Shown here: positions 1 to 61,145 of the stretch, piece by piece
How the letters are laid out: every line of letters begins with the position of its first letter
Position numbering within the stretch: position 1 is the first letter of the stretch
Assembly: GCA_011525945.1 (NCBI GenBank)
Contig: WYBJ01000071.1
Span: 1 to 61,145 of the forward strand
DNA from: Burkholderiaceae bacterium
GTDB lineage: Bacteria; Pseudomonadota; Gammaproteobacteria; Burkholderiales; WYBJ01
Direction of reading: 5' to 3'
Length of the DNA: 61,145 bases
Position numbers and translations under genes: made by a program
The notes under the pieces: model-generated
What the model was told of the DNA's origin: nothing
Database searches by the model: none
What the model saw: only the letters and a program-made list of their open reading frames with translations

Positions 1-596
1 AGCACGACGAAGTCCGACTGGCGCAGGACTTCGTGCAACGCCTCCGGACCGTAAACCTTGTCGACGTGGGCAACGGGGTCGGGGGTGCGCTTGCTGCCGA
101 TGATGCGCATGTCGAGCGCGCCCGCCTTGGCTGCAAGCTCCTGCCCGATTGCACCCAGCCCGAGTATGCCGAGTGTCTTGCCGGCGAGCGTGATGGATTG
201 GCGCCGCGTCCAGCGGCTCTCGCGTTGATCGAGCGCGATCGCCATGTAGGGTTTGGTCAGGTGGAACAGCGCGCCCAGGATGTTTTCCGCCACTGCGTCA
301 CGGTGCGAACCGCGTGCGCACGAGATCAACACGTCGCGACTCAGCCCGGGCGCTTCGAGCCACGATTCGACGCCCGCGGTCATCGCCTGGATCCAGCGCA
401 GTCGCGGCATGCGCTGCAGATAGCTCCCGGACTGCCATCCGACCAGGACTTCCGTGCGTGCCGCGAGCTCGTCCGGCATCGAGGCATCGCGTTTGAGGTC
501 GTGCAACTCGAAGCGGTCTTCGAGCTGCAACCGGGCCAGAGCGGCCCGGTACGCAGGCGCGTCGTCTACCCAAAGAACGCACACCGGTTTGCCCAT
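1..596 (-). CDS. D-isomer-specific 2-hydroxyacid dehydrogenase family protein (partial; 3-prime end lies beyond the left edge)
   Basis: Absent from the ORF track because it is open at the window edge. Manual minus-strand translation from ATG (complement of 594-596) reads MGKPVCVLWVDDAPAYRAAL...LAGKTLGILGLGAIGQELAAKAGALDMRIIGSKR, with a GxGxxG NAD-binding loop. AGGAGA lies 5 nt upstream of the ATG. Track ORF 33..731 (+) is its antisense shadow. Confidence 0.8.
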   Translation of the reverse strand, partial: MGKPVCVLWVDDAPAYRAALARLQLEDRFELHDLKRDASMPDELAARTEVLVGWQSGSYLQRMPRLRWIQAMTAGVESWLEAPGLSRDVLISCARGSHRDAVAENILGALFHLTKPYMAIALDQRESRWTRRQSITLAGKTLGILGLGAIGQELAAKAGALDMRIIGSKRTPDPVAHVDKVYGPEALHEVLRQSDFVV

Positions 597-1040
597 CGAA
601 CTCTCCTGAACGCGGTTCGCCGCCGATCGATGCCGGCGGCGGTGCAGTGTACCGCATTCGATAGCGATGGCGGATGCGGATCTGGCCGTCGCTTGCGTCG
701 CCTCGTACCTGTGAGAGCCTCGGGACACTAGGATCGCAGCACGTCAATGGGCACGAATGTTCGCTTCCTTCGCGAGCTTACGCGCGGCGGCGGAAAACTT
801 CCCGGCATCGGTGACGAAGGTGAAAGGCTTCATGAGCGTCAGGCGATCCGCGTTTGCTTCTCCGGGCTGTGGGGGCGGCATTGTCGCCTGCGGCGGTGCG
901 TTGGCCCAGGGCCAGGCACGCCGTCACCTCGGGGCGATCCTGGAGAATTCGTGGGCCAATCGGCTGGATGCCGGAGCGAGGTTGCAGACGGGCTTGGCAT
1001 AAAGCCACAATGGCGCCTCGATACAGCGAGCGACACCGCG

Positions 1041-1970
1041 ATGGAGCGGCTGCGAATTGTCGATTCACATACGGGCGGCGAACCGACGCGGGTGGTGGTC
1101 GCGGGCGGGCCCGATCTGGGGCGGGGCTCGATTGCTTTTCGTCGCGACCGCCTGCGGAGCGAGTTCGACCGTTACCGCCGCGCCGCCGTCGGCGAACCTC
1201 GCGGTTCCGAGGTCATCGTGGGGGCGTGGTTGCTTGCGCCCGAGGATGCATCGTGCGCGGCCGGGGTCATCTACTTCAACAGCGCCGGTTACCTTGGCAT
1301 GTGCGGCCACGGCACCATCGGCTTGATCGCGACTCTAGCGCACCTGGGGCGAATCGGGCCGGGCGAGCACCGCATCGAGACACCGGTAGGTATCGTCACC
1401 TGCACCCTGCACGAAGACGGTGACGTAAGCGTGCGCAATGTGCCGAGTTGGCGTGCGCGCAAGAACGTGACTGTCGAGGTGCCCGAGTGGGGGACGGCGA
1501 TGGGCGATGTCGCCTACGGCGGTAACTGGTTCTTTCTGGTGGCACAGCATGAGCAGGACCTGACGCTTGCAAACGTCGTGCAGCTCAGCGACTTCTGCGC
1601 GCGCATTCGTCGCGAGGTCAATGCGCGCGGATTCCCCCAAGTCGATCATGTCGAGCTGTTCGGCCCGCCGCTGATCGCTGGCGCCGATTCGCGCAATTTC
1701 GTGCTCTGTCCGGGCAACGCGTACGACCGATCGCCATGCGGAACCGGCACGAGTGCGAAGCTCGCCTGCCTCGCCGCCGACGGCAAGCTGGCGGAGGGAG
1801 CGGCCTGGGTGCAGGAAAGCATTCTCGGCAGCACCTTCACCGGCTCGTACCGGTGGCTGGATCGTGCGGCCGGTAAGGTGGCGCCCGTCATCCGTGGCAG
1901 GGCATTCGTGAATGCGCAGGCGACCCTTCTGCTCGACGAGCGCGATCCGTTCTGCTGGGGCGTGGGTTGA
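1041..1970 (+). CDS. proline racemase family protein, 4-hydroxyproline 2-epimerase-like
   Basis: Inner ATG of track ORF 747..1970. Reads MERLRIVDSHTGGEPTRVV, with both catalytic-Cys motifs (YLGMCGHG and DRSPCGTGTSA). The 98 upstream codons are Arg/Gly-rich junk. Confidence 0.85.
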   Translation: MERLRIVDSHTGGEPTRVVVAGGPDLGRGSIAFRRDRLRSEFDRYRRAAVGEPRGSEVIVGAWLLAPEDASCAAGVIYFNSAGYLGMCGHGTIGLIATLAHLGRIGPGEHRIETPVGIVTCTLHEDGDVSVRNVPSWRARKNVTVEVPEWGTAMGDVAYGGNWFFLVAQHEQDLTLANVVQLSDFCARIRREVNARGFPQVDHVELFGPPLIAGADSRNFVLCPGNAYDRSPCGTGTSAKLACLAADGKLAEGAAWVQESILGSTFTGSYRWLDRAAGKVAPVIRGRAFVNAQATLLLDERDPFCWGVG

Positions 1971-2263
1971 TTTGAGCGGACGCTACGTGAAGCCACGCCT
2001 ATCGTTGTGCACGAGCCGCCGCCGGAGCGCGTAGCGCGGAGCGTATCGACCAGCACCGCCGGTGGTCGGCTCGATGCACGGGCTGGGTAGCGCCATCACG
2101 GCGCTTCGATGAGCTCTTCAAGATACAGAGCCGCAGCTTCGCGGAGATCCGATACGGCATCTTCGATGGTTTCGCCTTGGGTCGCGGCGGCGTTGGTCGA
2201 TGCACGGAGCCGGCTTTCGACGGAACACCGAGGTGAGTGTGCGGGAAGCGAGCTGCGATTGGC

Positions 2264-2980
2264 CTAACGGGCGCCCGCGCTTTCGAGAATCTCGACCATT
2301 TCGCGGTAGCGCCGCGATTTCGCAAGCTTGAGCGGCGTCTGGCCATTGCGATCGGCGAGCTTCGTGCTCGCGCCGGCTTTGACGAGTGCGCGTAGCGTCT
2401 CGATGTGGCGGATGCCTCCGTCGCCCAGCACGATGGCCTCGATCAGTGCGGTCCAGTGCAGGTTGTTGACATGGTCGAGTGGAGCGCCTGCGGCGATCAA
2501 CTGCTGTACGACGCCTGCGTGTCCGAGGTGCGCTGCGGCGATGAGCGCCGTACCGTCGTAGCGGCTGGTGACGAGCTTCGCGCTAGCCCCGAGCGCGAGC
2601 AGCGTGCGCAGCGTCTCCTCGTCGCCCGCCACGGCCGCGATGGTGACCGCGTCGTAGCGGTCGTTCTCGAGCAGTTCCAGCTTGGCGCCGGCCTGCGCGA
2701 GTTGCCGGATCGCCTCGCGCTGGCGCGCGAAAGTCGCCACGTGCACGGGCGTGCGGCCATGGCCATCGCGTGCATCCAGGCGCGCACCCTCGGCGACGAG
2801 TTTACGAATCTGCGCGAGATCGCCTTGGTGCGCGGCGGCATGGAGCCCGCTGTAGGTCGCGATTTCTGCGGGCGCGGGCGGCACCTGGGCGGCCGCCGGC
2901 GCTCCCCAGCCGAGCGCGGCGCCAAGCGCGATCGCCTGCACGGTGCAGCGTTTCCTGCCCTCGATCCGCTCTCGATTCAT
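2264..2980 (-). CDS. secreted ankyrin-repeat protein
   Basis: Signal-like N-terminus AIALGAALGWGAPAAAQV. Followed by ankyrin units such as DGHGRTPVHVATFARQREAIRQLAQAGA, YDGTALIAAAHLGHAGVVQQLIAAGA and DRNGQTPLKLA. Confidence 0.85.
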   Translation of the reverse strand: MNRERIEGRKRCTVQAIALGAALGWGAPAAAQVPPAPAEIATYSGLHAAAHQGDLAQIRKLVAEGARLDARDGHGRTPVHVATFARQREAIRQLAQAGAKLELLENDRYDAVTIAAVAGDEETLRTLLALGASAKLVTSRYDGTALIAAAHLGHAGVVQQLIAAGAPLDHVNNLHWTALIEAIVLGDGGIRHIETLRALVKAGASTKLADRNGQTPLKLAKSRRYREMVEILESAGAR

Positions 2981-3182
2981 GGCGAGCCTCTGTGAAAATG
3001 GCGCTACTTAAACGACTCCCTGACCCGTTCTCCTCCGGTGGGCTTAAACTACGCGCAATCGCCCGATTCGAATAGACCGGATACCGCGCCGTGGATGCAT
3101 CGACAAGTCAGCAAGTCACGAGCGCCCGCAGGATCCGTTCTACATCGCTTCGCTATTCCCGCACAGTCACTCACAAGCCAGC

Positions 3183-4013
3183 ATGGCCTCGCGCACCGCA
3201 TACAAAGCCATCATCCTGAGCGCCGGGCAGGGCAGCCGGCTCCTGCCCCATACCGAGCACGTTCCCAAGTGTCTGCTGGCATTGAACGGGTGCAGCTTGC
3301 TCGAATGGCAGCTGCAAAATCTCGCCGAGGCGGGTGTCCAAGAGGCCGTGGTCGTGACCGGCTTTCGCGACGACCTCGTGCGCCAAGAGATCGAGAGCCG
3401 CGCGCCTCGGTCCATGCAGGTCAGCACGCTCTTCAATCCCTTCTACAAGCTCGCCGACAATCTGGCGAGCTGCTGGATGGCGCGCGCAGAGCTCGCCGGC
3501 GCCTGCCTGATTCTCAACGGCGACACCTTGTTCGAGCCGGAAATCGCGCGCCGGCTGCTGGCGGCGCCGGACGCCCCGATCACGGTTACGATCGACCGCA
3601 AGTCAGCCTACGATGCCGACGACATGAAGGTGCACGATCATGGCAGCCGCATGATGGCTATCGGCAAGGCGTTGCCGGCGGGCGAGGTGACGGGCGAATC
3701 GATCGGCTTCCTGCGCTTCAATGCCGCGGGCGCCGCCCGGTTCGTCGCCGAGCTCGAGCACATCATGCGCACCCCGGAGGGCGCGAAGCTCTGGTATCTG
3801 TCGGCGATCGATCGCCTGGCGAAAGCCGGGGTGGATGTGCGCGTGGCGTCGATCGAGACGCTGCAATGGGCCGAGCTCGACTTTTCCGCCGATCTCGCGC
3901 GCTGTCGCGCAATCGCTGCTGCTTGGATCGCCCGGCGCCCGCTCGCCGATCGAAGTGAGTCAGGATTCGGTTTGGACGCGCCCCTCTCCCTGCGGGAGAG
4001 CGGGCGCGGGTGA
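3183..4013 (+). CDS. NTP-transferase (sugar-/alcohol-phosphate cytidylyl/nucleotidyltransferase, LicC/IPCT-like)
   Basis: N-terminal KAIILSAGQGSRL nucleotide-binding loop, then LILNGDTLFE and GESIGFLRF. The last ~12 codons (PLSLRESGRG) are encoded by the REP-like repeat at 3981-4018. Confidence 0.8.
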   Translation: MASRTAYKAIILSAGQGSRLLPHTEHVPKCLLALNGCSLLEWQLQNLAEAGVQEAVVVTGFRDDLVRQEIESRAPRSMQVSTLFNPFYKLADNLASCWMARAELAGACLILNGDTLFEPEIARRLLAAPDAPITVTIDRKSAYDADDMKVHDHGSRMMAIGKALPAGEVTGESIGFLRFNAAGAARFVAELEHIMRTPEGAKLWYLSAIDRLAKAGVDVRVASIETLQWAELDFSADLARCRAIAAAWIARRPLADRSESGFGLDAPLSLRESGRG

Positions 4014-4018
4014 GGGAG
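3981..4018. repeat. REP-like GC-rich hairpin repeat, copy A
   Basis: Sequence cccctctccc-tgc-gggagag-cgggcgcgggtgagggag. It has a 7-bp stem (ctctccc/gggagag) followed by a ggtgaggga tail. Same architecture as the copies at 4101-4134 and 45321-45372. Confidence 0.6.
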
Positions 4019-4070
4019 TCGTCGGCGCGGCGCGTGATCTCCCCCACCGTCGGTCCCTTTCCATGAACTT

Positions 4071-4086
4071 GCCCGCATCAGCGGGC
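4071..4086. terminator. hairpin between convergent genes (possible bidirectional terminator)
   Basis: gcccgc-atca-gcgggc forms a perfect 6-bp GC stem midway between the stops at 4013 (+) and 4155 (-). There is no clear U-tract, hence the low confidence. Confidence 0.35.
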
Positions 4087-4100
4087 ACACGACGCTCGCC

Positions 4101-4134
4101 TCTGTCCCTGGGAAGGGGTTGGGGGTGAGGGAAG
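4101..4134. repeat. REP-like repeat, copy B
   Basis: Sequence tctgtccctgggaaggggttgggggtgagggaag. The 21-mer aggggttgggggtgagggaag is identical to 45352-45372. Confidence 0.65.
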
Positions 4135-4154
4135 ACAAGCCGCCGGATCCGAGC

Positions 4155-4940
4155 TCAGAGCTTATCCGCGAGCGCGCGTACGAGCTCGAGATCGGCCGGC
4201 TTGTCGACGTCGATCGCCGCGCGCCCGTCGGCCAACTCCACGGCGCGAATGCTCGTGCCGGAAAGCGTCCCCAGCCGCGCGAGCGCATCGTCGAGGCGCA
4301 GTCGGCCGAGGCGGTAGCGCAGCGCCGCGCCGATTCCCAGGCGCAGCATCATCTTGAGCGGTGCTTTGCGATGCGCCTCGATCTCTCCCCAGAGGCGCAC
4401 GGCGCGTTCGGCGCTGGGGCGCTGGAAGCAAAAGAGATTGCAGCCCGAGTAATCGCCATCGGCGAAGCGAAGGTAGGTGCGTTGCGTTGCAGGCGCGCAC
4501 GCGACTACCGCGTCCTTGCGCGCGAGCGCGAGGGTCACATCGGCCTCGGGCGGGCAGGCGTCGAGAAACGCACCCAGCCACTGCGGCATGAGCAGTGCAT
4601 GATCGGCGGTGGTGACGACGAGCGGCGTGCCCTCGCGCTCGAGCACGGCAGCCACGCTGGCGCTCGGGCTGTACGCGGCCGGTACGATGGCAACCGGTTT
4701 CGGGCATCGTGGGGCGCGTAGCCCGGGTAGCGCCGATAACGCTTCCGGGCGCTCGATCGCGATGAGGATGCGGCTCACGGCGGGTACGGCGGCCAGTGCA
4801 GCCACGACGCGCTCGATCATCGTAGCACCGGCAACCTCGATCAGCGCCTTATGACTCACGCCGGCATATCTTGCGAGGGGATCGCCGTCTGGCCGGCTGC
4901 CGGCGAGCACGAGGGCACTGAGCCCGTTCTCCGCCTTCAA
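4155..4940 (-). CDS. MobA-like (GT-A fold) NTP-transferase domain protein
   Basis: Motifs SALVLAGSRPDGDPLA, EVAGATMIERVV and VVTTADHALL. Start set at TTG (complement 4938-4940), which overlaps the upstream stop as TTGA. The rest of track ORF 4155..5318 runs out of frame inside the upstream gene. The start is uncertain. Confidence 0.7.
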   Translation of the reverse strand: MKAENGLSALVLAGSRPDGDPLARYAGVSHKALIEVAGATMIERVVAALAAVPAVSRILIAIERPEALSALPGLRAPRCPKPVAIVPAAYSPSASVAAVLEREGTPLVVTTADHALLMPQWLGAFLDACPPEADVTLALARKDAVVACAPATQRTYLRFADGDYSGCNLFCFQRPSAERAVRLWGEIEAHRKAPLKMMLRLGIGAALRYRLGRLRLDDALARLGTLSGTSIRAVELADGRAAIDVDKPADLELVRALADKL

Positions 4941-6058
4941 GCGAGCGCCTTCTGGTAGATCCGGTAAGTCTTGTAGGGAACCGCGCCGAGCGTTTCGATC
5001 ACGCGCCGCATCGGCCGGTTGTCCTCCAGGATCCAGGAAAGCTCGACTTGCCGCACGCCGCGCGCTCGGGCGCCCGTGCGCAGCCGCTCGATGATGCCGT
5101 ACGCAAGTATGCCGCCGAGCACACCACCCTGGTACTGCGGTCGGATACCCATGAGCGGAACGCGTGCGGAGCGGGTTCCGCGCTTCAAGCGCACGAGCAG
5201 GCGCAACCAATTGAGCGGTAACAGACGGCCGTCGAAGCCGGCGATCGCCTCGTTGAGGTTCGGCAGCAGAATCCCGAATCCCACCGCTTTGCCGTCGATC
5301 TGTGCAATCGCGACACAACTCGGTTGAATCAAGGGCTTCAACGCCTTCGCCATGTGGCGGATCTCAGCCGCGGTGAACGGAATGAAGCCCCAGTTCGCGG
5401 ACCAGGCGGCGTTGAAGATCTCGGTGACGAGGTCGAACTCCTCGATGTAGCGGCGCATGTCGAGGGTGCGTACCGCGATCGCTCCGGGTGCTCGCGTATC
5501 GATGAGCCGGCGCGCGGCCGGCGGCAGATCGCGTTCGAGGTCGTACAGGTAGGCGATCGTGTCCTTCGCCTTGGCGTAGCCGCAAGCTTCCAGGCGCCGC
5601 GCCGCGTACGGCGGATCGTGCGCCATCATCATCATCGGCGGCGTGCCGAAGCCGTCGACGAGCAGGCCGCTTTCCTCGTTGATGGATAGATTGAAAGGGC
5701 CCAGTGCGCGATTTCGTCCGCGCGCAGACAGCCACGCCTCGGCTGCGCCAAACAGTGCCGCGAACGTGTCGGCGTCATCCTCGGCCGCGATCAGCCCGAA
5801 GTGGCCGTCCGCGTCCGGTGCGAGCCGGTCGACCTGGGCGCTAATGCGCCCGACATCCCGGCCTGCGCGTTGCGCCAGGAAGAACTGCGCTTCGGCGTGC
5901 TGAAAGTAGGGGTTGTGCCGCGGCGAGAGCGCCTGACTGCGCTCCAGATGCAGCGGCGTGACAAAGCACCGATCGGCCGCGTACAGTCGCGCGGGCAAAC
6001 GGATGAAGCGATCGAACTGCGAGCGCGTGCGCACCGGGACTACGGTTACGCCGCTCAT
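4937..6058 (-). CDS. GNAT-fold acyltransferase (~373 aa); candidate N-acyltransferase of the lipid island
   Basis: Begins MSGVTVVPVRTRSQFDRFIRLPARLY, with MMMAHDPPYAARRLEACGY and a GNAT-like motif-A region GIRPQYQGGVLGGILAYG. The ATG overlaps the upstream stop (ATGA at 6055-6058). The upstream 194 codons of the track ORF are Arg-rich shadow. Confidence 0.75.
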   Translation of the reverse strand: MSGVTVVPVRTRSQFDRFIRLPARLYAADRCFVTPLHLERSQALSPRHNPYFQHAEAQFFLAQRAGRDVGRISAQVDRLAPDADGHFGLIAAEDDADTFAALFGAAEAWLSARGRNRALGPFNLSINEESGLLVDGFGTPPMMMMAHDPPYAARRLEACGYAKAKDTIAYLYDLERDLPPAARRLIDTRAPGAIAVRTLDMRRYIEEFDLVTEIFNAAWSANWGFIPFTAAEIRHMAKALKPLIQPSCVAIAQIDGKAVGFGILLPNLNEAIAGFDGRLLPLNWLRLLVRLKRGTRSARVPLMGIRPQYQGGVLGGILAYGIIERLRTGARARGVRQVELSWILEDNRPMRRVIETLGAVPYKTYRIYQKALA

Positions 6059-7269
6059 CGGGGCTTGGAGCTCGCCGCGGGTGGGAACAGGAACCCGACC
6101 CAGACGGTTCGCAGCGTATGCCAAGCGAATGTCAGTGCCTGCCAGGCCGTGACCAGGATCAGTCCCGCGTCGCCAGTGCCGAGTGCGAGCGCGATCGCCA
6201 TGATCGTCATGGTGATGTTGCGGCGCGCGATCACGGCGCGTGCCAGCGCGTCGAGGCGCGTGGCCGCATGAAGCGCGGACCCGAGCTTGTATCGGGCGAT
6301 CCCGAGCACCAGTCGGTCGGCGACATAGAACACGATCAGCCATACGGCGGCGAGGTACATCGGATCGGCGAGCGTGCGCGCCCCCAGGCCCCAGGCCCAG
6401 GCGAAATACCAGAACGGCGGGTGCACTTGATCGAGTCCGTGGTCGAGAACGTTGCCGATCTTCGACTCGGTGAGCATCAGGCGCGCCACCTTGCCGTCGA
6501 CGCTGTCGAGCACGCTCATGGCGTAGGCGCACACGAAGCCGGCGAACCAATGTCCACCCGCCCACAGCGGTACGGCTGCGAATGCGAGCACTACCGACAG
6601 CGCCGTCAGCACGTTGGGGTGGACGCCGAGTGCGGTGCACACGCGCACGAGCGGCCAGACCAGCGGCGGATACACCCAGCGTGTCAGCAGGTCGGTCGAG
6701 CCTTTGTAGTTATCCCAGAAGAGCTGGCGCTCGAGCCGCCTGCGTGTGTCGGCATCCTCGACCACGTACTGCCACCAGGGAAGCGTGCGGCGCAGCTTGT
6801 CGATGTAGGCCGGGAAAGCGCGCTCGTCCAAAGGCGCGATCTTGCCGCCGGCGAGCAACGCATCGGCCACCGCGCTCAACGTGGTTGCTTCAGCGGGAAT
6901 GGCGTCGGCGTGCGAGCGATCCAGGCACAGGGCGGCGGCGCGCTGCGCGCCTTCGCCGCGCGCCGCCACACAGGGGCGAGCCGAAGCAAGAAAGCGGATC
7001 AGACGCGGGTCGGTGACGTGCGCGCCATCCACGGCGACGAGCGCTCCGCGAGCGTCGCGTAGTGCGCGCCGCAGCCGTTCGCCCAGCGGCGCCGTGCCGC
7101 AATCGGCACGCGCGCGGGGCCAGGCAGACTGTGCCGCACCGGCGCCGGACAGCATCACCGAATCGCCGGGCGCCAGATGACCGACGCTACGGCGCAGGCG
7201 CTCGAGTGGCGGCACGCCGAAGAGCGCTTGCGCCCGCGGCAGATTGCTTGTTTCGATCCAGAGGTTCAT
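6055..7269 (-). CDS. CDP-alcohol phosphatidyltransferase with ~190-aa N-terminal soluble extension (paralog 1)
   Basis: Exact signature D-G-x2-A-R-x8-G-x3-D-x3-D in DSVDGKVARLMLTESKIGNVLDHGLDQVHP. Multiple TM segments follow. ATGA overlap with the upstream gene at 7266-7269. Confidence 0.88.
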   Translation of the reverse strand: MNLWIETSNLPRAQALFGVPPLERLRRSVGHLAPGDSVMLSGAGAAQSAWPRARADCGTAPLGERLRRALRDARGALVAVDGAHVTDPRLIRFLASARPCVAARGEGAQRAAALCLDRSHADAIPAEATTLSAVADALLAGGKIAPLDERAFPAYIDKLRRTLPWWQYVVEDADTRRRLERQLFWDNYKGSTDLLTRWVYPPLVWPLVRVCTALGVHPNVLTALSVVLAFAAVPLWAGGHWFAGFVCAYAMSVLDSVDGKVARLMLTESKIGNVLDHGLDQVHPPFWYFAWAWGLGARTLADPMYLAAVWLIVFYVADRLVLGIARYKLGSALHAATRLDALARAVIARRNITMTIMAIALALGTGDAGLILVTAWQALTFAWHTLRTVWVGFLFPPAASSKPR

Positions 7270-8333
7270 CGGCGTTCGGCGAAATGAAGCTGCAGCAGTC
7301 CGATCGCGGAGAATAGCAGCGGCGCGGCGAGCGCGGCGACGACCGCGGGTATGCGTCCCGTCGTTCCGAGTGCAGCCATGAAGCCGTCGCACAGCAGGAA
7401 TGCGAGGCCAAGCCCAAGGGCAAGCAGCAGGGCGCCGGCTTCGTTGTTGCGACGCGGCAGCCCGCGCGCCGCCGGCAATGCGAGCAACAGCATGATGAAC
7501 GGCGCAAGCGGCAGCACGAACGAACGCACGAGTGCCGTCTGGTAGTAGCTCAGCGGCTGACTTGCGATGCGCTCGCCTCCGAGCACATCGATCAGCGCCG
7601 CGCTGGAGAGGTTCGGGCGCGCGATGTTGGCGCGGCGAACGTCATCCGGAGTGAGATTGGTCTGCCAGAGCGATATCGGTTCATCGGCACGAGGAACCGT
7701 CGCGCCCGGAACGACCAGTCGCTGGACACCTTCGAGCCGCCAGGCGCCGTGTTGCCATTGCGCGGACCGCGCTGCGATGCGCTCGGTGAGCAGGGTATTG
7801 TCACCGCGGACGTAAATGCGAACGCCGCCGAGGCGTTCGCCGTCGGCGGATGCGGTCAGATAGGATACCGGTCCCGTACTGGTGCGAAGCCAGCTCGGTT
7901 GCGGCGTATCATCGCGCGGCGCCGTGGCGGTCCACCAGGACTGCAACGCGGCTTCGGTATCGGGTACGACGGCTTGCGACAAGGCGATGTGCGTCATCGC
8001 CACGACCAGCGGAACGGGCAGCAGGTAGACGACGATCTGTTTCAGATTGACCCCGGCGGTGCGGATCGCGATCATCTCGTGGTGTCGGGCCAGGTCGTAA
8101 AATGCCCACATCGCACCGAGCAAGGCGGCGAGCGGCAGTGCCACTGTGATCTGGCTTGGCGCGCGCAGCGCGGCGTAGTACGCAAGCCCCTCGATGCCGA
8201 GGCCGCGATCGAGCACATCGGTGGTCATGTCCATCAGCTCGAGCGCTTGCATGAGTGCGATGAAAAAAATCGCAAGCAGCACGGTGTGTACAGCCACGCG
8301 CCGGCGCAGGTAGGCAGCGAGCGCGCCGTTCAT
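7266..8333 (-). CDS. LptG-like permease (YjgP/YjgQ family)
   Basis: Begins MNGALAAYLRRRVAVHTVLLAIFFIALMQALELMD. Organisation is 3 TM segments, a ~130-aa periplasmic domain, then 3 TM segments. It is the second of two tandem YjgP/YjgQ genes. ATGA overlap at 8330-8333. Confidence 0.8.
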   Translation of the reverse strand: MNGALAAYLRRRVAVHTVLLAIFFIALMQALELMDMTTDVLDRGLGIEGLAYYAALRAPSQITVALPLAALLGAMWAFYDLARHHEMIAIRTAGVNLKQIVVYLLPVPLVVAMTHIALSQAVVPDTEAALQSWWTATAPRDDTPQPSWLRTSTGPVSYLTASADGERLGGVRIYVRGDNTLLTERIAARSAQWQHGAWRLEGVQRLVVPGATVPRADEPISLWQTNLTPDDVRRANIARPNLSSAALIDVLGGERIASQPLSYYQTALVRSFVLPLAPFIMLLLALPAARGLPRRNNEAGALLLALGLGLAFLLCDGFMAALGTTGRIPAVVAALAAPLLFSAIGLLQLHFAERR

Positions 8334-9520
8334 CGCCGCCTCCCGCGCGCGAGGCCACGCGCATGCCGCAACGCTTCGCCCAGCCGGCTCTCGGCCCGGG
8401 TGAGCGGATTGTCGCCGGGCCAAGCGAGACTCGCGCGGAACAGCCAAAGGCAAAGCAGCGCGAATGCGACGAGCGGCAGCCACACCGACACTACGGCATC
8501 GGCGCGACCCGATTCAGCCAGGCTTTCGCCAAACTGCAGGCTGTGGTTGAGCACCAGCAAGGCGAGCGCGGTGAATACGGCGCCGGCGGCACGCCGGCCG
8601 CGTTTTGCCGCCATGCCGAGCGGAATGGCGAGCAGCGGCAGCAACGGCAGCACCGCCGAGCGTGCGAGGCGGCCGTGGAATTCACCCGCGAGGCGGGACG
8701 GGGCGATATCGGTTGCACCGCCGTGCATGTCGGCCCAGAGCTCGGGCAGCGTGAGCTCGCGCACCGAACCGCCGCGGGGGCGAAAAGTTGGCGCCTTGGG
8801 ATTGAAGTCCGCGTTGATCACCGCTTTCGTGAAGCGACCGAACCACGCCTTGCCCGGTTCGTACTCGCGCACGAGCAGGCCGTCTTCGAGTTCGAGCAGC
8901 AGGCGTCCGTCATCCGCGGGCACGAGTTCGCCTCGAGGCGCGGTCGTGATTTCCTCGCCGTCGCCCACGCGCCGCTGCACGAACACGCCTTGCAGGTGGC
9001 GCTTGTCGGGCGCGACCGCCTCGGCGTGGAAGACGAAGCCGCGGCCCGCCTTGCCGAAGCGATTCTCTTCCACTCGGGCATCCCAGCGGGCGTTCAGCGC
9101 CGCGTATACCTCGGCGCGGTAGGCGTAGCGGCTGAGCGGCTGCAGATGGCCGAAGAGGTAGAGGCTGAACACGGCGAGCCCGACGGCGAACACGAAGTAC
9201 GGCGCAGCCACACGCACGAGCGAGCGGCCAGAGGCGAGCACGATGTCGAGCTCGCTATCGTCGCTCAATCGAGCGAGTGCGAGGAACATGGCGACCGTGA
9301 AAGCCGCCGGCAGAGCGAGGCCGAGATAGTGCGGCAGCAGGTGCGCCGCCATGCGGAACACCGATGTGACCGGAGCGCCCGTGGCCGCGACCAGATCGAA
9401 CAGCCGCAGCAGGCGCTCGAGCAGTTGCGCAACCAGGATTGCGCCGAGGACGAAGCCGAGCGGGCCCATGAGGGCCCGCAACAGGTAGAAGTCCAGCCGG
9501 TACCCGCCCCTGGGCCGCAA
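8330..9520 (-). CDS. LptF-like permease (YjgP/YjgQ family)
   Basis: Begins RLDFYLLRALMGPLGFVLGAILVAQLLERLLRLFD, with IVLASGRSL. Same 3TM-periplasmic-3TM layout as its neighbour. The track start is a TTG at 9520, and the exact start is uncertain. Confidence 0.8.
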   Translation of the reverse strand: MRPRGGYRLDFYLLRALMGPLGFVLGAILVAQLLERLLRLFDLVAATGAPVTSVFRMAAHLLPHYLGLALPAAFTVAMFLALARLSDDSELDIVLASGRSLVRVAAPYFVFAVGLAVFSLYLFGHLQPLSRYAYRAEVYAALNARWDARVEENRFGKAGRGFVFHAEAVAPDKRHLQGVFVQRRVGDGEEITTAPRGELVPADDGRLLLELEDGLLVREYEPGKAWFGRFTKAVINADFNPKAPTFRPRGGSVRELTLPELWADMHGGATDIAPSRLAGEFHGRLARSAVLPLLPLLAIPLGMAAKRGRRAAGAVFTALALLVLNHSLQFGESLAESGRADAVVSVWLPLVAFALLCLWLFRASLAWPGDNPLTRAESRLGEALRHARGLARGRRR

Positions 9521-9536
9521 CGTGAGATCTCGACGC

Positions 9537-9980
9537 CTACGGGGCGGCTTGGCGCCAGGCCTGGCGCAACTCCCCCACCAGTGCGTCGCTGGCGGCAGCG
9601 TCCGGGACGACAGCAGGTTCCAGCATGGGCGGCCCCGGCCAGCCCGCGTCCGGGTAGTCCGCGCCCATGAAGCTGCGCTTGCCCGAATAACGCGGTATGA
9701 CGTGAAAGTGCACGTCCGGGTCCACCATCATCAGCATGAGGTAATTGATGCGTTCGTAATTCGTATACGCGCGCAGCATGTGCTCCGTCTTGCGCACCAC
9801 CTCGCGCAGTTCGGCAAAAGCTTGCGGGCTCGCATCGGAAAACGCGATCACCGGCTCGCGGCACACCAGCACGAGCGAGCCGAGCGTGGGCTGCCTGGGC
9901 CGCAGCAGCACGCTCCAGCGCTCGGTTTGCGCGATGCGAGTCGAAGGATCGCCGAACTTGATCTCGGTTGCGTTCGCCAT
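9537..9980 (-). CDS. HIT (histidine triad) family protein
   Basis: Begins MANATEIKFGDP. The triad region DVHFHVIPRY has Asp in place of the first His. It is the terminal part of the composite track ORF 9537..11285. Confidence 0.8.
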   Translation of the reverse strand: MANATEIKFGDPSTRIAQTERWSVLLRPRQPTLGSLVLVCREPVIAFSDASPQAFAELREVVRKTEHMLRAYTNYERINYLMLMMVDPDVHFHVIPRYSGKRSFMGADYPDAGWPGPPMLEPAVVPDAAASDALVGELRQAWRQAAP

Positions 9981-9982
9981 GG

Positions 9983-10942
9983 TCAGGCCACCGTTTGTTG
10001 CAGCCGCATCGGGCTCGAGCCGATCTGCTCCGGGGCGGCGTGTGGACGTGTCGTCGGGCGCGGAAGGCAGACTCGATAGCAGCCCGAATCGACGAAGCGC
10101 GCCTCGGCCATCGACCATTGGCGCACGGCGACCTCGACGGCACCCGCAGCCGAGAATCGTAGCCGGTGCCAGCGCGCGGCCTCGTCGCCCGCACTGGCTC
10201 GTGCAGTGGACGACGGCACGCACAGGCACGGAATCATGCCGCGCATCGCCCGCGGGCCCGGCAACGCGTCGAGCCGGGCGGCATGCGCATGGCCGTGCAG
10301 CACGAGCTCGGCGCCGGCGCGCTCGAGCACCGCGCAAAGTGCAGCCCGGTCGGCGAGCGCGCGGCGCCAGCCCACCGCGCCGGCGGCCACGGGGTGATGT
10401 ACGGCTACGATGCGTATGCGGCCGCTGCGCGCTTCGGCGTTGAGCGCGCTCTCCAGATGCGCAAGCTGGTGCGCGCCGATGCGCCCGCGAGCGAGTCCGG
10501 GTGCAGTCGGCCGTGCCGAATTGAGACCGATCAGCGCCAGACCTCCCCGATGATGAACGAAGGGCCAGCGACCGTCTGTGCTGGTCCATGCCGACCAGCG
10601 GCCCAGCCCCTCGGACTCGGCAACCGGAACCAGGGCATCGTGGTTGCCCGGCACGATGCTGATGCGATCGGCGGGTGCGAGCGCTTGCAGCCACGCCGCC
10701 GCACGCGTGAACTCCTCGGGTAGTGCGAAGTTCGTGAGATCGCCCGTGATCACGATATGGTCGAGCGCGGCCGCGCGCAACTCTGCGCTCAGCGCGGCGA
10801 GGATCTCCTCGCTTTGCACGTTGCGCCGGCGCCGCCACGCCCATGCACTCAACTGGCGCTTCGACAGTCGCTGCCGCAACCGCAGCTGCGGCTCGAACGG
10901 CAGGTGCAGGTCGGAGATGTGCGCAAGGGTGAAGGAATTCAT
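9983..10942 (-). CDS. calcineurin-like metallophosphoesterase
   Basis: Begins MNSFTLAHISDLHL (DxH), followed by ITGDLTN (GD), VPGNHD (GNHD), VAVHHP and LHGHAH. This is the first gene of the minus-strand operon that ends at 4155. Confidence 0.85.
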   Translation of the reverse strand: MNSFTLAHISDLHLPFEPQLRLRQRLSKRQLSAWAWRRRRNVQSEEILAALSAELRAAALDHIVITGDLTNFALPEEFTRAAAWLQALAPADRISIVPGNHDALVPVAESEGLGRWSAWTSTDGRWPFVHHRGGLALIGLNSARPTAPGLARGRIGAHQLAHLESALNAEARSGRIRIVAVHHPVAAGAVGWRRALADRAALCAVLERAGAELVLHGHAHAARLDALPGPRAMRGMIPCLCVPSSTARASAGDEAARWHRLRFSAAGAVEVAVRQWSMAEARFVDSGCYRVCLPRPTTRPHAAPEQIGSSPMRLQQTVA

Positions 10943-11013
10943 CGATAATGCTCGCCTTTGCGAAGCAGGACGATTGTGCCATACATTGCGCGCGCGGCGC
11001 GCCGTTGCCAACC

Positions 11014-12108
11014 ATGAGTGAGGTGTCCGGACACATCGTCGGCGAATCAGCGCTGCATATCTGGGGCCTGCCGTCCGCAGCGCGCTTGCGCCGGCAGCTC
11101 GAGCGCGCCGGCGCGCTCGCGGCGCGCGCCGAGCGTGGGGTGTGGCTGCGCGCGGACTGGGTGTACGACCAGCCGATCGTACGCGCGCTCGTCGCGACTC
11201 GCGAGAACTGTGCCCTGGTCGCGGCCGACGGCCGCTGCGTGGCGCTGAGCGTCACGGGCGAGCGGCACGCCGAGGCCGAGCCCACGCTCGCCGCGTACGG
11301 GGTTCCCGGGGGCGTGCGCGCCGTGAGCGTCGCGCAACTCGCCGGCAGCTACGACGACAAGCTGCGCAAGCGCGAGGCGCCTTATCTCATGCCGCTCTCG
11401 CCGCAGACGCTGCCGGCGATCGAACGTCGCATCTTCGGCGCAGCGTACAAGGGCGTGACCGATGCCGTTACGCTCTACCTCTGGCCGGCGCCGGCGCGGG
11501 CGGTGACACGCTTTTGCGCGCAGCACGCGATTACGCCCAACCAGGTGACGTTCGCGAGCCTGCTGCTGGTTTTGGCGGCGATGTGGCTTTTCTGGACCGG
11601 ACATTACGGCCTGGGCCTCGTTTGCGCATGGGTGATGACATTCCTCGACACGGTCGACGGCAAGCTTGCACGCGTCACGCTCACGTTCACCCGCTTCGGT
11701 GACGTGTTCGATCACGGCATCGACCTCATCCATCCGCCTTTCTGGTGGTGGGCGTGGCTCGTGGGGCTGCCGGCGGTGGGCCTGGCGCTCGACCATGCGT
11801 CCGTGGTTCTTGCGGCGATCGTCGCGGGCTACGTGGCACAGCGCCTGGAGGAGGGCGCGTTCATCGCCTGGTTCGGGATGGACATGCATACCTGGCAGCG
11901 CTTCGACAGCCGTTTTCGTCTGATCACCGCCCGGCGCAATCCCAACCTGCTGATCCTGACGTGCTCGGCGGCCGCGGGCAGACCGGATGTCGGTATCGTA
12001 GCGGTTGCGCTCTGGACCGTGTTTTCGCTCGGTGTGCACAGCGTGCGTCTGGCACAGGCGGGGCTGGTGCGCCGTCGGGGGCCGCTGCGCTCGTGGCTCG
12101 CGTCCTGA
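11014..12108 (+). CDS. CDP-alcohol phosphatidyltransferase with N-terminal extension (paralog 2)
   Basis: Signature in DTVDGKLARVTLTFTRFGDVFDHGIDLIHPPFWWW. The N-terminal domain is alignable by eye with paralog 1 (…KLRKREAPYL…AAYKGVTDAVTLYLWP versus …KLRRTLPWWQ…DNYKGSTDLLTRWVYP). The ATG at 11014 was chosen over the track start at 10948. Confidence 0.88.
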   Translation: MSEVSGHIVGESALHIWGLPSAARLRRQLERAGALAARAERGVWLRADWVYDQPIVRALVATRENCALVAADGRCVALSVTGERHAEAEPTLAAYGVPGGVRAVSVAQLAGSYDDKLRKREAPYLMPLSPQTLPAIERRIFGAAYKGVTDAVTLYLWPAPARAVTRFCAQHAITPNQVTFASLLLVLAAMWLFWTGHYGLGLVCAWVMTFLDTVDGKLARVTLTFTRFGDVFDHGIDLIHPPFWWWAWLVGLPAVGLALDHASVVLAAIVAGYVAQRLEEGAFIAWFGMDMHTWQRFDSRFRLITARRNPNLLILTCSAAAGRPDVGIVAVALWTVFSLGVHSVRLAQAGLVRRRGPLRSWLAS

Positions 12109-13055
12109 AATCCGGCACACACCCGCATGCGGCGCTCGCTGCGCTGATCGAACCGGAGCTCGATCGCGTCCTGCCGCGCGAAGTCGCCGCGTTCGCCGAG
12201 CGACTCGCGGCGCGCGCCGGCGCCAAGACCGCGGCAGTGCTCTTCTATGGCTCGGCGTTGCGCGACCAGGCGCTCGATGGCTTGCTCGATTTCTATCTGC
12301 TGGTCGATCGAGCGCGTGCGTGGCCCGGTTCGTGGCTCGCCGCGGCGGCCATGCGCGTATTGCCGCCCAATGTCGGCTACGCGGAAGAGGAATTCGGCGG
12401 GCGAATGCTGCGCGCCAAGTACGCCGTCATGACTTTGGCGCAGTTTCGCCGTGCGATGGCAGCGCGCTCGCTCGACACGACGCTCTGGACGCGCTTCTCG
12501 CAGCCGTGCGCCTGCGCCTATGCACGCAGCGACGACGATCGCGATGCGGTGCTCGATGCCGCGTGCGCGGCCACGCTGGCGGCGGCGTACTGGGCGGCCG
12601 TGGTCGGACCCGATCGCGGCGAGCCCTCGGCGTACTGGAACGCGCTCTACGCCCGCACCTACGAGCTCGAGCTCAGGGTGGAGTCGGCGCGGCGCAGCGA
12701 CTCCGTGCTCGCCGGGGCGAGCGAGCGCTATGCGCGCCTGCTGCCCGTGGCGTGGCACGCTGCTGGCGTCGCATTCGAGACGCACCGCGATGAATTGCGC
12801 CGGCTGCTCGCGCCAAGCGATCGTGCCGCTGCCCTGCGACGATGGGCACTGCGACGCCGGCTCGGGCGGGCGCTCAATTTGCTGCGGCTCATGAAAGCGG
12901 CGCTCACGTTCGAGCGTCCGCTCGATTACGTCGCATGGAAAGTCGAACGCCATTCGGGCGTACGGCTCGACTTCGCGCCATGGCAACGGCGCTTTCCTCT
13001 GCTCGCCGCACCCGGGCTTTACTGCCGTTTGCGCCGCCGCGGCCTGCTCCGTTAG
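12093..13055 (+). CDS. Tam41/Mmp37-like nucleotidyltransferase-fold protein (putative lipid-phosphate cytidylyltransferase)
   Basis: 3-prime part of track ORF 11745..13055. Contains VLFYGSALRDQALDGLLDFYLLVD (NTase G-S…D motif), LRAKYAVMTLAQF…LWTRFSQP and a C-terminal LRLMKAALTFERPLDYVAWKVER. These resemble Tam41 as I remember it. The start is provisional: GTG 12093, overlapping the upstream gene by 16 nt. Confidence 0.6.
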   Translation: MARVLKSGTHPHAALAALIEPELDRVLPREVAAFAERLAARAGAKTAAVLFYGSALRDQALDGLLDFYLLVDRARAWPGSWLAAAAMRVLPPNVGYAEEEFGGRMLRAKYAVMTLAQFRRAMAARSLDTTLWTRFSQPCACAYARSDDDRDAVLDAACAATLAAAYWAAVVGPDRGEPSAYWNALYARTYELELRVESARRSDSVLAGASERYARLLPVAWHAAGVAFETHRDELRRLLAPSDRAAALRRWALRRRLGRALNLLRLMKAALTFERPLDYVAWKVERHSGVRLDFAPWQRRFPLLAAPGLYCRLRRRGLLR

Positions 13056-13112
13056 CACCGAAGCAGCGATGTCGCCGCGGCCCGTTTCGCGAGCGGGGCC
13101 GTGAGACTACGC

Positions 13113-14102
13113 TCATCGCATCGTCGGGCGCTCGGCGAGCCAGCCGGCGGCCCGGTACCAGGCCACCGCATCCGCAAACCCGGATTCGAGCTCGAACCGA
13201 GGACTCCAGCCCCTGGGCCTGGCCTGCTCGTTGACAGACACCGACCAGTCGAGATGGGAGATTTCACGCAGCTTGTGCGAATTGAGCATCGTCGGCGTGC
13301 CCAGCAAACGCCCCAGATCTCCCGCCCACGCGGCCGTACGCAGCAACGCCCGCGGCATCCGCACGAGCCGTGCATGCGGATTGCCGACGGCACGCGCGCC
13401 CGCGCCCAGAATCTCGCGCCAGTCGTAGCCTTGCGCTCTCGCGTCGGTTGCCGCCAGCACCTCGCCCTCGGGCTTGGCTGTCGCCAGCGCGACGATGAGG
13501 GCGGCGAGATCGCGCACGTGAATGAGCGCCACGCGTGCCTGCGCCGAGGCGGGTAGCGCGACGATGCGATGACGCGCCAGGCGAAACAAGCGCAGCGTCT
13601 CCGGATCGGCAGGACCGTACACCGCGGCGGGACGCAGCACCGTCGCCTGCGCCCCGAGTATTTCGCGCACCGCGTCCTCGCCCGCGCGCTTGCTCGCGGC
13701 GTAGTCGGACAGACACGGTTCGCGTGCGGCGAGCGTGGAAACGTGGACGAAATGCGCCCGGGGCGCAAGTCGCCGTGCGCTGCCGGCAAGCGCTGCGCTC
13801 GCCGCGGCGTTGACCTGGAAGAAATCCCGCCGGCGCGCCGCCTTGATGAGCCCGGCGACATGGATCACCGCGTCTGCGCCGTCGACCAGACGCTCGAGCG
13901 CGGACGCATCGGCCAGCGCGCCGGCCACGACTTCGGGACAAATCCCGTGCCAGTCCGCGTCGTGCGGTTCGCGCCGCACGAGCATGCGCAGCCGCCACCC
14001 GGCGTGCGCGAGCGCGGGCACGAGATGGCGGCCGATGAAGCCAGTTGCGCCGGTCAGCGCCGCAAGCGGCGCGCCGGAGTCGGCCGGTTCTGTCGCGATC
14101 AT
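13113..14102 (-). CDS. NAD(P)-dependent epimerase/dehydratase-fold (extended SDR) reductase
   Basis: Rossmann loop LTGATGFIGRHLV and a YxxxK motif in DYAASKRAGE. Confidence 0.85.
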   Translation of the reverse strand: MIATEPADSGAPLAALTGATGFIGRHLVPALAHAGWRLRMLVRREPHDADWHGICPEVVAGALADASALERLVDGADAVIHVAGLIKAARRRDFFQVNAAASAALAGSARRLAPRAHFVHVSTLAAREPCLSDYAASKRAGEDAVREILGAQATVLRPAAVYGPADPETLRLFRLARHRIVALPASAQARVALIHVRDLAALIVALATAKPEGEVLAATDARAQGYDWREILGAGARAVGNPHARLVRMPRALLRTAAWAGDLGRLLGTPTMLNSHKLREISHLDWSVSVNEQARPRGWSPRFELESGFADAVAWYRAAGWLAERPTMR

Positions 14103-14236
14103 GTCGTCACGAGGCGGGCGGCGAATGCCGGTGGCTTGATGATGCGGCGCATATTACTATCGACGCGCTGGAACCGTATTCCCGCGCCACCGCTCGCCGC
14201 GCGGGCGTGCCTTTGCCATCATCTGACGCGCCGACC

Positions 14237-16453
14237 ATGTCCTCTCCTCTGCGAAATCAAGATGCGCTCCCGCTACTGCAAACGGCCGAAGCGCTTGGCG
14301 TCGAGTGCCTGACGTTCGGTGTTGCGCCCGGTGTCGCGCCGAACGGCAAGCCGCCGGTGCGCATTTTCCTCGGCACCGAGGAGGCGCAGGGCCGTGCCGA
14401 GCGCGTGTTTCTTTACACCGTACACAAGCATCGCGATGCCGCGCGCGTCTACCAGGTCTACCTCATGAAGGAGCTGCCGGGGTTCGATCGGCGCACCTGG
14501 CGCACCGGTTTCACGCAATACCGCTTCGCGATCCCGGAACTCGCAGGCGGGCACGGCCGGGCGATCTACAACGATGTCGATCAGATCTACCTCGCCGATC
14601 CGGCGGCGCTGTTCGATCTCGACCTGAAAAGCTGCGGTTACCGCGCAGTCGCCGCCAACGACACCTCGGTGATGGTGATGGACTGCGCGCGCATGCTGCC
14701 GTGGTGGAACGTCGGCGCTGCGCGGGCAAGCGGCAAGCGCGAGCTGGTGGATGCGCCCGCTGCCGAGCCCGGGCTTTGGGGCGTGCTCGATGGCGATTGG
14801 AATGCGCGCGATTTCGAGTATCGCCGCGGCGCATCGAAGCTCCTGCACTACACGACGCTGCACCTGCAACCTTGGCGACCGACGCCCGGGCAATATTCCT
14901 ACCACCCGCACCCGCTCGCTTCGCTGTGGCAGCACCTCGAGCGCGAAGCCGATGCGATGCACTACCAGCCGTTCACGCAGGCGCATCCGAGCGCGGCGTA
15001 TCGCCGCTTGCTTTCGGCAGGACAGGCGCCGCTGCTGCCTGCAGCGGGTGAGACGGTGAGCGTTGGCGAGAACCTCGAACGCTTGCCGGCGCAGGATCGC
15101 GCATGGTTTCTGGATGCCGTGTTCGCTCGGGCGCAAGCCGCGGTGCAACTGCGGGTGGACGTTCGCGCGGCGATTACGCCGGCGGACCGCGCGCCGGTGC
15201 TGCGAATCACGGCGCCGGCGCAGTGGTGGCGCGAAGGTCTCGCGCAGGCCGCGGAGCACCGCCCCGAGGTCGCGTGGACGCTCGATCTCATCGAGCGCGA
15301 CGGCACGCGCAGCTTCCACTACCAGCCGCCACGGGGTGCGCCGCGCGTCTGGGTTCTGCTGGGCCGTCACGAGGGTGACAATCGCCAGTTGCTCGCGCTC
15401 GCCGAAGCGCTCGGCTGGCCCTTCGAGACGCGCAGACTCGACTTCAAGCGCCACCGCATCCTGCCCAACTGGCTGCAAGGCGGCTCGCTCGCGCAACTCG
15501 ATCGTATCCGCTCCGAGTCACTGGGTCCGCCTTGGCCCGACCTCGTCCTCGCCTGCGGCCGGCGCAGCGCACCGGTCGCGCGCTGGATCGGCCGCCGCTC
15601 CGCGGGTACGGCGCGTCTGGTGCACCTCGGGCGCCCGCAAGCGCCGCTGGCGGCATTCGACCTCGTCGTCACCACGCCGCAGTACCGCCTGCCCGGGCGC
15701 GACAACGTGGTGTACAACGTGCTCCCGCTCAACCGCACGATGCCGGGAGCGAGTGCGCGTGCCGCGGCGTCATGGGCGCCGCGGCTCGAACACCTGCCGC
15801 GGCCGTGGATCGCACTGCTCGTCGGCGGCAACAGCTCTTCAAGCGAGCTGAGCACGGCCGTCGCGAGTCGACTGCGCGATCAAGCGGAAGCGCTCGCGCG
15901 CGAACGCGGCGGCTCGCTTCTCATCGCCACCAGCCCGCGCACGCCGCCGCCGGCAGCGGACATCGTGCTCGCGGATTCTGCCGTGCCTGGCGTGCGCTAC
16001 CGTTGGCGCGCGCGCGATCCCGACAATCCCTACGCGCTGTTTCTCGATCGGGCCGACGAGCTGATCGTCACCGGCGACAGCGCCTCGATGCTCGCCGAGG
16101 CATGCGCGTCGGGCCGCCCGGTGCATTACGTCGCTCTGCCCTGGCCGGCAAGACGCAGGCGTCTTGCCCTGGCTGCGCTGCGGTTGCTAGCGGGTCGGCA
16201 AGACCGGCTCGGCGAGCGTGGTACGCCCAAGCAGCAGGGCCGCATCGGCCGCTGGCGTGACCGGCTCCTTGCTGCTGGAGTGCTGCGGCCCCCGCGCGAT
16301 CTCAGCGCCCTGCACGAGGCATTGCGCTGGAGCGGGCTCGCGCAGCCGCTCGGAGAACCGGGTTCGCCGCTGCCCGGGGCTTGCGACGATCTCGAGCGCA
16401 CCGTGGCCGCGGTGCGTCGGCTGCTCCTGAGTGGCCGCGCCGCGCGATCATGA
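14237..16453 (+). CDS. fusion protein: GT8-like glycosyltransferase domain + ELM1 (DUF1022)-like domain
   Basis: N-terminal half: YRFAIPELAGGHGRAIYNDVDQIYLADPAALFDLDL (DxD) and LLHYTTLHLQPW. C-terminal half: VWVLLGRHEGDNRQLLALAEALGWPF…DLVLACGRRS…LVGGNSSS…LIVTGDSASMLAEACASGRPV. Start is the ATG at 14237 inside track ORF 14045..16453. Confidence 0.75.
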   Translation: MSSPLRNQDALPLLQTAEALGVECLTFGVAPGVAPNGKPPVRIFLGTEEAQGRAERVFLYTVHKHRDAARVYQVYLMKELPGFDRRTWRTGFTQYRFAIPELAGGHGRAIYNDVDQIYLADPAALFDLDLKSCGYRAVAANDTSVMVMDCARMLPWWNVGAARASGKRELVDAPAAEPGLWGVLDGDWNARDFEYRRGASKLLHYTTLHLQPWRPTPGQYSYHPHPLASLWQHLEREADAMHYQPFTQAHPSAAYRRLLSAGQAPLLPAAGETVSVGENLERLPAQDRAWFLDAVFARAQAAVQLRVDVRAAITPADRAPVLRITAPAQWWREGLAQAAEHRPEVAWTLDLIERDGTRSFHYQPPRGAPRVWVLLGRHEGDNRQLLALAEALGWPFETRRLDFKRHRILPNWLQGGSLAQLDRIRSESLGPPWPDLVLACGRRSAPVARWIGRRSAGTARLVHLGRPQAPLAAFDLVVTTPQYRLPGRDNVVYNVLPLNRTMPGASARAAASWAPRLEHLPRPWIALLVGGNSSSSELSTAVASRLRDQAEALARERGGSLLIATSPRTPPPAADIVLADSAVPGVRYRWRARDPDNPYALFLDRADELIVTGDSASMLAEACASGRPVHYVALPWPARRRRLALAALRLLAGRQDRLGERGTPKQQGRIGRWRDRLLAAGVLRPPRDLSALHEALRWSGLAQPLGEPGSPLPGACDDLERTVAAVRRLLLSGRAARS

Positions 16454-17724
16454 CGCGGCTTGCATCGGTTCGCACGCTCGCCGCGCAGGCGAGGCGGATC
16501 ACTTTGCTGCTGCCATCGCTGGCGGCCGGCGGTGTGGCCCGCTCGGTGCTGCATCTTGCCGGTGCGTTCGACGATGCCGGCCGGTCGGTCGATCTCGTGC
16601 TGTGCAAGGCCGAGGGCCCCAATCTCTCGAGCGTGCCCGCCGGTGTCAACGTCGTGACGTTGCGGCGCGAGAGTCCGATCGCCGCTCGCGCGCGGCTGCT
16701 ACGGCTCGATCCGCGCGGCGCGGCGGCGATGGCGCGCCCTGCCTTGTTTGCCTGGCGTCCGGCTCCGGTCCAGCCCTATCTCGCCGACCTGGCGCGCTAT
16801 CTAGATCGGGTACGACCCGACGTGCTGCTGTCGGCAAAGACACCGACAAATCTGCTCGCGCTCTGGGCGCAGCGCGCGAGCGGGGGCGCTACGCGCGTGG
16901 TGGTTGCCGAGCACACGCAGTTGTCGCAATCGATCGCGCGCGAGCGCAAGTGGCGCTGGCGTTACATCGCGCCGTTGGTGGCGCGCGCGTATGCCGGCGC
17001 GGACGCGATCGTGTGCGTGTCGGACGGCGTCGCCGACGATCTCGCCTGTACCGCGCGATTGCAGCGCTCGCGTCTGAGCACGATCTACAACCCGGTCGTG
17101 ACGCCGGAGCTTGCGCTGCGCGCTGCCGAAGCCCCGCCGCATGCCTGGCTCGATGCGAGCGCCGATGCGGGCGTGCGTCGAACCGCGCATCCGCCGGTCC
17201 TCGTCGCCGCGGGTCGGCTGGTCGCGCAGAAGAACTTCGCGCTGCTGCTGCATGCGTTCGCGCGGCTACGCTCGCAGCGCCCGGCGCGTTTGTTGATCCT
17301 GGGCGAGGGGCGCGAGCGGCCGAAGCTGGAGGCGCTCGCTCGCGAGCTCGGCATTGCCGCCGATGTCGCCCTGCCGGGCCATGTGGCCAATCCGTATGCG
17401 GCTTTCGCGCGCGCCAGCACGTTCGTGCTCTCGTCGGATTGGGAAGGATTGCCGACGGTGCTGATCGAGGCGCTCGCCTGCGGTTGTCCCGTCGTGAGCA
17501 CCGATTGCCCGAGCGGCCCGGCCGAGATTCTGCAACACGGGCACTACGGTGCGCTCGTGCCGATGGGAGACGCCACCGCGCTCGCGCAAGCGATGGCGGC
17601 CACGCTCGAGCGACCTCCGGCAGTCGAGCTGCTGCGTGGCCGCGCGCAAGCATTCACGCTGCAACGGAGCGCCCAGCGCTACCTCGAGCTGCTCGATGGA
17701 CTCTTTTTGCGTGCGCCCGCGTAA
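16450..17724 (+). CDS. GT4-family (GT-B) glycosyltransferase
   Basis: E-x7-E motif in SDWEGLPTVLIEALACGCPVVSTD, plus LVAAGRLVAQKNF. ATGA overlap with the upstream stop at 16450-16453. Confidence 0.85.
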   Translation: MTRLASVRTLAAQARRITLLLPSLAAGGVARSVLHLAGAFDDAGRSVDLVLCKAEGPNLSSVPAGVNVVTLRRESPIAARARLLRLDPRGAAAMARPALFAWRPAPVQPYLADLARYLDRVRPDVLLSAKTPTNLLALWAQRASGGATRVVVAEHTQLSQSIARERKWRWRYIAPLVARAYAGADAIVCVSDGVADDLACTARLQRSRLSTIYNPVVTPELALRAAEAPPHAWLDASADAGVRRTAHPPVLVAAGRLVAQKNFALLLHAFARLRSQRPARLLILGEGRERPKLEALARELGIAADVALPGHVANPYAAFARASTFVLSSDWEGLPTVLIEALACGCPVVSTDCPSGPAEILQHGHYGALVPMGDATALAQAMAATLERPPAVELLRGRAQAFTLQRSAQRYLELLDGLFLRAPA

Positions 17725-17744
17725 CGCGTGCGTTTGCTGCTACG

Positions 17745-18821
17745 ATGCCGCGAAAGAGAAGGGCCTTCACCGTGCAGCTGCCCGCCGGGCGCTTCGCAAA
17801 TCTCATCGTCGCTTCGACCTTCTACCACGTCATACTCGCTTGCCTGATCGCGCGCGATGTGCGCTTCGCAGGCGCGAGCGCGCTGGTTCTACACATGGGC
17901 CGCGAGCAGATGGCGGCGTTGTACGAGTCGCTGGCGCGATCGACGGACAGCCCGTTTGCAGCGACGGTCGCGATGCATCCGGGCGAGGGCGGCAAGGCAG
18001 CGCGCGAGCGTGCCCAGGGCCGCTGGCTCGCACGGCTCGATCGAATCGTGCAGAGCGAGCGCGTCATCGTCTTCAACGACCTGACGCCCGACCTGCAGCT
18101 TCTGTGCCGGCGCGCAGAGCAGCGCGGCGCGCGTACGTTCTGTGGCGAGGATGGCGGCGCGGCGTATTCGTCCCGCAGCGCCGCCTCTGCGCGGCGGCGG
18201 CATCTGCAGCGGATGCTGCGTTTCGGCCCCTGGATCGAGAACGTGGTTGCGTCCGGCGCCAGCCGTCATATCCAGACCTATCTCGCGCTCAATGCCGAGC
18301 TGCTGCGCCCCGAGCTCCAGCACAAGCCCGTCTGGGCGTTGCAGGCTCGGGCCATGCCGGAGCTGATCGCGTCGAGCTGGATCGGCGAGTTTCTGGCGCG
18401 CTTCGGGGTTGCGCCGAGCGCGCTCGCGTGCGACGAGCTGTACGTTCCGGCGAGAAATCGGCCGTCCGCGGCACGCGAGCGGGCGTGCTCGGCGCTGTCG
18501 CGGGAGCTGCACGCGGCTAGACAGGCCGGTCTGGATTGCCTGGTGAAGTATCATCCGCGCGACCCGCAGGACCGCCTCGGCGCGCAAGCGCTCGGCGTGC
18601 GCGTGTTGCCGGCGGCGATCCCCGCGGAACTGATCTATCTCGCCAGCGGCGAAAGGCTTCGCCGTGTTCTCGGCGACACGGGCACGACGCTCATGAGCGC
18701 GCGCTGGCTTGCACCGCAGGCGCAGGCGATCTCGGCGCTGGAGCTGTCGGCCATGGATGATCCGTGGTACGCGCGCACGCTCGAGCGGCTCGGGGTGCAG
18801 AGCCTGCATATCCAGGCGTGA
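17745..18821 (+). CDS. hypothetical protein carrying the two short bacterial-sialyltransferase signature motifs (D/E-D/E-G and H-P)
   Basis: 3-prime part of track ORF 16431..18821, starting at ATG 17745. Contains FCGEDGGAAY (residues ~135-137) and LVKYHPRDP (residues ~270-271). No other recognisable domain. Confidence 0.6.
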   Translation: MPRKRRAFTVQLPAGRFANLIVASTFYHVILACLIARDVRFAGASALVLHMGREQMAALYESLARSTDSPFAATVAMHPGEGGKAARERAQGRWLARLDRIVQSERVIVFNDLTPDLQLLCRRAEQRGARTFCGEDGGAAYSSRSAASARRRHLQRMLRFGPWIENVVASGASRHIQTYLALNAELLRPELQHKPVWALQARAMPELIASSWIGEFLARFGVAPSALACDELYVPARNRPSAARERACSALSRELHAARQAGLDCLVKYHPRDPQDRLGAQALGVRVLPAAIPAELIYLASGERLRRVLGDTGTTLMSARWLAPQAQAISALELSAMDDPWYARTLERLGVQSLHIQA

Positions 18822-18860
18822 CCCCCCGTAGCCCGATTCCGACCGGAGTACGACGTCAAG

Positions 18861-19793
18861 ATGCAGTTCACCCCCCTTAGCGAAGCGCCTCTGGGTTTGT
18901 CCCGCGAAGACATCATGCGGACGATGGCGCCGTTCGTGAAGCCGCGCGCCGAGGGTGACGCTGCCGAGTGGGACGCGATCGTGCGCAAACGCAAGAAGGG
19001 CATCGTGCGGCGCGCTCTTCGGCGCCTGCCGCTCGGCTGGCTGCCGTGGCAGCAGCGCCGCATCGGCGAGGTCATCGACGAGTATTCGGCGCTGTGGCCG
19101 CGCATCGGTTTCGACAGCTACGACCCGGGGAAGCCGCCCGCGCGCTACCAGCCTTGGCACTGGGGTGAGGAGCGGCTGCTCGCAAGCGACTTCGGCGGCG
19201 TGCGCTTGCGTCAACTCATGCTGGTGCGGCTGATCGAGCGGCTGAAGCCTGCGAGCGTGCTCGAAGTAGGGTGCGGGCTCGGCATTCATCTCGTCCTGCT
19301 CGCGGGCAGGTTTCCGCAGATCGCGTTTCACGGCGTCGAGCTCACGGCCGCGGGGCACGATGCAGCGCGCGCGTTGCAAGAGCGCAGCCAATTGCCGCAG
19401 AACCTGGTCGCGTTCGCGCCCACGCCGCTCGAGGATACGGCGGCGTTTCGGCGCATCGATTTCCGCCAGGGCAATGCCGCCTCGTTGCCGTTTTGCGATG
19501 GTCGCTTCGATCTCGTCTACAGCGTGCTCGCCCTGGAACAGATGGAGCGCGTGCGTGAACGTGCCTTGGCCGAGGTTGCGCGTGTGACGCGGCGCCACTT
19601 TTTCGGCATCGAGCCGTTTCGCGATGTCAACGACAGCGGCTGGGAGCGGTTCTACGTCCTCGGACGGGACTACTTTCGAGGCAGAATCGCCGACCTGCCG
19701 CGCCATGGGCTCGTGCCGATGCTGGCGTGCGGCGATTACCCGCAGGAGCGCTTTCTCAAGACCTGCGCGGTACTCGCGGAAAAGCGCGCCTAG
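18861..19793 (+). CDS. class I SAM-dependent methyltransferase
   Basis: Motif I VLEVGCGLGIH, post-I HGVELT, and DLVYSVLALEQM. Confidence 0.85.
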   Translation: MQFTPLSEAPLGLSREDIMRTMAPFVKPRAEGDAAEWDAIVRKRKKGIVRRALRRLPLGWLPWQQRRIGEVIDEYSALWPRIGFDSYDPGKPPARYQPWHWGEERLLASDFGGVRLRQLMLVRLIERLKPASVLEVGCGLGIHLVLLAGRFPQIAFHGVELTAAGHDAARALQERSQLPQNLVAFAPTPLEDTAAFRRIDFRQGNAASLPFCDGRFDLVYSVLALEQMERVRERALAEVARVTRRHFFGIEPFRDVNDSGWERFYVLGRDYFRGRIADLPRHGLVPMLACGDYPQERFLKTCAVLAEKRA

Positions 19794-19799
19794 CAGCCG

Positions 19800-20837
19800 T
19801 CACGGCGTGGGTGCGGAAGGATCGAGCGCGAGCGAGGGCGTGGCGCCAGGGCGCAGCGCCCGCCAGTCGACATGCGGGGCGGCCATGCGCAGCAGCGGCG
19901 AGGCGAGCATGCGCATCGCCGCCCACGGTCCCAGCGTACGCCCGATCCGTTTGCACAGGATGAACCAGCGCTTGCCCACTGCGCGCGCGAGCGCGGCTTG
20001 GTCGTAGCGGCGCGCGCGCCGGTTCGCAACGAGCAGATCCGACAGCCACGCCTCGGCCCACTGCACGTCGTCGCGCCCGGCAAGTCCGCCGCGCGAGAGC
20101 AGGTAATGCTTCTCCACGTCGGCCTCGCCGGGTGCAACGCCAAGCGCCTCGAGCTGGGCACGATGGATCGCCATCTTGCGGTTGCGGCCGAGCTCGGGCG
20201 TGAGGCGCGTGGAGCGGCCGGGGTGCTGGCGGCCGCAGACCAGAATTGCCGGCAGGTTCGCCATCGCGTGGCGTTCGGCAAGCCGCACGTGCATGTCATA
20301 GTCCTGCGAGCGCGGGAATTCTTCGCGATAGCGATACTCCCGAAGCACGGCGGTGCGTGCCATGATCGAGCGATTGGACAGGCAGCAGCGGAACAGAAGC
20401 TCGGCGTCGACATCGGGTGCGGCGAGCGGTTGGCGGCGCACGCGCGTCCCGAGCTGCCCGTGCGCGTCCATGAAGCTTCCCCAGCTTCCAACTTGGACAT
20501 GGTCGCGATGGGTATCAAGAAAGTGGACCTGGGCTTGCAGTCGCCCCGGATAGGCATAGTCGTCGCTGTCGAGCAGCGCGATGTATTCGCCGCGTGCCAG
20601 ATCCAAGCCGCGGTTGCGCGTGCGCGGGATGCCGAGGTTGGCGCCGTTCGCCTCGGCCCGCACGCGCGCATCGTGCGCGGCGTAGCGCTCGATGAGCGCC
20701 AGGCTCGTATCGGTTGAGCCGTCGTCGACGAGCAGCAGCTCGAAATCGGTGAATGTCTGGGCGAGGATGCTGTTCACCGCGACGCACAGGTAGTGGCTGC
20801 GGTTGTAGACCGGGATGAATACGCTGACCTTGGGCAT
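19800..20837 (-). CDS. GT2-family glycosyltransferase
   Basis: Begins MPKVSVFIPVYNRSHYL, followed by LLLVDDGSTD and IALLDSDD. The inner ATG of track ORF 19800..21011 was used. Confidence 0.88.
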   Translation of the reverse strand: MPKVSVFIPVYNRSHYLCVAVNSILAQTFTDFELLLVDDGSTDTSLALIERYAAHDARVRAEANGANLGIPRTRNRGLDLARGEYIALLDSDDYAYPGRLQAQVHFLDTHRDHVQVGSWGSFMDAHGQLGTRVRRQPLAAPDVDAELLFRCCLSNRSIMARTAVLREYRYREEFPRSQDYDMHVRLAERHAMANLPAILVCGRQHPGRSTRLTPELGRNRKMAIHRAQLEALGVAPGEADVEKHYLLSRGGLAGRDDVQWAEAWLSDLLVANRRARRYDQAALARAVGKRWFILCKRIGRTLGPWAAMRMLASPLLRMAAPHVDWRALRPGATPSLALDPSAPTP

Positions 20838-21044
20838 GGCGGCCGCCGAGCCTGCGTCAGACGGCGTAAAGGTTGCGCGCGCACGCAACCCACGAGATTC
20901 GCGCGATGCCATCAGCATGGGGCGCGCCCGGTGCGCGCTCGATCGCCCGCAACCCGCGCCGGGAGTTGGTCTTGCGCGGCGCGCCGGCGAGGTCGCACCG
21001 TGGGTGCGCACGGCGCTTGCGCGACACCTGCGGGTCGAGATCGT

Positions 21045-22010
21045 TCAGGGCCGATGGGCCGGGTTGGGGCACGCGGGATCGTCCTCATTCCAGATTGACA
21101 TTGTCGCAGGGGCGACCGGGAGCTTGCGCCAGCGCCGGTGGTGCCAGCTCCAGAGCGCCGGATGGAGCAGGGCCTGGCGCTCGGAGGCTCGCGCCAGCTG
21201 CTCGATCACGGCTTCGAGCCCGCCGGCATCGCTCGGCAGCGCCGGCTCGATGCGAAACTGCCAGGCGCCGTCGTAGCCGGTGGCGAGTACGGGCAGCACC
21301 GGTGCGCGCGTGTGGCGCGCAAGCTGGGCCGGCCCTGCGGCGAGGCTCATCAATTTGCCGAGAAAGCGTACCGTAACTCCATCCTTCGGGTGCTTCACAC
21401 CCTGGTCCAGGGTAACGAACAGAATACGTCCGCTCGTCACCGCCGCGCGCATCCTGCCATAGGCCCGCAGGCCTTCGTTCGCCGCGATCGCCTCGATGCC
21501 ATAGCGGGCAAAGCCGCGTCCGAGAAATCCCGCCGGCGCCATGCGCGCCTGCCGATACACTACGCTCATCGGCCAGCCCGCCGCGGCCAGCCCGGCGGCG
21601 AGCAGCACGCCGTTGCCGGCATGCGTGCCGAGCAGGATCGCGCCGCGACCGGCGGCGAGTGCCGCCTGCAGGTGCTCTTCGCCCGCAACGACCAGGCGCG
21701 ACCACAGCATGCGCGCGTCGTGCGGCTGCGCGAGCAGCGCCAGGATCTCGATGGCGGCCTGGGCATTGATGTGGTGCGCGTGGCGCAATTGCATCGCCAC
21801 GCGCGCATCACCGACCGGTCGACCGAGTGCGAGCGCCATGTCGTGCGCGCAGCGTTGTCGCCGGCGCCACGCGATGCGATATTCGAGCTCGCCGATCACT
21901 TTGCCGAGCATGGGCGCGTGGCGCAAGCCCGCCACGCGGGCGACGCCTTCGAGGGCGACGAACAGGATACGCCGGCCGCCGCGACGCAGCCATCGTGCCG
22001 TCTTAGCCAT
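21045..22010 (-). CDS. lipid A biosynthesis (LpxL/HtrB)-like lysophospholipid acyltransferase family protein
   Basis: Family-level resemblance: …GRGAILLGTHAGNGVLLA…, FVTLDQGVKHPKDGVTVRFLGK, PAQLARHTRAPVLPV, ALWSWHHRRWR. The catalytic dyad was not verified by eye. Confidence 0.7.
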   Translation of the reverse strand: MAKTARWLRRGGRRILFVALEGVARVAGLRHAPMLGKVIGELEYRIAWRRRQRCAHDMALALGRPVGDARVAMQLRHAHHINAQAAIEILALLAQPHDARMLWSRLVVAGEEHLQAALAAGRGAILLGTHAGNGVLLAAGLAAAGWPMSVVYRQARMAPAGFLGRGFARYGIEAIAANEGLRAYGRMRAAVTSGRILFVTLDQGVKHPKDGVTVRFLGKLMSLAAGPAQLARHTRAPVLPVLATGYDGAWQFRIEPALPSDAGGLEAVIEQLARASERQALLHPALWSWHHRRWRKLPVAPATMSIWNEDDPACPNPAHRP

Positions 22011-23775
22011 GCACGATCGCGCGTGCCGCCGAAGCCGCAGGCAGCGGCGCGGCGGCGCGGACCTCGCGATCCTCCACCCGGTAGAGGCGATCGGCGATTC
22101 TCATGAGCCCCTCCTGGTGTGCGACCGCAAGCATGGTGAGACTGCCTTTGAGGTGGCACAGCGTTTCGAGCACGGCGGCCTGGGCTTGGGCATCCAGATT
22201 GCTGGTGGCTTCGTCGAGGATGAGCAGGCGCGGCTTGTGGATGAGCGCCCGGGCGATCGCCAGGCGCTGGCGCTGGCCGCCGGAAAGTCGCGAGCCGCCT
22301 TCGCCGATGGGCGTGTGCACGCCTTGCGCCATCGCTTCGACGAATTCGAGGGCATCGGCCGCACGCAACGCCGCTCTGAGCGCTTCCTCCGGCACCGCCT
22401 CGCCGAGCGTCACGTTGTAGGCTACCGATTCGTTCAGCAGGATCGATTCCTGCGGCACATAGCCGATCTGGCCGCGCCAGGCGCGAAGATCCATCTCGGC
22501 GAGCGCAACGCCATCGACGAGAATGCGACCGCGGTCGGGTTGCAGCAGTCCGACCACCAGGTCGAGCACGGTGGTCTTGCCGGCACCCGAGGGACCGACC
22601 AGGACGGTGAGTTCGCCCGCGGCAATGACGAACGACTGGTCGCGCACCACCATGGTATCGTCATGGCCGAAGCTCACGTTCTCGAAGCGGATCTCGCGCT
22701 CGAGCTCGACCAGGCGCGAGCCGCCGGCGGATTCGCGTTCATCGTACGCCGCCTCGATCGCCGCGGTTATGGACCAATAGGCGCTCTCGCGCATCGCGAC
22801 CTGCTGGAAGGCACGCTGGCTCTTCGACAGGTAGTTCACGACGCGCGCGAGCAGGAACAGCATCACAAGCAGGTTCGCCATCGGCATCTTCAGTACGACC
22901 AGACCGAGGTAGAAGCCGACGCAAACCATGATCGCGAGCAGCGGCTCCTGCAGCGCGGAGAGCGCCTCCTTGGCGACCACCTGTCGTCGCAGCGCGCGCC
23001 GCAGTTGGCGCGTGAGATCGGACAGCAGCGCCTCGATATGACTTTCGCGCGCCATTGCCTTGAGCGGTTTGGCGGCGGCAAGACGACTGCCGACCGCCGC
23101 CAGCAGCGATTTGAACAGCTCCGTCTGATGGCGACTCGCGCGCCGCGAATTCCGGATCAGGCGGCTCAAGGCGAGCAGCAGCAGTGCGCCCGCGAGCAGC
23201 GCAGCGATGCCCGCCGGGGCCGAAATCGACAGCGCAATGCCGAGATAGATGACCGCGTTGAGCGCGAGCGCCAGCATCTCGGCGGTGTGCTGGAAGGCCT
23301 CGGCGCCGCGCTGTGCCTCGGCGCCGAGCGATGCGGACAGCTTTCCGACCGACTGTTGTACGTAATAGCGCCAGTGCGCATTGGCTACGGCGCGGATCAG
23401 TGCGAGGCGCAGATCCGATGCGATCCGCGCCACGGTATATCCGACCTGTCGGTTGGCGAGCAGGGCGAGCGCCGCTTTGCCCGCGATCAGCAGGACCGCG
23501 AGCACGAGCAGGTTGCGCGGCGTCGCGGGCACGTGCAGGAACTCGGTTACGCGAAGCGCGATGCGTTGCGGCAGACTTGCAGCGCCGTGCGCTTCGCCGC
23601 CGGCGAGCGAGAGCATCGACAGCAGCATCGACAGACCGAGCCCGTCGAGCAAGCCGGCGACGAACACCGCGCCGAGCCCGGCCGCGCTGCGGCCGGGATA
23701 GCGCCGCAGCACGGCGCAGATCATCGCGAAGCTGCCGCGGCTGCGGATCGCGGCAGCAGCAGGCAAGGCATTCAT
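22003..23775 (-). CDS. ABC exporter, fused permease/ATPase (MsbA-like half transporter)
   Basis: N-terminal 6-TM region. Walker A GPSGAGKTT, signature LSGGQRQRLAIARAL, Walker B LLILDEATSNLD. Start ATG overlaps the upstream stop (ATGA 23772-23775). 8-nt overlap with the downstream gene. Confidence 0.88.
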   Translation of the reverse strand: MNALPAAAAIRSRGSFAMICAVLRRYPGRSAAGLGAVFVAGLLDGLGLSMLLSMLSLAGGEAHGAASLPQRIALRVTEFLHVPATPRNLLVLAVLLIAGKAALALLANRQVGYTVARIASDLRLALIRAVANAHWRYYVQQSVGKLSASLGAEAQRGAEAFQHTAEMLALALNAVIYLGIALSISAPAGIAALLAGALLLLALSRLIRNSRRASRHQTELFKSLLAAVGSRLAAAKPLKAMARESHIEALLSDLTRQLRRALRRQVVAKEALSALQEPLLAIMVCVGFYLGLVVLKMPMANLLVMLFLLARVVNYLSKSQRAFQQVAMRESAYWSITAAIEAAYDERESAGGSRLVELEREIRFENVSFGHDDTMVVRDQSFVIAAGELTVLVGPSGAGKTTVLDLVVGLLQPDRGRILVDGVALAEMDLRAWRGQIGYVPQESILLNESVAYNVTLGEAVPEEALRAALRAADALEFVEAMAQGVHTPIGEGGSRLSGGQRQRLAIARALIHKPRLLILDEATSNLDAQAQAAVLETLCHLKGSLTMLAVAHQEGLMRIADRLYRVEDREVRAAAPLPAASAARAIVHG

Positions 23776-24809
23776 AGGCTGAGGAAATGCACGCGCGGCC
23801 CCGCGCGGATCGTCACCGGCAGGGCCGGGTCGACATCGAACGACTCGCCGTCCAGAGTGTAGCTCGACAGTCCCGAAGCGCCCAGGGCATCGCAACGGCC
23901 GCTCAGATACCCTCGTTCGGCATCCATGGCGGGCGTGAACCGGCCAGTGATCAACCACGGCAGCCGCGCCCAGAAACTCGGGCCGCGTGCCGCCACGGCC
24001 GTGAAGCGCACACCGCCGTGGCCATGCCGAGCGTACGGGTCGAGAACGCCCTGACGCTTCTGCAGCGTGCTGGCGATGAACCAGCGAGCGGGCTTCGCCA
24101 GCATTTCACGCCCAGGCACCTCGACGCGCAAATCATCCAACGGCGGTTCGCGCATGCCGAGCATGGCGGGCAGCGCCAGCGCAGCGAGGCTGCACGCGGT
24201 GCCAAGATCGCTCTGGCGCAGTCGTCCGCTGCCGTCGCTGCGATGGCGGTGACACGCCCGGATCGCGCGGTCGACGAGTCCGGCTGCGAGAAAAAAACCA
24301 TGTCGCGCCGGCGCCTTAGGCTGCTCGATGCGCAGCACCTGCCGTACTGTGACACCGAACGGTACACCATCGCGCCAGCGCTCGAGCGCGCGCTCGAGCT
24401 TCGGCAGTACGTCGCCGCGCCCGCCGAGGTCGCCCGCCGTGAGATTGGTGCGACCGCCGCCGAGCAGCAGCAGCCGGGGTTGCACGACGCCGGCGGGAAG
24501 CAGGGCAAGCCGGTCCACGAAGGCCTGTACCGTGCCGTCGCCGGCGAGGAGAAAAACCGTCTGTTGGTCACGCCGCAGGATGAGGTCGAGCGTCGCGGCG
24601 ATGCCGCTCGGGTCGGCGGCGTGAATCACTTCGATACCGTGCGCGCCGGCGAGCCGGGCAGCGTGCTGCGCGAGGCGGTCGCGCGCGGCACTGTGGCTCA
24701 TCGGGTTGACCACGAGACAGGGCCTATGCGGTGCGGATTGCGGTGGTCGCGCCGTCGCCGCGGCCCGCGTGCTCACGGCGTTCGCGGCAGGCCGGGATTT
24801 TGCGCCCAT
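23772..24809 (-). CDS. DAG-kinase catalytic-domain (YegS/BmrU-like) lipid kinase
   Basis: Motifs CLVVNPMS, FLLAGDGTVQAF (GDGT) and LLLLGGGRTNLTAGDLG. An alternative start, GTG at 24776, would form a GTGA overlap with the upstream stop. Confidence 0.78.
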   Translation of the reverse strand: MGAKSRPAANAVSTRAAATARPPQSAPHRPCLVVNPMSHSAARDRLAQHAARLAGAHGIEVIHAADPSGIAATLDLILRRDQQTVFLLAGDGTVQAFVDRLALLPAGVVQPRLLLLGGGRTNLTAGDLGGRGDVLPKLERALERWRDGVPFGVTVRQVLRIEQPKAPARHGFFLAAGLVDRAIRACHRHRSDGSGRLRQSDLGTACSLAALALPAMLGMREPPLDDLRVEVPGREMLAKPARWFIASTLQKRQGVLDPYARHGHGGVRFTAVAARGPSFWARLPWLITGRFTPAMDAERGYLSGRCDALGASGLSSYTLDGESFDVDPALPVTIRAGPRVHFLSL

Positions 24810-25951
24810 CGTTGCATCGCCGATCGTTGCGCCGGCGTCGCCTTCGCGTTGCGCCACAGCTCGGCCAGCGCTGCGAAGAAACTGCGCCGCCCGGTCGCGT
24901 GATAAGGAGCGTCTCGTGGCAGCAGCTCGCTCAGGCGCCGGTGCGCTCTGCCGAGATTGTGATAGGGAAGCGCGGGGAACAGGTGATGCAGTGCGTGATA
25001 ACGCAGGCCGACGGGAAAGAGCAGCACCGTGAGCCAGGTCTGACCGGTGATGTTGATGGAGTCTTGCATCTGTTCGAGGTGACTCATGCGCTCGCCGCGG
25101 TTGCCGTAGCGATGGGCGGCGAGATTGCGTACCCAGTTGAGCCCGAGTGCGCCGGCGACCAGCAAGTAACCCATGAAGATGTCTGCCACGCCGACGATAC
25201 CGGCAGCGAGCAGGCCGGCGAGGCTCGCCAGGTAGGCGAAAGAAATCGCCTCCACGATGACGAGATGGCGCTCGTCGCGATGCGGGAAGCGTTTCGCGTA
25301 GTAGGGATTCGACACCGCCGCCGAGGCGCGCGTAAGCACCCATTCGCGCAGCCTGCGATTGAGCCAGGACAGCGGCCCGAGCAGGCCCAGGCGTACGAGC
25401 ATGAAAAGCGGCAGCAGCGGAACCTGGGCGAGGTACTTGATCGTTTCGCGAAGCGGCGAAGCTCCCAGCGGAAGGTATTCGCCGTCCTCGGGTGTGCCGA
25501 AATGGCGGGCGTCGTGGTGGTCGGCATGGTTGCGATAGAAGATCCACGGCATGAGGAACGGGATGCCCACGGCGAGGTTCCACGCAGGCCCGAACCATCG
25601 CGCCTGATCGGGGCGCATGTGCACCAGCTCGTGGATGAACGTTCCGCTGCGGAAAAACAGCAGGATGCTCGCGACGTACGCTACCGCTTGGACGAGGCTC
25701 CACGTCGGGGCGAGAAAGTATACGGCCGTGAAACCCCAGGCTGCCGCGCTGGTCAGCGAGAAGTCGATCCAGTAGATGGGCGCGGAGCGCGCGTAGAGGT
25801 CACTCACCGCGGCGCGCGCTTGCTCGAACCAAGCGGGCATTTCACGGGCCTTCCCCCCGACCTGGCCTGCATCGGGAGGAGCGCCGTTGCCCGCGCCCTG
25901 TTGGCCGGGACCGCCTCCGGCGCGGCTACTTTCACTGACAACCTGCGGCAT
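24773..25951 (-). CDS. membrane fatty-acid/sphingolipid desaturase-hydroxylase family protein
   Basis: Three His boxes: HELVH, HADHHD and HALHHLF. Several TM segments. The start could be the inner ATG at 25840. Confidence 0.85.
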   Translation of the reverse strand: MPQVVSESSRAGGGPGQQGAGNGAPPDAGQVGGKAREMPAWFEQARAAVSDLYARSAPIYWIDFSLTSAAAWGFTAVYFLAPTWSLVQAVAYVASILLFFRSGTFIHELVHMRPDQARWFGPAWNLAVGIPFLMPWIFYRNHADHHDARHFGTPEDGEYLPLGASPLRETIKYLAQVPLLPLFMLVRLGLLGPLSWLNRRLREWVLTRASAAVSNPYYAKRFPHRDERHLVIVEAISFAYLASLAGLLAAGIVGVADIFMGYLLVAGALGLNWVRNLAAHRYGNRGERMSHLEQMQDSINITGQTWLTVLLFPVGLRYHALHHLFPALPYHNLGRAHRRLSELLPRDAPYHATGRRSFFAALAELWRNAKATPAQRSAMQRWAQNPGLPRTP

Positions 25952-26032
25952 AGCGTTGCGAGGATACCGTCATGGCCGACCCAGAACAAGCGCGACGGGC
26001 TGTTTTCAGGTGCGGCGGCGCGATTGTATAGG

Positions 26033-26050
26033 TACAATCTCGCGTCGAAT
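26033..26050. promoter_or_regulatory. AT-rich inverted repeat (operator-like) in the divergent promoter region between the two lipid operons
   Basis: gattgta-tagg-tacaatc has perfect 7-bp arms. It lies in the 134-bp gap between the divergently transcribed genes starting at 25951 (-) and 26086 (+). It stands out against the GC-rich background. Confidence 0.4.
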
Positions 26051-26085
26051 TTCGGCGGAACCATGAATCTGCGGGCGCGGGGGGT

Positions 26086-27957
26086 GTGTCGTTGCGCGAA
26101 GACAGGAGCAATAAGGCCAAAGAGGAGGCAACCGCTACCGTCAGCGGGATTGCGCTACGCCGAGCAGATTTCTCGACCTTGACCGAAGCGCTCGATTACG
26201 CGGCACAAGGTTGCACCGGCTTCAATTTCTACGACGGCAGGGGCGAGCTCGCCTGCGTTCTGCCGTATCGTGAGCTGCGCGAGGAGGCAATTCGCCTCGC
26301 ACGCCGGCTGGCGGCATTCGACCGTGGCAGTCGCGTCGCGCTCGTGGCGCACACACATCGCGACTTCGCGGTGATGTTTTTTGCCTGCCAGTACGCGGCG
26401 CTCGTACCGGTGCCGTTGGCGGCGGCAATTCACCTCGGCGGGCGCAACGCCTATATCCGGCATCTGCGCGAGCTGGTACGCGATTGCGGCGCCGTGGCCG
26501 CGTTTGCGCCGGCCGATTTCGTCGGGATGCTGCACGAGGCGGCCGGCGATCTCGCCGTGGCGCATGTCGGCACGCTGGAGGATTTCATGGCGCTGCCGGC
26601 AGGCACCGAGCTGCCGGCGCCGCCTGCGGCACACGAGCTCGCCTACCTGCAATACACCTCGGGCAGCACGCGTTTCCCGCGCGGGACGATGATCACGCAG
26701 GCCGCCGCGATGGCGAACCTGGAAGGCATTTTCAACCACGGGTTCGAGATCGCTGCGGACGACCGCTTCTGCTCCTGGCTACCCTTCTATCACGATATGG
26801 GTCTGGTCGGAATCGTGCTCGGCTGCGTCGCCACGCAGCGCTCGGTGGATTATCTCGCGACGCGCGATTTCGCCATGCGACCGCGCCTGTGGCTGAAGCT
26901 CATTGCGCAGAACCGGGGCACCATCTCGTTCAGCCCGCCGTTTGGCTATGCGCTGGCTGCTCGCCGCGTGCGACCGAAGGATGCCGACGGGCTCGATCTG
27001 TCGAGCTGGCGCGTCGCGGGCGTCGGCGCCGAAATGATCCACCCCGAGTGGCTGACGAACTTCGCCGAAGCCTTGGCGCCCGCGCGCTTCGATCCGCGCG
27101 CATTTCTACCCTGCTACGGCATGGCCGAGTGCGCCCTGGCGGTGAGCTTCGTTCCCGTCGGCGGCGGGTTCGAGATCGATTACGTCGATGCCGAGCGCTT
27201 GGCGCGCTCCAATGAGGCGATGCACGCATCCGCTGGCGCCTCGGAGCGGAAACGTTCCGGCTTCGTCAATTGCGGCAAGGCGCTGCCCGGTTTCGAAGTC
27301 GAGATTCGCGATGAAGCGGGCCGCCTCTTGCCCGATCGCCGCTGCGGGCGCATCTTCTTGCGCGGGTCGAGCGTCATGTCGGGTTATTTCGGCAACCCGG
27401 AGGCGAGCCGCGAAGTGCTTTCGGAGGATGGATGGCTCAATACCGGCGACCTCGGTTACCGTGTGGATGGGGCGCTCTACCTTACGGGTCGGGCGAAAGA
27501 CCTGCTGATCATCAACGGGCGCAACGTCTGGCCGCAGGACATCGAGCACCTTGCCGAGCAGCAGCCGGAGCTGCGGGCCACAGATACGTCGGCGTTTTCG
27601 ATCGTGAGCGGCGAGGGTGGTGAGGCCGCGGTACTGGTGGTGCAGTGCCGGGAAATGGACTCGGCCTCGGCGGCCTCGCTCGCGCGCCGCCTGCGCCATT
27701 CGGTCCAGGCCGAGTTGGGTATCGAGTGTCTGGTCGATGTCGTCCCCCCGCACACCCTGCCGCGCACCTCGTCGGGGAAGCTCTCGCGCAGCTCCACGCG
27801 CAAGCAGTTCCTCGAGCGCCACGGCGTCGAGCGTGCAAGCGATCTGGCGTGGATTGGAAAGGGTTTCTGCGCCCATCACGCCAGCGCGGGAGCATCGCCT
27901 GTCAGCGCTCGTGGCGCCGATCAGGAGCCTGGCAGCGCCGGCATCAATGCGACATGA
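26086..27957 (+). CDS. fatty acyl-AMP ligase / acyl-ACP synthetase (adenylate-forming enzyme)
   Basis: Motifs YLQYTSGSTRFPRG, NTGDLGY and LPRTSSGKLSRS. GTG start as given in the track. A GAGGAGG at ~26121 leaves the exact start uncertain. Confidence 0.85.
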   Translation: MSLREDRSNKAKEEATATVSGIALRRADFSTLTEALDYAAQGCTGFNFYDGRGELACVLPYRELREEAIRLARRLAAFDRGSRVALVAHTHRDFAVMFFACQYAALVPVPLAAAIHLGGRNAYIRHLRELVRDCGAVAAFAPADFVGMLHEAAGDLAVAHVGTLEDFMALPAGTELPAPPAAHELAYLQYTSGSTRFPRGTMITQAAAMANLEGIFNHGFEIAADDRFCSWLPFYHDMGLVGIVLGCVATQRSVDYLATRDFAMRPRLWLKLIAQNRGTISFSPPFGYALAARRVRPKDADGLDLSSWRVAGVGAEMIHPEWLTNFAEALAPARFDPRAFLPCYGMAECALAVSFVPVGGGFEIDYVDAERLARSNEAMHASAGASERKRSGFVNCGKALPGFEVEIRDEAGRLLPDRRCGRIFLRGSSVMSGYFGNPEASREVLSEDGWLNTGDLGYRVDGALYLTGRAKDLLIINGRNVWPQDIEHLAEQQPELRATDTSAFSIVSGEGGEAAVLVVQCREMDSASAASLARRLRHSVQAELGIECLVDVVPPHTLPRTSSGKLSRSSTRKQFLERHGVERASDLAWIGKGFCAHHASAGASPVSARGADQEPGSAGINAT

Positions 27958-28181
27958 GGGATAGGGCCGAGGTGGAGGAGGTCGTCCGGCAGGCGTTGCG
28001 TGCCGTGCGCACCGAAGAGGTCGATGTCGGCGCGGGCGATGCTCTCGGGCTTGATTCGACGCAGGCGATGGAGCTCATCATGCAGATCGAAGAACGCCTC
28101 GACATCTCCATCCCGGTCGACACGCTGGCCGACTCGCGCACCTTCGATCAGCTTTGCAGCGGCATCATGCGGCTCGACTAG
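27954..28181 (+). CDS. acyl carrier protein
   Basis: 75 aa, with the phosphopantetheine site in ALGLDSTQAMELIMQIEERL. The ATG overlaps the ligase stop (ATGA 27954-27957). Confidence 0.8.
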   Translation: MRDRAEVEEVVRQALRAVRTEEVDVGAGDALGLDSTQAMELIMQIEERLDISIPVDTLADSRTFDQLCSGIMRLD

Positions 28182-28185
28182 GTAA

Positions 28186-29382
28186 GTGAGTCTGCTCGAC
28201 AAATTCGAGGCACTGCGATCGCTGCAAATGGCGCTGGCGCACGCGGCGAGCGTGCCGGCGGTTGCCACTCCGATGGACGAAGTGCACTCGGCGCGGGAAG
28301 CCACGGTGCAGGGACGCCGATTGTTGCTCGCCGGCAGCAACAACTATCTCGGCCTCACCTTCGATGATGCCTGCCGCGCGGCCGCGATCGCGGCGATCGA
28401 AGCCTACGGTACGGGCAGCACCGGCTCGCGCATGGCCAGCGGCAACTATCGCCTACACCGCGGCCTGGAACGTGCGTTGGCCGATGCGTTCGGTTGGCCG
28501 GCCGGGATTGTCTTCTCGACCGGATACCAGGCGAATCTCGGTACGCTCTCGGCCCTGGGCGGTGCGGGCGATTACCTCCTGGTCGACAGTGACAGCCATG
28601 CCAGCATTCACGACGGCTGTCGCCTGAGCGCGGCGACCACGATCCGCTTTCGCCACAACGATCCGGACAATCTCGACCGGCGGCTCACGCGTCTGGGCGA
28701 CGAGGCCCGGCGCACGCTGATCGTGGTGGAAGCGCTCTACAGCACGCTGGGCGACCGCGCGCCGCTCGATGAGATCGCGGACATCAAGGCGCGCCACGGC
28801 GCCTGGCTGATCGTCGATGAAGCGCATTCGTTCGGCCTGTTCGGTGCCCGCGGGGTGGGATTGTGCGAGGAGCTCGACCTGCTCGATGAGGTCGACTTCA
28901 TCGTCGGCACCTTTTCCAAGAGCCTGGGCGGGGTGGGCGGGTTCTGCGTCAGCCGGCATGCCGAGTTCGAGCTGTTGCGCATGGCAAGCCGCCCCTACAT
29001 CTTCACCGCCTCACCGGCGCCCGCGGTGATCGGCGCCACGCGCGAGGCGCTGCGACGCGTGCTCGCCGGTGCCGACCTGCGGCGGCGCCTCTGGCGGCAC
29101 GCGCATCGCCTGTATGGCGAGCTCGACAAGCTGGGTTTCAGTCTCGGCTCGACAACCCCCGGGCCCATCGTCGCCCTGGTGTACGCCGAGCGCGACACCG
29201 CCATCGCCCATTGGCAGGCGCTGCTCGATGCCGGGATCTACACCAATCTCATGGTGCCGCCTGCGACACCCGGCGGGCTGAGCGTGGTGCGCATAAGCCT
29301 CTCCGCCGCGCACACCGACGAGGACATCGCGTACATTCTACACAGCCTGGAAGCGCTTGCCCCCGCGCGCGTGGCGACTTGA
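28186..29382 (+). CDS. alpha-oxoamine synthase (serine palmitoyltransferase / 8-amino-7-oxononanoate synthase family)
   Basis: Motifs GSNNYLGL, VDEAHSFG and the PLP-lysine motif GTFSKSLGGVGG. The gene starts 4 nt after the ACP stop. Confidence 0.88.
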   Translation: MSLLDKFEALRSLQMALAHAASVPAVATPMDEVHSAREATVQGRRLLLAGSNNYLGLTFDDACRAAAIAAIEAYGTGSTGSRMASGNYRLHRGLERALADAFGWPAGIVFSTGYQANLGTLSALGGAGDYLLVDSDSHASIHDGCRLSAATTIRFRHNDPDNLDRRLTRLGDEARRTLIVVEALYSTLGDRAPLDEIADIKARHGAWLIVDEAHSFGLFGARGVGLCEELDLLDEVDFIVGTFSKSLGGVGGFCVSRHAEFELLRMASRPYIFTASPAPAVIGATREALRRVLAGADLRRRLWRHAHRLYGELDKLGFSLGSTTPGPIVALVYAERDTAIAHWQALLDAGIYTNLMVPPATPGGLSVVRISLSAAHTDEDIAYILHSLEALAPARVAT

Positions 29383-29421
29383 AGCAATCGATGCGATCCG
29401 GCTTTGCGCAATTCGCGGTGC

Positions 29422-30186
29422 TCACCGGCCTTGCCAGCGGGGCTTGCGCCGTTCTTTGAACGCGATCGCGCCTTCCTTGGCGTCCTCGCTCGCATAAAGA
29501 GGCGCACACACCTGCTTGCCGACTTCGAGCGCGGCATCCAGGCCCATATTCATCGCGTGCCGTACCACCTGACGCACCGCGATTACGGAGAGCGGCGCGC
29601 ATTGGACGATCTCGTCGGCGATCGCAAGCGACGCCTCGATCAGATCGGCGCGCGCGACGATGCGGTTGACGAAGCCGATCTCGTAGGCGCGTTGCGCACT
29701 GATGGTTCTGCCCGTGAGCATCAGTTCGAGCGCGAGCCGGCTGCCGATCATGTGGATGAGCGGCGGCGACCAGGCCACACCGCGTCCGACCTTGGGTTCG
29801 GTGATGCCGAAGGTCGCGCTATCCGCCGCGACGCACAGGTCGCACATCTGCGCAAAGACCCAGCCGCCCGCGATCGCCGCGCCGTTGACTGCGGCGATGA
29901 CGGGTTTGCTCACGTGCATGTTCTCGCCGAGTATGGGTAAGGGGGGCATCGGTTGATCGGCGCGCGCCGCAATCTCCTTCAAGTCGCGGCCGGCCGAGAA
30001 CGCCTTGTCGCCGGCGCCGGTGAGTACCGCCACCCGTAACTGCGGATCGGAATCGAAGCGCTTGAACGCCTCTTCCAGCTGCGTTGCGGTGGCCGTGTTG
30101 ATGGCATTGCGCTGCTCGGGGCGATTGATCGTGATGAGCGCGCAAGGACCGCGCGTTTCAAACAGGATCTCGGCTGGGGTCTGCAT
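29422..30186 (-). CDS. enoyl-CoA hydratase/isomerase (crotonase) family protein
   Basis: Begins MQTPAEILFETRGPCALITINRPEQRNA, followed by GDKAFSAGRDLKE and AAVNGAAIAGG. AGGAG RBS before the ATG at 30186. Confidence 0.85.
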   Translation of the reverse strand: MQTPAEILFETRGPCALITINRPEQRNAINTATATQLEEAFKRFDSDPQLRVAVLTGAGDKAFSAGRDLKEIAARADQPMPPLPILGENMHVSKPVIAAVNGAAIAGGWVFAQMCDLCVAADSATFGITEPKVGRGVAWSPPLIHMIGSRLALELMLTGRTISAQRAYEIGFVNRIVARADLIEASLAIADEIVQCAPLSVIAVRQVVRHAMNMGLDAALEVGKQVCAPLYASEDAKEGAIAFKERRKPRWQGR

Positions 30187-30752
30187 GCGGGTGCTCCTTT
30201 CGCGACGTGTTTGCCCCGCAATGGTACACACGATCGCCGGTGCACCCCTGTCGGGATCGGTTATGCGGACCCGACCAGCGCCAAGCGCTTGGCTGCACGG
30301 AGCATCCGCGTTTGTCACCCGGTCGAGCTCAGCGACGTCCCTCGCCATGGGTGATCTTCCTGGCATATGCCGCGCCTGAACCGTCAAGGGACGAAATAGC
30401 GATGCGGCGGTGCGCAAGGACGTGCGCCGCGCCGATCGCTTCGGCTTGCCCGTACGAACCAACCCTGGTAGCGCCGGCTTCGCGAGTAGGCGTACGATCC
30501 GCTCGACGACGCGTTACGCTGCGGCCGTAGTTCATACATCTCCCTTGGTCCGGGTTTGCACCCTGCCCGCGACGTTTTGCGCACCACTGCTCGCGCAAGT
30601 CAAATCGTTGTCGTTGTCGCGCCTGTAATCCGGCCTGGCTTGGTGCATCCATGCTAGGCAACGCGTGATTGGCACCTGCGTGTCTCGCCCCCAAAGCGAG
30701 CGGCGGGGCATCGCGTGAGACGGGTGGATCGATCGCCAGTCGAGGAGGACGC

Positions 30753-31673
30753 ATGCAGCGCTTCATCGCGATCCGGTTCTTACAGAGCCTGCTCGCCTTG
30801 TGGGTGATGAGCATCATCGTGTTCGGTCTGGCGCGCTTGAGTGGTAATCCGCTCGAGGTGATGCTGCCGATCGAGGCCACAAAAGAAGATTACGCTCGTT
30901 TGGAAAAGTACTGGGGCCTCGACAGGCCTCTGCACGAGCAGTACTTCGTCTTCATCAAGAAGGCGCTGCACGGTGATTTCGGCGACTCGCTCAAATACCA
31001 GGGAAGATCGGCGATGGAACTGGTCACCGAACGCCTGCCCGCCACGCTGGAGCTCGCCGGCTTCGCCTTGCTTGTCAGCATTGTTGTCGCCCTACCTATC
31101 GGGGTGCTGGCGGCGGCGGCGAAAGACGGCAAGTGGGACACCGGCGCCAAGATCGTGGCGCTGCTGGGTCAATCGTTGCCCAGCTTCTGGTTGGGGATCA
31201 TGCTGATGTGGATCTTCGCCGTGATGCTCGATTGGCTGCCCTCGTCCGGGCGCAGCGGATGGAAGAACCTCATTCTTCCTGGCATCACGCTCGGTTGGTT
31301 CCAGGTCGCCGTCATCATGCGCCTGGTGCGCTCGTCGATGCTCGAGGTGATGGACAGCGAGTTCGTGAAGCTGGCGCGTGTCAAGGGCATTTCCGAGTCG
31401 AAAGTGATCTGGAAGCACTGCCTGCGTAACGCCGGAATCGCACCGCTTACCTACTTCGCGATCATCGCCGGCGGGCTACTCACCGGCTCCGTGGTGACCG
31501 AGACCGTGTTCACGTGGCCGGGCGTGGGGCTGCTGGTCGTCGACGCCGTGCGCTCGCGCGACTTTCAGGTGGTGCAGGCGGTGGTGATCCTGTTCGCTGG
31601 CATCTTCATCCTGTGCAACCTGCTGGTCGACATCATGTACGCATATCTCGACCCGCGCATCCGCTACCAATGA
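30753..31673 (+). CDS. ABC transporter permease (Dpp/Opp peptide/nickel type, DppB-like)
   Basis: Begins MQRFIAIRFLQSLLALWVMSIIVFGL and ends LVDIMYAYLDPRIRY. GAGGAGG RBS. Confidence 0.88.
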   Translation: MQRFIAIRFLQSLLALWVMSIIVFGLARLSGNPLEVMLPIEATKEDYARLEKYWGLDRPLHEQYFVFIKKALHGDFGDSLKYQGRSAMELVTERLPATLELAGFALLVSIVVALPIGVLAAAAKDGKWDTGAKIVALLGQSLPSFWLGIMLMWIFAVMLDWLPSSGRSGWKNLILPGITLGWFQVAVIMRLVRSSMLEVMDSEFVKLARVKGISESKVIWKHCLRNAGIAPLTYFAIIAGGLLTGSVVTETVFTWPGVGLLVVDAVRSRDFQVVQAVVILFAGIFILCNLLVDIMYAYLDPRIRYQ

Positions 31674-31700
31674 GTGCGGGCAGACAAAGGAGATTGATCC

Positions 31701-32597
31701 ATGCCGCTGCAGTCGACCCGGACAATGCCCTGGTATGCGATCCCCTGGGTAACCGAGGGGTGGGCCAGGTTCAAGCGCTACCCCTTGTTCGCGCTTGCGA
31801 TTCTGCTCTTCCTGCTCGTCATTCCGGCCGTCTTCGCGCCGTGGGTGGCGCCGCACGATCCGTTCATGGGATCGCTCTCGCACAGGCTGACTCCGCCGGT
31901 GTGGCAAGACGGCGGCAGTATGGGGCACATCCTCGGCACCGACAAACTCGGACGCGACATCCTCTCGCGCATCATCTACGGTGCGCGCGTCTCGCTCACG
32001 GTGTCGCTGATCGCGATCTTCGTCGGCGGCATCATCGGTACCGTGCTGGGGTTGATATCGGGCTATTTCGGCGGATGGACCGACTCGGTGATCATGCGCC
32101 TAGTGGACATATCGCTGGCGCTGCCGACCATCCTGCTCGCCCTGGTGCTGGTCGCCGCGGTAGGCCCGAGCTTCGGCACGGTCATTACGGTGCTGATCGT
32201 GCTGCTTTGGGCACGCTATGCACGCCTGGTGCGCGGCGAGGCGCTCGCCATCAAGGAGCTCGACTTCATCGCGCGCGCGCGCGTGGCCGGCGCCTCGCAC
32301 GCTCGCATCATGTATCGCTACCTTTTCCCCAACGTGGTCAATTCCCTGATCGTCCTGGCCACGCTGCAAGTGGGTTACGTCATCCTGCTCGAGTCGTCGC
32401 TGAGTTTCCTAGGCGCCGGGTTGCCGCGTGCCGAGCCGGCGTGGGGCGTCATGGTTTCGGACGGCCGGGAGTTGATTGTCACGTCATGGTGGGTGTCGAT
32501 GTTCCCCGGCATCGCCATCATGCTGACGGTGTTGGCGTTAAACCTGCTGGGCGACTGGCTGCGGGATCACCTCGATCCCAAGCTGCGAAATCTGTAG
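31701..32597 (+). CDS. ABC transporter permease (DppC-like)
   Basis: Motifs HILGTDKLGRDILSRIIYGARVSL and LNLLGDWLRDHLDPKLR. Confidence 0.88.
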   Translation: MPLQSTRTMPWYAIPWVTEGWARFKRYPLFALAILLFLLVIPAVFAPWVAPHDPFMGSLSHRLTPPVWQDGGSMGHILGTDKLGRDILSRIIYGARVSLTVSLIAIFVGGIIGTVLGLISGYFGGWTDSVIMRLVDISLALPTILLALVLVAAVGPSFGTVITVLIVLLWARYARLVRGEALAIKELDFIARARVAGASHARIMYRYLFPNVVNSLIVLATLQVGYVILLESSLSFLGAGLPRAEPAWGVMVSDGRELIVTSWWVSMFPGIAIMLTVLALNLLGDWLRDHLDPKLRNL

Positions 32598-32627
32598 CGC
32601 AACACTCACGAGACGGAGGAGGTCGCT

Positions 32628-34241
32628 ATGAAATCGAAAGTCATTTCGCTGTTCGCGGGTCTGCTGATGGCGGCGCTGGCGGTCCTCGCCACCGTCGTGC
32701 CCGACAGCATCCAGGCGGCAACGATCAAGCGCCTGATTTTCGCTTCGGCAGGGTTTCACGAGAGTAACCATTTCTGGACGATTTCGCGTCCCGACCATCT
32801 CCAGTTCGAGCCCTTCTGGGAAACATTGGTCGGCATGGATCCCAAGACCGGACACTACATCCCGGCGCTGGCGACGAAGTGGGAGATCAGCCCGGACTTC
32901 AAGGAATGGACCTTCCATCTGCGCAAGGGGGTTCAGTTCCACAATGGTTGGGGCGAATTTACCTCCGCCGATGTCGTGCATAACTACGCGCTGACGATGA
33001 GCAAGGATGCGAGGATGACGCTCGGCCCGTTCTGGCGCACGGTCGCCGAAGTCAAGCCGATCGACAGGTACACCGTCAAGTTCGTTTTCAAGACGCCGGC
33101 GCTGCCGACCAATCTTTATGCCTTCGCGCGCTCCGGGGATCTGCGCATGTCGAGTAAGGCGCAATGGGACAAGGAGGGCATCGCTGGGCTCGACAAGATG
33201 CCGGCGGGGACCGGTCCGTTCCAGTACGTATCACGGCAGACGGGTCTGAACATCGTCTTCAAGCGCAACGCCAAACACTGGTCGGACAACAAGGTCGACT
33301 TCGAAGAGCTCGAATTTCGCATTGCTCGCGAAGAGGCTACGCGCCTTGCCTTGCTGCTCTCGGGCGATGCCCACATCGGAGACCTGCCGCGTGAACTGCA
33401 CAAGGACGCGCTCGCCAAGGGCCTGAAGCGCTTCTCCTCCTCGCTGCCGGTGGACTGGATCTCGGTCTACATGGGCGGGCTGTGGTTCACCACGGGCGAC
33501 AAGAGCTTCGACCCGAAGGCGCCGTTCGTGAACAAGAAGGTGCGCCAAGCCCTCAACATGGCGATCAACCGCAAGGAGTTGCTGAATACGGTGTTCGCCG
33601 GCCGCGCCTCGCTCGCCTACGTGTCGCTCTACGTGCCCGATTCGGAAGGCTGGAATCCCAAGTGGGAGAGCAAGTTCAACGAGCTCTATGCCTTCAACCC
33701 CAAGAAGTCGAGGGAATTGCTGAAGGAGGCCGGTTACGGCCCGAACAATCCGCTCAAGTTCGAGTTCTGGGCCTTCACCGAGCCCGGCGAGTCGGAAGGC
33801 CCCGCGGTCGCCGACGCGCTCGCGATCTACTTCAAGAACGTCGGGGTTGACGCCCAAGTGCAGATGCAGGACTGGGCCAAGATCCGTGCGACCTATCGCA
33901 AGAAGAAGAGCGAGAAAATCATGTGGCCGAACATCATCGGCTGGCGACCCTCGGATATCGGCATCAAGGACTTCTATTCCACCAAGGGCAACAACCACCA
34001 TTACGAGGACGATTTCATCGAGAAGGCCTACGGCCAGGTGGCGAAGTCGACCGACCTGAAGGAACGCGACAGGCTCATGCGCTCGATCGGCGATCACATG
34101 CAAGCGGAATATGCGGACATTCCGTTGTTCTGGTTCCGCAACGAAGTGTTCGCCAGCCCGAAAGTGGTCGCAAGCTGGGTCTACCCGGGGCCGACGGCCG
34201 GCCGCTCGTCGCACTTCGAGCTGGTGAGGCTGGTCAAGTAG
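32628..34241 (+). CDS. ABC transporter substrate-binding protein (family 5, peptide/nickel)
   Basis: Signal peptide MKSKVISLFAGLLMAALAVLA. Family-5 length (537 aa). Located inside the transporter operon. Confidence 0.85.
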   Translation: MKSKVISLFAGLLMAALAVLATVVPDSIQAATIKRLIFASAGFHESNHFWTISRPDHLQFEPFWETLVGMDPKTGHYIPALATKWEISPDFKEWTFHLRKGVQFHNGWGEFTSADVVHNYALTMSKDARMTLGPFWRTVAEVKPIDRYTVKFVFKTPALPTNLYAFARSGDLRMSSKAQWDKEGIAGLDKMPAGTGPFQYVSRQTGLNIVFKRNAKHWSDNKVDFEELEFRIAREEATRLALLLSGDAHIGDLPRELHKDALAKGLKRFSSSLPVDWISVYMGGLWFTTGDKSFDPKAPFVNKKVRQALNMAINRKELLNTVFAGRASLAYVSLYVPDSEGWNPKWESKFNELYAFNPKKSRELLKEAGYGPNNPLKFEFWAFTEPGESEGPAVADALAIYFKNVGVDAQVQMQDWAKIRATYRKKKSEKIMWPNIIGWRPSDIGIKDFYSTKGNNHHYEDDFIEKAYGQVAKSTDLKERDRLMRSIGDHMQAEYADIPLFWFRNEVFASPKVVASWVYPGPTAGRSSHFELVRLVK

Positions 34242-34382
34242 GCGCAAACGCCGCCGCAAGGACCGACGTGCCGTCGCTTGCGACCGGGGCGATTCGGTGC
34301 ATGATTCGCGAACCTTCGACCAAGGGCCGGTGGCGCGCTCCCTCGGTACGAGATCGATAGCAACCCGATAAATGGGTAGTGC

Positions 34383-35384
34383 ATGGCGCGGCAGATCGGC
34401 GAAGTGATCCTCGAAGTGGAAGACCTCCACACGTACTGCTTCACCCGCTTCGGCACGGTGAAGGCGGTGGATGGGGTGAGCTTCAACCTGCGCCAGGGCG
34501 AGGCGCTCGCGATCGTAGGCGAATCGGGCTCGGGCAAGACGATGACGGCGCTGTCGCTGCTGCAGTTGCAGCCGCGGCCGGCTGCCCGCATCGTCAAGGG
34601 ATCGATCCGGCTCGAGGGCGAGGACCTGCTGCAGAAGACCGAGGAGCAGATGCGCGAGATCCGCGGCAAGCGCATTTCCATGATCCTGCAGGATCCGCAG
34701 ACTTCGCTCAATCCCGTATTCACCGTCGGTAACCAGTTGATCGAGGCGATCCGAAATCACCACGCCGGCGAGACCGGGCGCTCGCTGGTGCGGCGTGCTA
34801 TCGAGGGCCTCAAGCAGGTGCGCGTGGCGGCACCCGAGCGGCGGGTCGAGGACTATCCGCACCAGATCAGCGGCGGTATGAAGCAGCGCGTGGTGGGCGC
34901 CATCGCCATCTCCTGCGAGCCCAAGGTGATCATCGCCGATGAGCCCACCACATCGCTGGATGTCACCATTCAGGCGCAGTACCTGCGCCTGCTGCGCGAA
35001 ATCCAGGAGGAGACTAATCTGGCGCTGATCTTCATCACCCATGATTTCGGCATCGTCGCCAAGATGTGCGACCGCGTCGTGGTGATGTATGCCGGACGCC
35101 ACGTCGAAAGCGGGCCGGTGCGTGACATCTTCAACCACCCATCGCATCCCTACACCCAGGCGCTGCTGCGCTCGGTGCCGAGCATGGACGAGGACGTCAA
35201 GCGGCTCTACTCGATCGAGGGCCAGCCGCCGGCGCTGTGGGATCTGCCAAGTGGATGCCGCTTCGCGGCACGCTGCGAATATGCGCAGGAGCGCTGCAGC
35301 AGCGAGTATCCGCCCTCGTTTACGGTGGGCTTGAACGGATCAACCCACAGCGCGAGTTGCTGGCGGCTACGGGAAAGCACATGA
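34383..35384 (+). CDS. ABC transporter ATP-binding protein (DppD/OppD-like)
   Basis: Motifs [17 protein letters not shown] and [11 protein letters not shown], plus the C-terminal oligopeptide-type extension. Confidence 0.9.
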
Positions 35385-36355
35385 GCGCGACGCCGGTGTT
35401 GCAGGTTCGGGGCCTGAAGAAGCACTTTCCCGTCACCAAGGGATTCCTCTGGAAGAAGGTGGTCGGCTGGGTGCAGGCTGTTGACGGCGTCGACTTCTCG
35501 ATCCGGCAGGGCAAGACGCTCGCCATCGTGGGCGAGTCGGGTTGCGGCAAGACGACCACCGCGAAGCTGGTGCTGTGCTTGGAACAACCGAGCGCCGGAG
35601 AGGTTCTCGCCGACGGCAAGAACGTGCATGCGCTCGCGGGTGATGCGCTGAGGGATTACCGTACAACGGTTCAGGCGGTGTTCCAAGATCCCTGGTCGTC
35701 GCTGAACCCGCGCATGCGCGTGCGCGACATCGTCGCCGAACCGCTGGTGGTGAACCGCAAGTTTCCCGAGCGGGAGATCGAGGAACGGGTCGAGGATGCG
35801 ATGAGTCGCGTTGGTCTGCGCCGCCAGCAGGCCAACCTGTACCCGCACGAGTTCAGCGGCGGGCAGCGCCAGCGCATCGCCGTGGCGAGCGCGCTGGTGT
35901 CGAAGCCCAAGCTGATCATCCTGGACGAACCGGTTTCGGCGCTGGACGTCTCGATTCGCGCGCAGATCATGAATCTGCTGGTCGATCTGCAGCAGCAGTA
36001 CGATGTGAGCTACCTGCTGATCGCGCACCATCTGGCGACCACCCGCTACATGGCGAACGAGGTTGCCGTGATGTACCTGGGCAAGATCGTCGAGAAAGCG
36101 CCGACCCGGGAGCTGTTCGGCAATCCGCTGCATCCGTACACCAAGGCGCTCTTTTCGGCCGCGCTGCCATCGCACCCCGATATCACGCACGAAGAGATCA
36201 TTCTCAAGGGTGAAGTACCGTCACCGATCAATCCGCCCTCGGGATGCCGCTTTCATCCGCGCTGCCCGTTCGCCAAGGCCGAATGCAGTGTCGCCGTGCC
36301 TATCGAAAAGGAGATGGCGGCGGGACACGTTGTTGCGTGTCATTTGTATTCGTGA
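35381..36355 (+). CDS. ABC transporter ATP-binding protein (DppF/OppF-like)
   Basis: Motifs GESGCGKTT, FSGGQRQRI and LIILDEPVSALD. ATGA overlap with the upstream stop at 35381-35384. Confidence 0.9.
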   Translation: MSATPVLQVRGLKKHFPVTKGFLWKKVVGWVQAVDGVDFSIRQGKTLAIVGESGCGKTTTAKLVLCLEQPSAGEVLADGKNVHALAGDALRDYRTTVQAVFQDPWSSLNPRMRVRDIVAEPLVVNRKFPEREIEERVEDAMSRVGLRRQQANLYPHEFSGGQRQRIAVASALVSKPKLIILDEPVSALDVSIRAQIMNLLVDLQQQYDVSYLLIAHHLATTRYMANEVAVMYLGKIVEKAPTRELFGNPLHPYTKALFSAALPSHPDITHEEIILKGEVPSPINPPSGCRFHPRCPFAKAECSVAVPIEKEMAAGHVVACHLYS

Positions 36356-36366
36356 CGCGGAACGCT

Positions 36367-39126
36367 TCAGCCTCGCCGCCCTGCCGCGATATACAGCCTT
36401 GCGCGCACCGCTGCGTCGTCGGGGTCCAAAGGCGCATCCCCGCGAATGGCCGCAAGGCCGCGCGAGCGTTCTTCGGCGATGCCCACGCGCAGCGCCTCGT
36501 AGCTGGGATCGAGCGCCAGAGCGTCACGCCGCGCACCGCGCCACCGCTGCCAGCGCAACTGCCAGGCGTGCGGTATCGGCACCTTACGCACCGCCACCTC
36601 GGCGACCAGCAACAGCAGTGCCGCGAGGAAGAACGGCCACCACAACTGCGAGCGCAAGCCTCTTGGCTGCGCGGGCGGCGCGGTCACCACGCCCAGTGCC
36701 GCACTGGAAAGATCGAGCAGGCGCCCGCCGCCGACGCCGGCAATCTCGCTTAGCAGCCTTCGATCCACTCCCAGGTCGAGGTACTCCGAGGAATACGGAA
36801 CCGCAAGTCCGAAGGTTTTCGGCCCCACCGGAACCTGCCCGTCGCGCCCGCTCACGGTGATGTAATAGCGCCCGGCGCGAGGCACTGGGAATTCGCCGTG
36901 ATAGCGCCCGGGCGCCACTTGTTCGAGCGCCAAACGCCGCGTTTCCTGCGAGGGCTCGATCACCGCCGCCTGCAGAGCTAGGCCGTTGACGAAGCGCTCG
37001 TCCCGATCCAGCACATCGACATCGATCACGCCGCGCCCGCCATGCCACTGGAATTGCGGTACGATCGCCTCGTGGCCACGTGGACGCATGGTCCAGCGCG
37101 CGAGCTGGGCGACGAAGCGCCCGAATTGCGGCCACTCGACCCAGCGCCGACCCCAGCGCCCGGACAGATCGGAGGTGAACGCAGCGGTCTTGCCCAGGCC
37201 GTAGCGCCACGACACCAGCAGCGGGTCATCGTCGCGCGCCGCCAGCAGCACCTGGGCGGCGGGTTTCGGAAATACGCGCTGGTAGCCGCCGAGAATCGGG
37301 AAATTGTCGGCCGCCAAGCCCTGGATCGGCTCGCCCGCATGCACGAGTCGCGGCCGGATGTCACCTTCGACCACCAGATCGCGCGTGAGCGCCAGCGTCT
37401 CGCTGGTAAAGATGCGCGGAACGTTGGCGGGGTCGGCGCTGTGGTAGAAGCGGCCTTTACCGAGCGCGGCGAGCCTCGCCATCAATTGCTGGTCGGCGTC
37501 GGCTCCCATGGCCACGGTGGAGACGGTGATGCCGTCGGCGGCGATACGCTGAGCAAGACCGTCGAAATTCTTCTCGCCCTCGGTGAGGCCGTCGGAGAGC
37601 ACGATCAGGTGCTTCACCTTTGCCTGTTCGGTGCGCATGACGCGATACGCTTCTTCAAGAGCAGGGTAGATGTCGGTCCCGCCGCCGACCTTGAGGTCGC
37701 GCAGCTTCTCGGTGATCGGCCGGCGCATCGCCGCCTCGGTCGGCGGCACGATCCATTCGCGACCGCTATCGAATGCGAGGATGCCGACCCGGTCGAGCCG
37801 GTTGAGCAGATCGATCGACAGCAGCGCGGCGCGCTTGGCGATGGCGAGCTTGTCCTCGCCTTGGACCTTGGTGCCCATGCTGCCGGAGCGATCGAGCACG
37901 AAGATCACCGCGAGGCTCGGAATCCTCACTTCGGTCTTCACCTGCATGGTCACCGGCAGCAGGCGCTCCACCGGTGTGCCGAAATAGCCGCCGGCGGCAT
38001 AGCTGCGCTCGCCGCCGATCTTCACCACGCCGCCGCCCGCATCGCGGACGTAGTGTTCCAGCATTTCCATCTTCGCGAGCGAGAGATCGAACCCCGAGAC
38101 ATTGTTGAGGACCACCAGCTCGTAATCCACCAGTTCGTGCATGCTCGCCGGCAGTTGGTCGGCGCGCACCTCGTCTACCGCGAGGCCCTGCGCCCTGAGC
38201 GCAGCACTCAGGTAGCGGCCGGATTCGGCATCGCCGATCGCGTGTAATACCCTGGGCGCACCGGTCACACGCACGAACGCCTGGTAGCGGTTGTTCTCCG
38301 GCTCGCCGTCCGCGTCGGCGTTGACGATGGCCTCGAACGCGTGCAGCCCCGGCTTATCCGCCAGTTGTACGAACGAGTAGGCATTGGCGCCCGGCTCGAG
38401 CGCGATTGCACCTTCGTGCAGCAGCGCACCGTTACGCATGACGGCTAGATGGGCGCGGCCCGCCGCGCTGCTCTGAATGACCGTCCGGACGCTGAACGGC
38501 TCGTGCAGGCGCACCTGCGACGGCGCGGACAAGCTCTGCACGTAGACTTCGCGCCTCGCCGCGGGTCGTTCGAGCGCGATCGTATGAATCTGTACGCCGA
38601 GCGTGCGTGCGACGGCGGCGGCCGCACGTGCGTCGCCCTGATTCTCGCGCCCGTCGCTCAGCAGCACGATGCGCCGATCGCTCCCGGGCGGAAACGCGCC
38701 GACCGCCACCTCGATGGCACGGCCGATGTCGCTGCCCGAGCGCTGCACGTCGGCTGTGATCTGTTCGAGTGGCTCGGTGCCGCTGCGAACCAGGGATTCG
38801 AGCGCGGCCTCCGCGCCGAACACCACCAAGCCGACGCGCGCCGGGGTTCTCCGGGCGCGGTTGACGAAAGCAAGCGCCGCGGCGATCGACTCCCGGCCGA
38901 TACTGTCAGAGACGTCGAGCGCGAACACCACGTCGGTATGGCGTGCGCTGGAGCCCGCGAGCGGCCCGGCGAGGACAATTGTCAGCGCAGCGAGTGCGGC
39001 TACCCGCAGTGACCCCGCGGCCACGAACCGGAAAGTCGCGCCGCGCACGCGCCAGATGCTCACGCCGACCAGCAGCGCCGCCAGCGCGATAAGCCAGAGC
39101 CATGCCGGTTGCGCGAGCTCAGGCAT
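36367..39126 (-). CDS. large membrane-anchored double-vWA protein (Bat-type operon member)
   Basis: N-terminal TM segment. Two MIDAS motifs (FALDVSDSIG and FVLDRSGSMG). C-terminal TM segment. Confidence 0.8.
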   Translation of the reverse strand: MPELAQPAWLWLIALAALLVGVSIWRVRGATFRFVAAGSLRVAALAALTIVLAGPLAGSSARHTDVVFALDVSDSIGRESIAAALAFVNRARRTPARVGLVVFGAEAALESLVRSGTEPLEQITADVQRSGSDIGRAIEVAVGAFPPGSDRRIVLLSDGRENQGDARAAAAVARTLGVQIHTIALERPAARREVYVQSLSAPSQVRLHEPFSVRTVIQSSAAGRAHLAVMRNGALLHEGAIALEPGANAYSFVQLADKPGLHAFEAIVNADADGEPENNRYQAFVRVTGAPRVLHAIGDAESGRYLSAALRAQGLAVDEVRADQLPASMHELVDYELVVLNNVSGFDLSLAKMEMLEHYVRDAGGGVVKIGGERSYAAGGYFGTPVERLLPVTMQVKTEVRIPSLAVIFVLDRSGSMGTKVQGEDKLAIAKRAALLSIDLLNRLDRVGILAFDSGREWIVPPTEAAMRRPITEKLRDLKVGGGTDIYPALEEAYRVMRTEQAKVKHLIVLSDGLTEGEKNFDGLAQRIAADGITVSTVAMGADADQQLMARLAALGKGRFYHSADPANVPRIFTSETLALTRDLVVEGDIRPRLVHAGEPIQGLAADNFPILGGYQRVFPKPAAQVLLAARDDDPLLVSWRYGLGKTAAFTSDLSGRWGRRWVEWPQFGRFVAQLARWTMRPRGHEAIVPQFQWHGGRGVIDVDVLDRDERFVNGLALQAAVIEPSQETRRLALEQVAPGRYHGEFPVPRAGRYYITVSGRDGQVPVGPKTFGLAVPYSSEYLDLGVDRRLLSEIAGVGGGRLLDLSSAALGVVTAPPAQPRGLRSQLWWPFFLAALLLLVAEVAVRKVPIPHAWQLRWQRWRGARRDALALDPSYEALRVGIAEERSRGLAAIRGDAPLDPDDAAVRARLYIAAGRRG

Positions 39127-40978
39127 TGCCGCGGCTCCGCGCCCAGACCAACCATTCCAAGGCGAGCAACAACAGCGCGGTCGCGAGCAGGTAGGGCCAC
39201 AACGGCTGGAATCCCCGTGCGCTGGCGCTGCCGGCGTCGGCTTTCGGGTGTTGCTCGCGCGGGCTCCAGCGCCGGTTCAGATCGGATTCGCGCGCATCGT
39301 TCAGGCTCACCGCGAAATGGCGCGTCACGTTGCCGGCGCTGTAGCGATAGATGCCGGCCGTTGCCGTGGCATCGTACAGCGCCGCGCCGTCGTTGGCGGC
39401 CAGCGTATGCGCCTTGCCGGATGGCGTATGCACGATCGCCTGGCTCTCGCCCGCGGCTAGGCTGAGAGAAATCACCGATCCGGCCGCGATGTGGTTGGAG
39501 ACGCGCTCGGCGCCGCGCGGCCGCAACCACGCCAGGCTCTGGCTCACGAACAGCGGAAACGCGGTCTGACGCGGGAAATTGGAGGCGGCCAGATCAAAGC
39601 CCAGATAAACGAGCTTGCGGCTCTCGTCGATCAGCGCGAGCGCCAGATCGGTTTCGCGCGACCAGAACAGGCGTTGTAGTCCGGGGGTGCGCGGGTCCAC
39701 CGCCACACGCCGCGCGGCCTCGATGCGAACCGCGCTGAGATCGATATTGCGCATCAGCGCGCTCGGCCCGCTGGCAACGATGTCGGGTTGCGTCACACGA
39801 CCCGCAGCGGAGAACGGCAAGGCCGGCGCCACCGTGTCGAGCAGGAGGAAATTCCCGGGCGGCAACGGGGGCGGCGTTATGCCGTCGAACACGACCACAT
39901 CGAAGCTGCGGGCAAGTTGCGCGATGTCATCGTTGCCCAGGGTGTCGCGCTTGACGACATCGGTGTCGGGCAACGCCGCCAGCACGGCTTCGAGATAGAC
40001 ATTGTTGCGGCTCAACAGCAGAACGTGCAGCACCTCGGGTGCATCGAGCAGCGCAAAAGCGCGGTTGTCGGCCGCGAGGCCGTCGTTTGGCTCGATACGC
40101 GCGATCGCTTGACCGAGCGCACGACCCGTGAGCGCAAGCACCAGCGTCTGCTCGTCTTTCGCCGCGAGCGTGAGCGTACGCGCGAAAAGCTCGCGACCCT
40201 CCAAGGTCACGCTCGCCGGCACGACGAGCGGCGCATCGGTATAGTTGCGCACCGCCAGCAACACCTGGAAGCGATCCTCGACCCCATGCTCCTGGCGCAG
40301 ATCGAAGCGGGTGATGGCGACGTTTCGCGCCGGCGTACCGACGACGCGAAGGATCACCTTGGGTGAGCCGGGGTCGACTTCGGGTTCGAAGGCGCCGTCG
40401 GTCACGAAGTAGATGCGAGCGTCGCTGCGGCCGCGGATGAGGGAGAGCGCGAGTGCCAGGGCTTCGCGCGGCCGCCCTGCCTCGTCGCCGGGGCGAATCT
40501 CGCGCAGCGCCTGGCGCAGCACGCCGCGGTCGGCCTCGAAGCCGGTGCGCAGCAGCGCTCTGCGCCCGCTCGTCATCACCAGCAGACGAGCGTTCGGGGG
40601 TAGACGATCGACGATGCTGGCCGCCTCATCGAGTGCCTGATCGAAGCGCGTGCGCCCGATTCCCGAGCGGGCCTGCATGCTCGCGCTCACGTCGAGGACC
40701 AGCACGATGTCGGCTTGCTCGGTCGCACGCGTCAGCCATTGCGGGCCGGCGAGCGCAAGTCCCAGCACCAGCGCCGCGGCCAGCAACAGCAGCAGGCTCA
40801 GATTGTGAAGCAGGCGTCGCAACCCCTGCGAGCCCTCGCGCTCGCGCAATGCCGCCTGCCATAGCGCGAGCGACGAGATGAGCACGCGACGGCGCCGCGG
40901 TCGCAGCAGATGCAGTGCGAGCAGCAGCGGGATCGCCAGGAGCGAGATCAGGGCGAGCGGGTAGGCGAGCTCGATCAT
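39119..40978 (-). CDS. BatA-N-terminal-domain + vWA membrane protein
   Basis: Begins MIELAYPLALISLLAIPLLLALHLLRPRRR (aerotolerance-regulator N-terminal type). MIDAS motif LVLDVSASM. Confidence 0.8.
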   Translation of the reverse strand: MIELAYPLALISLLAIPLLLALHLLRPRRRRVLISSLALWQAALREREGSQGLRRLLHNLSLLLLLAAALVLGLALAGPQWLTRATEQADIVLVLDVSASMQARSGIGRTRFDQALDEAASIVDRLPPNARLLVMTSGRRALLRTGFEADRGVLRQALREIRPGDEAGRPREALALALSLIRGRSDARIYFVTDGAFEPEVDPGSPKVILRVVGTPARNVAITRFDLRQEHGVEDRFQVLLAVRNYTDAPLVVPASVTLEGRELFARTLTLAAKDEQTLVLALTGRALGQAIARIEPNDGLAADNRAFALLDAPEVLHVLLLSRNNVYLEAVLAALPDTDVVKRDTLGNDDIAQLARSFDVVVFDGITPPPLPPGNFLLLDTVAPALPFSAAGRVTQPDIVASGPSALMRNIDLSAVRIEAARRVAVDPRTPGLQRLFWSRETDLALALIDESRKLVYLGFDLAASNFPRQTAFPLFVSQSLAWLRPRGAERVSNHIAAGSVISLSLAAGESQAIVHTPSGKAHTLAANDGAALYDATATAGIYRYSAGNVTRHFAVSLNDARESDLNRRWSPREQHPKADAGSASARGFQPLWPYLLATALLLLALEWLVWARSRGNA

Positions 40979-41883
40979 CGCAGGTGCGCGCCCTGACGCA
41001 GGTACTTCAGCAGCACGTCCTCGAACCCGATTGCGGTGCTCGCGCGTAGATACTCCACGCCGCGCCGGCGGCAGAAGTGCTCGATTGCCTCAAGCTCGCG
41101 CTCGAGCCGCCGCCGGTAGAGCAGGCGTAACTCCGGGTCCACGGTCACTTCCAGCTCGTCGGCAGTCTCGGCATCGACGAGTTGCAACGCGCCGTCGAGC
41201 GGCGGATCGATCTCCGCCTCAGCCAAGAGCTGAATCACCACCACGTCGTGACCGCCGTAGCACAATGTCGCGATGCCCTCGCGCGCTTCGCCCACGCCCA
41301 GCAGGTCGGAGATGACGACCACGAGCCCGGGGCTGCGCGTGCAGGCGGCGAAGTCGCGCAACGCCGCGCCGAATCGCGTCACGCCGGCGCAGGGGAGGGC
41401 AGCGAGGAAAGCGAGCAGGCGTGCGATGTGCCGGCGCGACTTGGTAGCCGGCAGGCCCGCGCCCAGGCCGTCGGCAAAGGCACTCACCGCGACCCGGTCG
41501 AGATTGTTGAGCGCGATATAGCCCAGTGCCGCGGCGAGCCTGCGGGCATGATCGAATTTCGACGGTTCGCCGAATGCCATGCTGGCGCTGGTGTCCACGA
41601 TGAGGTGCAGTGTCACGTCCTCCTCGGAGGCGTGCAGCTTGAGGAACAACTGGTCCAGGCGCGAGTAGACGTTCCAGTCGATATGGCGGAAGTCATCGCC
41701 CGGCCAGTAGTGCCTGAAGTCGGAGAACTCGATCCCGCGCCCGCGGCGCGCGGTGATGCGCTCGCCGCGCAGCAGGCCGCGGAATATCTTGCGCGCGAGC
41801 AGCTCGAGCTGCTCGAGCTTGCGCAGAAAGGCGTCGTCGAAGACAGGTTCGCGCTCGGTGACGGTTGCGGCGCGCGTAATCAT
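40975..41883 (-). CDS. DUF58 family protein
   Basis: Motifs GIEFSDFRHYWPGDDFRHIDWNVYSRLDQLFLK and IVDTSASM. ATGA overlap at 40975-40978. Confidence 0.85.
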   Translation of the reverse strand: MITRAATVTEREPVFDDAFLRKLEQLELLARKIFRGLLRGERITARRGRGIEFSDFRHYWPGDDFRHIDWNVYSRLDQLFLKLHASEEDVTLHLIVDTSASMAFGEPSKFDHARRLAAALGYIALNNLDRVAVSAFADGLGAGLPATKSRRHIARLLAFLAALPCAGVTRFGAALRDFAACTRSPGLVVVISDLLGVGEAREGIATLCYGGHDVVVIQLLAEAEIDPPLDGALQLVDAETADELEVTVDPELRLLYRRRLERELEAIEHFCRRRGVEYLRASTAIGFEDVLLKYLRQGAHLR

Positions 41884-41896
41884 CGCGCTACCCCGT

Positions 41897-42894
<998 letters not shown>

Positions 42895-42898
<4 letters not shown>

Positions 42899-44499
42899 GG
42901 TTGCGCCTCGGGTGCCGCGGGCTTTTGCGCAGAGACTTGCGCGCCCTCGTTCAGGTTGAGAAAGTAGTTGCGCAGGAACGCGCTGTAGTGCTCGGGATAC
43001 TGGTCCTTGGAAAGCACCGATTCGATCTGTGCTTCGTACGCGGCTGCCAGCGGAAGCTGCCCGACATTCGGCCGATTTACGCGCGGCAATATGCGGCCCT
43101 GGGTGGTGAGCTCTGGACCCGATCGCGGCTGGCCCTGCGGCCTGAGGACCCGGCCAGGCGCATCGGCTTCGCCGCGAAGCGGCGCGTCCGCACGCCCCGA
43201 CGGCGTGCTCAAATCGGCCTGCGACCCGGCGCGAGCCGCGTCTGCGCTGCTCCGGGTCTGCATGCGTGCTTCGGCGCGGGCTTGCCCGGCGTGCTGGGCA
43301 TCGCGATCTATGCGCTCGTCATCCCAATCGATCGCGATCGAGGCGCTGTTCGGGCCAGCGGACGAGACGCGCGGACGGCCGAGGCTATCTTGCGAGCGCC
43401 GCACTTGCTCGAGCGCTTTACTCAATTCCTCGTCTTCCTTGAGCGCGCGCTCCAACCGTGCCAGCTTTTCCAGGATCGCCTTCAGCGCCTCGTCGGCTCC
43501 GGCCTGGTAGCGCTCCAGCGCGGCTTGCATCTCCTTGCGCGGGATACCTGAGCGCTCGAGCGTATCCGGGTGTTGGGTCAGCGCGTTTGCATCCGCGCGC
43601 TCAAGCGCACCTCGTTGCATGCGTTCGAGCGCGGCGCCGGGGTTGAGGCCGGCGATCGCCGAGCGCAGCGCGCGTCGCGCGGCGGCGCTCGCGCGGCTCT
43701 GCGCGGCGAGCGCGTCCGTGCGTTCCTGCTCGAGCGTGTCGCCGAGCTCGCCGAGCTGGCCAAGCGCCTGGTTGCGGCCGAGCGTCCCGCTTTGCATGCG
43801 CGCACCGAGTTGCTCGATGCGGTCGGCTTGGCGCTGGCTGCGCGGCAGTTTGTCACGTCGAGCGCGTGCCTGCATTTCGCGGCCGAATGCGCCCAGACGC
43901 TGGCCTTCACCCACCACCTGCTCGTCCGCGGCGCGAGGCCGCGGTTGCACCCCGTCGAGGTCGGCGATACTCGCCAGCAGCAGCGCTGCGGCCGCGAGCG
44001 GCGCAAGCCATCCCGAGCGGTTCACCCGCAACGGAAACACCACCGCGGCCCTGGCCGGAAGTCCGGCTCTGACGGCCTGAATGGCGAGCCGGCCGATCAG
44101 CTCCGAGCTGCCTCGATCGTGTTCGCCTTGAACGCTCATGAATTCCCATGCCGTGCTCAGTCGCTGCTTGAGCCTCAGCATCAGGTCGGCACGAATCGCG
44201 ACTTCGAGCGGGCCGGGGAGGCGGCGCGAGCCCACGATCACGGCAACGAGGAAAGCGCCGATCACCGGGCCCGCGGCAAACCATCCGAGCGGATAAGGCG
44301 AGTGCGCGAATCGAGCCGCCGCCACTGCGACCGTTCCCAGGCAAAGCCCCGCCAGCAAGCCAGCGAATGCGTAGTCGAGCAATAGCTGCAGGCGGCGTGC
44401 GCGCGTGAGGGCACGGACCGCTTGGCGCAGGCGCTCGCGCGCGGATTCCGCAGACTCGTGTCCGAACCACAGACCGGGCGTGTCGGTCGCCTGGCTCAC
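42895..44499 (-). CDS. hypothetical membrane-anchored protein with long Ala/Arg/Glu-rich coiled-coil region
   Basis: Track ORF. Two to three N-terminal TM segments. 4-nt overlaps with both neighbours (42895-42898 and 44496-44499). No domain recognised. Confidence 0.6.
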
Positions 44500-45314
44500 G
44501 TGATCGCCTCACCGAGGCGCCTGCCGCCACGCGAGGCTGCTATGGCGCGCCGGCCGCGCCGCAGCAGCACGTATATCACGAGGCCCGCGATCATGCTCAC
44601 TCCCGCGTAGAGCGCTACAAACGCCCAATGCTCCGGTATCCCGGAAAATGTGGTGCCGGCCGATGCGACCTCGCCGAGCGCGCGCGTCGTGAACACCACA
44701 TGGCTGGTGAACGGTACGAGCCAACCGACGACAGCGTATACCACGACCAGGATCGTGCGTACGATGAAATGACATTCGCTGCGATGCCGGCCGATCACAA
44801 GATAGGTGAGCGCGCCGCTCAGGCGGTAGAACAACGCCTGGAGCAGCGTTGCTGCGGCGCACCACGCAAGTGCCTGCCACTCGCCCCCGGAGATCGTGAA
44901 GGCCATCAGCAGCAGCGGTGACGATAGCACCAGCAGATGCACGCTATGAACGAGTTGACCCAGCACATAGCCGCGCACGATGCGGCCCAGGCGCAAGGGC
45001 GTTGCAAACGCCCAGTCGCGCAGTCCGTGCTGGCCCGGCAGCAGATACTCCTCGGCGCCGGCGCGCAGCGCATGGTAGGCGGTCGTGACACCCACGGTCA
45101 TGACGAGCGCGATCAAGGTATCCGGGCCATGCTCGCTCTCGAGAACCGGCCCCAGGCCGCTTTTCGGCCACCACAGAAAAAGCACCACCGCCTGAATCGT
45201 CAGCAGGACAAGATAGTCGAGCTGCGCCTTGCCTTGGCGGTTGAGGCCTCGCAGCACTTCAGTGACGAGAGGGTTGATACGCATCCTATGGAGAGTCCGG
45301 AAATCGGCTGACAA
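44496..45314 (-). CDS. hypothetical polytopic membrane protein
   Basis: Track ORF with ~6 hydrophobic segments, translationally coupled to the downstream gene. Confidence 0.6.
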   Translation of the reverse strand: MSADFRTLHRMRINPLVTEVLRGLNRQGKAQLDYLVLLTIQAVVLFLWWPKSGLGPVLESEHGPDTLIALVMTVGVTTAYHALRAGAEEYLLPGQHGLRDWAFATPLRLGRIVRGYVLGQLVHSVHLLVLSSPLLLMAFTISGGEWQALAWCAAATLLQALFYRLSGALTYLVIGRHRSECHFIVRTILVVVYAVVGWLVPFTSHVVFTTRALGEVASAGTTFSGIPEHWAFVALYAGVSMIAGLVIYVLLRRGRRAIAASRGGRRLGEAIT

Positions 45315-45320
45315 GCCTTG

Positions 45321-45372
45321 TCCCCCACACCGCCCCCCTTTCCCGCCGGGAAAGGGGTTGGGGGTGAGGGAA
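45321..45372. repeat. REP-like repeat, copy C
   Basis: Sequence tcccccacaccgc-cccctttccc-gcc-gggaaagggg-ttgggggtgagggaag. Perfect 10-bp stem at 45335-45357. Shares a 21-mer with 4114-4134. Intergenic within the minus-strand operon. Confidence 0.7.
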
Positions 45373-45398
45373 GCGCGCGTCAGGCATTTGCCGAAAGC

Positions 45399-47501
45399 TC
45401 AATGGGAGCCTGTCGCAGCGCGGTCGACGGTGGCGTGGGGCGTAGCGTCCGATTCGGGACCGCCGGGCCTGCTCATGTCCGCCCGCGCGGAGTCGGCTTC
45501 GTTCGCCGCTGAATCGCCCGCGACTACCGCGATGCGCAGTGCGACCGCGGTGCTTTCCTGCTGCGACCAATGCGCACTTGCACCGGCCAACCGCATCGGG
45601 TTGGATGTCCGTGCGACTAGCAGTGCATCCCCTGGCGCCAGCGATTCGCTGCCGCTCGTTTCCTGCAGTCGGCGCTGGACCATGCTAAGTGCCGCTGCCG
45701 GCAAGTGCGGCGACGCGCCGGACGACGTCCTGAGAACGTCCCGCCACGACGCCGATCCGGTCGCGACGCCGTGCGTGGCGGCGATCAGACGGCGCTCGAC
45801 GCGCGCACCCGCGGCTACCGGACCGACCTCGTAGGCGTAGCCGGCGAATACCAGCCACACGGCTTCGAGCCCGCGCCCGCTGGCATTGTTCAGATCAAGA
45901 CGCGGACCCTTGGCTTCGTCGACGATCGAGGCGTCGAGCCGAAACGCGATTACGTCTTCTCCCTCCAGCGCGTGCAGCACATAGCGGCGCTGATCGAGCG
46001 CCTCGGCGTATGGTCGAGGCCCGTCGCCGAACACCCAGTCCGCGATCTTGCCGTCACGCTGCGCCTGACGGTGCGGTGCGAACACCGGCTCAACGCCGAG
46101 GTACTCCAGGCGCAAGGCACGGCTGCGGCTGGAATACATGCCGAGCTCCAGCGTGAGTCGTGCGTAACCGCTGTGCGGCAACGGCTCGATCACGGCGACC
46201 GCTGCGGCGCTCGCGCCGCGGGGGAATGCGCCCGGACCGAACAGCAGCCAAGCCGCTGACGCGAACAGCGCCGGAGCGGCCCAGCCGCCCGCTGCGGCGA
46301 GCCAGTTTTGTCGCGGCGCGCGCGCAGCTAGCGCACAGGCGGCGAGCAGCAACCCCAGATACAGTACGAGAAACAGGAAGGCCGTGGCCGATGTGGGGTA
46401 GGTCGGGGCAGCGTCACGGATCAGCTCCATGAGCGGCGGCACAGGCCCGGGTTCGGTCGCGCCGAGGGAGGCCATTGCCGCCGGCGGCAGCTGCAAGGTC
46501 TGCAGAAATAGTGCGCGCATGCCTTGCCAGCGATCAAACGGCGGACTCGCTACGTCGAACGTGAGATAGAGCACGCGACCGCGCCCGACGCGGTGCTCGA
46601 CGATGAGCGGTATTTCGCCTGCGCGAAGCCGCACCTGTCCGCGGAAAGCGCCGAGCCGGTTGACCGGGACAGGGCTTGTGACTTCGAGTGAGGCGCCGAG
46701 CGCGTCCTTGAGCGCACCCGCATCGAGGCGGGTTATGCCCTGCGGCACGCCGGGCAGCAGGGCCGCCAGGCGTGCGCTACGCAGCAGCGCGTAATCCACG
46801 CCCCCCGATACCGCCAGAGTACCGCCCTGAGCGAGCCACTTGTGCAGCGCGTCGAACTGCTTCTCGCTCAGCCGGTCGAGCGATAGCCCCTGCAGCACTA
46901 TTGCCGCGACGGCGTCGTAGCCTCGCCAGTGCGCGGGCAGCAGCTCCGGATGCGGGTAGAGCACACGCAGCCCGTCGACCGCGCCGTCGTTGAGGTAATC
47001 GAGATCGGCATCGCGGCCAAGCACCAGCAGCAGACGCTGGGCGCTGAAGCGGCTGCGCAGATCGACCTCAGTGCGTGCCAGCTCCTCGCCACCCGAGCGC
47101 ACGCGAATGACGAGCGGACGCGATAAGCCCTGCGGTTGCACGACGAACTGCAGACGCTTGCGCGCAGCGCGGTCGAGCTCGAGCCTGCGCCGGTGCGTGC
47201 TGACCCGCGGCCGGCCGCGCAGGACGCCGTCCCCGCTGACCTGCACTTCCAGCGCTCCGGCGAGGTCGGCGCCGCGATTGGTCAGCGTGACGCTGAGCGG
47301 AGTCCAATGCCCGGGCCGGAAGGTGTCGGCGAAACCCACGGTCACCGCGATGTCGATCGCACCGGACGCCATCGCCAGAGGCCGCGCACCGGGCAGTGCG
47401 AGGAGCACGATCAGGCTCGCAAGCGGCCCGTATCCCCGCCAGAGGCGACCTGCGTGCTCTCGACCGTAACCGCGGTCGAGGACCGTGTCCCGGCTTGTCA
47501 T
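45399..47501 (-). CDS. large hypothetical protein (first gene of the MoxR/vWA operon)
   Basis: 700-aa track ORF with an N-terminal hydrophobic segment and central TM helices (FLFLVLYLGLLLAACALAA…). No domain recognised. Confidence 0.6.
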   Translation of the reverse strand: MTSRDTVLDRGYGREHAGRLWRGYGPLASLIVLLALPGARPLAMASGAIDIAVTVGFADTFRPGHWTPLSVTLTNRGADLAGALEVQVSGDGVLRGRPRVSTHRRRLELDRAARKRLQFVVQPQGLSRPLVIRVRSGGEELARTEVDLRSRFSAQRLLLVLGRDADLDYLNDGAVDGLRVLYPHPELLPAHWRGYDAVAAIVLQGLSLDRLSEKQFDALHKWLAQGGTLAVSGGVDYALLRSARLAALLPGVPQGITRLDAGALKDALGASLEVTSPVPVNRLGAFRGQVRLRAGEIPLIVEHRVGRGRVLYLTFDVASPPFDRWQGMRALFLQTLQLPPAAMASLGATEPGPVPPLMELIRDAAPTYPTSATAFLFLVLYLGLLLAACALAARAPRQNWLAAAGGWAAPALFASAAWLLFGPGAFPRGASAAAVAVIEPLPHSGYARLTLELGMYSSRSRALRLEYLGVEPVFAPHRQAQRDGKIADWVFGDGPRPYAEALDQRRYVLHALEGEDVIAFRLDASIVDEAKGPRLDLNNASGRGLEAVWLVFAGYAYEVGPVAAGARVERRLIAATHGVATGSASWRDVLRTSSGASPHLPAAALSMVQRRLQETSGSESLAPGDALLVARTSNPMRLAGASAHWSQQESTAVALRIAVVAGDSAANEADSARADMSRPGGPESDATPHATVDRAATGSH

Positions 47502-47766
47502 GGCCTATTGTAGTAGCGGGGGAGTCTCGTCCGTCGGGACACTCGTTTTTGTTGCCGAGCCGTGTTGCCCGCGGTGGCGTGCCGGCTCCTGGTCCACAGT
47601 ATGGCCGATGCCGCCGCTTGCCGGCATGCCGCGGCGCGGCACCGGGCGTCGTTCGCATAGAATGCGCACACGGCGGGCGAGCCGGTACGCACAAGGCGCC
47701 ACGACAGGCACGAGGCGCCACCCGGTGCGTTGCGCGCCTGCGATGTCGACACGAGAGGAACAAAGC

Positions 47767-48432
47767 ATGGCGGAAACCGCAGTCCCATATGCATACGGAT
47801 ACTTGTCGCCGCAGGAAGTCCGCTTCCTGGATGCGGCGGTGGAACGCCTGATACCGACCGACGAGCTCGGTCCGGGCGCGAGGGATGCGGGCGTGAGCTG
47901 CTACATCGACCGCCAGTTGTGCGGCATGTGGGGTACGCATGGCCGCAACTACCGCTCAGGCCCCTGGCGCGAAGGCACGCCCGAACAAGGTTTCCAGTCG
48001 CGCCTGACGCCGCAGGAGATCTATCGCATCGGCATCCAGGAGATCAACCGCTATTGCCGGGGAAAGTACGACAAGTACTTCGAATTCCTGTCGCCCGCGC
48101 AGCAGGACGAAGTGCTGCACGGCTTGGAACAGGGCGCGGTTGATCTGGTGTCGTTGTCCGGCAAGCTCTTTTTCACGCTGCTCTGGCGTAATACCGAGGA
48201 AGGATTCTTCGCCGACCCGATGTACGGCGGCAATCGTGACAAGATCGGCTGGAAGCTGCTCGGATTTCCGGGCGTCGCGTCGGGCGCCTACCGCGAGCAT
48301 CTCGGCAATCCCGAGGTCTATCGCGCCGAGCCGGTCAGCATCCTGGACATCCGTTTGGGACACGCACAAGTCGACGCACAAGGCTTTGCCAAGCACGTAC
48401 GGATCATCGAGCGGGACGGGAGCAAGCAATGA
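47767..48432 (+). CDS. gluconate 2-dehydrogenase subunit 3 (gamma)-like protein
   Basis: Inner ATG of track ORF 47485..48432. Contains LSPQEVRFLDAAVERLIPTDELGPGA and FFADPMYGGNRDKIGWKLLGFPG. ATGA overlap with the GMC gene. Confidence 0.8.
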   Translation: MAETAVPYAYGYLSPQEVRFLDAAVERLIPTDELGPGARDAGVSCYIDRQLCGMWGTHGRNYRSGPWREGTPEQGFQSRLTPQEIYRIGIQEINRYCRGKYDKYFEFLSPAQQDEVLHGLEQGAVDLVSLSGKLFFTLLWRNTEEGFFADPMYGGNRDKIGWKLLGFPGVASGAYREHLGNPEVYRAEPVSILDIRLGHAQVDAQGFAKHVRIIERDGSKQ

Positions 48433-50189
48433 CAGACAAGATGAAGCCAGTCGATGTCGTCGTCGTCGGCAGCGGCGTGGTGGGCTCGATCATGGCGATG
48501 GAGCTTGTCAGCGCCGGGCTCAAGGTGTTGTGCCTGGAGCGCGGCCGCATGATCGATCCGCAACAAGACTTCGTCATGCCCTACGTGCACGACGAGTTGA
48601 AGTACGATCGTCACAGCGACATTTTCCAGAATCTCTCGCGCGAAACGCTCACGTTCCGCAACAACGCGTCGCAGACCGCGCTGCCGATGCGCGAGCTCGG
48701 CTCGTTCAAGCCCGGCGAGATGGTGGGCGGCACGGGCGCCCACTGGGGTTGCAACGCGCGCCGCTTCCTGCCGCACGATTTCGAGCTGCGCAGCCGGGTC
48801 GACGAGCGCTACGGAAAGCGTTTCTTTCCCGAGGATTGCACCAGCCAGGATTGGGGCGTGAGCTTCGACGAGGTCGAGCCTTACTACGACCAGTTCGAGC
48901 ACATCTACGGCGTCGGTGGCAAGGCGGGCAATCTGAACGGCGAGATCCAGCCCGGCGGCAACCCGCACGAAGGTCCGCGCTCGCGCGAGTACCCCAATCC
49001 GCCGACGCGCAGGACGCCGCAGGGTGAGATTTTCGCCCGCGCCGTGACCGAGCTGGGCTACACGCCGTTCCAGGGTCCGGCCGCGGCCATGACCCGGGAC
49101 TACACCAACCTGTACAAGGTGATGCTCGGCGAATGCCAGCGCGGCGGCTTCTGCAGCAGCCACGTCTGTTCGCAGGGCGCGAAGGCAAATCCCCTGACCG
49201 CGGTGCTGCCCGCGCTGTACCGCAAGGACAACTTCGAGTTGCGGCCGCTGTGCAACGTGATCAAGGTCAATACCGATTCGACCGGCAAGAAGGCAACCGG
49301 CGTCACTTACATCGACGCCCGCGGGCGCGAAGTGGAGCAACCGGCCGAACTGGTGGTGTTGGCGACCTATTGCTTCAACAACACGCGCCTGCTGCTGCTC
49401 TCCGGCATCGGCACGCCGTACGATCCGCACAGCGGGCGCGGCGTGGTCGGCCGCAACTACTCGTACCAGACCGGCGGGCGCGTGCACGTGTTCTTCGACG
49501 ATCGCGAGTTCAACCCGTTCATCGGTGGCGGCATGGTGAACACCTCGATCGACGACTTGAACGGCGACGTGATCGACCGTTCCGATCTGGGGTTTGTCGG
49601 CGGCGCCTATGTCGCAGTGCAGGCTTTCGGTTCGACGCCGATCAAGAACAAGCCCGTGCCGGCGGGAACGCCGCGCTGGGGGGCGCAATGGAAGAAGGCG
49701 GTGGCGCATTACTATCGCCGCTCGTTTGCGATCAGCATCCACGGCTCGTGCCAGAGCTATCGCCAGAACTACCTCGATCTCGATCCGACCTACAAGGACG
49801 CCAACGGCTTGCCACTACTTCGTATGACATTCGACTGGCACGAGAACGAGAAGAAGATGCTGGCGTTCATGTACGAGCGGGTCACTGAAATCGCCAGGGC
49901 GATGAAGCCCGCCAAGTACGCCGCGCACCAGATCTACAAGAACTACACCATCGTGCCCTACCAGAGCACGCACAACATGGGCGGTGCCGTGATGGGTGCG
50001 GACCCGGCCACGAGCGTGGTCAACAAGTACCTGCAGTCGTGGGATGTGCCGAATCTGTTCGTGGTAGGCGGAAGCGCTTTTCCGCACAATGCGGCCCAGG
50101 GTCCGACCGAGACCATCGGCATGCTCGCCTGCTGGGCTGCCGACGGCATCAAGGAGAACTACCTCAAGCGGCCCGGGCCGCTGGTGTAG
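48429..50189 (+). CDS. GMC-family FAD oxidoreductase (gluconate 2-dehydrogenase alpha-like)
   Basis: VDVVVVGSGVVGSIMAMEL (GxGxxG). C-terminal HNMGGAVMG…FVVGGSAFP. Confidence 0.88.
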   Translation: MTDKMKPVDVVVVGSGVVGSIMAMELVSAGLKVLCLERGRMIDPQQDFVMPYVHDELKYDRHSDIFQNLSRETLTFRNNASQTALPMRELGSFKPGEMVGGTGAHWGCNARRFLPHDFELRSRVDERYGKRFFPEDCTSQDWGVSFDEVEPYYDQFEHIYGVGGKAGNLNGEIQPGGNPHEGPRSREYPNPPTRRTPQGEIFARAVTELGYTPFQGPAAAMTRDYTNLYKVMLGECQRGGFCSSHVCSQGAKANPLTAVLPALYRKDNFELRPLCNVIKVNTDSTGKKATGVTYIDARGREVEQPAELVVLATYCFNNTRLLLLSGIGTPYDPHSGRGVVGRNYSYQTGGRVHVFFDDREFNPFIGGGMVNTSIDDLNGDVIDRSDLGFVGGAYVAVQAFGSTPIKNKPVPAGTPRWGAQWKKAVAHYYRRSFAISIHGSCQSYRQNYLDLDPTYKDANGLPLLRMTFDWHENEKKMLAFMYERVTEIARAMKPAKYAAHQIYKNYTIVPYQSTHNMGGAVMGADPATSVVNKYLQSWDVPNLFVVGGSAFPHNAAQGPTETIGMLACWAADGIKENYLKRPGPLV

Positions 50190-50239
50190 CAGGTACGAGC
50201 GTGTCGTCGTCGCGCCAGGGTTCGGAACGGGAGAAGAAC

Positions 50240-50638
50240 ATGAGTACGAAGGTCACGGTCAACATGCTGCAGGCCTTCGCCGAGGCTTGGAACCGACACG
50301 ATGCGGAAGCTCTGATGTCGTTCATGTGCGACGACTGCGTGTTTGACGCCTCCGCGGGCGCTGAGGTCTCGGGCACGCGCTACGTAGGCCGTGAAGCGGT
50401 GAAAGCAGGTTATACCGAAGTGTTCGAGCTCTTTCCCGATGCGCACTGGGCCAACGCCCGCCACTTCGTGCAAGGCGATCGCGGCGTTACCGAGTGGACA
50501 TTCACGGCGACTCGCACGGACGGTAGTCGCATCGAAGTCAACGGTTGCGATCTATTTACGTTTCGAGGTGGAAAAATCGCCGTCAAGAACTCCTACCGCA
50601 AGAACCGCTCGCCGCAAGCGGCTTCGAAGTCGCGCTGA
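50240..50638 (+). CDS. SnoaL/NTF2-like (ketosteroid-isomerase-fold) protein
   Basis: Motifs MLQAFAEAWNRHDAEALMSFMCDDCVF and GCDLFTFRGGKIAVKNSY. Confidence 0.75.
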   Translation: MSTKVTVNMLQAFAEAWNRHDAEALMSFMCDDCVFDASAGAEVSGTRYVGREAVKAGYTEVFELFPDAHWANARHFVQGDRGVTEWTFTATRTDGSRIEVNGCDLFTFRGGKIAVKNSYRKNRSPQAASKSR

Positions 50639-50716
50639 CATGGACCCGCACACTCACCATAACCGCTGTCCTGCGCTGCCCAGCGCACACGCTGGCGCCC
50701 GATCCTCGTGGGGTGC

Positions 50717-51541
50717 ATGATGCAAGCGCGCCGAATACGGTCAGCAGGCGAAGACGTGCTTGCTGCCGCGGTCGAACGGGCGCAGCAGTTTTGGCCAGAC
50801 CGCCTGATCGCGGCGTACGCGTTGGGAAGCCTCGCGCACGGCGGGTTCAGTGCGGTGAGCGATGTCGATGTGGCATTCGTGCTCGCTGACCCGTTGCTCG
50901 CCACCGATGCGCAGCACGTCGCTGCGTTGAACGATGCCATCAAGGCGAGCAACGCGCCCTTCGCCGACCGGCTATCGGTGTTCTGGGGCTCGCTGCCCAG
51001 CCTGTCGGGCGTTTCGCCGGGCGGGCGTTTCCCGCCGCTTGATCGGCTCGACCTCAAGAAGTACGGTCGCCTTATCGTCGGCAGGGACGTGCGCGAGAGT
51101 GTGCCATTCCCGGCGAGGAGCGAGCTTGTCGTGGTCGGCGCAGAACTTGCGCTACGGCGCCTAGCCAGCGACGATGTGATTCGCAAACTGAAGAGCCCCG
51201 AGGCGCTGCTGCGCTGCGATCAGAAGACGCTCACGAGGCTGATCCTGTGGCCGGTGCGCTTCTTGTATACGGCACGCACTGGAGATGTCGGCCGAAACGA
51301 TGTGGCGGTGGAGCATTTCGCCGCTGCCGGCAAGGAGCGGGCCGCAACTGAGCTGGTGCGTCTCGCGCTGAAGTGGCGCCATGCTTGTCCGGCTGCCTCC
51401 GACCAGGACGCAGCTGCCGCGATCGCTGCGGGTGCGGCTGCGCTCTATCACGAGTTTCTCGCAGACTACGAACCGCGCCTGCGACAATTCGAAAGACCCG
51501 ACCTCGCCGCATCCTTCCGGGAGTGGCGACAGAGGTTGTGA
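50717..51541 (+). CDS. nucleotidyltransferase-domain protein (AadA/ANT(3'')-like architecture)
   Basis: NTase motif YALGSLAHGGFSAVSDVDVAFVL. The C-terminal helical region (LILWPVRFLYTARTGDVGRNDVAVEHF) is reminiscent of the DUF4111-type tail. Confidence 0.7.
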   Translation: MMQARRIRSAGEDVLAAAVERAQQFWPDRLIAAYALGSLAHGGFSAVSDVDVAFVLADPLLATDAQHVAALNDAIKASNAPFADRLSVFWGSLPSLSGVSPGGRFPPLDRLDLKKYGRLIVGRDVRESVPFPARSELVVVGAELALRRLASDDVIRKLKSPEALLRCDQKTLTRLILWPVRFLYTARTGDVGRNDVAVEHFAAAGKERAATELVRLALKWRHACPAASDQDAAAAIAAGAAALYHEFLADYEPRLRQFERPDLAASFREWRQRL

Positions 51542-51601
51542 ACTGATGGAATTCGCCATTGCCAGCCCGCGCGATACCTGAACCTTCAATGGATTGATCG
51601 C

Positions 51602-52459
51602 ATGGCCGAAGCACCGAAGCCAGCCGTAGTCCCGGCCGATCGCTACCTAACCGTCGGCAGCCTGCGGATTCATTTTCTGGACTGGGCGCAGCCCGCAGCC
51701 GAACCGAAGCCGCCGCTCATTCTGCTGCACGGCATCGGGCGGCTCGCACGTAGCTTCGATCCGATCGCACCGCACTTTGTCGACCGCTATCGCGTGATCG
51801 CGATGGATCTGCGCGGCCACGGCGATTCGGCCTGGCACCCGCAGGCGGCCTACCTGGTCGAGGATTACGCGCAAGATCTCGAAGGCTTGGTTGCGCAACT
51901 CGACTTGCGCGACGTCGTTCTGTGGGGCAATTCCACGGGCGGTCGGGTTGCGCAAGTCTTCGCGGGCACGCATCCCGAGCTCACCCGAGCGGTGATCGTC
52001 GAAGACGTCGGCCCCGAGCGGCCGAAGGAGATCTCGGCCGGGCGCAGCGCGCGCATGGCGCGTGAACAGCAGGGATGGGCGTCGGTCGACGAGCTTGCCG
52101 TCCAGCTCAAGCAGGACTATCCGCGCACCCCAGAAGCCACGCTGCGACTGATCGCCGGCCACAATTGCAAGCTTCGCGCCGACGGGCGCATCGTGCTCAA
52201 GCGCGATCCCGACATCGAGAAAGGTTTTGTACCCACCGAGATCTGGCGTTTCGTGAAGGCGATCCGTGCGCCGATCATCTACATCCTCGGCGGTGCGAGC
52301 ACGATCGTGCCGGTGGCGACGCAGGAGGCGTTGCGGCGCGTGCTGCCGCAAGTCGAGATCGTCAGCATGCCGGGACTCGGGCACTATCCGAACGAGGAGG
52401 ATCGCCAGGGGTTTGCGGCGATCGTCGATCGGTTTCTGCGCGCGCTGCCGCAGCCGTGA
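51602..52459 (+). CDS. alpha/beta-fold hydrolase
   Basis: Motifs LILLHGIGRLARSF, the nucleophile elbow GNSTGG, and GLGHYP. Confidence 0.85.
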   Translation: MAEAPKPAVVPADRYLTVGSLRIHFLDWAQPAAEPKPPLILLHGIGRLARSFDPIAPHFVDRYRVIAMDLRGHGDSAWHPQAAYLVEDYAQDLEGLVAQLDLRDVVLWGNSTGGRVAQVFAGTHPELTRAVIVEDVGPERPKEISAGRSARMAREQQGWASVDELAVQLKQDYPRTPEATLRLIAGHNCKLRADGRIVLKRDPDIEKGFVPTEIWRFVKAIRAPIIYILGGASTIVPVATQEALRRVLPQVEIVSMPGLGHYPNEEDRQGFAAIVDRFLRALPQP

Positions 52460-52617
52460 GCCCGACGGCTTGCCGCGCGGTTACGGCCCCGGCGAGCGTC
52501 CCGAGTCGGAAGTCGTTGCAACAATGATCTTGATGCTCGCCGGCGCCGAAATTGAGTTATCGTGGGGAACGCCGGCGCGAGCTGCGGCGCAACTGGGTTT
52601 TCCCGGAGGAACGGAAA

Positions 52618-53478
52618 TTGAATGATGATCGAATCGAACGCGACAGTTCCCTCGTCGATACGGCATGGTTCGCCGCGCACAAGGACGATCCGGATGTCTG
52701 TCTGATCGAAGTGGCGGGGCTCAGGCCGGACGACGTCGAAGCGTACAAGGCGGGACATGTGCCCGGTGCTCACTCGTGGAAATGGCAGCAGATGCTGTGG
52801 GATACGCATAAACGCGACTTCCCCTCGCCCGAGGATTTTGCGCGGCGCATGGGCAAGGCGGGGATCGGCAACGACACGACGGTTGTTTTCTACGGCGAGG
52901 GCTTGCAGTTCGGCATCTATGCGTGGTGGGTGTTCCGTTATTGCGGGCACGACAAGGTCCGGGTGCTCGACGGCGCTCGCACGCGCTGGGCGGCTGAGGG
53001 GCGTGCGCTGGCGAAAGAAGTCCCTCCGCCACGGCCCGCAGCGCAATATCGCCCGACCGCGCGCGTCGAGCGCATGCGCATTCTGCGTGACGAGGTCCTG
53101 AGCTCGCTCGGCGCGCCGGGCGTACTCATTCTCGATGGACGCTCGCCCGAAGAGTACCGGGGCGAACGCGTCGGTGGGCCAGGGGGCCCCGATGTGGGTG
53201 CGATACGCTACGGCCGTATCCCGGGCGCCCAGCATCTGTACTTCGAAGACATGCTCAACGCCGACAAGACCTTCAAGTCGAAACCCGAGCTGAGTCGGCT
53301 CATGCAATCGCGCGGCGTCTCGAACGCCCGCAACATCATCGTCTACTGTCGCCTCAGCCATCGTGCGACGGTCCTGTATTTCGCGCTCACGCAGCTGCTC
53401 GGCCTGGACAACGTGCGCACGTACGATGGATCGTGGACCGAATGGGGTAACCTGGTCGGCGCCCCCGTCGAGCGCTGA
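52618..53478 (+). CDS. tandem-rhodanese sulfurtransferase
   Basis: Active-site loop YCRLSHRAT, and DGSWTEWG. Start set at TTG 52618, 8 nt after GGAGGA. The track start at 52552 is also possible. Confidence 0.82.
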   Translation: MNDDRIERDSSLVDTAWFAAHKDDPDVCLIEVAGLRPDDVEAYKAGHVPGAHSWKWQQMLWDTHKRDFPSPEDFARRMGKAGIGNDTTVVFYGEGLQFGIYAWWVFRYCGHDKVRVLDGARTRWAAEGRALAKEVPPPRPAAQYRPTARVERMRILRDEVLSSLGAPGVLILDGRSPEEYRGERVGGPGGPDVGAIRYGRIPGAQHLYFEDMLNADKTFKSKPELSRLMQSRGVSNARNIIVYCRLSHRATVLYFALTQLLGLDNVRTYDGSWTEWGNLVGAPVER

Positions 53479-53583
53479 GCATATGCGCCGGCGGCGCTCC
53501 GCGGGATACGCCGACAACGGTGTCATCGCGCATCGCGTTGCAGGGCGCCGTCGCGGCAACGACGTCATCCCCGAGGTAAGCTC

Positions 53584-55311
53584 ATGAACGAGAACGAAGC
53601 GATCTACGACGTGGTCTGGCCGCTGGGAAAATCGCACTGGGACAAGCGCGATCTCAATCCCGGCATCGGCGATCTCAACGGCAGGACGATCGGCGAGGTG
53701 TGGGACCGGGTGTTCCGCGGCGAAGAGATCTTTCCCGCCATCCGCGCCGCGCTCAAGCGCCGATATCCGCGCGTGCGCTTTGTCGAATACGACACGTTTG
53801 GAGATACCCACGGCGTGAATCAGCGCCAGGTTCTCGCCGATCTGCCGGCGCGGCTGCGCGAGCACGGGGTCGATGCCGTCGTATCGGGGGTGGGCGCCTG
53901 AGGCGCCTGCACGCCCGCCGTGCTGCGGGCAGCGGCGGCAATCGAACGGGCGGGATACCCAACCGTGTCGATCGTATCGACCGGCTTCCTCAAGCAGGCC
54001 GAAGTGGTCGCACGCGGTCTGGGTATCGATGATCTGAGAATCGCCCATTACCCGGGCACGCCCATGGTCGACAGCGGCGAGGCGCTGCGACGCAAGGTCG
54101 ACGAGGATCTGGCGCCCCAGATCGTGCAGGCGCTCGTGTCGCGTGTGAGTGAGCGTGCGGGCGAGCGCAGCCCGGAGCCGTCACCCAGGCAGGTCATCCT
54201 GAGCGGTACGCTCGAGGAAGTGAACGAGCATTTCTATGCTGCGGGCTGGACCGACGGGCTTCCCGTAATCCCGCCGACGATCGCCAGGATCGAGCGCTTC
54301 CTGCGCTTTACCGATCTCGCGCCGGACGAGGTGATCGGCATATGTCCGCCGGACAACCGCGAGGCGACCATCTGGAATATTGCCGCCACGGGGGTCATGG
54401 CAGGGTGTAGGCCCGAATACATGCCGCTTCTCGTCGCGGTGGTCGCTGCCGTCGCCGATCCGGAATTCCGCATCCAGGACGCGGGCTCCACCCCCGGTTG
54501 GGAGCCGCTCATCACCGTCAGCGGGCCGATCGCGGCCGCGCTCGATTTCAACAGCGGGCCGAGTGTCATGCGTATCGGCCGGCGAGCGAACAGCACCCTC
54601 GGGCGATTCCTGCGTCTCATCCTGCGCAACATGGCCGGGTTTCGATTCGCGCCGGGGGCTGGGGACAAGGGCAGCATCGCGCAGAACTTCTTCGTGGCGC
54701 TCGCCGAGAACGAAGCGGCGTGTCGTGAAATCGGCTGGCAGCCTTATTCGGTGGACCGCGGTTTCAATGCGGGCGACAACGTGGTGACGGTGCAAAGTGT
54801 CGTGAGCGTGAGCCCGCCCATCTATACCGGCAGCGACGACCCGGTGGAGCATGCGCGCATCCTCGCCGAGGTCGTCGGCCAGAGTTGTGTCTACTGGTCG
54901 CCCGTGGCGATGACCTACTCGCGCTACAACCCGCTCATCGTGCTCGGCCCGAGCATCGCGAGGGTCTTTGCCGATCACGGCTGGTCGAAGGACCGCATCC
55001 GCGACTACTTGTACGACAACAACTGGATCAGTGCGCAAGACGCCGAGCGCTACGCCTACTACATCGGGCTCACGGGCTTCAAGCTCGCGGACCATGTCGC
55101 CAAGGGCCTTCTGCCCAAGGAGTACTGCGCGAGTGACGATCCGAAACGGCTCGTGCGGGTGTTTCCCGATCGTGATGCGATCGGTATCGTTGTCGCCGGT
55201 GATCCCGGCCGCAACCAATCCAAGTGTTATGCCAGCAACCACACGCAAGGCCCCCCCGTCAGCCGCAAGGTCGCGCTGCCCGCCGCCTGGGCGCAGCTCC
55301 TGCCGAGGTGA
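53584..55311 (+). CDS. candidate selenoprotein: UxxC-motif N-terminal domain fused to a domain of unknown function (requires TGA 53899-53901 read as Sec)
   Basis: Track ORFs 53584..53901 and 53920..55311 share one frame and are separated by a single TGA. The junction reads VDAVVSGVGA-U-GACTPAVLRAAAAIERAGYPTVSIV. A SECIS-like hairpin starts 1-12 nt downstream. There is no RBS before the GTG at 53920. A good RBS (GAGGTAAGCTC-ATG) precedes 53584. Confidence 0.6.
53902..53939 (+). promoter_or_regulatory. SECIS-like stem-loop immediately 3-prime of the in-frame TGA
   Basis: Upper stem gcccgc (53913-53918) pairs with gcgggc (53925-53930). The 6-nt loop is cgugcu and contains GU. A lower stem ggcgcc/ggcggc pairs at 5 of 6 positions. 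The loop lies ~20 nt from the UGA. Confidence 0.5.
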
Positions 55312-55380
55312 GCGCATGCGGAATAATGAGCGTGCACGATCGCTTGACCGACTAATTTCTCCAACGAGGGCCACCCTGCC

Positions 55381-55906
55381 ATGCCTCGCATGACCACCCG
55401 GTTGCGCGCGATGCTCAAGCGCGGCGAGCTCGACAAGGATTTCGTCATCATCGCGCGCTCGGACGCGGCGCGGGTGACGGGTCTGAGGGAGGCGGTGGAA
55501 CGGGTGAATGCGGCCGCCGACGTCGGCGCGGATATGGGGCTCGTGTTTCCGCGCACTCCCGAGGAAGCCGTCGCGGCGCCCAAACGCTCGCGCTTGCCGC
55601 TCATCTACGTGCAAAGCCACGGTACACGCGATGGTCGCCCGTTGTACGGCTACAAGCAATTGAAGGAGATGGGCTACGGCGGCTGCATCGCTGTCGATCA
55701 GCCTCGTCTAGCATCACATGGCGCTCGCCATGAGGGAGCTCAAGAAGACCGGCGATTACACGGGGCTCGCAGAGCCGCAATTCGTCGCTGCGCGCAAAGG
55801 CGTCGAAGACATCATCGGGCTGGAAGCGTTCTATCGCATCGAGCAGGAGACGGTGGAAAAGTCGAAGCGCAAGCCCCCCGCCCAGGCGCGGCGTCCGAGG
55901 CGCTGA
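55381..55906 (+). pseudogene. remnant of an isocitrate lyase/PEP mutase family gene (N-terminally truncated and frameshifted)
   Basis: 55381.. encodes only the distal half of the barrel (DFVIIARSDAARVTGLREAVERVNAAADVGADMGLVFP…). The family-like C-terminus (MALAMRELKKTGDYTGL…IIGLEAFYRIEQE) continues in another frame from 55718. The first-frame tail after ~55715 is Arg-rich nonsense. Confidence 0.55.
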
Positions 55907-55922
55907 GAATCGCACCCTCCCC

Positions 55923-58028
55923 ATGGGCATGAAAGCAGCAACGAAGTCAGCCCGTGCGCGCGTCGCCGTCGATATCGGCGGCACGTTCACCGATATCGTT
56001 CTCGAAGCCCGCGGCAGGCGCTGGACGGGGAAGGTCCTCACCACGCCCCGTGCTCCGGAAGAGGCGGTGATCGGCGCTGTCCGGGAAATTCTCGCCGAAG
56101 CGGGACTCGGCCCCGCTGCGCTCGAGCTTTTCATCCTCGGCACGACGCTCGCGACCAATGCGCTGATCGAGCGCAAGGGCGCGAGGACGGCGCTCGTCAC
56201 CACCGCAGGCTTTCGCGATCTGGTCGAGATCGGCTGGGAGCATCGCTTCGCGCAATACGACATCTTTCTCGACAAGCCCGAGCCGCTGGTGCCGCGTTAT
56301 CTGCGCCTGCCGGTGCCCGAGCGCATCGACGCCAAGGGCCGCGTCTTGCTGCCGCTCGACGAGCATGCGCTGCAAGCGCTGGTGCCGACCTTGCAGGCCG
56401 AGGGCGTGCAGAGCGTCGCGATCGCGTTCCTGCAGAGCTTCGCCAATTCCACGCACGAACGACGGGCACGAGAGATCCTGAAGGAGGCGCTGCCCGATTT
56501 GTGGATCACGCTGTCGTCGGAGGTCTGCCCCGAGATCCGCGAGTACGAGCGCATTTCCACCACCTGCGCCAATGCCTATGTGCAGCCGGTGATGGCGGGT
56601 TATCTCCACCGGCTGCAGCAGCGTCTGAGCGCAATGAGCATCGGCTGTCCGGTCTTTCTGATGACTTCCGGCGGTGCGCTCGCCACCCTCGCGATGGGTG
56701 CCGAGGAGCCCGTGCGCCTGGTCGAGTCGGGTCCGGCGGGTGGGGCGATCCTCGCGCGCAGCATCGCACAAAGCTGCGGCGCCGAGCGTGCGCTGTCGTT
56801 CGATATGGGCGGCACGACGGCCAAGATATGCTTCATCGATCACTACGAGCCGGAGCTCTCGCGCAGCTTCGAGTTCGGTCGCATGTATCGTTTTCTCAAG
56901 GGCAGCGGCCTGCCGATCCGCATCCCGGTGATCGAGATGGTCGAGATCGGCGCTGGCGGCGGATCGATCGCGCGGGTCGATGACATGCAGCGCGTGCAGG
57001 TGGGGCCGGAGAGCGCGGGTGCTGAGCCCGGGCCGGCGTGTTATGCGCGCGGCGGCGAGCGTGCGACCGTGACCGATGCCGATTGCACCATGGGCATGCT
57101 CGACCCCGAACGCTTCGCCGGCGGGCGCGTCGTACTCGATGCACAGCGCGCCGAGCGGGCGGTCGAGCGCGATGTGGCGAGGCCGCTTGACGTAGTCGTG
57201 CCGATGGGTGCGCTCGCGATCCGCGAGATCGTCACCGAGAACATGGCGAACGCAGCCCGCGTGCATGCCATGGAGCTCGGCAAGACGGTCGAGAAGTACA
57301 CCTTGATCGCGTTCGGCGGTGCGGCGCCGCTGCATGCGGCGCGACTCGCGGACAAGCTCGGGATTGCGCGTGTCGTCATCCCGGTAGGCGCCAGCGTCGG
57401 CTCGGCGCTTGGCTTCCTCGCCGCGCCGATTGCGTTTCAGGCCGTGCGCAGTTGGTACCAGCTCGTCCCCTCACTCGATACGCGAAGCGCGAACCGCTTG
57501 TTGGGCGAGATGCAAACGCAGGCAACCGGCGTGGTGCGCGCGGCCGCCGGCAACGCGTCGCTCACGACCACCCGCATCGCGTACATGCGCTACGCCGGCC
57601 AAGGGCACGAGATCCCCGTGGCGCTGCCCCCGGGCGCGCTGTCGTCCGCATCGATCGGGACGCTCGAGCGGCGCTTCGCCACGGCATACCGTGCCCTCTA
57701 CGGGCGGGTAATTCCAGCTATGGCGGTCGAGGTCATGAGCTGGTCGGTGACGGTGTCGACACGCATGAAGCGGGTCGTGCGCGCACGCCCGGTTGCACAC
57801 ACGAGCGCAACGCCTGCGGGCACGCGCCGGGTGTTCGAGCCCAAGCGCGGCAAGTGGCAGAACGTTCCGGTGTACGAGCGCGAAGCCTTGCGTCCGGGCG
57901 CGCGCGTGCAAGGCCCGGCGCTGATCATCGAGGATCAGACCACGGTGGTGGTCGCCGCCGACTTCGATGCGGCCGTCGACAGCCTCGGGTACATCGTACT
58001 CGACAAGTGCCGCGCGAAAAGGAGATAG
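55923..58028 (+). CDS. hydantoinase A / 5-oxoprolinase A-type subunit
   Basis: Motifs RVAVDIGGTFTDIV, LGTTLATNALIERKGA and SFDMGGTTAK. Confidence 0.88.
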   Translation: MGMKAATKSARARVAVDIGGTFTDIVLEARGRRWTGKVLTTPRAPEEAVIGAVREILAEAGLGPAALELFILGTTLATNALIERKGARTALVTTAGFRDLVEIGWEHRFAQYDIFLDKPEPLVPRYLRLPVPERIDAKGRVLLPLDEHALQALVPTLQAEGVQSVAIAFLQSFANSTHERRAREILKEALPDLWITLSSEVCPEIREYERISTTCANAYVQPVMAGYLHRLQQRLSAMSIGCPVFLMTSGGALATLAMGAEEPVRLVESGPAGGAILARSIAQSCGAERALSFDMGGTTAKICFIDHYEPELSRSFEFGRMYRFLKGSGLPIRIPVIEMVEIGAGGGSIARVDDMQRVQVGPESAGAEPGPACYARGGERATVTDADCTMGMLDPERFAGGRVVLDAQRAERAVERDVARPLDVVVPMGALAIREIVTENMANAARVHAMELGKTVEKYTLIAFGGAAPLHAARLADKLGIARVVIPVGASVGSALGFLAAPIAFQAVRSWYQLVPSLDTRSANRLLGEMQTQATGVVRAAAGNASLTTTRIAYMRYAGQGHEIPVALPPGALSSASIGTLERRFATAYRALYGRVIPAMAVEVMSWSVTVSTRMKRVVRARPVAHTSATPAGTRRVFEPKRGKWQNVPVYEREALRPGARVQGPALIIEDQTTVVVAADFDAAVDSLGYIVLDKCRAKRR

Positions 58029-58030
58029 CG

Positions 58031-59692
58031 ATGGCAAAGCTTGCGGACATCCAGATGCAGGTGATGTGGAATCGGCTGATCTCGGTCGTGGAAGAGCAGG
58101 CGCAAACGCTCGTCCGCACCGCCTTCGGAGCCGCCACGCGCGAGGCCGGCGATCTCTCGGCCGGGGTCTTCCTGCCCGATGGCCGCATGATCGCGCAGGC
58201 GGTGACGGGTACGCCCGGGCACGTCAACTCGATGGCCGAAGCCGTGCGCCATTTTCTGCATGAATTCCCGCCGCGGGCGATGTTTGCGGGCGATGTCTTT
58301 CTCGCCAACGATCCGTGGAAGACCACCGGACACCTGAATGATCTCACCATGGTGACGCCCGTGTTCCGGGGAAAGCGCCTGGTGGCGCTGTTCGCCTCCA
58401 CCGTGCACGTCGTGGATATCGGCGGGCTCGGCCTTTCCGCAGACGGCACGCAGGTGTTCCACGAGGGGCTCTTCATCCCCGTCGTGCGGCTCGTTGCGCG
58501 CGGCAAGATGGACGAAACTCTGCTGCGGGTGGTACGCGCCAACGTGCGCGAACCGGTGCAGGTGGAAGGCGACATCTACAGTCTCGTGGCGTGCAATGAA
58601 GTCGGGGGGCGGCGCCTGCTCGCCATGATGGATGAGTATGGGATCGAGGATATCGCACGCGTGTCCGAGCACGTCGTTTCGCGCTCGCATACGGCGATGC
58701 TCGCGGCGGTGCGTGAGTGGCCTCGCGGCAGCTGGTCGTTCGAAATGACCATCGACGGCTACGATGCGCCCATCACGCTTGCCGCGACGCTCACGATCTC
58801 GAAAGCCGGTATCGACATCGACTTCGCGGGCACGAGCGGGTGTGTGACGCACGGCATCAACGTGCCGAAAAGCTACACCGACGCCTACACCTCGTTCGGC
58901 GTTCGCTGCATCATCGGCGCACACATACCGAACAACGCAGGCTCGCTTTCGGTCGTTCGCGTGCGCGCACCCGAGGGCTCGATTCTCAATGCGCCGTATC
59001 CGGCTGCGGTGAGCGCACGCTCGGTGGTAGGACAAATGCTGCCCGACGTGGTTTTCGGCTGTCTGCGCCAGGCGCGCCCCGACCGGGTGCCGGCCGAGAA
59101 CAGCTCCGCGCTGTGGAACCCGCGTCTTGCCGGCGGACAGCCGTTTCAGGGGATCGATCCGGCGCAGCTCCGGGCCGCGACGCGCTTCAACGTGACCGGA
59201 TTCAATACCGGCGGCACCGGTGCGCGACCGAACAAGGATGGCTTGTCGGTCACCTCGTTTCCAAGCGGCGTGCGCAACGTCTCGGTCGAGATCATCGAGA
59301 CGCTCTCGCCGGTGGTCTTCTGGAAGAAGGAGTATCGGCCGGATTCCGGCGGGCCGGGCGAGCACCGCGGCGGTCTCGGCCAGGTGATGGAGATCGCGAA
59401 CGGAGAGCCCGCACCCATGATCATCTCGGCTACGTTCGACCGCATCAAGCATCCCGCACGCGGCAGCGCGCAGGGGCAGCCCGGCGCGTGCGGCAGGTTG
59501 TCGCTTAAATCGGGTGCCGAGCTGCGGGGCTTCGGCCGGCAGGTGATCCCGGCGGGCGATCGCGTCGTGCTGGAAACGCCCGGCGGGGGCGGCATCGGCG
59601 ATGCGCGGAAACGCGCTCGGGAAGCGGTGGCGCGCGACGTCAGGAACGGGCTCGTCACGCCGGCGCAGGCGACAAGCATCTACGGCCGGTAG
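58031..59692 (+). CDS. hydantoinase B / 5-oxoprolinase B-type subunit
   Basis: Begins MAKLADIQMQVMWNRLISVVEEQAQTL, with NDPWKTTGHLNDL and GGPGEHRGGLG. This is the inner ATG of track ORF 57452..59692, 2 nt after the upstream stop. Confidence 0.88.
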   Translation: MAKLADIQMQVMWNRLISVVEEQAQTLVRTAFGAATREAGDLSAGVFLPDGRMIAQAVTGTPGHVNSMAEAVRHFLHEFPPRAMFAGDVFLANDPWKTTGHLNDLTMVTPVFRGKRLVALFASTVHVVDIGGLGLSADGTQVFHEGLFIPVVRLVARGKMDETLLRVVRANVREPVQVEGDIYSLVACNEVGGRRLLAMMDEYGIEDIARVSEHVVSRSHTAMLAAVREWPRGSWSFEMTIDGYDAPITLAATLTISKAGIDIDFAGTSGCVTHGINVPKSYTDAYTSFGVRCIIGAHIPNNAGSLSVVRVRAPEGSILNAPYPAAVSARSVVGQMLPDVVFGCLRQARPDRVPAENSSALWNPRLAGGQPFQGIDPAQLRAATRFNVTGFNTGGTGARPNKDGLSVTSFPSGVRNVSVEIIETLSPVVFWKKEYRPDSGGPGEHRGGLGQVMEIANGEPAPMIISATFDRIKHPARGSAQGQPGACGRLSLKSGAELRGFGRQVIPAGDRVVLETPGGGGIGDARKRAREAVARDVRNGLVTPAQATSIYGR

Positions 59693-60245
59693 GCAGGCGC
59701 GGGCGCTTCAAAATCGCCCCGGTCAGTCAGGGCACGCGCGTCTCCAGTGCCGCTGACCGTGCCTCCAGACGGTCGATTCGCTCGTTCATTACGGGCACGA
59801 TGGCGATAGCGCCGCCATGTGCCGCGCCAGCGAGGTAAGGCGTTGTTTCACGTCGTTCATGCTGGCTTCCAGCAGCGAGATCCGGTGAAAGACCGTATTG
59901 ACATTCCCGCGAGCCTCGGCGCGAGCTTCACGCGCCTCGTCGCGGATTTCCGTCAGGATCTGCGCGGTGATACCGGCCATGCGGGCGTTCTAACAGGCCC
60001 CCCCGATATCGATGCGCGCTTGCTTGTGGCCTTCGGACGCTTCCTGCTGTCTGACTTCGCGGGTGAGCGCCGGCAACGCACTGAAGTCGAAGGATCTGTA
60101 TCGGCGCTGCGAACCCTGGAGATCTTCGATGCGATTATGCCGTCACCCACCGAGCAACTGCATGCAAACTCGGTACTGGCACCCGTGATCCCCGGACTGT
60201 GGTTGGTCGGTATAGGATTTGAGCGTAGAGACCGGAGGAATTGCT

Positions 60246-60473
60246 ATGACTAACCTTGAAGAATTGGCGCAGAAGGCACGTACCCTTTCTCCCGAGGACC
60301 GAGCACGTCTGGCGGAGGAACTGCTCGAATCACGTCATGAAGGTCGCGACCCCGAGGTCGAAGCGGCATGGGAAGCGGAAGTTCGTTGTCGAATCGCACA
60401 GATCGAGTCTGGGAATGCGAAGCTTGTTCCTGCTGAAGAAGTATTCGCCGAGATCCGCCAGTTGCCGAAGTGA
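60246..60473 (+). CDS. addiction-module antitoxin (small C-terminal-helix type, partner of ParE/RelE toxins)
   Basis: Begins MTNLEELAQKARTLSPEDRARLAEELLES, with DPEVEAAWEAEVRCRIAQIESG. GGAGGA RBS. The stop overlaps the toxin start (GTGA 60470-60473). Confidence 0.75.
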   Translation: MTNLEELAQKARTLSPEDRARLAEELLESRHEGRDPEVEAAWEAEVRCRIAQIESGNAKLVPAEEVFAEIRQLPK

Positions 60474-60767
60474 AGGCCGTCCGGTTTCACGATGCCGCTC
60501 GTCTCGAACTTGTTCAAGAGGTCCGTTACTACGCCAGGATCAGTCCGGTTATTGGCCGTCGCCTCACGGAGGCGGTTGAAGAAGCAGTGACACTTGCGCG
60601 CTCCTTTCCTGATTGGCGCTCCCTACCTGGAGCGGACTCGGCGAGTGTTTCCGAGTAGGTTTCCGTTTTCCATCGTATACATCGAAGCGCGCTCGGAAAT
60701 CTACGTTATCGCGTTCGCCCCTTTCCGGCGGAAGCCAGGATACTGGCGCACGCGCGTCGACCAATGA
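60470..60767 (+). pseudogene. ParE/RelE-family toxin, frameshifted
   Basis: Frame 1 reads MKAVRFHDAARLELVQEVRYYARISPVIGRRLTEAVEEAVTLARSFP and then degenerates to a stop at 60658. From ~60609 another frame reads LIGAPYLERTRRVFPSRFPFSIVYIEARSEIYVIAFAPFRRKPGYWRTRVDQ-stop (60765-60767). This is the expected toxin C-terminus. Confidence 0.7.
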
Positions 60768-61145
60768 CGGCGAAATTAGCCCGCATTGCAGCGGGCAGTC
60801 GTCGGTGGCACCTTCTTCGTTCGCCCGCACCTGCAACTGAGCGCGAGCGATTGCCGTCAATCAACCGACGCCGCGTCCGGGATGCTCGGCGTGTCGTCGC
60901 AGCGCCCGAAGTGCCACGATCGGCGCCCCCCTGAGAGACTCTTGCACACTCCTGAGGATACGTGATATTACTTACGCGCTTACGCGTATTTGGTGACTGC
61001 GGTACTGCATAACTGTTCGCGGGTACGAGCCTCTTGGCGCAACGCCGGGTGAAGGGAGGAAGGGTAGCCGCTTGACGACCGAGCACCTCGTCGGCCGGGA
61101 TGGCTTCCTGTGGGCGCTCGCCGCCATGTGCGAGTTGAACGGCCG

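Follow-up and report, generated by a model that had tools for sequence, protein, structure and literature searches.

A described system of the same kind is the sphingolipid gene cluster CC_1152–CC_1168 of Caulobacter crescentus, which contains genes for ceramide enzymes, a DAGK-type ceramide kinase, a Tam41-like protein, a CDP-alcohol transferase, two nucleotidyltransferases, a HIT protein, a metallophosphoesterase and LptF/LptG (PMC9393093, PMC11324152, PMC12275187). Its products are ceramide (via Spt, AcpR, AasR, bCerS and CerR) and ceramide (di)phosphoglycerate (via CpgA–D), and orthologous clusters occur in beta- and gamma-proteobacteria (PMC9393093, PMC11324152, PMC12275187). Experimental work covers CpgA, CpgB and CpgC (Zik 2022, PMC9393093), the genetics of CC_1152, 1153 and 1158 (Olea-Ozuna 2024, PMC11324152) and the formation of CDP-glycerate by CpgD (Dhakephalkar 2025, PMC12275187); family descriptions for CC_1152–CC_1168 are given in the S1 Text of PMC11324152.

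The locus compared here is a 26 kb stretch (3183–29382) of a 61,145-nucleotide window (i.e. the whole stretch of DNA analysed) from a metagenome-assembled genome (MAG) of an uncultured member of the Burkholderiales. With a gene caller trained on the codon usage of the window, 23 tightly packed genes (g01–g23) are found, and the NCBI gene calls on the matching MAG contig are the same from ~18186 onward, the part of the locus covered there. The genes form seven strand-defined units: a single plus-strand gene (3183–4013), a minus-strand operon of seven genes with four 4-nt start/stop overlaps (10942->4155), a plus-strand pair (11014->13055), a single minus-strand gene (14102<-13113), a plus-strand operon (14237->19793), a minus-strand operon (about 25840->19800) and a plus-strand operon (26086/26092->29382). 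Certain ORF starts fall inside the longest ORF (e.g. 25840 instead of 25951). An earlier, sequence-only reading had described about 25 genes in four transcription units; its strand layout and dense packing are reproduced, while its counts of genes and units are replaced by those given above. GC content is 0.67–0.71 in the locus and 0.61–0.69 in the flanks; because this rise is only slight, the word 'island' is descriptive and does not count as evidence for horizontal transfer.

Profile-HMM searches, which that reading had proposed, match the proteins to Pfam or NCBIfam families of head-group enzymes (two NTP-transferases, two CDP-OH_P_transf, HIT, Metallophos and DAGK_cat), transport (LptF, LptG and an ABC exporter), decoration (ELM1, GT4, GT2, SAM-methyltransferase and Lip_A_acyltrans) and the lipid core (Epimerase, FA_desaturase, AMP-binding, PP-binding and Aminotran_1_2). 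Four assignments with no significant Pfam match (g03, g10, the g12 N-domain and g14) were checked by other means, and the gene content first described from the letters is confirmed by gene calls and by HMM, fold or motif. Genes g01–g11 and g19–g23, about two thirds of the locus, match CC_1152–CC_1168 family for family, and the minus-strand operon g08, g07, g06, g05, (g04), g03 and g02 is collinear with CC_1158 to CC_1153. That the proteins are orthologous to those of Caulobacter was deduced indirectly, from published tables and from synteny with Pseudomonas luteola, in which the orthologues of CC_1154, 1153, 1152, 1159, 1160 and 1161 lie in exactly the order of Table S2F of PMC11324152 and are 27–49% identical to the window proteins over 84–100% of their length. 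Judged from sequence, the locus is probably a Caulobacter-type sphingolipid supercluster, predicted to make a glycosylated, acylated anionic phosphoglycerate sphingolipid that is flipped by an ABC transporter and exported by LptF2/G2. The functional proposal of the sequence-only reading (i.e. a sphingolipid with CDP-alcohol head-group chemistry, decoration and LPS-like export) fits all the evidence.

Part of the ceramide core is encoded by the last plus-strand operon. This carries an AasR-like fatty acyl-AMP ligase/acyl-ACP synthetase (g21, 26092..27957, +; counterpart CC_1165), which matches Pfam AMP-binding and NCBIfam NF006624 (fatty acyl-AMP ligase; 766 bits, cutoff 600), an AcpR-like dedicated acyl carrier protein (g22, 27954..28181, +; CC_1163; Pfam PP-binding, E 6.8e-10), which sits between the ligase and spt, and serine palmitoyltransferase Spt itself (g23, 28186..29382, +; CC_1162). 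The g23 protein scores 561.9 bits with NCBIfam NF047599 (serine palmitoyltransferase), above the cutoff of 500, and falls below the NCBIfam cutoffs for bioF (327.7 versus 426) and Kbl (270 versus 460). Its top PDB matches are Sphingomonas SPT (2x8u and 2jg2; E 1e-114 to 1e-110; 373–387 bits), compared with ~196 bits for KBL, ~185 for BioF, 162 for cysteate acyltransferase and 114 for CqsA. By NCBIfam cutoffs and PDB ranking, this oxoamine synthase is Spt and not BioF or Kbl. The bCerS-like ceramide synthase, a GNAT-related N-acyltransferase (g03, 4937..6058, -; CC_1154), matches Pfam GNAT weakly (E=0.01) and aligns over 99% of its length, at 47% identity, with the P. luteola gene that occupies the FOB45_16305 (cerS) position, in line with the GNAT fold first proposed for it; it is present in 32 of the 56 species loci with full flanks that were anchored on the homologue of glycosyltransferase gene g12. 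The CerR-like ceramide reductase has an epimerase/NDUFA9-type fold (g11, 13113..14102, -; CC_1164; Pfam Epimerase, E 1.5e-24) and shares 38–65% identity with the epimerase gene that other clusters carry between aasR and acp/spt. A membrane fatty-acid desaturase/hydroxylase (g20, 24773..25840, -; Pfam FA_desaturase, E 4.4e-27) belongs to the same family class as Caulobacter CC_0202 and is 63% identical to its counterparts in the Piscinibacter and Variovorax clusters; LpxO-like, FA_hydroxylase or 2OG-Fe(II) oxygenases take the equivalent place in other clusters.

The head-group genes include counterparts of all four cpg genes. The CpgD-like CTP:phosphoglycerate cytidylyltransferase (g01, 3183..4013, +; CC_1152/CCNA_01210; Pfam NTP_transf_3 and NTP_transferase) has LicC as its top PDB match and is 49–55% identical to the genes at the CC_1152 position in the P. 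luteola, Azotobacter and Immundisolibacter clusters; the P. luteola and A. vinelandii orthologues are themselves 50–54% identical to CC_1152 (PMC11324152 Table S2). The CpgA-like CDP-alcohol phosphotransferase (g09, 11014..12108, +; CC_1159/CCNA_01217; Pfam CDP-OH_P_transf, E 4e-11) shares 42% identity along its entire length with the gene that P. luteola has at the FOB45_16330 position. A second such transferase (g04, 6055..7269, -; Pfam CDP-OH_P_transf), a CpgA paralogue that the Caulobacter cluster lacks, aligns with g09 over 348 aa at 34% identity and has an intact DxxDGxxAR...GxxxDxxxD motif, and both are retained in Variovorax and close metagenomic relatives. The CpgB-like ceramide kinase of DAGK/LCB5 fold (g19, 23772..24713, -; CC_1160/CCNA_01218) barely exceeds the Pfam DAGK_cat cutoff (24.7 versus 23.6 bits) and aligns along its full length, at 27–49% identity, with the kinase that other clusters have between cpgA and cpgC. 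The CpgC-like Tam41-fold nucleotidyltransferase (g10, 12093..13055, +; CC_1161/CCNA_01219) has no sequence match in Pfam, NCBIfam or PDB; its AF2 model (pLDDT 87.8) has Tam41 (6ig4/6ig2) as the best four Foldseek matches (E 1.4e-8 for 6ig4; TM 0.49–0.58), which bears out the Tam41-like cytidylyltransferase of the sequence-only reading, and g10 shares 34% identity with its P. luteola counterpart at the FOB45_16340 position. The remaining genes encode (i) a MobA/CofC-like nucleotidyltransferase (g02, 4155..4940, -; CC_1153; Pfam NTP_transf_3, E 2.5e-13), which adjoins bCerS as CC_1153 does in Caulobacter and in 29 of the 56 loci has a counterpart no more than 10 kb from the g12 gene; (ii) a HIT-family nucleotide hydrolase/transferase (g07, 9537..9980, -; CC_1157; Pfam HIT, 25.1 bits, cutoff 21.5), 50–70% identical to HIT genes within other clusters; and (iii) a calcineurin-like metallophosphoesterase (g08, 9983..10942, -; CC_1158; Pfam Metallophos, E 1.3e-13), with counterparts in 21 of the 56 loci.

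Two permeases resemble LptG2 (g05, 7266..8333, -; CC_1155; Pfam LptF_LptG, 195.8 bits) and LptF2 (g06, 8330..9520, -; CC_1156; 205.4 bits with the same Pfam family), and both fall under the NCBIfam cutoffs for LptG (217 bits, equivalog cutoff 240) and LptF (194.6 bits, cutoff 230), respectively. A Pfam search of the locus proteins found no counterpart of LptC2 or of the Wzx-like CC_1166. The ABC exporter with fused transmembrane and ATPase domains (g18, 22003..23775, -; Pfam ABC_membrane and ABC_tran) had been called MsbA-like: the architecture holds, the family does not (214 bits versus an MsbA cutoff of 602), and the best NCBIfam match is the HepA family (261 bits). In 18 of the 56 loci, a neighbour of its counterpart is spt, aasR or the g12 homologue; it is a candidate sphingolipid flippase. 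It shares one operon with ceramide kinase g19 and with an LpxL/PatA-family acyltransferase (g17, 21045..22010, -; Pfam Lip_A_acyltrans, 71.8 bits) whose best NCBIfam match, under cutoff, is PIM acyltransferase; counterparts of g17 in Variovorax and Piscinibacter (50–52% identity) lie in operons of FA-desaturase, DAGK, ABC and LpxL-like genes.

The decoration genes begin with a bifunctional glycosyltransferase (g12, 14237..16453, +) that joins a GT8-like GT-A domain (residues ~20–250) to an ELM1/GtrOC1 GT-B domain (~370–738; Pfam Mito_fiss_Elm1, E 1.5e-59) and has relatives in 385 species. Its N-domain matches GT8 weakly in sequence; the NDVD motif is invariant and, in the AF2 model (pLDDT 84.5), the fold matches glycogenin/GT8, as expected of the GT8-ELM1 fusion read from the letters. 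Other fold matches are GT-B enzymes (MGD1, LpxB and GT9 among them) and the bifunctional WbbM and LARGE1. The adjacent GT4 glycosyltransferase (g13, 16504..17724, +; Pfam Glyco_trans_1_4, Glycos_transf_1 and Glyco_transf_4) is 66–68% identical to the GT4 beside the g12 homologue in Halomonas, Salinicola and Stutzerimonas, and the GT2 (g16, 19800..20837, -; Pfam Glycos_transf_2, E 1.9e-31) shares ~55% identity with the GT2 immediately downstream of that homologue in Halomonadaceae, Stutzerimonas and Azotobacter. A sialyltransferase-like (GT38/GT52-related), putative CMP-ulosonic-acid transferase (g14, 17772..18821, +) is restricted to this lineage, with only 33 close homologues among 5.8 billion proteins; its E-D-G-G and K-Y-H-P motifs, in keeping with the sialyltransferase motifs noticed earlier, are invariant, and of 25 remote relatives 24 match PF07388 and four match GT52. 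The SAM-dependent methyltransferase (g15, 18861..19793, +; Pfam Methyltransf_25 and Methyltransf_11) has a counterpart in none of the 56 loci and is replaced by a different gene in a 73%-identical relative; by this comparison it is a variable decoration gene.

Conservation of the neighbourhood links these genes to the core. At least one cluster gene lies within 10 kb of the g12 homologue in 44 of the 56 species loci, and a ceramide- or CpgC-specific gene lies near it in 39, compared with 0/56 for the control flanking genes (ECH and ankyrin). The 44 loci range over alpha-, beta- and gamma-proteobacteria, Rokubacteria, Binatia and others, often with the g12 homologue adjacent or in the same operon. 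Gene order is the same in two metagenomic relatives (73–77% identity of the g12 homologue), and Variovorax sp. RHLX14 and Piscinibacter koreensis retain g01–g10 and the operon g20, g19, g18 and g17 at 45–70% identity. In Geminicoccaceae, nine same-strand genes start with the g12 homologue, followed by hydroxylase, bCerS, nucleotidyltransferase, phosphoesterase, LptF, LptG, kinase and CpgC-like genes; in Halomonas the order is spt, ABC and GT4, then the divergent pair of g12 homologue and GT2. The sequence-only reading had named a BioF- or Kbl-type synthase and a lack of co-conservation as findings that would speak against it; since g23 is Spt and the genes are co-conserved in related genomes, neither applies.

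We infer the following steps from homology and gene order, the enzyme activities having been shown in Caulobacter by others. AasR (g21) would charge the dedicated ACP (g22) with a fatty acid, Spt (g23) would condense acyl-ACP with serine to 3-ketosphinganine, bCerS (g03) would N-acylate it and CerR (g11) would reduce the 3-keto group to give dihydroceramide, whose amide-linked acyl chain is probably hydroxylated by g20. The CpgB-like kinase (g19) would form ceramide-1-phosphate, which the CpgC-like enzyme (g10) would convert to ceramide phosphoglycerate, most likely via CMP-activated ceramide phosphate. The CpgD-like enzyme (g01) would make CDP-glycerate from CTP and phosphoglycerate, and the CpgA-like g09 and its paralogue g04 would add at least one further phosphoglycerate unit, or a related phospho-alcohol; g02, HIT (g07) and phosphoesterase (g08) may be accessory nucleotide-handling enzymes. 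The lipid may then be modified by g12, GT4 (g13), the sialyltransferase-like g14, GT2 (g16) and the methyltransferase (g15), and g17 may place a secondary acyl chain on the hydroxyl made by g20 or on a sugar. The predicted product, an LPS-like, anionic glyco-phospho-sphingolipid, would be flipped across the inner membrane by g18 and extracted to the outer membrane by LptF2/LptG2 (g06/g05) with the housekeeping Lpt bridge.

A possible, though rather doubtful, alternative is that two separate pathways lie side by side, with g01–g11 and g19–g23 making ceramide phosphoglycerate and g12–g17 serving LPS core, lipid A or another surface glycan, found at this site only through the tendency of outer-membrane lipid genes to group together. 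The NCBI name for the g12 family is ELM1/GtrOC1, and in Acinetobacter GtrOC1 is an outer-core glycosyltransferase for lipooligosaccharide; Lip_A_acyltrans (g17) is the lipid A late-acyltransferase family, and GT4 and GT2 are generic polysaccharide enzymes. The glycosyl module could act on LPS because in Salinicola, Stutzerimonas, Kushneria and Azomonas the GT4, g12 homologue and GT2 adjoin canonical, housekeeping lptFG-pepA with no spt within 10 kb, and seven of the 56 loci have no cluster gene within that distance. However, the Salinicola module is IS-flanked and has the same downstream genes as the spt-containing Halomonas version, which suggests a broken cluster; the 44 loci with linkage also argue for a common pathway, as do the Variovorax LpxL-like gene, which lies within the ceramide-kinase operon where the glycosyltransferase module is absent, and the locus itself, in which a Pfam search found no Kdo transferase, heptosyltransferase, Lpx, Waa or O-antigen gene.

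A second alternative keeps the core and changes the head group. Among NCBIfam models, g04 and g09 come closest to those for archaetidylinositol-phosphate and PIP synthases (E 1e-10 to 1e-13, all far below curated cutoffs), so the head group could differ from phosphoglycerate, and phosphoinositol, phosphoglycerol or a phospho-sugar might be placed on ceramide by an archaeal- or bacterial-type IPCT/DIPPS- or PIP-synthase-like route. The alignment of g01 with the cytidylyltransferase half, and of g04/g09 with the transferase half, of bifunctional IPCT/DIPPS is compatible with this, the additional CpgA paralogue points to a second donor or acceptor, and bacterial sphingolipid head groups do vary (PMC12275187). 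We nevertheless consider such a head group improbable: the full set and order of CpgA–D and CC_1153/1157/1158 are conserved in Caulobacter, which makes CPG/CPG2, and g01 shares 49–55% identity with the gamma-proteobacterial genes at the CpgD position. It is highly improbable that g23 is of BioF, Kbl, capnine or CAI-1 type and that the locus builds another, non-sphingoid aminolipid. All alpha-oxoamine synthases share one fold and g23 matches the bioF and Kbl models at low E-values, but it passes the SPT equivalog cutoff only, SPT ranks far above the other enzymes among its PDB matches, and it is surrounded by counterparts of aasR, acpR, cerR and bCerS.

In brief, the phosphoglycerate sphingolipid supercluster remains the preferred reading, and the statement of the sequence-only reading that no described system has this combination is wrong for the core, which is published for Caulobacter CC_1152–CC_1168. 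The literature searched holds no link to sphingolipids for the GT8+ELM1, GT4, GT2 and sialyltransferase-like glycosyltransferases, the methyltransferase, the LpxL-like acyltransferase, the non-MsbA ABC exporter or the second CpgA paralogue. Compared with the known system, the undescribed part of the locus thus looks confined to the glycosyl/acyl/methyl decoration module, the ABC exporter and the second CDP-alcohol transferase.

The window has a GC content of ∼67%, because of which raw ORF lists are full of spurious frames; simple GC3-based calling gave wrong strands in such DNA, and a codon-usage model trained on the long ORFs of the window was used instead. This caller predicts 23 genes (g01–g23, numbered from left to right) between positions 3183 and 29382, with short or overlapping junctions. 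The NCBI calls on a matching MAG contig (JADZDQ010000090.1; GCA_020850975.1, Burkholderiales bacterium) concur from position ∼18186 onward, i.e. over the part that this contig covers. The strand layout proposed in a sequence-only reading of the window is reproduced by these calls, and nearly all of its family assignments are recovered by Pfam and NCBIfam, with weak-hit, fold or motif evidence bearing out the remaining four. The profile-supported genes encode soluble nucleotidyltransferases (g01 and g02), CDP-alcohol phosphotransferases (g04 and g09), LptG and LptF (g05 and g06), a HIT protein (g07), a metallophosphoesterase (g08), an epimerase-fold reductase (g11), a 738-aa protein with an ELM1 domain (g12), a GT4 glycosyltransferase (g13), a SAM methyltransferase (g15), a GT2 glycosyltransferase (g16), a Lip_A_acyltrans protein (g17), an ABC exporter (g18), a DAGK_cat kinase (g19), an FA_desaturase protein (g20), an acyl-AMP ligase (g21), an ACP (g22) and an alpha-oxoamine synthase (g23). 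The spt, acp and aasR genes form one operon, and cerR is monocistronic. Elsewhere in the window, a four-gene operon on the minus strand (36367–42898) encodes VWA/BatA-type proteins of 919 and 619 aa together with two further genes of ∼300–330 aa; it is similar to Bat/aerotolerance-like operons and seems to have no connection with the lipid locus. Directly upstream of it on the same strand (42895–47501) lie three successive genes predicted to encode proteins of 534, 262 and 700 aa, none of which has a match in Pfam at E ≤ 1e-4.

We then compared the locus with the published Caulobacter cluster CC_1152–CC_1168, which comprises 17 genes (Olea-Ozuna et al. 2024, PMC11324152). These are a nucleotidyltransferase (CC_1152), a MobA/CofC-like nucleotidyltransferase (CC_1153), bCerS (CC_1154), LptG2 (CC_1155), LptF2 (CC_1156), a HIT protein (CC_1157), a metallophosphoesterase (CC_1158), a CDP-alcohol transferase (CC_1159), a DAGK-type ceramide kinase (CC_1160), a Tam41-like protein (CC_1161), spt, acpR, cerR and aasR (CC_1162–1165), a Wzx-like flippase (CC_1166), a TagF-like protein (CC_1167) and LptC2 (CC_1168). 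Orthology to the Caulobacter proteins was established indirectly, via published tables and synteny with Pseudomonas luteola, in which FOB45_16305, FOB45_16310 and FOB45_16315 correspond to cerS (CC_1154), CC_1153 and CC_1152, FOB45_16320 and 16325 to Lpt genes, and FOB45_16330, FOB45_16335 and FOB45_16340 to CC_1159, CC_1160 and CC_1161 (PMC11324152). In tblastn searches of the P. luteola locus, the window proteins match in the published order, i.e. g03 (47% identity), g02 (40%), g01 (49%), a gap, g09 (42%), g19 (27%) and g10 (34%). From this order and these identities, g10 is therefore taken as CpgC, g09 as CpgA, g19 as CpgB, g01 as CpgD and g03 as bCerS.

Within the ceramide core, the alpha-oxoamine synthase g23 passes the NCBIfam serine palmitoyltransferase model NF047599 (561.9 bits, cutoff 500) and falls below the cutoffs of bioF (327.7 versus 426) and Kbl (270 versus 460). 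Among PDB sequences it ranks the Sphingomonas SPTs first (373–387 bits), followed by the Sphingobacterium SPT (244), KBL (∼195), BioF (∼185) and a cysteate (capnine-type) acyltransferase (162). This upholds the earlier assignment of g23 as an Spt on the very comparison that could have overturned it, and BioF and Kbl are rejected as identities. In the same operon as spt, g22 matches PP-binding and g21 passes NF006624 (766 bits, cutoff 600). The g03 protein has a weak GNAT match (E 0.01) and nothing significant in a sequence search of the PDB; its alignment with the gene in the published cerS position of P. luteola spans 99% of its length at 47% identity. The g11 protein matches Pfam Epimerase (E 1.5e-24) and is 38–65% identical to the epimerase encoded between aasR and acp/spt in other clusters. 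In Caulobacter, others have shown that AasR, AcpR and Spt produce 3-ketosphinganine, which bCerS acylates and CerR reduces. By homology, g21, g22 and g23 would produce 3-ketosphinganine, with N-acylation by g03 and reduction by g11. The FA_desaturase protein g20 may hydroxylate the amide acyl chain, on the model of CC_0202, for which this activity has been reported (PMC11324152). The hydroxylase position in the clusters is occupied by non-orthologous families depending on lineage (i.e. FA_desaturase, FA_hydroxylase, 2OG-Fe(II) oxygenase and LpxO-like).

Head-group synthesis in Caulobacter starts with phosphorylation of ceramide by CCNA_01218 (CpgB); CCNA_01219 (CpgC) is required for ceramide phosphoglycerate (CPG), and CCNA_01217 (CpgA) adds a second phosphoglycerate (Zik et al. 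2022, PMC9393093), while CDP-glycerate is made by CCNA_01210 (CpgD) (Dhakephalkar et al. 2025, PMC12275187). The kinase g19 scores marginally above the DAGK_cat cutoff (24.7 versus 23.6 bits), and its homologues in related clusters are located between cpgA-like and cpgC-like genes. The g01 protein matches NTP_transferase and NTP_transf_3, and shares 49% identity with the P. luteola gene that stands where the orthologue of CC_1152 has been published. Its top PDB match is LicC, and a PDB search for a CpgD-like structure returned only LicC-type relatives; a likeness to LicC has also been reported for CC_1152 (PMC11324152). By homology with Caulobacter, g19 is predicted to form ceramide-1-phosphate, g10 to form CPG, g01 to supply CDP-glycerate and g09 to add the next phosphoglycerate. 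The accessory genes g02, g07 and g08 are counterparts of CC_1153 (MobA/CofC-like), CC_1157 (HIT) and CC_1158 (metallophosphoesterase).

The 320-aa protein g10 has no match in Pfam (including Mmp37), NCBIfam or the sequences of the PDB. Its AlphaFold2 model, built from 21 homologues (pLDDT 87.8), has as best structural matches four Tam41 chains (6ig2/6ig4; E 1.4e-8, probability 1.0, TM 0.49–0.58), followed by aminoglycoside nucleotidyltransferases. The two proteins share the same fold over ∼275–294 columns at a sequence identity of only 14–15%. Tam41, the mitochondrial CDP-diacylglycerol synthase, acts on phosphatidic acid and g10 is predicted to act on ceramide-1-phosphate, both of which are lipid phosphates. 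The modelled Tam41 fold favours cytidylyl activation of ceramide-1-phosphate, a step proposed on domain grounds by Olea-Ozuna et al. (PMC11324152), and supports CMP activation for the CpgC step, which is unsettled in the literature (PMC12275187).

Two CpgA copies are present in the window, compared to one in Caulobacter. Both g04 and g09 match PF01066 and contain the motif DG(x2)AR(x8–12)G(x3)D(x3)D, and g04 is a paralogue of g09 (34% identity over 348 aa) in which the two catalytic motifs are both intact. This duplication suggests longer or mixed head groups, and the second CpgA (g04) would extend or diversify the head group. Both CpgA-like proteins also have a soluble N-terminal domain of ∼165–200 aa (11014–11520 and 6670–7269) with no significant family match, the best being a very weak one to NTP_transf_4 (E 0.2). 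Joined to the membrane transferase, this domain may act as a module that binds a nucleotide or a substrate.

Genes for export and late acylation share Pfam families with the corresponding LPS machinery (i.e. LptF_LptG, ABC_membrane plus ABC_tran, and Lip_A_acyltrans), but all four window proteins fall below the equivalog cutoffs. The g06 and g05 proteins are strong LptF_LptG matches that remain under the NCBIfam thresholds (LptG 217 versus 240; LptF 195 versus 230), which fits dedicated second copies. The ABC exporter g18 scores 213.8 bits against the MsbA model TIGR02203 (cutoff 602), so that an MsbA orthologue was rejected; its best match is the HepA family (261 bits), likewise under the cutoff. 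All LpxL models are below their NCBIfam cutoffs for g17. Judged by their sequences, g05, g06, g17 and g18 are paralogues dedicated to another lipid, not housekeeping LPS genes. None of the 23 locus proteins matches LptC (PF06835) or a polysaccharide-flippase family in Pfam. LptC2 and the Wzx-type flippase are reported to be missing in beta- and gamma-proteobacteria (PMC11324152), and the window locus has g18 in their stead. The LpxL-family enzyme g17 would add a secondary acyl chain, g18 would flip the lipid and LptF2/G2 (g06/g05) would extract it, following the same logic as LPS, i.e. an inner-membrane flip and then extraction into the Lpt bridge. According to the Klein laboratory, a flippase or transporter for sphingolipids has yet to be identified (PMC11087976), which makes the ABC gene a useful flippase candidate. 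Both here and in relatives, the ABC exporter in the ceramide-kinase operon and LptF2/G2 in the cluster are concrete, knock-out-able candidates for envelope crossing.

The remaining genes (g12–g16) are candidates for decoration of the lipid. The N-terminal half of g12 has a weak GT8 match (E 0.11), with an NDVD (DxD) motif that is invariant across 18 homologues, and the g12 profile has no significant similarity to the sequence of any solved structure in the PDB. In its structural model (pLDDT 84.5), the first domain matches glycogenin/GT8 and the second matches GT-B enzymes (i.e. MnaA, MGD1, LpxB and GT9); the two-domain proteins WbbM and LARGE1 are also among the Foldseek matches, and the NCBI family name is ELM1/GtrOC1. 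The g12 model thus pairs a GT8-like GT-A domain with a GT-B domain, and the context of g12 is sphingolipid genes rather than O-antigen or lipooligosaccharide genes. At E < 1e-5, there are 1496 homologues of the full-length two-domain protein, and relatives occur in 385 GTDB species. The g14 protein itself reaches only E 0.25 in the comparison with PF07388 and PF07922, but a profile search leads from it to 586 more distant representatives; of 25 sampled, 24 match PF07388 (polysialyltransferase) and four match GT52. Only 33 close homologues of g14 were found among 5.8 billion proteins, with invariant E-D-G-G and K-Y-H-P motifs (E126-D127-G128 and H261-P262 in g14), and a sequence search of the PDB gave nothing significant. 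In both motifs and profile similarity, g14 thus has the features of a putative sialyltransferase-like GT-B enzyme (GT38/GT52). We infer that g12, g13, g14 and g16 may build a short glycan that g15 may methylate. In the literature searched, no paper ties bacterial sphingolipids to ELM1/GtrOC1 proteins or to the other extra genes.

Conservation was surveyed by tblastn of every window protein against 56 species loci with full 10-kb flanks, all anchored on the g12 homologue. Within 10 kb of this gene, bCerS is found in 32 of the 56 loci, a CC_1153-like nucleotidyltransferase in 29, a CpgC-like protein in 28, Spt and the metallophosphoesterase in 21 each, LptF in 20 and the ABC exporter in 18. At least one cluster gene is present in 44/56 loci, and a ceramide- or CpgC-specific gene in 39/56. 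The flanking controls, i.e. an ECH gene (29422–30186) and a gene for a 238-aa ankyrin-repeat protein that borders the lipid locus (2264–2980, minus strand), occur in this range in 0/56 loci each, and were rejected as cluster members. Among the taxa are Geminicoccaceae, Dongiaceae, Betaproteobacteria, Pseudomonas, Azotobacter, Halomonadaceae and Immundisolibacter, as well as MAGs labelled Rokubacteria, Binatia and Myxococcota. A run of nine same-strand genes in Geminicoccaceae (including bCerS, LptFG, the kinase and a CpgC-like gene) starts with the g12 homologue, and the order in Halomonas is spt, ABC and GT4, then a divergent pair of the g12 homologue and GT2. Some loci contain additional glycosyltransferase copies. 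In Kushneria sinocarnis, two tandem full-length GT8+ELM1 copies, with 41% and 43% identity to g12, precede GT2 (7010–11875 of its locus). In an Immundisolibacter sp. MAG, three GT4 paralogues (49–53% identical to g13) follow the g12 homologue (13035–17933), with a complete run of cpgD, nucleotidyltransferase, bCerS, HIT, aasR, cerR, acp and spt directly upstream of the array; this suggests a longer glycan in the Immundisolibacter lineage.

Gene order is also kept in close relatives, as expected for a coherent locus in the earlier reading: it is shared by two metagenomic relatives (g12 homologues 73–77% identical) and by cultured Comamonadaceae. A horizontally acquired island was rejected, given the small base-composition shift and the synteny of the cluster across Comamonadaceae. 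The right half of the locus can be compared only in the ENA relative, because the JGI contig ends just past the g12 gene; in the ENA relative, another gene stands in place of the methyltransferase, and a 2OG-Fe(II) oxygenase in place of the desaturase. Cultured Variovorax sp. RHLX14 contains g01–g10 in the same order and an operon of FA-desaturase, DAGK, ABC and LpxL-like genes (45–68% identity) without the glycosyltransferase module. A DUF3108 protein with no window counterpart is encoded between its cpgC-like gene and FA-desaturase (10960–11739 of the Variovorax locus). Piscinibacter koreensis has the same FA-desaturase/DAGK/ABC/LpxL-like operon together with CerR, CpgA, CpgC, phosphoesterase, HIT and a g12 homologue. 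The Variovorax and Piscinibacter operons indicate that the LpxL-family acyltransferase and the ABC exporter, neither of which is in the Caulobacter description, are stable components of the cluster as it occurs in Comamonadaceae.

Two roles can be considered for the glycosyl module. It may have an LPS-related role, in which case the locus would simply be a further example of the published cluster family. Consistent with this, no cluster gene lies near the g12 homologue in seven of the 56 loci, and the GT4, g12-homologue and GT2 genes of Salinicola, Stutzerimonas, Kushneria and Azomonas are located beside the housekeeping lptFG–pepA genes with no spt within 10 kb. However, the copy in Salinicola has transposases on its flanks and the same downstream genes as the spt-containing version of Halomonas, and may be a broken cluster. 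In this Salinicola peritrichatus locus, a DDE transposase and an IS605 OrfB/TnpB-like gene (6039–6752 and 13500–14591) flank the GT4/g12-homologue/GT2 module, which adjoins lptG–lptF–pepA without spt and looks like a rearranged remnant of a Halomonas-type cluster. The window locus itself contains no Kdo transferase, heptosyltransferase (GT9), Lpx or Waa match in Pfam or NCBIfam, the only LPS-type biosynthetic family being Lip_A_acyltrans. In dozens of species, among them cultured Pseudomonas luteola, Azotobacter, Halomonas and Piscinibacter, a GT8+ELM1 gene is associated with sphingolipid clusters. This association, drawn from gene neighbourhoods, points to a widespread glycosylated form of bacterial sphingolipids that is not yet reported by lipidomics.

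Following the sphingolipid role of the module, we consider it possible, if somewhat less than evenly probable, that many Proteobacteria and some other phyla make an undescribed LPS-like lipid. It would consist of a hydroxylated ceramide-phosphoglycerate anchor with LpxL-type secondary acylation and a short glycan (built by GT8+ELM1, GT4 and GT2 enzymes and, here, a CMP-ulosonic-acid transferase); a dedicated ABC exporter would flip it and a second LptFG would then take it over. If so, the g12 homologue and the ABC exporter would provide two steps that are missing from the biogenesis of bacterial sphingolipids, glycosylation and flipping. In Caulobacter, sphingolipids can partly substitute for LPS and are the colistin target (PMC9393093).

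The sequence-only reading, i.e. a locus for a phospho-glyco-sphingolipid, was right in substance but overstated the novelty of the locus. Its statement that no described system has this combination does not hold, since ceramide enzymes, a head-group module and LPS-style export are published together for Caulobacter CC_1152–CC_1168. On sequence grounds, the core, head-group and Lpt genes belong to this published Caulobacter-type cluster family. A family-level Caulobacter counterpart exists for 16 of the 23 window genes, of which 15 are within CC_1152–CC_1168 (i.e. Spt, ACP, acyl-ACP synthetase, CerR, bCerS, DAGK-type ceramide kinase, CpgA, Tam41-like CpgC, CpgD, CC_1153 nucleotidyltransferase, HIT, metallophosphoesterase, LptF2 and LptG2), while the counterpart of g20, CC_0202, sits elsewhere in the Caulobacter genome. 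The window minus-strand operon g08, g07, g06, g05, g03 and g02 is collinear with CC_1158 to CC_1153, with g04 as an insertion between g05 and g03.

Sequence identities between the window proteins and the P. luteola genes are 27–49%. The P. luteola and Azotobacter vinelandii clusters share the core and the Cpg set with the window, and CC_1166–1168 are absent in all of them (PMC11324152 Fig 7, Table S2). A g12 homologue lies at the edge of both clusters, while their published description ends at cpgC and includes neither the GT8+ELM1 gene nor the hydroxylases. In P. luteola, cpgC and the g12 homologue are separated only by two convergent LpxO-family genes (Asp/Asn beta-hydroxylase, PF05118; 12289–13880 of its locus), with unrelated genes beyond the g12 homologue. 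Compared to the window, P. luteola and Azotobacter have a single CpgA, no LpxL-like gene in range and an LpxO-type rather than desaturase-type hydroxylase. Compared to the Caulobacter cluster, the window lacks LptC2 (CC_1168), the Wzx-like CC_1166 and the TagF-like CC_1167, and has in addition the second CpgA, ABC exporter, LpxL-family acyltransferase, GT8+ELM1 fusion, GT4, GT2, GT38-like glycosyltransferase and methyltransferase. The extra module (i.e. GT8+ELM1, the further glycosyltransferases, the LpxL-like protein, the ABC exporter and the second CpgA) is conserved, and is new relative to the literature searched.

Follow-up and report, generated by a model that had tools for sequence, protein, structure and literature searches.

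Introduction

Eukaryotic ceramide synthases (Lag1/CerS), polytopic membrane proteins carrying a TLC domain, catalyze the N-acylation of a long-chain base, the same chemical step that the bacterial enzymes perform (PMC11087976). For bacteria, a GNAT-type ceramide synthase has already been described as a convergent solution. The closest described system is the Caulobacter locus CC_1152-CC_1168, which encodes the ceramide phosphoglycerate pathway together with LptF2, LptG2, and LptC2; gene functions have been assigned there by genetic and biochemical work (PMC11324152, PMC9386255, and PMC11087976), and a role for LptF2/G2 is described in bioRxiv 10.64898/2026.04.12.717747. Published work on Caulobacter shows cerS beside lptF2-lptG2 and predicts the same arrangement in beta- and gamma-proteobacteria (PMC11324152), and the beta-proteobacterium N. 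eutropha is covered in both PMC11324152 and PMC9386255. N. eutropha and the gamma-proteobacteria are reported to lack homologs of CC_1166, CC_1167, and CC_1168 (LptC2), and LptC2 is missing from all the beta- and gamma-proteobacteria listed in PMC11324152.

We analyzed a 61,145-nucleotide stretch (the window; contig WYBJ01000071.1 of GCA_011525945.1) from an uncultured Burkholderiales metagenome-assembled genome. With a probability of roughly 90%, the minus-strand gene at 4937-6058 encodes the bacterial ceramide synthase bCerS, predicted to be a soluble tandem-GNAT N-acyltransferase, and the minus-strand gene at 13113-14102 encodes CerR, an extended SDR resembling NDUFA9.

Results

Gene content and layout of the island

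The genes relevant to this assignment are as follows.

3183-4013, plus strand: nucleotidyltransferase, CC_1152 ortholog (Pfam NTP_transferase; 58% identity, E 4e-93)
4155-4940, minus strand: MobA/CofC-like nucleotidyltransferase, CC_1153 ortholog (Pfam NTP_transf_3; 46% identity, E 9e-60)
4937-6058, minus strand: bCerS ortholog, tandem-GNAT, 373 aa (53% identity to C. vibrioides bCerS, fold, mutual best match)
6055-7269, minus strand: extra CDP-alcohol phosphotransferase between lptG2 and bcerS, CC_1159 paralog (Pfam CDP-OH_P_transf; 34% identity to CC_1159)
7266-8333, minus strand: predicted LptG2 (Pfam LptF_LptG; 32% identity, E 1e-51 to Caulobacter LptG2)
8330-9520, minus strand: predicted LptF2 (Pfam LptF_LptG; 42% identity, E 2e-86 to Caulobacter LptF2)
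9537-9980, minus strand: HIT-family protein, CC_1157 ortholog (Pfam HIT; 53% identity, E 1e-55)
9983-10942, minus strand: metallophosphoesterase, CC_1158 ortholog (Pfam Metallophos; 43% identity, E 1e-65)
10948-12108, plus strand: CDP-alcohol phosphotransferase, CC_1159 ortholog (Pfam CDP-OH_P_transf; 52% identity, E 4e-125)
12093-13055, plus strand: CC_1161 (CpgA, Tam41-like) ortholog, 320 aa, without Pfam match (41% identity, E 5e-59 to the gene at the Caulobacter CC_1161 position)
13113-14102, minus strand: CerR ortholog, NDUFA9/extended-SDR-like, 329 aa (47% identity, E 8e-73; motifs; Pfam Epimerase)
23772-24773, minus strand: ceramide-kinase-like DAGK_cat protein, CC_1160-like, start codon not fixed (Pfam DAGK_cat, E 2e-6; 27% identity, E 7e-9 to Caulobacter CerK)
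24773-25951, minus strand: fatty-acid desaturase/hydroxylase family protein, possibly an acyl-chain hydroxylase (Pfam FA_desaturase)
26086-27957, plus strand: candidate acyl-ACP synthetase, AasR-like, 623 aa (Pfam AMP-binding and position only, directly upstream of acpR-spt, as in Xylophilus)
27957-28181, plus strand: specialized acyl carrier protein AcpR, 74 aa (Pfam PP-binding, E 5e-10; 41% identity to Caulobacter AcpR; LGLDS motif)
28186-29382, plus strand: serine palmitoyltransferase Spt, 398 aa (Pfam Aminotran_1_2; 50% identity, E 6e-129 to Caulobacter Spt)

The bCerS gene reads from an ATG at 6058 to a TGA at 4937 (373 codons plus stop) within a run joined by four consecutive 4-nt overlaps, LptF2 to LptG2 to CDP-OH transferase to bCerS to a 261-aa gene. 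ATGA overlaps link LptF2 with LptG2 (8333-8330) and LptG2 with the CDP-OH transferase (7269-7266). The upstream gene's stop overlaps the ATG of the bCerS gene (ATGA, 6058-6055), the stop of which in turn overlaps the TTG start of the 261-aa gene (TTGA, 4940-4937). An independent gene prediction for identical Logan contigs places that TTG start at the same codon. Both flanking overlaps had been noted in the preliminary description and are present in the sequence. Its placement of the gene inside an LptFG operon needs two corrections: the genes concerned are LptF2/LptG2 paralogs and not the LPS exporter, and the immediate upstream neighbor of the GNAT gene is the CDP-alcohol phosphotransferase, not LptG. 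The 373-aa protein has more than 6900 homologs at E ≤ 1e-3 and matches 1120 clusters of a 50%-identity library at E ≤ 1e-30, and judging from these counts the predicted gene is a real one.

Orthology of bCerS and CerR

Reference sequences were taken from C. vibrioides DSM 9893 (conspecific type strain) and Caulobacter sp. GCA_017744445.1 (congeneric), which stand in for the NA1000 proteins ACL94677.1 and ACL94687.1. Published NA1000 cloning primers located bcerS in C. vibrioides, with exact matches to EK1199 at the gene start and EK1313 at its end; 4/6 of the NA1000/CB15 primers tested were exact in DSM 9893. Primer oLOP446, including its ATG, had no match in the first genome scan, and the native CC_1153 start codon in C. 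vibrioides is GTG. A Caulobacter cluster of 148 members (P0305) occurred only on short contigs ending before cerR, and P0301 was used instead.

The window protein aligned over its full length with C. vibrioides bCerS (53% identity and 69% similarity over 375 aa, E 2e-144) and was 51% identical to bCerS of Caulobacter sp.; the former value exceeds the 40-45% reported for accepted orthologs. When Caulobacter bCerS was searched against the window, the single match was the 4937-6058 protein (E 1.5e-123; next E 0.19), and the two were mutual best matches among 135 family representatives of 50%-identity clusters. Compared with C. crescentus bCerS (CC_1154, CCNA_01212), it is similar in length (373 vs. 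384 aa), aligns end to end, and has the C-terminal motif YR(V/I)Y(E/Q)KAL in common. Its gene occupies the same operon slot, where it follows lptF2-lptG2 and overlaps the CC_1153 homolog at its start codon, and in both genomes co-occurs with spt, acpR, aasR (a candidate in the window), and cerR; in the window, all of these lie within 25 kb. The differences are the additional CDP-alcohol phosphotransferase gene between lptG2 and bcerS, which holds the same position in Xylophilus sp. GOD-11R, and the host, a beta-proteobacterium. Association of bCerS with sphingolipid genes also recurs in Xylophilus and several other loci. Cultured Burkholderiales carrying this island include Xylophilus sp. GOD-11R, Piscinibacter koreensis, and Rhizobacter spp.

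The CerR-like protein matches Pfam Epimerase (E 1.5e-24) and NAD_binding_10, and lies 7.05 kb from the GNAT gene. The preliminary description had reported a GxxGxxG/YxxxK reductase about 7 kb away, and the motifs are GATGFIG at residue 18 and YAASK at residue 134. Over 318 of its 329 residues it aligned at 47% identity (E 8e-73) with the epimerase of Caulobacter sp. at the CC_1164 position, between aasR and acpR-spt, whose C-terminus (...NIVA) is the one expected from NA1000 primer EK1309. Its PDB sequence matches were mostly NDUFA9 (E about 3e-11), and the best single match was 9g83, an NAD-dependent epimerase/dehydratase (E 9e-17). It resembles Caulobacter CerR (CC_1164, CCNA_01222) as an NDUFA9-like extended SDR with the GxxGxxG NAD(P)-binding and YxxxK catalytic motifs. 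Whereas Caulobacter cerR is adjacent to spt, the window gene lies 14 kb from spt/acpR and adjoins the CpgA-like and ELM1-family genes. No obvious signal peptide was seen in the sequence of the window's CerR-like protein. The two genes had been proposed as bCerS and CerR equivalents ahead of any alignment, and the alignments with the Caulobacter proteins came out in favor of both.

Synteny with the Caulobacter sphingolipid cluster

For thirteen genes of the Caulobacter cluster CC_1152-CC_1164, the window contains a mutual best match, and gene order is largely conserved. The series CC_1158-1157-1156-1155-(extra gene)-1154-1153 is kept, with CC_1152 convergent, and the AMP-binding gene occupies the place of aasR (CC_1165). 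The Caulobacter sequence that was aligned (L057) is cut off at aasR, and the AasR-like assignment is made from Pfam and position. The preliminary description had proposed that the two genes complete a ceramide core pathway, and this proposal is supported. The window also encodes Spt and AcpR, a candidate AasR, and counterparts of the genes for head-group synthesis and transport found in Caulobacter. Orthology, fold, synteny, and gene overlaps of the island were shown here. Relative to the full Caulobacter locus, no homologs of CC_1166, CC_1167, or CC_1168 (LptC2) were found within the window. Genes present beyond the Caulobacter set encode a second CDP-OH transferase, an ELM1-family protein, GT4 and GT2 glycosyltransferases, a methyltransferase, an LpxL-family acyltransferase, an MsbA-like ABC transporter, and the desaturase/hydroxylase. 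Homologs of this last protein neighbor bCerS homologs at several loci in Sphingomonadales, and in Xylophilus one is found next to CerK.

We rejected a reading of the transport genes as the canonical LPS exporter. The LptF-like protein matched Caulobacter LptF2 at E 2e-86 and E. coli LptF only at E 1.1, and the LptG-like protein was 32% identical to Caulobacter LptG2 (E 1e-51) vs. 23% to E. coli LptG (E 4e-17); the canonical comparator was E. coli rather than a beta-proteobacterial pair. By this comparison, the two genes are assigned to the sphingolipid-specific paralogs LptF2 and LptG2.

Predicted pathway and order of steps

From the literature on the Caulobacter enzymes, we infer the chemistry, substrates, and step order of the pathway. 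By orthology to Caulobacter, the candidate AasR would load a fatty acid onto AcpR, and Spt would condense the acyl-AcpR with serine to 3-oxosphinganine. bCerS would then transfer a second acyl chain from an acyl thioester to the C2 amine, and CerR would reduce the 3-keto group, giving dihydroceramide. An anionic phospho-head group of the ceramide-phosphoglycerate type may next be built by the CerK-like kinase, the CpgA-like protein, the metallophosphoesterase, the two CDP-alcohol phosphotransferases (10948-12108 and 6055-7269), and the nucleotidyltransferases (3183-4013 and 4155-4940). Finally, LptF2/LptG2 are predicted to remove the lipid from the inner membrane so that it can be exported.

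The same enzymes might instead act in the eukaryote-like order, with CerR first reducing 3-oxosphinganine to sphinganine and bCerS acylating the product. CC_1154 can N-acylate either 3-oxosphinganine or sphinganine (PMC11324152 S1 Text), and both models are set out in PMC11087976. That paper assigns Caulobacter Spt and bCerS to the cytoplasm but CerR to the periplasm, which favors acylation before reduction and makes the eukaryote-like order unlikely in our view. The window sequence itself fits either order, and nothing in it separates the two.

Fold and annotation of the ceramide synthase

Neither Pfam nor NCBIfam returned a match for the 373-aa protein, which weighs little because the Caulobacter enzyme likewise has no Pfam match on record. 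A PDB sequence search returned only one marginal and irrelevant match (2wtm, E 0.006). The AlphaFold2 model is a globular alpha/beta protein (pLDDT 85.2, pTM 0.85), and its best PDB matches by Foldseek were the tandem GNATs 2wpw, 5kf1, 7q3a, and MshD 1ozp (E 1e-13 to 5e-17). The GNAT fold anticipated in the preliminary description is therefore borne out, in tandem form. Residues invariant across the family are, numbered by the window protein, G70, R71, G120, P121, G131, R197, W223, R299, G304, W342, and N347. The protein shares no homology with the eukaryotic ceramide synthases, and the Pfam scan detected no TLC domain.

These structural matches raise the question of a generic tandem-GNAT acetyltransferase whose substrate would be a small molecule or a lipid head group rather than a long-chain base; MshD, the clavulanate-pathway tandem GNAT, and glucosamine N-acetyltransferase are enzymes of this sort. 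The solved tandem GNATs (2wpw, 5kf1, 7q3a, and MshD 1ozp/2c27) have two GNAT domains per chain, as the model does (TM about 0.6-0.7), and acetylate soluble small molecules, whereas bCerS would transfer a long acyl chain to a lipid amine; one close homolog also carries a precomputed PF00583 match. However, identity to those structures is only 12-18%, compared with 53% to the genetically defined ceramide synthase, and in alpha- and beta-proteobacteria alike the bCerS gene shows synteny with spt, cerR, and lptF2G2. We consequently dropped this reading as very improbable and retain the ceramide synthase assignment.

Names recorded for family members were "ceramide synthase", the legacy "dATP pyrophosphohydrolase", and [quoted passage not shown]; "ceramide synthase" is the current RefSeq name and "dATP pyrophosphohydrolase" the older one. 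Look-ups for ten distant representatives returned few names, one of them useful, and a literature search for "dATP pyrophosphohydrolase" with "ceramide" found nothing. That the protein is a NudB-type nucleotide hydrolase, as the NCBI name on many close homologs would have it, can be dismissed almost with certainty, as the Pfam and NCBIfam scans found no Nudix or other hydrolase domain, the modeled tandem-GNAT fold already contradicts it, and Caulobacter proteins with the same legacy name are now "ceramide synthase" in RefSeq/UniRef. The assignment to bCerS corrects this misleading name for the 373-aa protein and its close Burkholderiales relatives.

Discussion

The bCerS/CerR reading of this locus, probably correct, is not new, because the arrangement has already been published or predicted (PMC11324152). 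The island is an ordinary, already described type of sphingolipid gene cluster in a Burkholderiales genome, and only its Burkholderiales-specific extra genes are mildly new. A literature search joining Burkholderiales, sphingolipid, ceramide synthase, and serine palmitoyltransferase found no reports, which limits statements on prior reports for the order.

Tentatively, the extra genes raise the possibility that the Burkholderiales island makes a more elaborate sphingolipid than the ceramide (di)phosphoglycerate of Caulobacter. It could be an LPS-like, glycosylated, or O-acylated phosphosphingolipid, exported via LptF2G2 without a dedicated LptC2. This suggestion draws on the retention of the whole CC_1152-CC_1164 core alongside a second CDP-alcohol phosphotransferase in the lptF2G2-bcerS operon, also seen in Xylophilus, and on the added ELM1-family protein, GT4/GT2 glycosyltransferases, methyltransferase, LpxL-family acyltransferase, and MsbA-like flippase. 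This island extends predicted sphingolipid synthesis, and predicted export via an LptF2/LptG2 machine, to a freshwater/soil Burkholderiales lineage.

Identity of the ceramide synthase and reductase candidates

The preliminary description proposed two genes of the window as equivalents of the bacterial ceramide synthase bCerS and the ceramide reductase CerR:

4937-6058 (-), bcerS candidate, 373 codons, encoding a GNAT-type protein
13113-14102 (-), reductase, 329 aa, Pfam Epimerase/NAD_binding_10

The 373-aa GNAT protein had no match in Pfam or NCBIfam scans, and a PDB sequence search returned nothing of use. It has >6,900 homologs in a 90%-clustered collection and matched 6,769 clusters at E ≤ 1e-3 (1,120 at E ≤ 1e-30) in a 50%-clustered library; its closest database relative belongs to a Burkholderiales MAG (99% identity). 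A confident AlphaFold2 model (48 input sequences, pLDDT 85.2, pTM 0.85) had as top PDB matches tandem-GNAT enzymes with two GNAT domains per chain (E 1e-13 to 5e-17, identity only 12-18%), namely the clavulanate-pathway protein 2wpw, glucosamine N-acetyltransferase 5kf1, MAB_4324 (7q3a) and mycothiol synthase MshD. The earlier "GNAT-type" call is therefore correct; put more exactly, the window protein is a single chain with two such domains.

In Caulobacter, bcerS (cerS, CC_1154, CCNA_01212) lies in a 17-gene sphingolipid locus (CC_1152-CC_1168), directly after lptF2-lptG2 (CC_1156, CC_1155) and before two nucleotidyltransferases (CC_1153, CC_1152) (PMC11324152). To reach a reference sequence, we used the NA1000 bcerS cloning primers EK1199 and EK1313 (PMC11087976 supplement) and searched species-representative genomes for the C-terminus that they encode, VYEKAL-stop, with a pattern allowing for wobble. 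It matched 50 times, and 32 of these matches were homologous to the window protein, among them an ORF of Caulobacter vibrioides DSM 9893. This ORF (2150-3304 of locus L053) starts with the exact 22-nt EK1199 (MPFDSTN...), terminates with the exact EK1313, and neighbors LptF2, LptG2 and homologs of CC_1153 (MGSGGQQG..., primer oLOP446, GTG start) and CC_1152 (MQPVKTLIL..., primer oLOP444). The window protein shared 53% identity and 69% similarity with it over 375 residues (BLASTP, E 2e-144), higher than the 40-45% reported for accepted orthologs from Hyphomonas, Sphingomonas, Zymomonas and Nitrosomonas. In the reverse search against the window genes, Caulobacter bCerS matched this gene only (E 1.5e-123; next E 0.19), and in a set of 135 full-length sequences representing 50%-identity clusters the two were mutual best matches. 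The proposed equivalence to bCerS is supported.

Database names are mixed. For Caulobacter family members, newer RefSeq/UniRef records give "ceramide synthase" and older records "dATP pyrophosphohydrolase", the legacy NCBI name that close Burkholderiales homologs also bear; a distant member is named [quoted passage not shown]. NCBIfam release 20 contains no model matching either the Burkholderiales or the Caulobacter proteins.

Across 137 sequences, residues conserved in ≥93% of the family include G70, R71, G88, G120, P121, G131, R197, W219, N222, W223, R299, G304, W342 and N347 (window-protein numbering). The G120-P121...G131 motif is GPFNLSINEE.GLL in both the window protein and Caulobacter bCerS, and reads GPFNLSINEE.GLL..GF.TPP when followed further. 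The model's sole low-confidence stretch (residues ~121-150, pLDDT 53-63) starts at this motif and may be a loop ordered only upon substrate binding.

The reductase has the motifs GATGFIG (residue 18) and YAASK (residue 134). Its PDB sequence matches were mainly NDUFA9, the 39-kDa subunit of complex I (E ~3e-11), the best single match being the NAD-dependent epimerase/dehydratase 9g83 (9e-17). Caulobacter sp. GCA_017744445.1 provided the whole cluster within 10 kb (L057; bCerS 89% identical to DSM 9893). Its epimerase, located between aasR and acpR-spt, the cerR position, and ending in ...NIVA, consistent with the NA1000 cerR primer EK1309, was a bidirectional match to the reductase (47% identity, 318 residues, E 8e-73). 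These results support its earlier reading as the CerR equivalent.

Gene organization

The ATG of the GNAT gene (6058-6056) shares ATGA with the TGA of the upstream gene, and its TGA (4939-4937) shares TTGA with the TTG that initiates the next gene downstream, as first noticed in the sequence; gene calling on identical public contigs returned identical boundaries. Further ATGA overlaps join LptF2 to LptG2 and LptG2 to a CDP-alcohol phosphotransferase, so that 4-nt overlaps link a five-gene chain. The chain sits inside a co-directional block of seven genes encoding a metallophosphoesterase, a HIT protein, LptF2, LptG2, the CDP-alcohol transferase, the GNAT protein and a nucleotidyltransferase. 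Window G+C was 66.8%.

The metallophosphoesterase (-) and CC_1159-like transferase (+) genes diverge from called starts only 5 nt apart (10942-10948); unless one of these starts has been called wrongly, both promoters lie within adjacent coding regions.

Bidirectional BLASTP gave the following pairs of Caulobacter cluster and window genes.

Caulobacter proteins and identity to their window matches
Spt, 50%
AcpR, 41%
CC_1161 (CpgA), 41%; 12093-13055, no Pfam match
CC_1160 (ceramide kinase), 27%; 23772-24773, DAGK_cat
CC_1159, 52%
CC_1158, 43%
CC_1157, 53%
LptF2, 42%
LptG2, 31-32%
CC_1153, 46%
CC_1152, 58%

An AMP-binding enzyme directly 5' of acpR-spt occupies the expected place of AasR. The bcerS candidate had been placed inside an LptFG operon. 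It does lie beside lptF/lptG-like genes, but with a CDP-alcohol transferase between, and their products are far nearer Caulobacter LptF2 (E 2e-86) and LptG2 (1e-51) than E. coli LptF (1.1) and LptG (4e-17), and are therefore the sphingolipid-specific paralogs. LptF2/G2 are required for sphingolipid transport according to a 2026 preprint (bioRxiv 10.64898/2026.04.12.717747). The scanned window ORFs contained no LptC-family gene (LptC2, CC_1168) and no homologs of CC_1166 or CC_1167, as likewise reported in N. eutropha, A. vinelandii and P. luteola (PMC11324152).

Core gene order is common to the window and the cultured Burkholderiales strain Xylophilus sp. GOD-11R (locus L058). Features distinguishing the window from Caulobacter are:

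6055-7269 (-), second CDP-alcohol phosphotransferase, 404 aa, 34% identical to CC_1159
14045-23958, decoration/transport block without counterpart in CC_1152-1168: ELM1-family protein (~740-800 aa), GT4 glycosyltransferase, 365-aa protein without Pfam match (~17724-18821), SAM methyltransferase, GT2 glycosyltransferase, LpxL-family lipid A acyltransferase, MsbA-like ABC transporter

The phosphotransferase gene lies between lptG2 and bcerS with an ATGA overlap to both, an insertion shared with Xylophilus (L058 8793-10001). In the two Caulobacter loci for which genes were called (L055, L057), lptG2 directly abuts bcerS. The decoration/transport block may serve sphingolipid modification or LPS synthesis. 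Unlike the window, the Xylophilus island encodes a phosphopantetheinyl transferase (ACPS), a cytochrome P450 and an AMP-binding/PP-binding fusion (L058 12779-16847), placed between the CC_1152 homolog and aasR-acpR-spt.

Elsewhere, unrelated to the lipid island, the window encodes a Bat-like aerotolerance operon (36367-44499 (-); MoxR-type AAA ATPase, DUF58 protein, three VWA/BatA-type proteins) and, upstream of it, an oligopeptide ABC transporter (30669-35384 (+)).

Proposed pathway and origin

From orthology, we infer all chemistry of a six-step pathway. AasR would load AcpR, Spt would supply 3-oxosphinganine, bCerS would N-acylate it in the cytoplasm, and CerR would reduce the 3-keto group. 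The kinase, CpgA-like protein, CDP-alcohol transferases, nucleotidyltransferases and phosphoesterase would then build an anionic head group, and LptF2G2 would export the lipid. Acylation followed by reduction is favored by the Caulobacter localisation data in PMC11087976; the eukaryote-like order, reduction before acylation, remains a published alternative (PMC11324152 S1 Text), and the window sequence decides for neither.

The observed gene arrangement is confirmed, and its interpretation as a ceramide pathway is supported. The bCerS family is already published, as are the pairing of bCerS with CerR and the location beside lptF2-lptG2, and orthologs in beta- and gamma-proteobacteria were predicted earlier (PMC11324152); our literature search found no paper joining Burkholderiales with these sphingolipid terms. 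The window protein is a new, uncharacterised bCerS-family member in a Burkholderiales MAG. Among the 135 cluster representatives it and Caulobacter bCerS are mutual best matches, whereas for N. eutropha, itself a beta-proteobacterium, the reported identity to Caulobacter is only 41%. Taken with the kept gene order, this hints that the island was transferred horizontally between Caulobacter-like alpha-proteobacteria and the Burkholderiales lineage of the window.

Follow-up and report, generated by a model that had tools for sequence, protein, structure and literature searches.

The window analysed here is a 61,145-nucleotide stretch of DNA from a Burkholderiaceae bacterium, and it contains two adjacent genes on the minus strand that encode full-length permeases of the LptF/LptG family. 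One, at 8330–9520, is of LptF type, and its open reading frame specifies 396 amino acids from a TTG start at 9520. The other, at 7266–8333, is of LptG type and specifies 355 amino acids. We refer to them as LptF2 and LptG2. The NCBI annotation of the matching MAG contig places the boundaries of both genes identically, and "LptF/LptG family permease" is the name that NCBI uses for the protein and its relatives.

The pair lies inside a tightly coupled operon of seven genes on the minus strand. This begins with a metallophosphoesterase gene (9983–10942; PF00149, E = 1.3e-13), followed after 2 nt by a gene for a HIT-family protein (9537–9980; PF01230, E = 2.8e-5), with 16 nt separating the latter from LptF2. 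LptG2 is followed by a CDP-alcohol phosphotransferase (6055–7269; PF01066, E = 1.5e-9), a gene for a 373-aa protein (4937–6058) and a MobA-like nucleotidyltransferase (4155–4940; PF12804, E = 2.5e-13). The original prediction placed the pair between HIT and metallophosphoesterase genes upstream and a CDP-alcohol transferase downstream, and this is the arrangement we find. It also described consecutive ATGA overlaps running from the LptF-like gene as far as the NTP-transferase. Direct reading of the sequence gives ATGA at the LptF2/LptG2 (8333–8330), LptG2/transferase (7269–7266) and transferase/373-aa gene (6058–6055) junctions, but at the last junction, with the NTP-transferase, the overlap is TTGA (4940–4937), with a TTG start. 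Among non-redundant related loci the 4-nt overlap of the F gene with the G gene is kept in 65 of 76. Four-nucleotide gene overlaps are commonplace among operons.

The 373-aa protein had been labelled GNAT. Pfam and NCBIfam searches gave no match, and the protein is 42% identical over 382 aa to YghO of E. coli BL21 (E = 3e-91), a ceramide synthase orthologue. It is a bacterial ceramide synthase of the bCerS/YghO type. The surrounding island, at about 3.2–29.4 kb, is a bacterial sphingolipid locus that encodes Spt, AcpR, AasR, CerR and bCerS together with head-group enzymes. The lipid of the island, left unnamed in the earlier finding, is a sphingolipid. Serine palmitoyltransferase (Spt) is encoded at 28186–29382 on the plus strand, scoring 561.9 bits against a cut-off of 500 for NF047599, the NCBIfam betaproteobacterial Spt equivalog, and is 48% identical to BL21 Spt (E = 1e-114). 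Preceding it on the same strand are an AcpR-type acyl carrier protein (27954–28181, read as an ORF; 45% identity to BL21 AcpR) and an AasR-type acyl-ACP synthetase (26086–27957; NF006624, 766 bits against a cut-off of 600; 48% identity to BL21 AasR, E = 1e-162). A CerR-type NAD-dependent reductase lies at 13113–14102 on the minus strand (PF01370, E = 1.5e-24; 34% identity to BL21 CerR, E = 6e-35). All five of these biosynthetic genes are within 20 kb.

The gene order of the island agrees with that of Caulobacter CC_1152–CC_1159. Linkage was counted in 56 related loci of at least 20 kb (the long loci), the flanks of the relatives being read to 10 kb. A plus-strand nucleotidyltransferase at 3183–4013 (PF12804 and PF00483) takes the position of CC_1152 and is present in 45 of the 56. 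The MobA-like protein (NTP_transf_3) takes that of CC_1153 (54/56) and the ceramide synthase that of CC_1154 (48/56). On the far side of the permeases the HIT protein corresponds to CC_1157, itself a HIT protein (52/56), and the metallophosphoesterase, which neighbors LptF2 in 55/56, to CC_1158, which is described in PMC11324152. A second CDP-alcohol phosphotransferase, divergent from the operon at 11014–12108 on the plus strand (PF01066, E = 6e-11; start taken from the NCBI call), is in the position of CC_1159 (53/56), and it is followed at 12093–13055 on the same strand by a conserved 320-aa protein that has no Pfam or NCBIfam match and recurs in 54 of the 56. Four further genes lie on the minus strand: an LpxL-family acyltransferase (21045–22010; PF03279, E = 7e-20, far below all LpxL equivalog cut-offs), an MsbA-like exporter that is a candidate flippase (22003–23775), a DAGK-type lipid kinase that is a candidate ceramide kinase (23772–24770, with an inferred start coordinate; PF00781) and a protein of the fatty-acid desaturase/hydroxylase family (24773–25951; PF00487, E = 4e-27). 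The head-group genes are likened to CC_1152, 1153, 1158, 1159, 1160 and 1161 by domain and order alone; the kinase gives a weak match (E = 6e-6), and no family is assigned to the protein of 320 aa.

Both permeases match the Pfam family PF03739 (LptF_LptG) over essentially the whole profile. LptF2 scores 205.4 bits (E = 1.7e-60) over profile positions 2–352 of 353, and LptG2 scores 195.8 bits (E = 1.4e-57) over positions 2–349, the cut-off being 27.9 bits. The NCBIfam models distinguish the subunits. LptF2 is F-like, with 194.6 bits for TIGR04407 (LptF) against 98.2 bits for the LptG model, and LptG2 is G-like, with 217.2 bits for TIGR04408 (LptG) against 69.3 bits for the LptF model. Each nonetheless falls short of the canonical equivalog cut-off, which is 230 bits for TIGR04407 and 240 bits for TIGR04408. 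The AF2 model of LptF2 (pLDDT 83.4) has transmembrane helices flanking a beta domain with strands at 162–235, and its top 29 matches in the PDB are all LptF or LptG chains (TM about 0.55–0.68; E values down to 4e-14). LptG2 aligns with E. coli LptG across its full length. The two genes encode the F-type and G-type subunits of one LptF/LptG permease pair.

The 1'- and 4'-phosphates and the inner core of lipid A are contacted by LptG K34, K40, K41, K62, R133 and R136, and by LptF R33, K317, K322 and R263 (Tang et al. 2019). At the LptG positions, which were defined in Shigella/E. coli and may not hold for canonical Burkholderiales LptG, LptG2 of the window has E32, T38, D39, S60, Q131 and W134 respectively. 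The sole contact kept in LptF2 is R39 (corresponding to R33), which is invariant in 81 relatives, and K317 is replaced by E332. All 74 LptG2 relatives have Glu or Asp at the K34 position, and a K34E substitution kills when made in canonical LptG. Caulobacter LptG2 has D, S, D and W at K34, K40, K41 and R136, a pattern matching that of the window protein, and the canonical LptG of Caulobacter has Ala at the K34 position. From these alignments most of the lipid-A phosphate contacts have been lost and the substrate cavity has been remodelled. The coupling-helix glutamates that dock LptB are E84 of E. coli LptF and E88 of LptG. Their counterparts are E90 of LptF2, invariant in 81 of 81 relatives, and E86 of LptG2 (E. 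coli E88), invariant in 74 of 74. The LptB-docking residues are thus retained in both permeases.

No LptB-like gene was found in the 61-kb window or in the related loci, which extends the earlier observation that none is adjacent to the pair. The ABC ATPase domains of the window are confined to two Opp-type ATPases (34383–36355) and the exporter at 22003–23775, which had been called MsbA-like and does have the ABC_membrane and ABC_tran domains of a fused ABC exporter, scoring 213.8 bits against the MsbA equivalog cut-off of 602. A linked MsbA-like exporter is present in 21 of the 56 long loci, although the 10-kb flank restricts this count. The window contains no second lptFG pair and no LPS genes above equivalog cut-offs.

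The closest characterized proteins are LptF2 and LptG2 of Caulobacter (CCNA_01214 and CCNA_01213, or CC_1156 and CC_1155), whose sequences we transcribed from a machine-read supplementary figure with a few residues missing. With these queries LptF2 of the window is 41% identical to Caulobacter LptF2 (222 bits, compared with 59 bits for Caulobacter LptF), and LptG2 is 33% identical to Caulobacter LptG2 (150 bits, compared with 61–72 bits for canonical LptG proteins, of which Caulobacter LptG gives 61). Both pairings are reciprocal best matches. By this measure the pair in the window is orthologous to Caulobacter LptF2/LptG2, and it adds a Burkholderiales instance to an already described system. 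A prediction of this arrangement dates from 2024 (PMC11324152), and the experimental test followed in 2026 (bioRxiv 10.64898/2026.04.12.717747). Caulobacter requires LptF2/LptG2 when anionic sphingolipid is made, using the housekeeping LptB; deletions of lptF2 or lptG2 are tolerated only if spt or cpgB is also deleted, and the F2 and G2 proteins associate in a complex, each of them also binding LptB (bioRxiv 10.64898/2026.04.12.717747).

The association between permeases and island is constant. LptF2 adjoins LptG2 in all 56 long loci, which come from alpha-, beta- and gammaproteobacteria, and among the loci of the relatives the pair was never met without the island. The original prediction considered that the synteny might be kept in relatives without the rest of the island. 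This is contradicted in the long loci, because the relatives keep the island. Orthologues of the additional CDP-alcohol transferase at 6055–7269 (at least 55% identity) are limited to a subset of loci, from Burkholderiales, Panacagrimonas and the plasmid pDCB2, and the glycosyltransferases are scarce: Elm1 recurs in 6 of the 56 long loci and GT4 in 8, and GT2 is absent from all of them. Carriers of the island include named Burkholderiales isolates of Variovorax, Ramlibacter, Curvibacter and Piscinibacter. In Diaphorobacter an orthologous island, including the pair, is carried on the IncP conjugative plasmid pDCB2, and from this carriage the island is accessory in status.

We conclude, with a probability of roughly 0.78, that the pair is the membrane half of a second Lpt-type extractor, LptF2/LptG2, that is dedicated to sphingolipid. 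The product of the island, made at the inner membrane, would be a phospholipid built on ceramide and possibly glycosylated, and a flippase, here probably the MsbA-like exporter, would move it to the periplasmic leaflet. The LptF2–LptG2 heterodimer, powered by what we assume to be the ordinary LptB ATPase of the cell, would then pull the lipid from the membrane, and it would pass via the periplasmic beta-jellyroll to the Lpt bridge and on to the outer membrane, presumably using LptC, LptA, LptD and LptE. We infer the extractor function in the host organism, and we assume that its genome also carries a canonical lptFG pair and a single lptB. A coexisting canonical pair is favored indirectly by the plasmid carriage of the island in Diaphorobacter and by the two pairs found together in E. 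coli BL21, which represents another lineage. The original prediction offered two alternatives, either that the housekeeping LptFG is co-regulated with the lipid of the island or that the pair is a dedicated paralogous extractor for a non-LPS lipid of the outer membrane. The latter is supported by the orthology with Caulobacter, the sub-cut-off scores, the lost lipid-A contacts and the constant linkage to the island, including that on a plasmid; the former is disfavored.

If the pair were the only housekeeping LptFG of the organism it would move LPS and merely be co-expressed within a lipid-biosynthesis operon. The window shows no other pair, and in Sphingomonas wittichii the only lptFG homologues reported are ones that the literature assigns to this type. 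Against this, both permeases score below the LptF and LptG equivalog cut-offs, and of the proteins compared, Caulobacter LptF2/LptG2 are far nearer to them than any canonical one. A natural Glu or Asp occupies the K34 position, where such a substitution is lethal in canonical LptG, and R136 is Trp. The pair of the relatives never occurs apart from the island, and the entire island, pair included, can be the cargo of a conjugative plasmid. We regard a housekeeping role as very unlikely. The same report on Sphingomonas, where the lptFG homologues are treated as LptF2/LptG2 orthologues, could instead suggest that the outer membrane is LPS-free, contains only sphingolipid and has the pair as its one Lpt extractor, which would make the pair dedicated to sphingolipid but not a paralogue in this genome; the window has no LPS genes above equivalog cut-offs. 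However, Burkholderiales are not known to lack LPS. Moreover, the island occurs in the ordinary genera Variovorax, Ramlibacter, Curvibacter and Piscinibacter, and that of Diaphorobacter sits on a plasmid. We consider a sole extractor of this kind highly improbable.

Another possibility is that the substrate is a different product of the island, such as a glycolipid or a lipid with an acylated head group made by the glycosyltransferases and the LpxL-like acyltransferase, or that the pair works with a partner other than LptB. The window does have extras relative to Caulobacter, comprising the additional CDP-alcohol transferase that follows LptG2, GT4, GT2 and Elm1-type transferases, a methyltransferase, the LpxL-family acyltransferase and the MsbA-like exporter, and the cavity residues are unlike the canonical ones. 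Yet the core that travels with the pair across classes consists of ceramide and CPG2-type genes and not glycosyltransferases, the coupling-helix Glu that docks LptB is invariant, and no further stand-alone ABC ATPase is linked. We consider this explanation distinctly unlikely.

The reading of the pair as a sphingolipid-dedicated extractor may be taken further, albeit tentatively and with rather less than even odds. The island might be a self-contained, horizontally mobile cassette for an outer-membrane lipid, bringing synthesis, flippase and its own extractor, passing between hosts as on the IncP plasmid pDCB2, and plugging into the LptB and Lpt bridge of any host. The remodelled LptG2 cavity, with Glu or Asp at K34 and Trp at R136, might then serve as a selectivity filter, admitting sphingolipid and barring lipid A. 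If that were true, the two lipids would share one motor and one bridge and not compete at extraction.

Compared with the canonical LptB2FG(C) complexes of known structure (E. coli, Shigella, Enterobacter, Pseudomonas and Acinetobacter), the window pair shares the Pfam family, the predicted fold, the adjacency of F-like and G-like genes, the coupling-helix Glu and the Arg at LptF R33. It differs in its low scores against the solved proteins (33 bits for LptF and 84 bits for LptG), in falling below the equivalog cut-offs and in having lost the basic contacts to the phosphates and core of lipid A. The canonical pair of E. coli BL21 is adjacent to pepA, whereas that of the window is not, lying in a sphingolipid operon. 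Strains B and UTI89 of E. coli have a further lptFG pair in a sphingolipid locus (ECD_RS14855/ECD_RS14850 in BL21), beside spt, acpR, cerR, aasR and yghO, and the complete genome of BL21 has both this pair and the one linked to pepA. Its LptG, like that of the window, has no basic residue at K34, K40, K41, R133 and R136. However, this pair, which RefSeq names LptF and LptG, belongs to a separate lineage, giving 83–143 bits with E. coli LptF/LptG and 25–69 bits with the window and Caulobacter pairs, and its locus is without CPG2-type head-group genes. In the literature the Sphingomonas LptFG proteins (Swit_3905/Swit_3906) are regarded as sphingolipid transporters orthologous to CC_1156/CC_1155. 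They are likened here by description, as the reported sole pair of an LPS-free organism, clustering more loosely with head-group genes, and as such they indicate that this type can be the sole extractor.

The nearest relative remains the Caulobacter system. There too the pair lies between HIT/phosphoesterase genes and ceramide synthase/nucleotidyltransferase genes, with spt, acpR, aasR and cerR nearby and no lptB in the locus, and LptG2 has replacements at the positions of E. coli LptG K34, K40, K41 and R136. Unlike Caulobacter, the host here is a betaproteobacterial (Burkholderiales) MAG in which the system is known from sequence alone, a further CDP-alcohol transferase gene separates LptG2 from the ceramide synthase, and the locus is without LptC2. 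The MsbA-like ABC exporter stands in place of CC_1166, the MOP-type flippase candidate of Caulobacter, and the locus has additional glycosyl-, methyl- and acyltransferases.

The two permease genes lie on the reverse strand of the window, which has a GC content of approximately 67%. The LptF-like protein (396 aa, 8330-9520; LptF2) and the LptG-like protein (355 aa, 7266-8333; LptG2) each align to the full length of PF03739 (LptF_LptG), with E values of 1.7e-60 and 1.4e-57 respectively, and are placed by NCBIfam as F-like and G-like. As originally predicted, they are found between HIT and metallophosphoesterase genes on one side and a CDP-alcohol transferase on the other, and the coordinates and Pfam matches agree. 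The HIT gene (9537-9980, reverse strand) is upstream of lptF2 with a gap of 16 nt, and the metallophosphoesterase gene (9983-10942, reverse strand) is upstream of that with a gap of 2 nt. Consecutive ATGA overlaps had been claimed along the operon, and reading the sequence we find them at the first three junctions, i.e. LptF stop to LptG start (8333-8330), LptG to CDP-alcohol transferase (7269-7266), and CDP-alcohol transferase to the bacterial ceramide synthase (bCerS) gene (6058-6055), but the last, between the bCerS gene and a MobA-like nucleotidyltransferase (4940-4937), is TTGA, with a TTG start rather than ATG. The junction spacing indicates a seven-gene operon that starts approximately 70 bp from a divergent gene, and NCBI gene calls on an identical MAG contig (Burkholderiales bacterium, GCA_020850975.1) match its boundaries. 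A promoter scan of the operon was uninformative, giving two promoter-like sites that are both on the wrong strand, and a terminator scan gave one terminator-like site, inside lptF2, a rate below that of shuffled sequence.

Genes CC_1156 and CC_1155 of Caulobacter were predicted in 2024 to encode second copies of LptF and LptG for phosphosphingolipid export, and orthologues of the cluster were found in alphaproteobacteria, betaproteobacteria (Nitrosomonas) and gammaproteobacteria (PMC11324152). In subsequent experiments Caulobacter lptF2, lptG2 and lptC2 could be deleted only if spt or the ceramide kinase gene was deleted, LptF2 and LptG2 co-purified, and each pulled down the single housekeeping LptB (bioRxiv 10.64898/2026.04.12.717747). 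[quoted passage not shown] We compared the window proteins with near-complete sequences of Caulobacter LptF2, LptF, LptG2 and LptG, taken from the machine-read Supplemental Figure 1 of that study. The LptF-like protein scores 222 bits against Caulobacter LptF2 (41% identical over 399 aa), compared with 59 against Caulobacter LptF and 20 against E. coli LptF. The LptG-like protein scores 150 bits (33%) against Caulobacter LptG2, compared with 61 against Caulobacter LptG and 72 against E. coli LptG. Both matches are reciprocal, and we therefore assign the window pair to the LptF2/LptG2 group on which the experiments were done.

It had been left open whether the pair is the housekeeping LptFG co-regulated with the lipid, or a dedicated paralogous extractor for a non-LPS lipid of the outer membrane. 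Scores against the NCBI equivalog models fall below the cut-off for both the LptF-like (194.6 bits, cut-off 230) and LptG-like (217.2 bits, cut-off 240) proteins, and against the proteins of solved structures they reach at most 33 and 84 bits respectively. These low scores and weak matches argue against a canonical LPS extractor. In an AlphaFold model of LptF2 (pLDDT 83.4) the structural matches are all to LptF or LptG chains, so that the fold is kept.

Related loci supplied 81 LptF2 and 74 LptG2 sequences, which we then aligned to their E. coli counterparts. E. coli LptF E84 and LptG E88, the coupling-helix glutamates that dock LptB, correspond to E90 and E86 in the window, and are glutamate in 81/81 and 74/74 relatives. 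The LPS-contact residues are those of Tang et al. 2019 (PMC6744409), defined in enterobacteria, and may not hold for canonical Burkholderiales LptG. Among the contacts to the 1′-phosphate, LptF R33 is retained (R39 in the window; arginine in 81/81), LptG K34 is replaced by E32 (E or D in 74/74), K62 by S60 (mostly small or neutral, the five commonest being A, S, T, V and L), R133 by Q131 (K in 43/74) and R136 by W134 (W in 73/74). LptG K40 and LptF K317, which contact the 4′-phosphate, become T38 (T, S or G in 73/74) and E332 (E in 64/81), and the inner-core contact LptG K41 becomes D39 (D or E in 67/74). Caulobacter LptG2 has the same pattern of D, S, D and W at K34, K40, K41 and R136. In canonical LptG the K34E and R136E substitutions are lethal (PMC6744409). 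From the invariant glutamates and the replaced contacts, the pair therefore retains the site at which an LptB-type motor docks, and its substrate cavity is lined differently.

The sphingolipid locus of E. coli BL21(DE3) also has an extra lptFG beside spt (NC_012971.2, locus L089, 22920-25066). This was considered as an orthologue and rejected, as its pairwise scores are closer to the canonical pair of E. coli than to the window or Caulobacter pair, indicating a separate lineage; a DNA-level search of the window pair against E. coli genomes gave no match. At LptG K34, K40, K41, R133 and R136 this extra pair, too, has no basic residues, which may be a convergent change.

By its gene content the island at approximately 3.2-29.4 kb of the window is identified as a bacterial sphingolipid locus. 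We used the sphingolipid locus of E. coli BL21(DE3), in which Spt, AcpR and AasR have been characterized (PMC9386255), as the reference for its enzymes. Spt (28186-29382) scores 561.9 bits against the NCBI betaproteobacterial serine palmitoyltransferase equivalog (cut-off 500) and is 48% identical to BL21 Spt (E = 1e-114), and AasR (26086-27957) scores 766 bits against the fatty acyl-AMP ligase model (cut-off 600) and is 48% identical to BL21 AasR (E = 1e-162). AcpR (27954-28181; 45%, E = 1e-09) and CerR (13113-14102; 34%, E = 6e-35) match their BL21 counterparts. The gene at 4937-6058 had been labelled GNAT; it is a homologue of the BL21 ceramide synthase YghO (42% identity, E = 3e-91), i.e. 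bCerS.

Several other features of the island may be described. The CDP-alcohol phosphotransferase between LptG2 and bCerS (6055-7269, reverse strand) is the second in the island, is translationally coupled to both neighbors, and has a domain-free N-terminal extension of approximately 200 aa. Its true orthologues are found only in some Burkholderiales, Panacagrimonas and the plasmid pDCB2, and this suggests a head group unlike that of Caulobacter. The ABC exporter (22003-23775, reverse strand) scores 213.8 bits, far under the MsbA equivalog cut-off of 602. In loci of beta- and gammaproteobacteria it is accompanied by an LpxL-family acyltransferase, a lipid kinase and a desaturase. The block at 14045-21011 is absent from most related loci. 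Two glycosyltransferases, of types GT4 and GT2, are encoded there, along with a methyltransferase, an Elm1/GtrOC1-type protein whose long N-terminus contains no domain, and a protein of 349 aa without a known family. Neither a tRNA nor a transposase marks the edges of the island within the window, and the GC content is even throughout, so that recent acquisition in the source genome is unsupported.

Among 1.84 billion representative proteins searched, 209 clusters matched at E ≤ 1e-30, some of them fused F-G proteins of about 760 aa, and a scan using one genome per species found relatives in 488 genomes. The best 80 of these 488 include Burkholderiales isolates (Piscinibacter koreensis, Ramlibacter alkalitolerans, Variovorax sp. 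N23 and Curvibacter soli), Nevskiales (Panacagrimonas perspica, Solimonas and Hydrocarboniphaga), Rhodospirillales (Stella vacuolata, Aerophototrophica crusticola and Azospirillum picis), and Steroidobacteraceae as MAGs. Island genes were counted in 56 loci of at least 20 kb. LptG2 adjoins LptF2 in all 56, together with the metallophosphoesterase (55), the MobA-like nucleotidyltransferase and a 320-aa protein of no known family (54 each), the CDP-alcohol transferase (53), the HIT protein (52), bCerS (48), CerR (47), AasR (45) and Spt (28, a count limited by the 10-kb flank). The housekeeping reading would have been favored had the pair been kept in relatives lacking the island, and the presence of the island genes alongside it contradicts this. 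No related locus contains a third LptF/LptG gene, and the 4-nt overlap of F with G occurs in 65/76 non-redundant loci. Taken with the orthology to LptF2/LptG2 and the sub-cut-off scores, this linkage supports the second reading, a dedicated extractor, as the one that is probably right.

A number of relatives combine LptF2 and LptG2 in one polypeptide of about 750-780 aa (proteins P0122, P0135, P0140, P0142 and others, and one related locus). In several Burkholderiales and Hydrocarboniphaga effusa (loci L027, L031, L035, L041, L044, L045, L046, L048 and others) the LptF2 match spans approximately 1740 nt instead of 1110 nt, implying an insertion of approximately 200 aa within LptF2.

A protein search of plasmid records revealed an orthologous island on pDCB2 (NZ_CP065408.1). 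This plasmid of Diaphorobacter sp. JS3051 (Comamonadaceae) is 77.6 kb long, conjugative and of the IncP group. The island there (9031-36264) is complete, includes an LptF2/LptG2 pair and an MsbA-like exporter, and is flanked by mercury and arsenic resistance (mer/ars) genes on one side and a Tn3 transposase on the other. Counterparts of 18 window genes are present with 44-74% identity, and the core order is that of the window, including the extra CDP-alcohol transferase. Most enzymes are 61-74% identical and the acyltransferase 53%, with LptF2 (52%), LptG2 (48%), the kinase (44%) and the Elm1-type protein (44%) among the least conserved. The JS3051 genome paper makes no mention of the island on the plasmid. 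Roseomonas replicons of approximately 400 kb also carry LptF2. In the complete genome of E. coli BL21 the sphingolipid-locus pair, of another lineage than that of the window, coexists with a pepA-linked pair. It is likely that the MAG of the window also has a canonical lptFG.

In a Pfam scan of every sizeable ORF of the 61 kb, ABC ATPase domains are confined to two Opp-type ATPases and the fused MsbA-like exporter. None of the ORFs scanned encodes LptB, in line with the original prediction of no adjoining LptB-like gene, nor LptC (including LptC2-like), LptA, LptD or LptE. Elsewhere in the window an in-frame TGA (53899-53901) interrupts a UGSC-family (PF24696) gene (53479-55311, forward strand), and the local motif, U-G-A-C, makes it a candidate selenocysteine codon; a hairpin just 3′ of it folds no better than shuffled sequence. 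A cluster of MoxR AAA ATPase, DUF58, BatA and VWA genes (36367-42898, reverse strand) is followed by three large ORFs lacking a Pfam match (42895-47501).

A pathway may be proposed, in which the chemistry follows that of Caulobacter. Ceramide would be made by Spt, AcpR, AasR, bCerS and CerR, and head-group assembly would fall to the phosphoesterase, the kinase, the nucleotidyltransferases and the CDP-alcohol transferases; the genes for both steps are identified here. The lipid would be flipped across the inner membrane, for which the obvious candidate is the MsbA-like exporter at 22003-23775; this may be the sphingolipid flippase in place of Caulobacter's MOP-type candidate. LptF2-LptG2 would then extract the lipid, powered by the housekeeping LptB, as suggested by the orthology, the conserved docking residues and the Caulobacter experiments. 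Transit over LptC and LptA, and insertion by LptD and LptE, would complete the process.

To our knowledge, the mechanism by which bacterial sphingolipids are transported to the cell surface was not known until very recently. The window adds a Burkholderiales member to a class that was predicted in 2024 and put to the test in 2026, and the comparative data leave the specialist's existing picture unchanged. They go modestly beyond the literature consulted in three respects: lipid-A phosphate contacts are lost systematically with the LptB docking site kept, the linkage of pair and island is near-absolute across three proteobacterial classes, and the whole package is carried on a broad-host-range conjugative plasmid. 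They also point to specific residues for mutation and to strains that can be cultured for tests. In Caulobacter, sphingolipid transport is proposed to depend on a second LptFG pair driven by LptB, the motor that also serves LPS, and the window presents the same module in Burkholderiales. The remaining operon genes match Caulobacter CC_1152-CC_1159 (PMC11324152) domain for domain, in the common order nucleotidyltransferase, MobA-like nucleotidyltransferase, bCerS, LptG2, LptF2, HIT, calcineurin-type phosphoesterase and CDP-alcohol transferase, with a single gene inserted in the window, the second CDP-alcohol transferase between LptG2 and bCerS.
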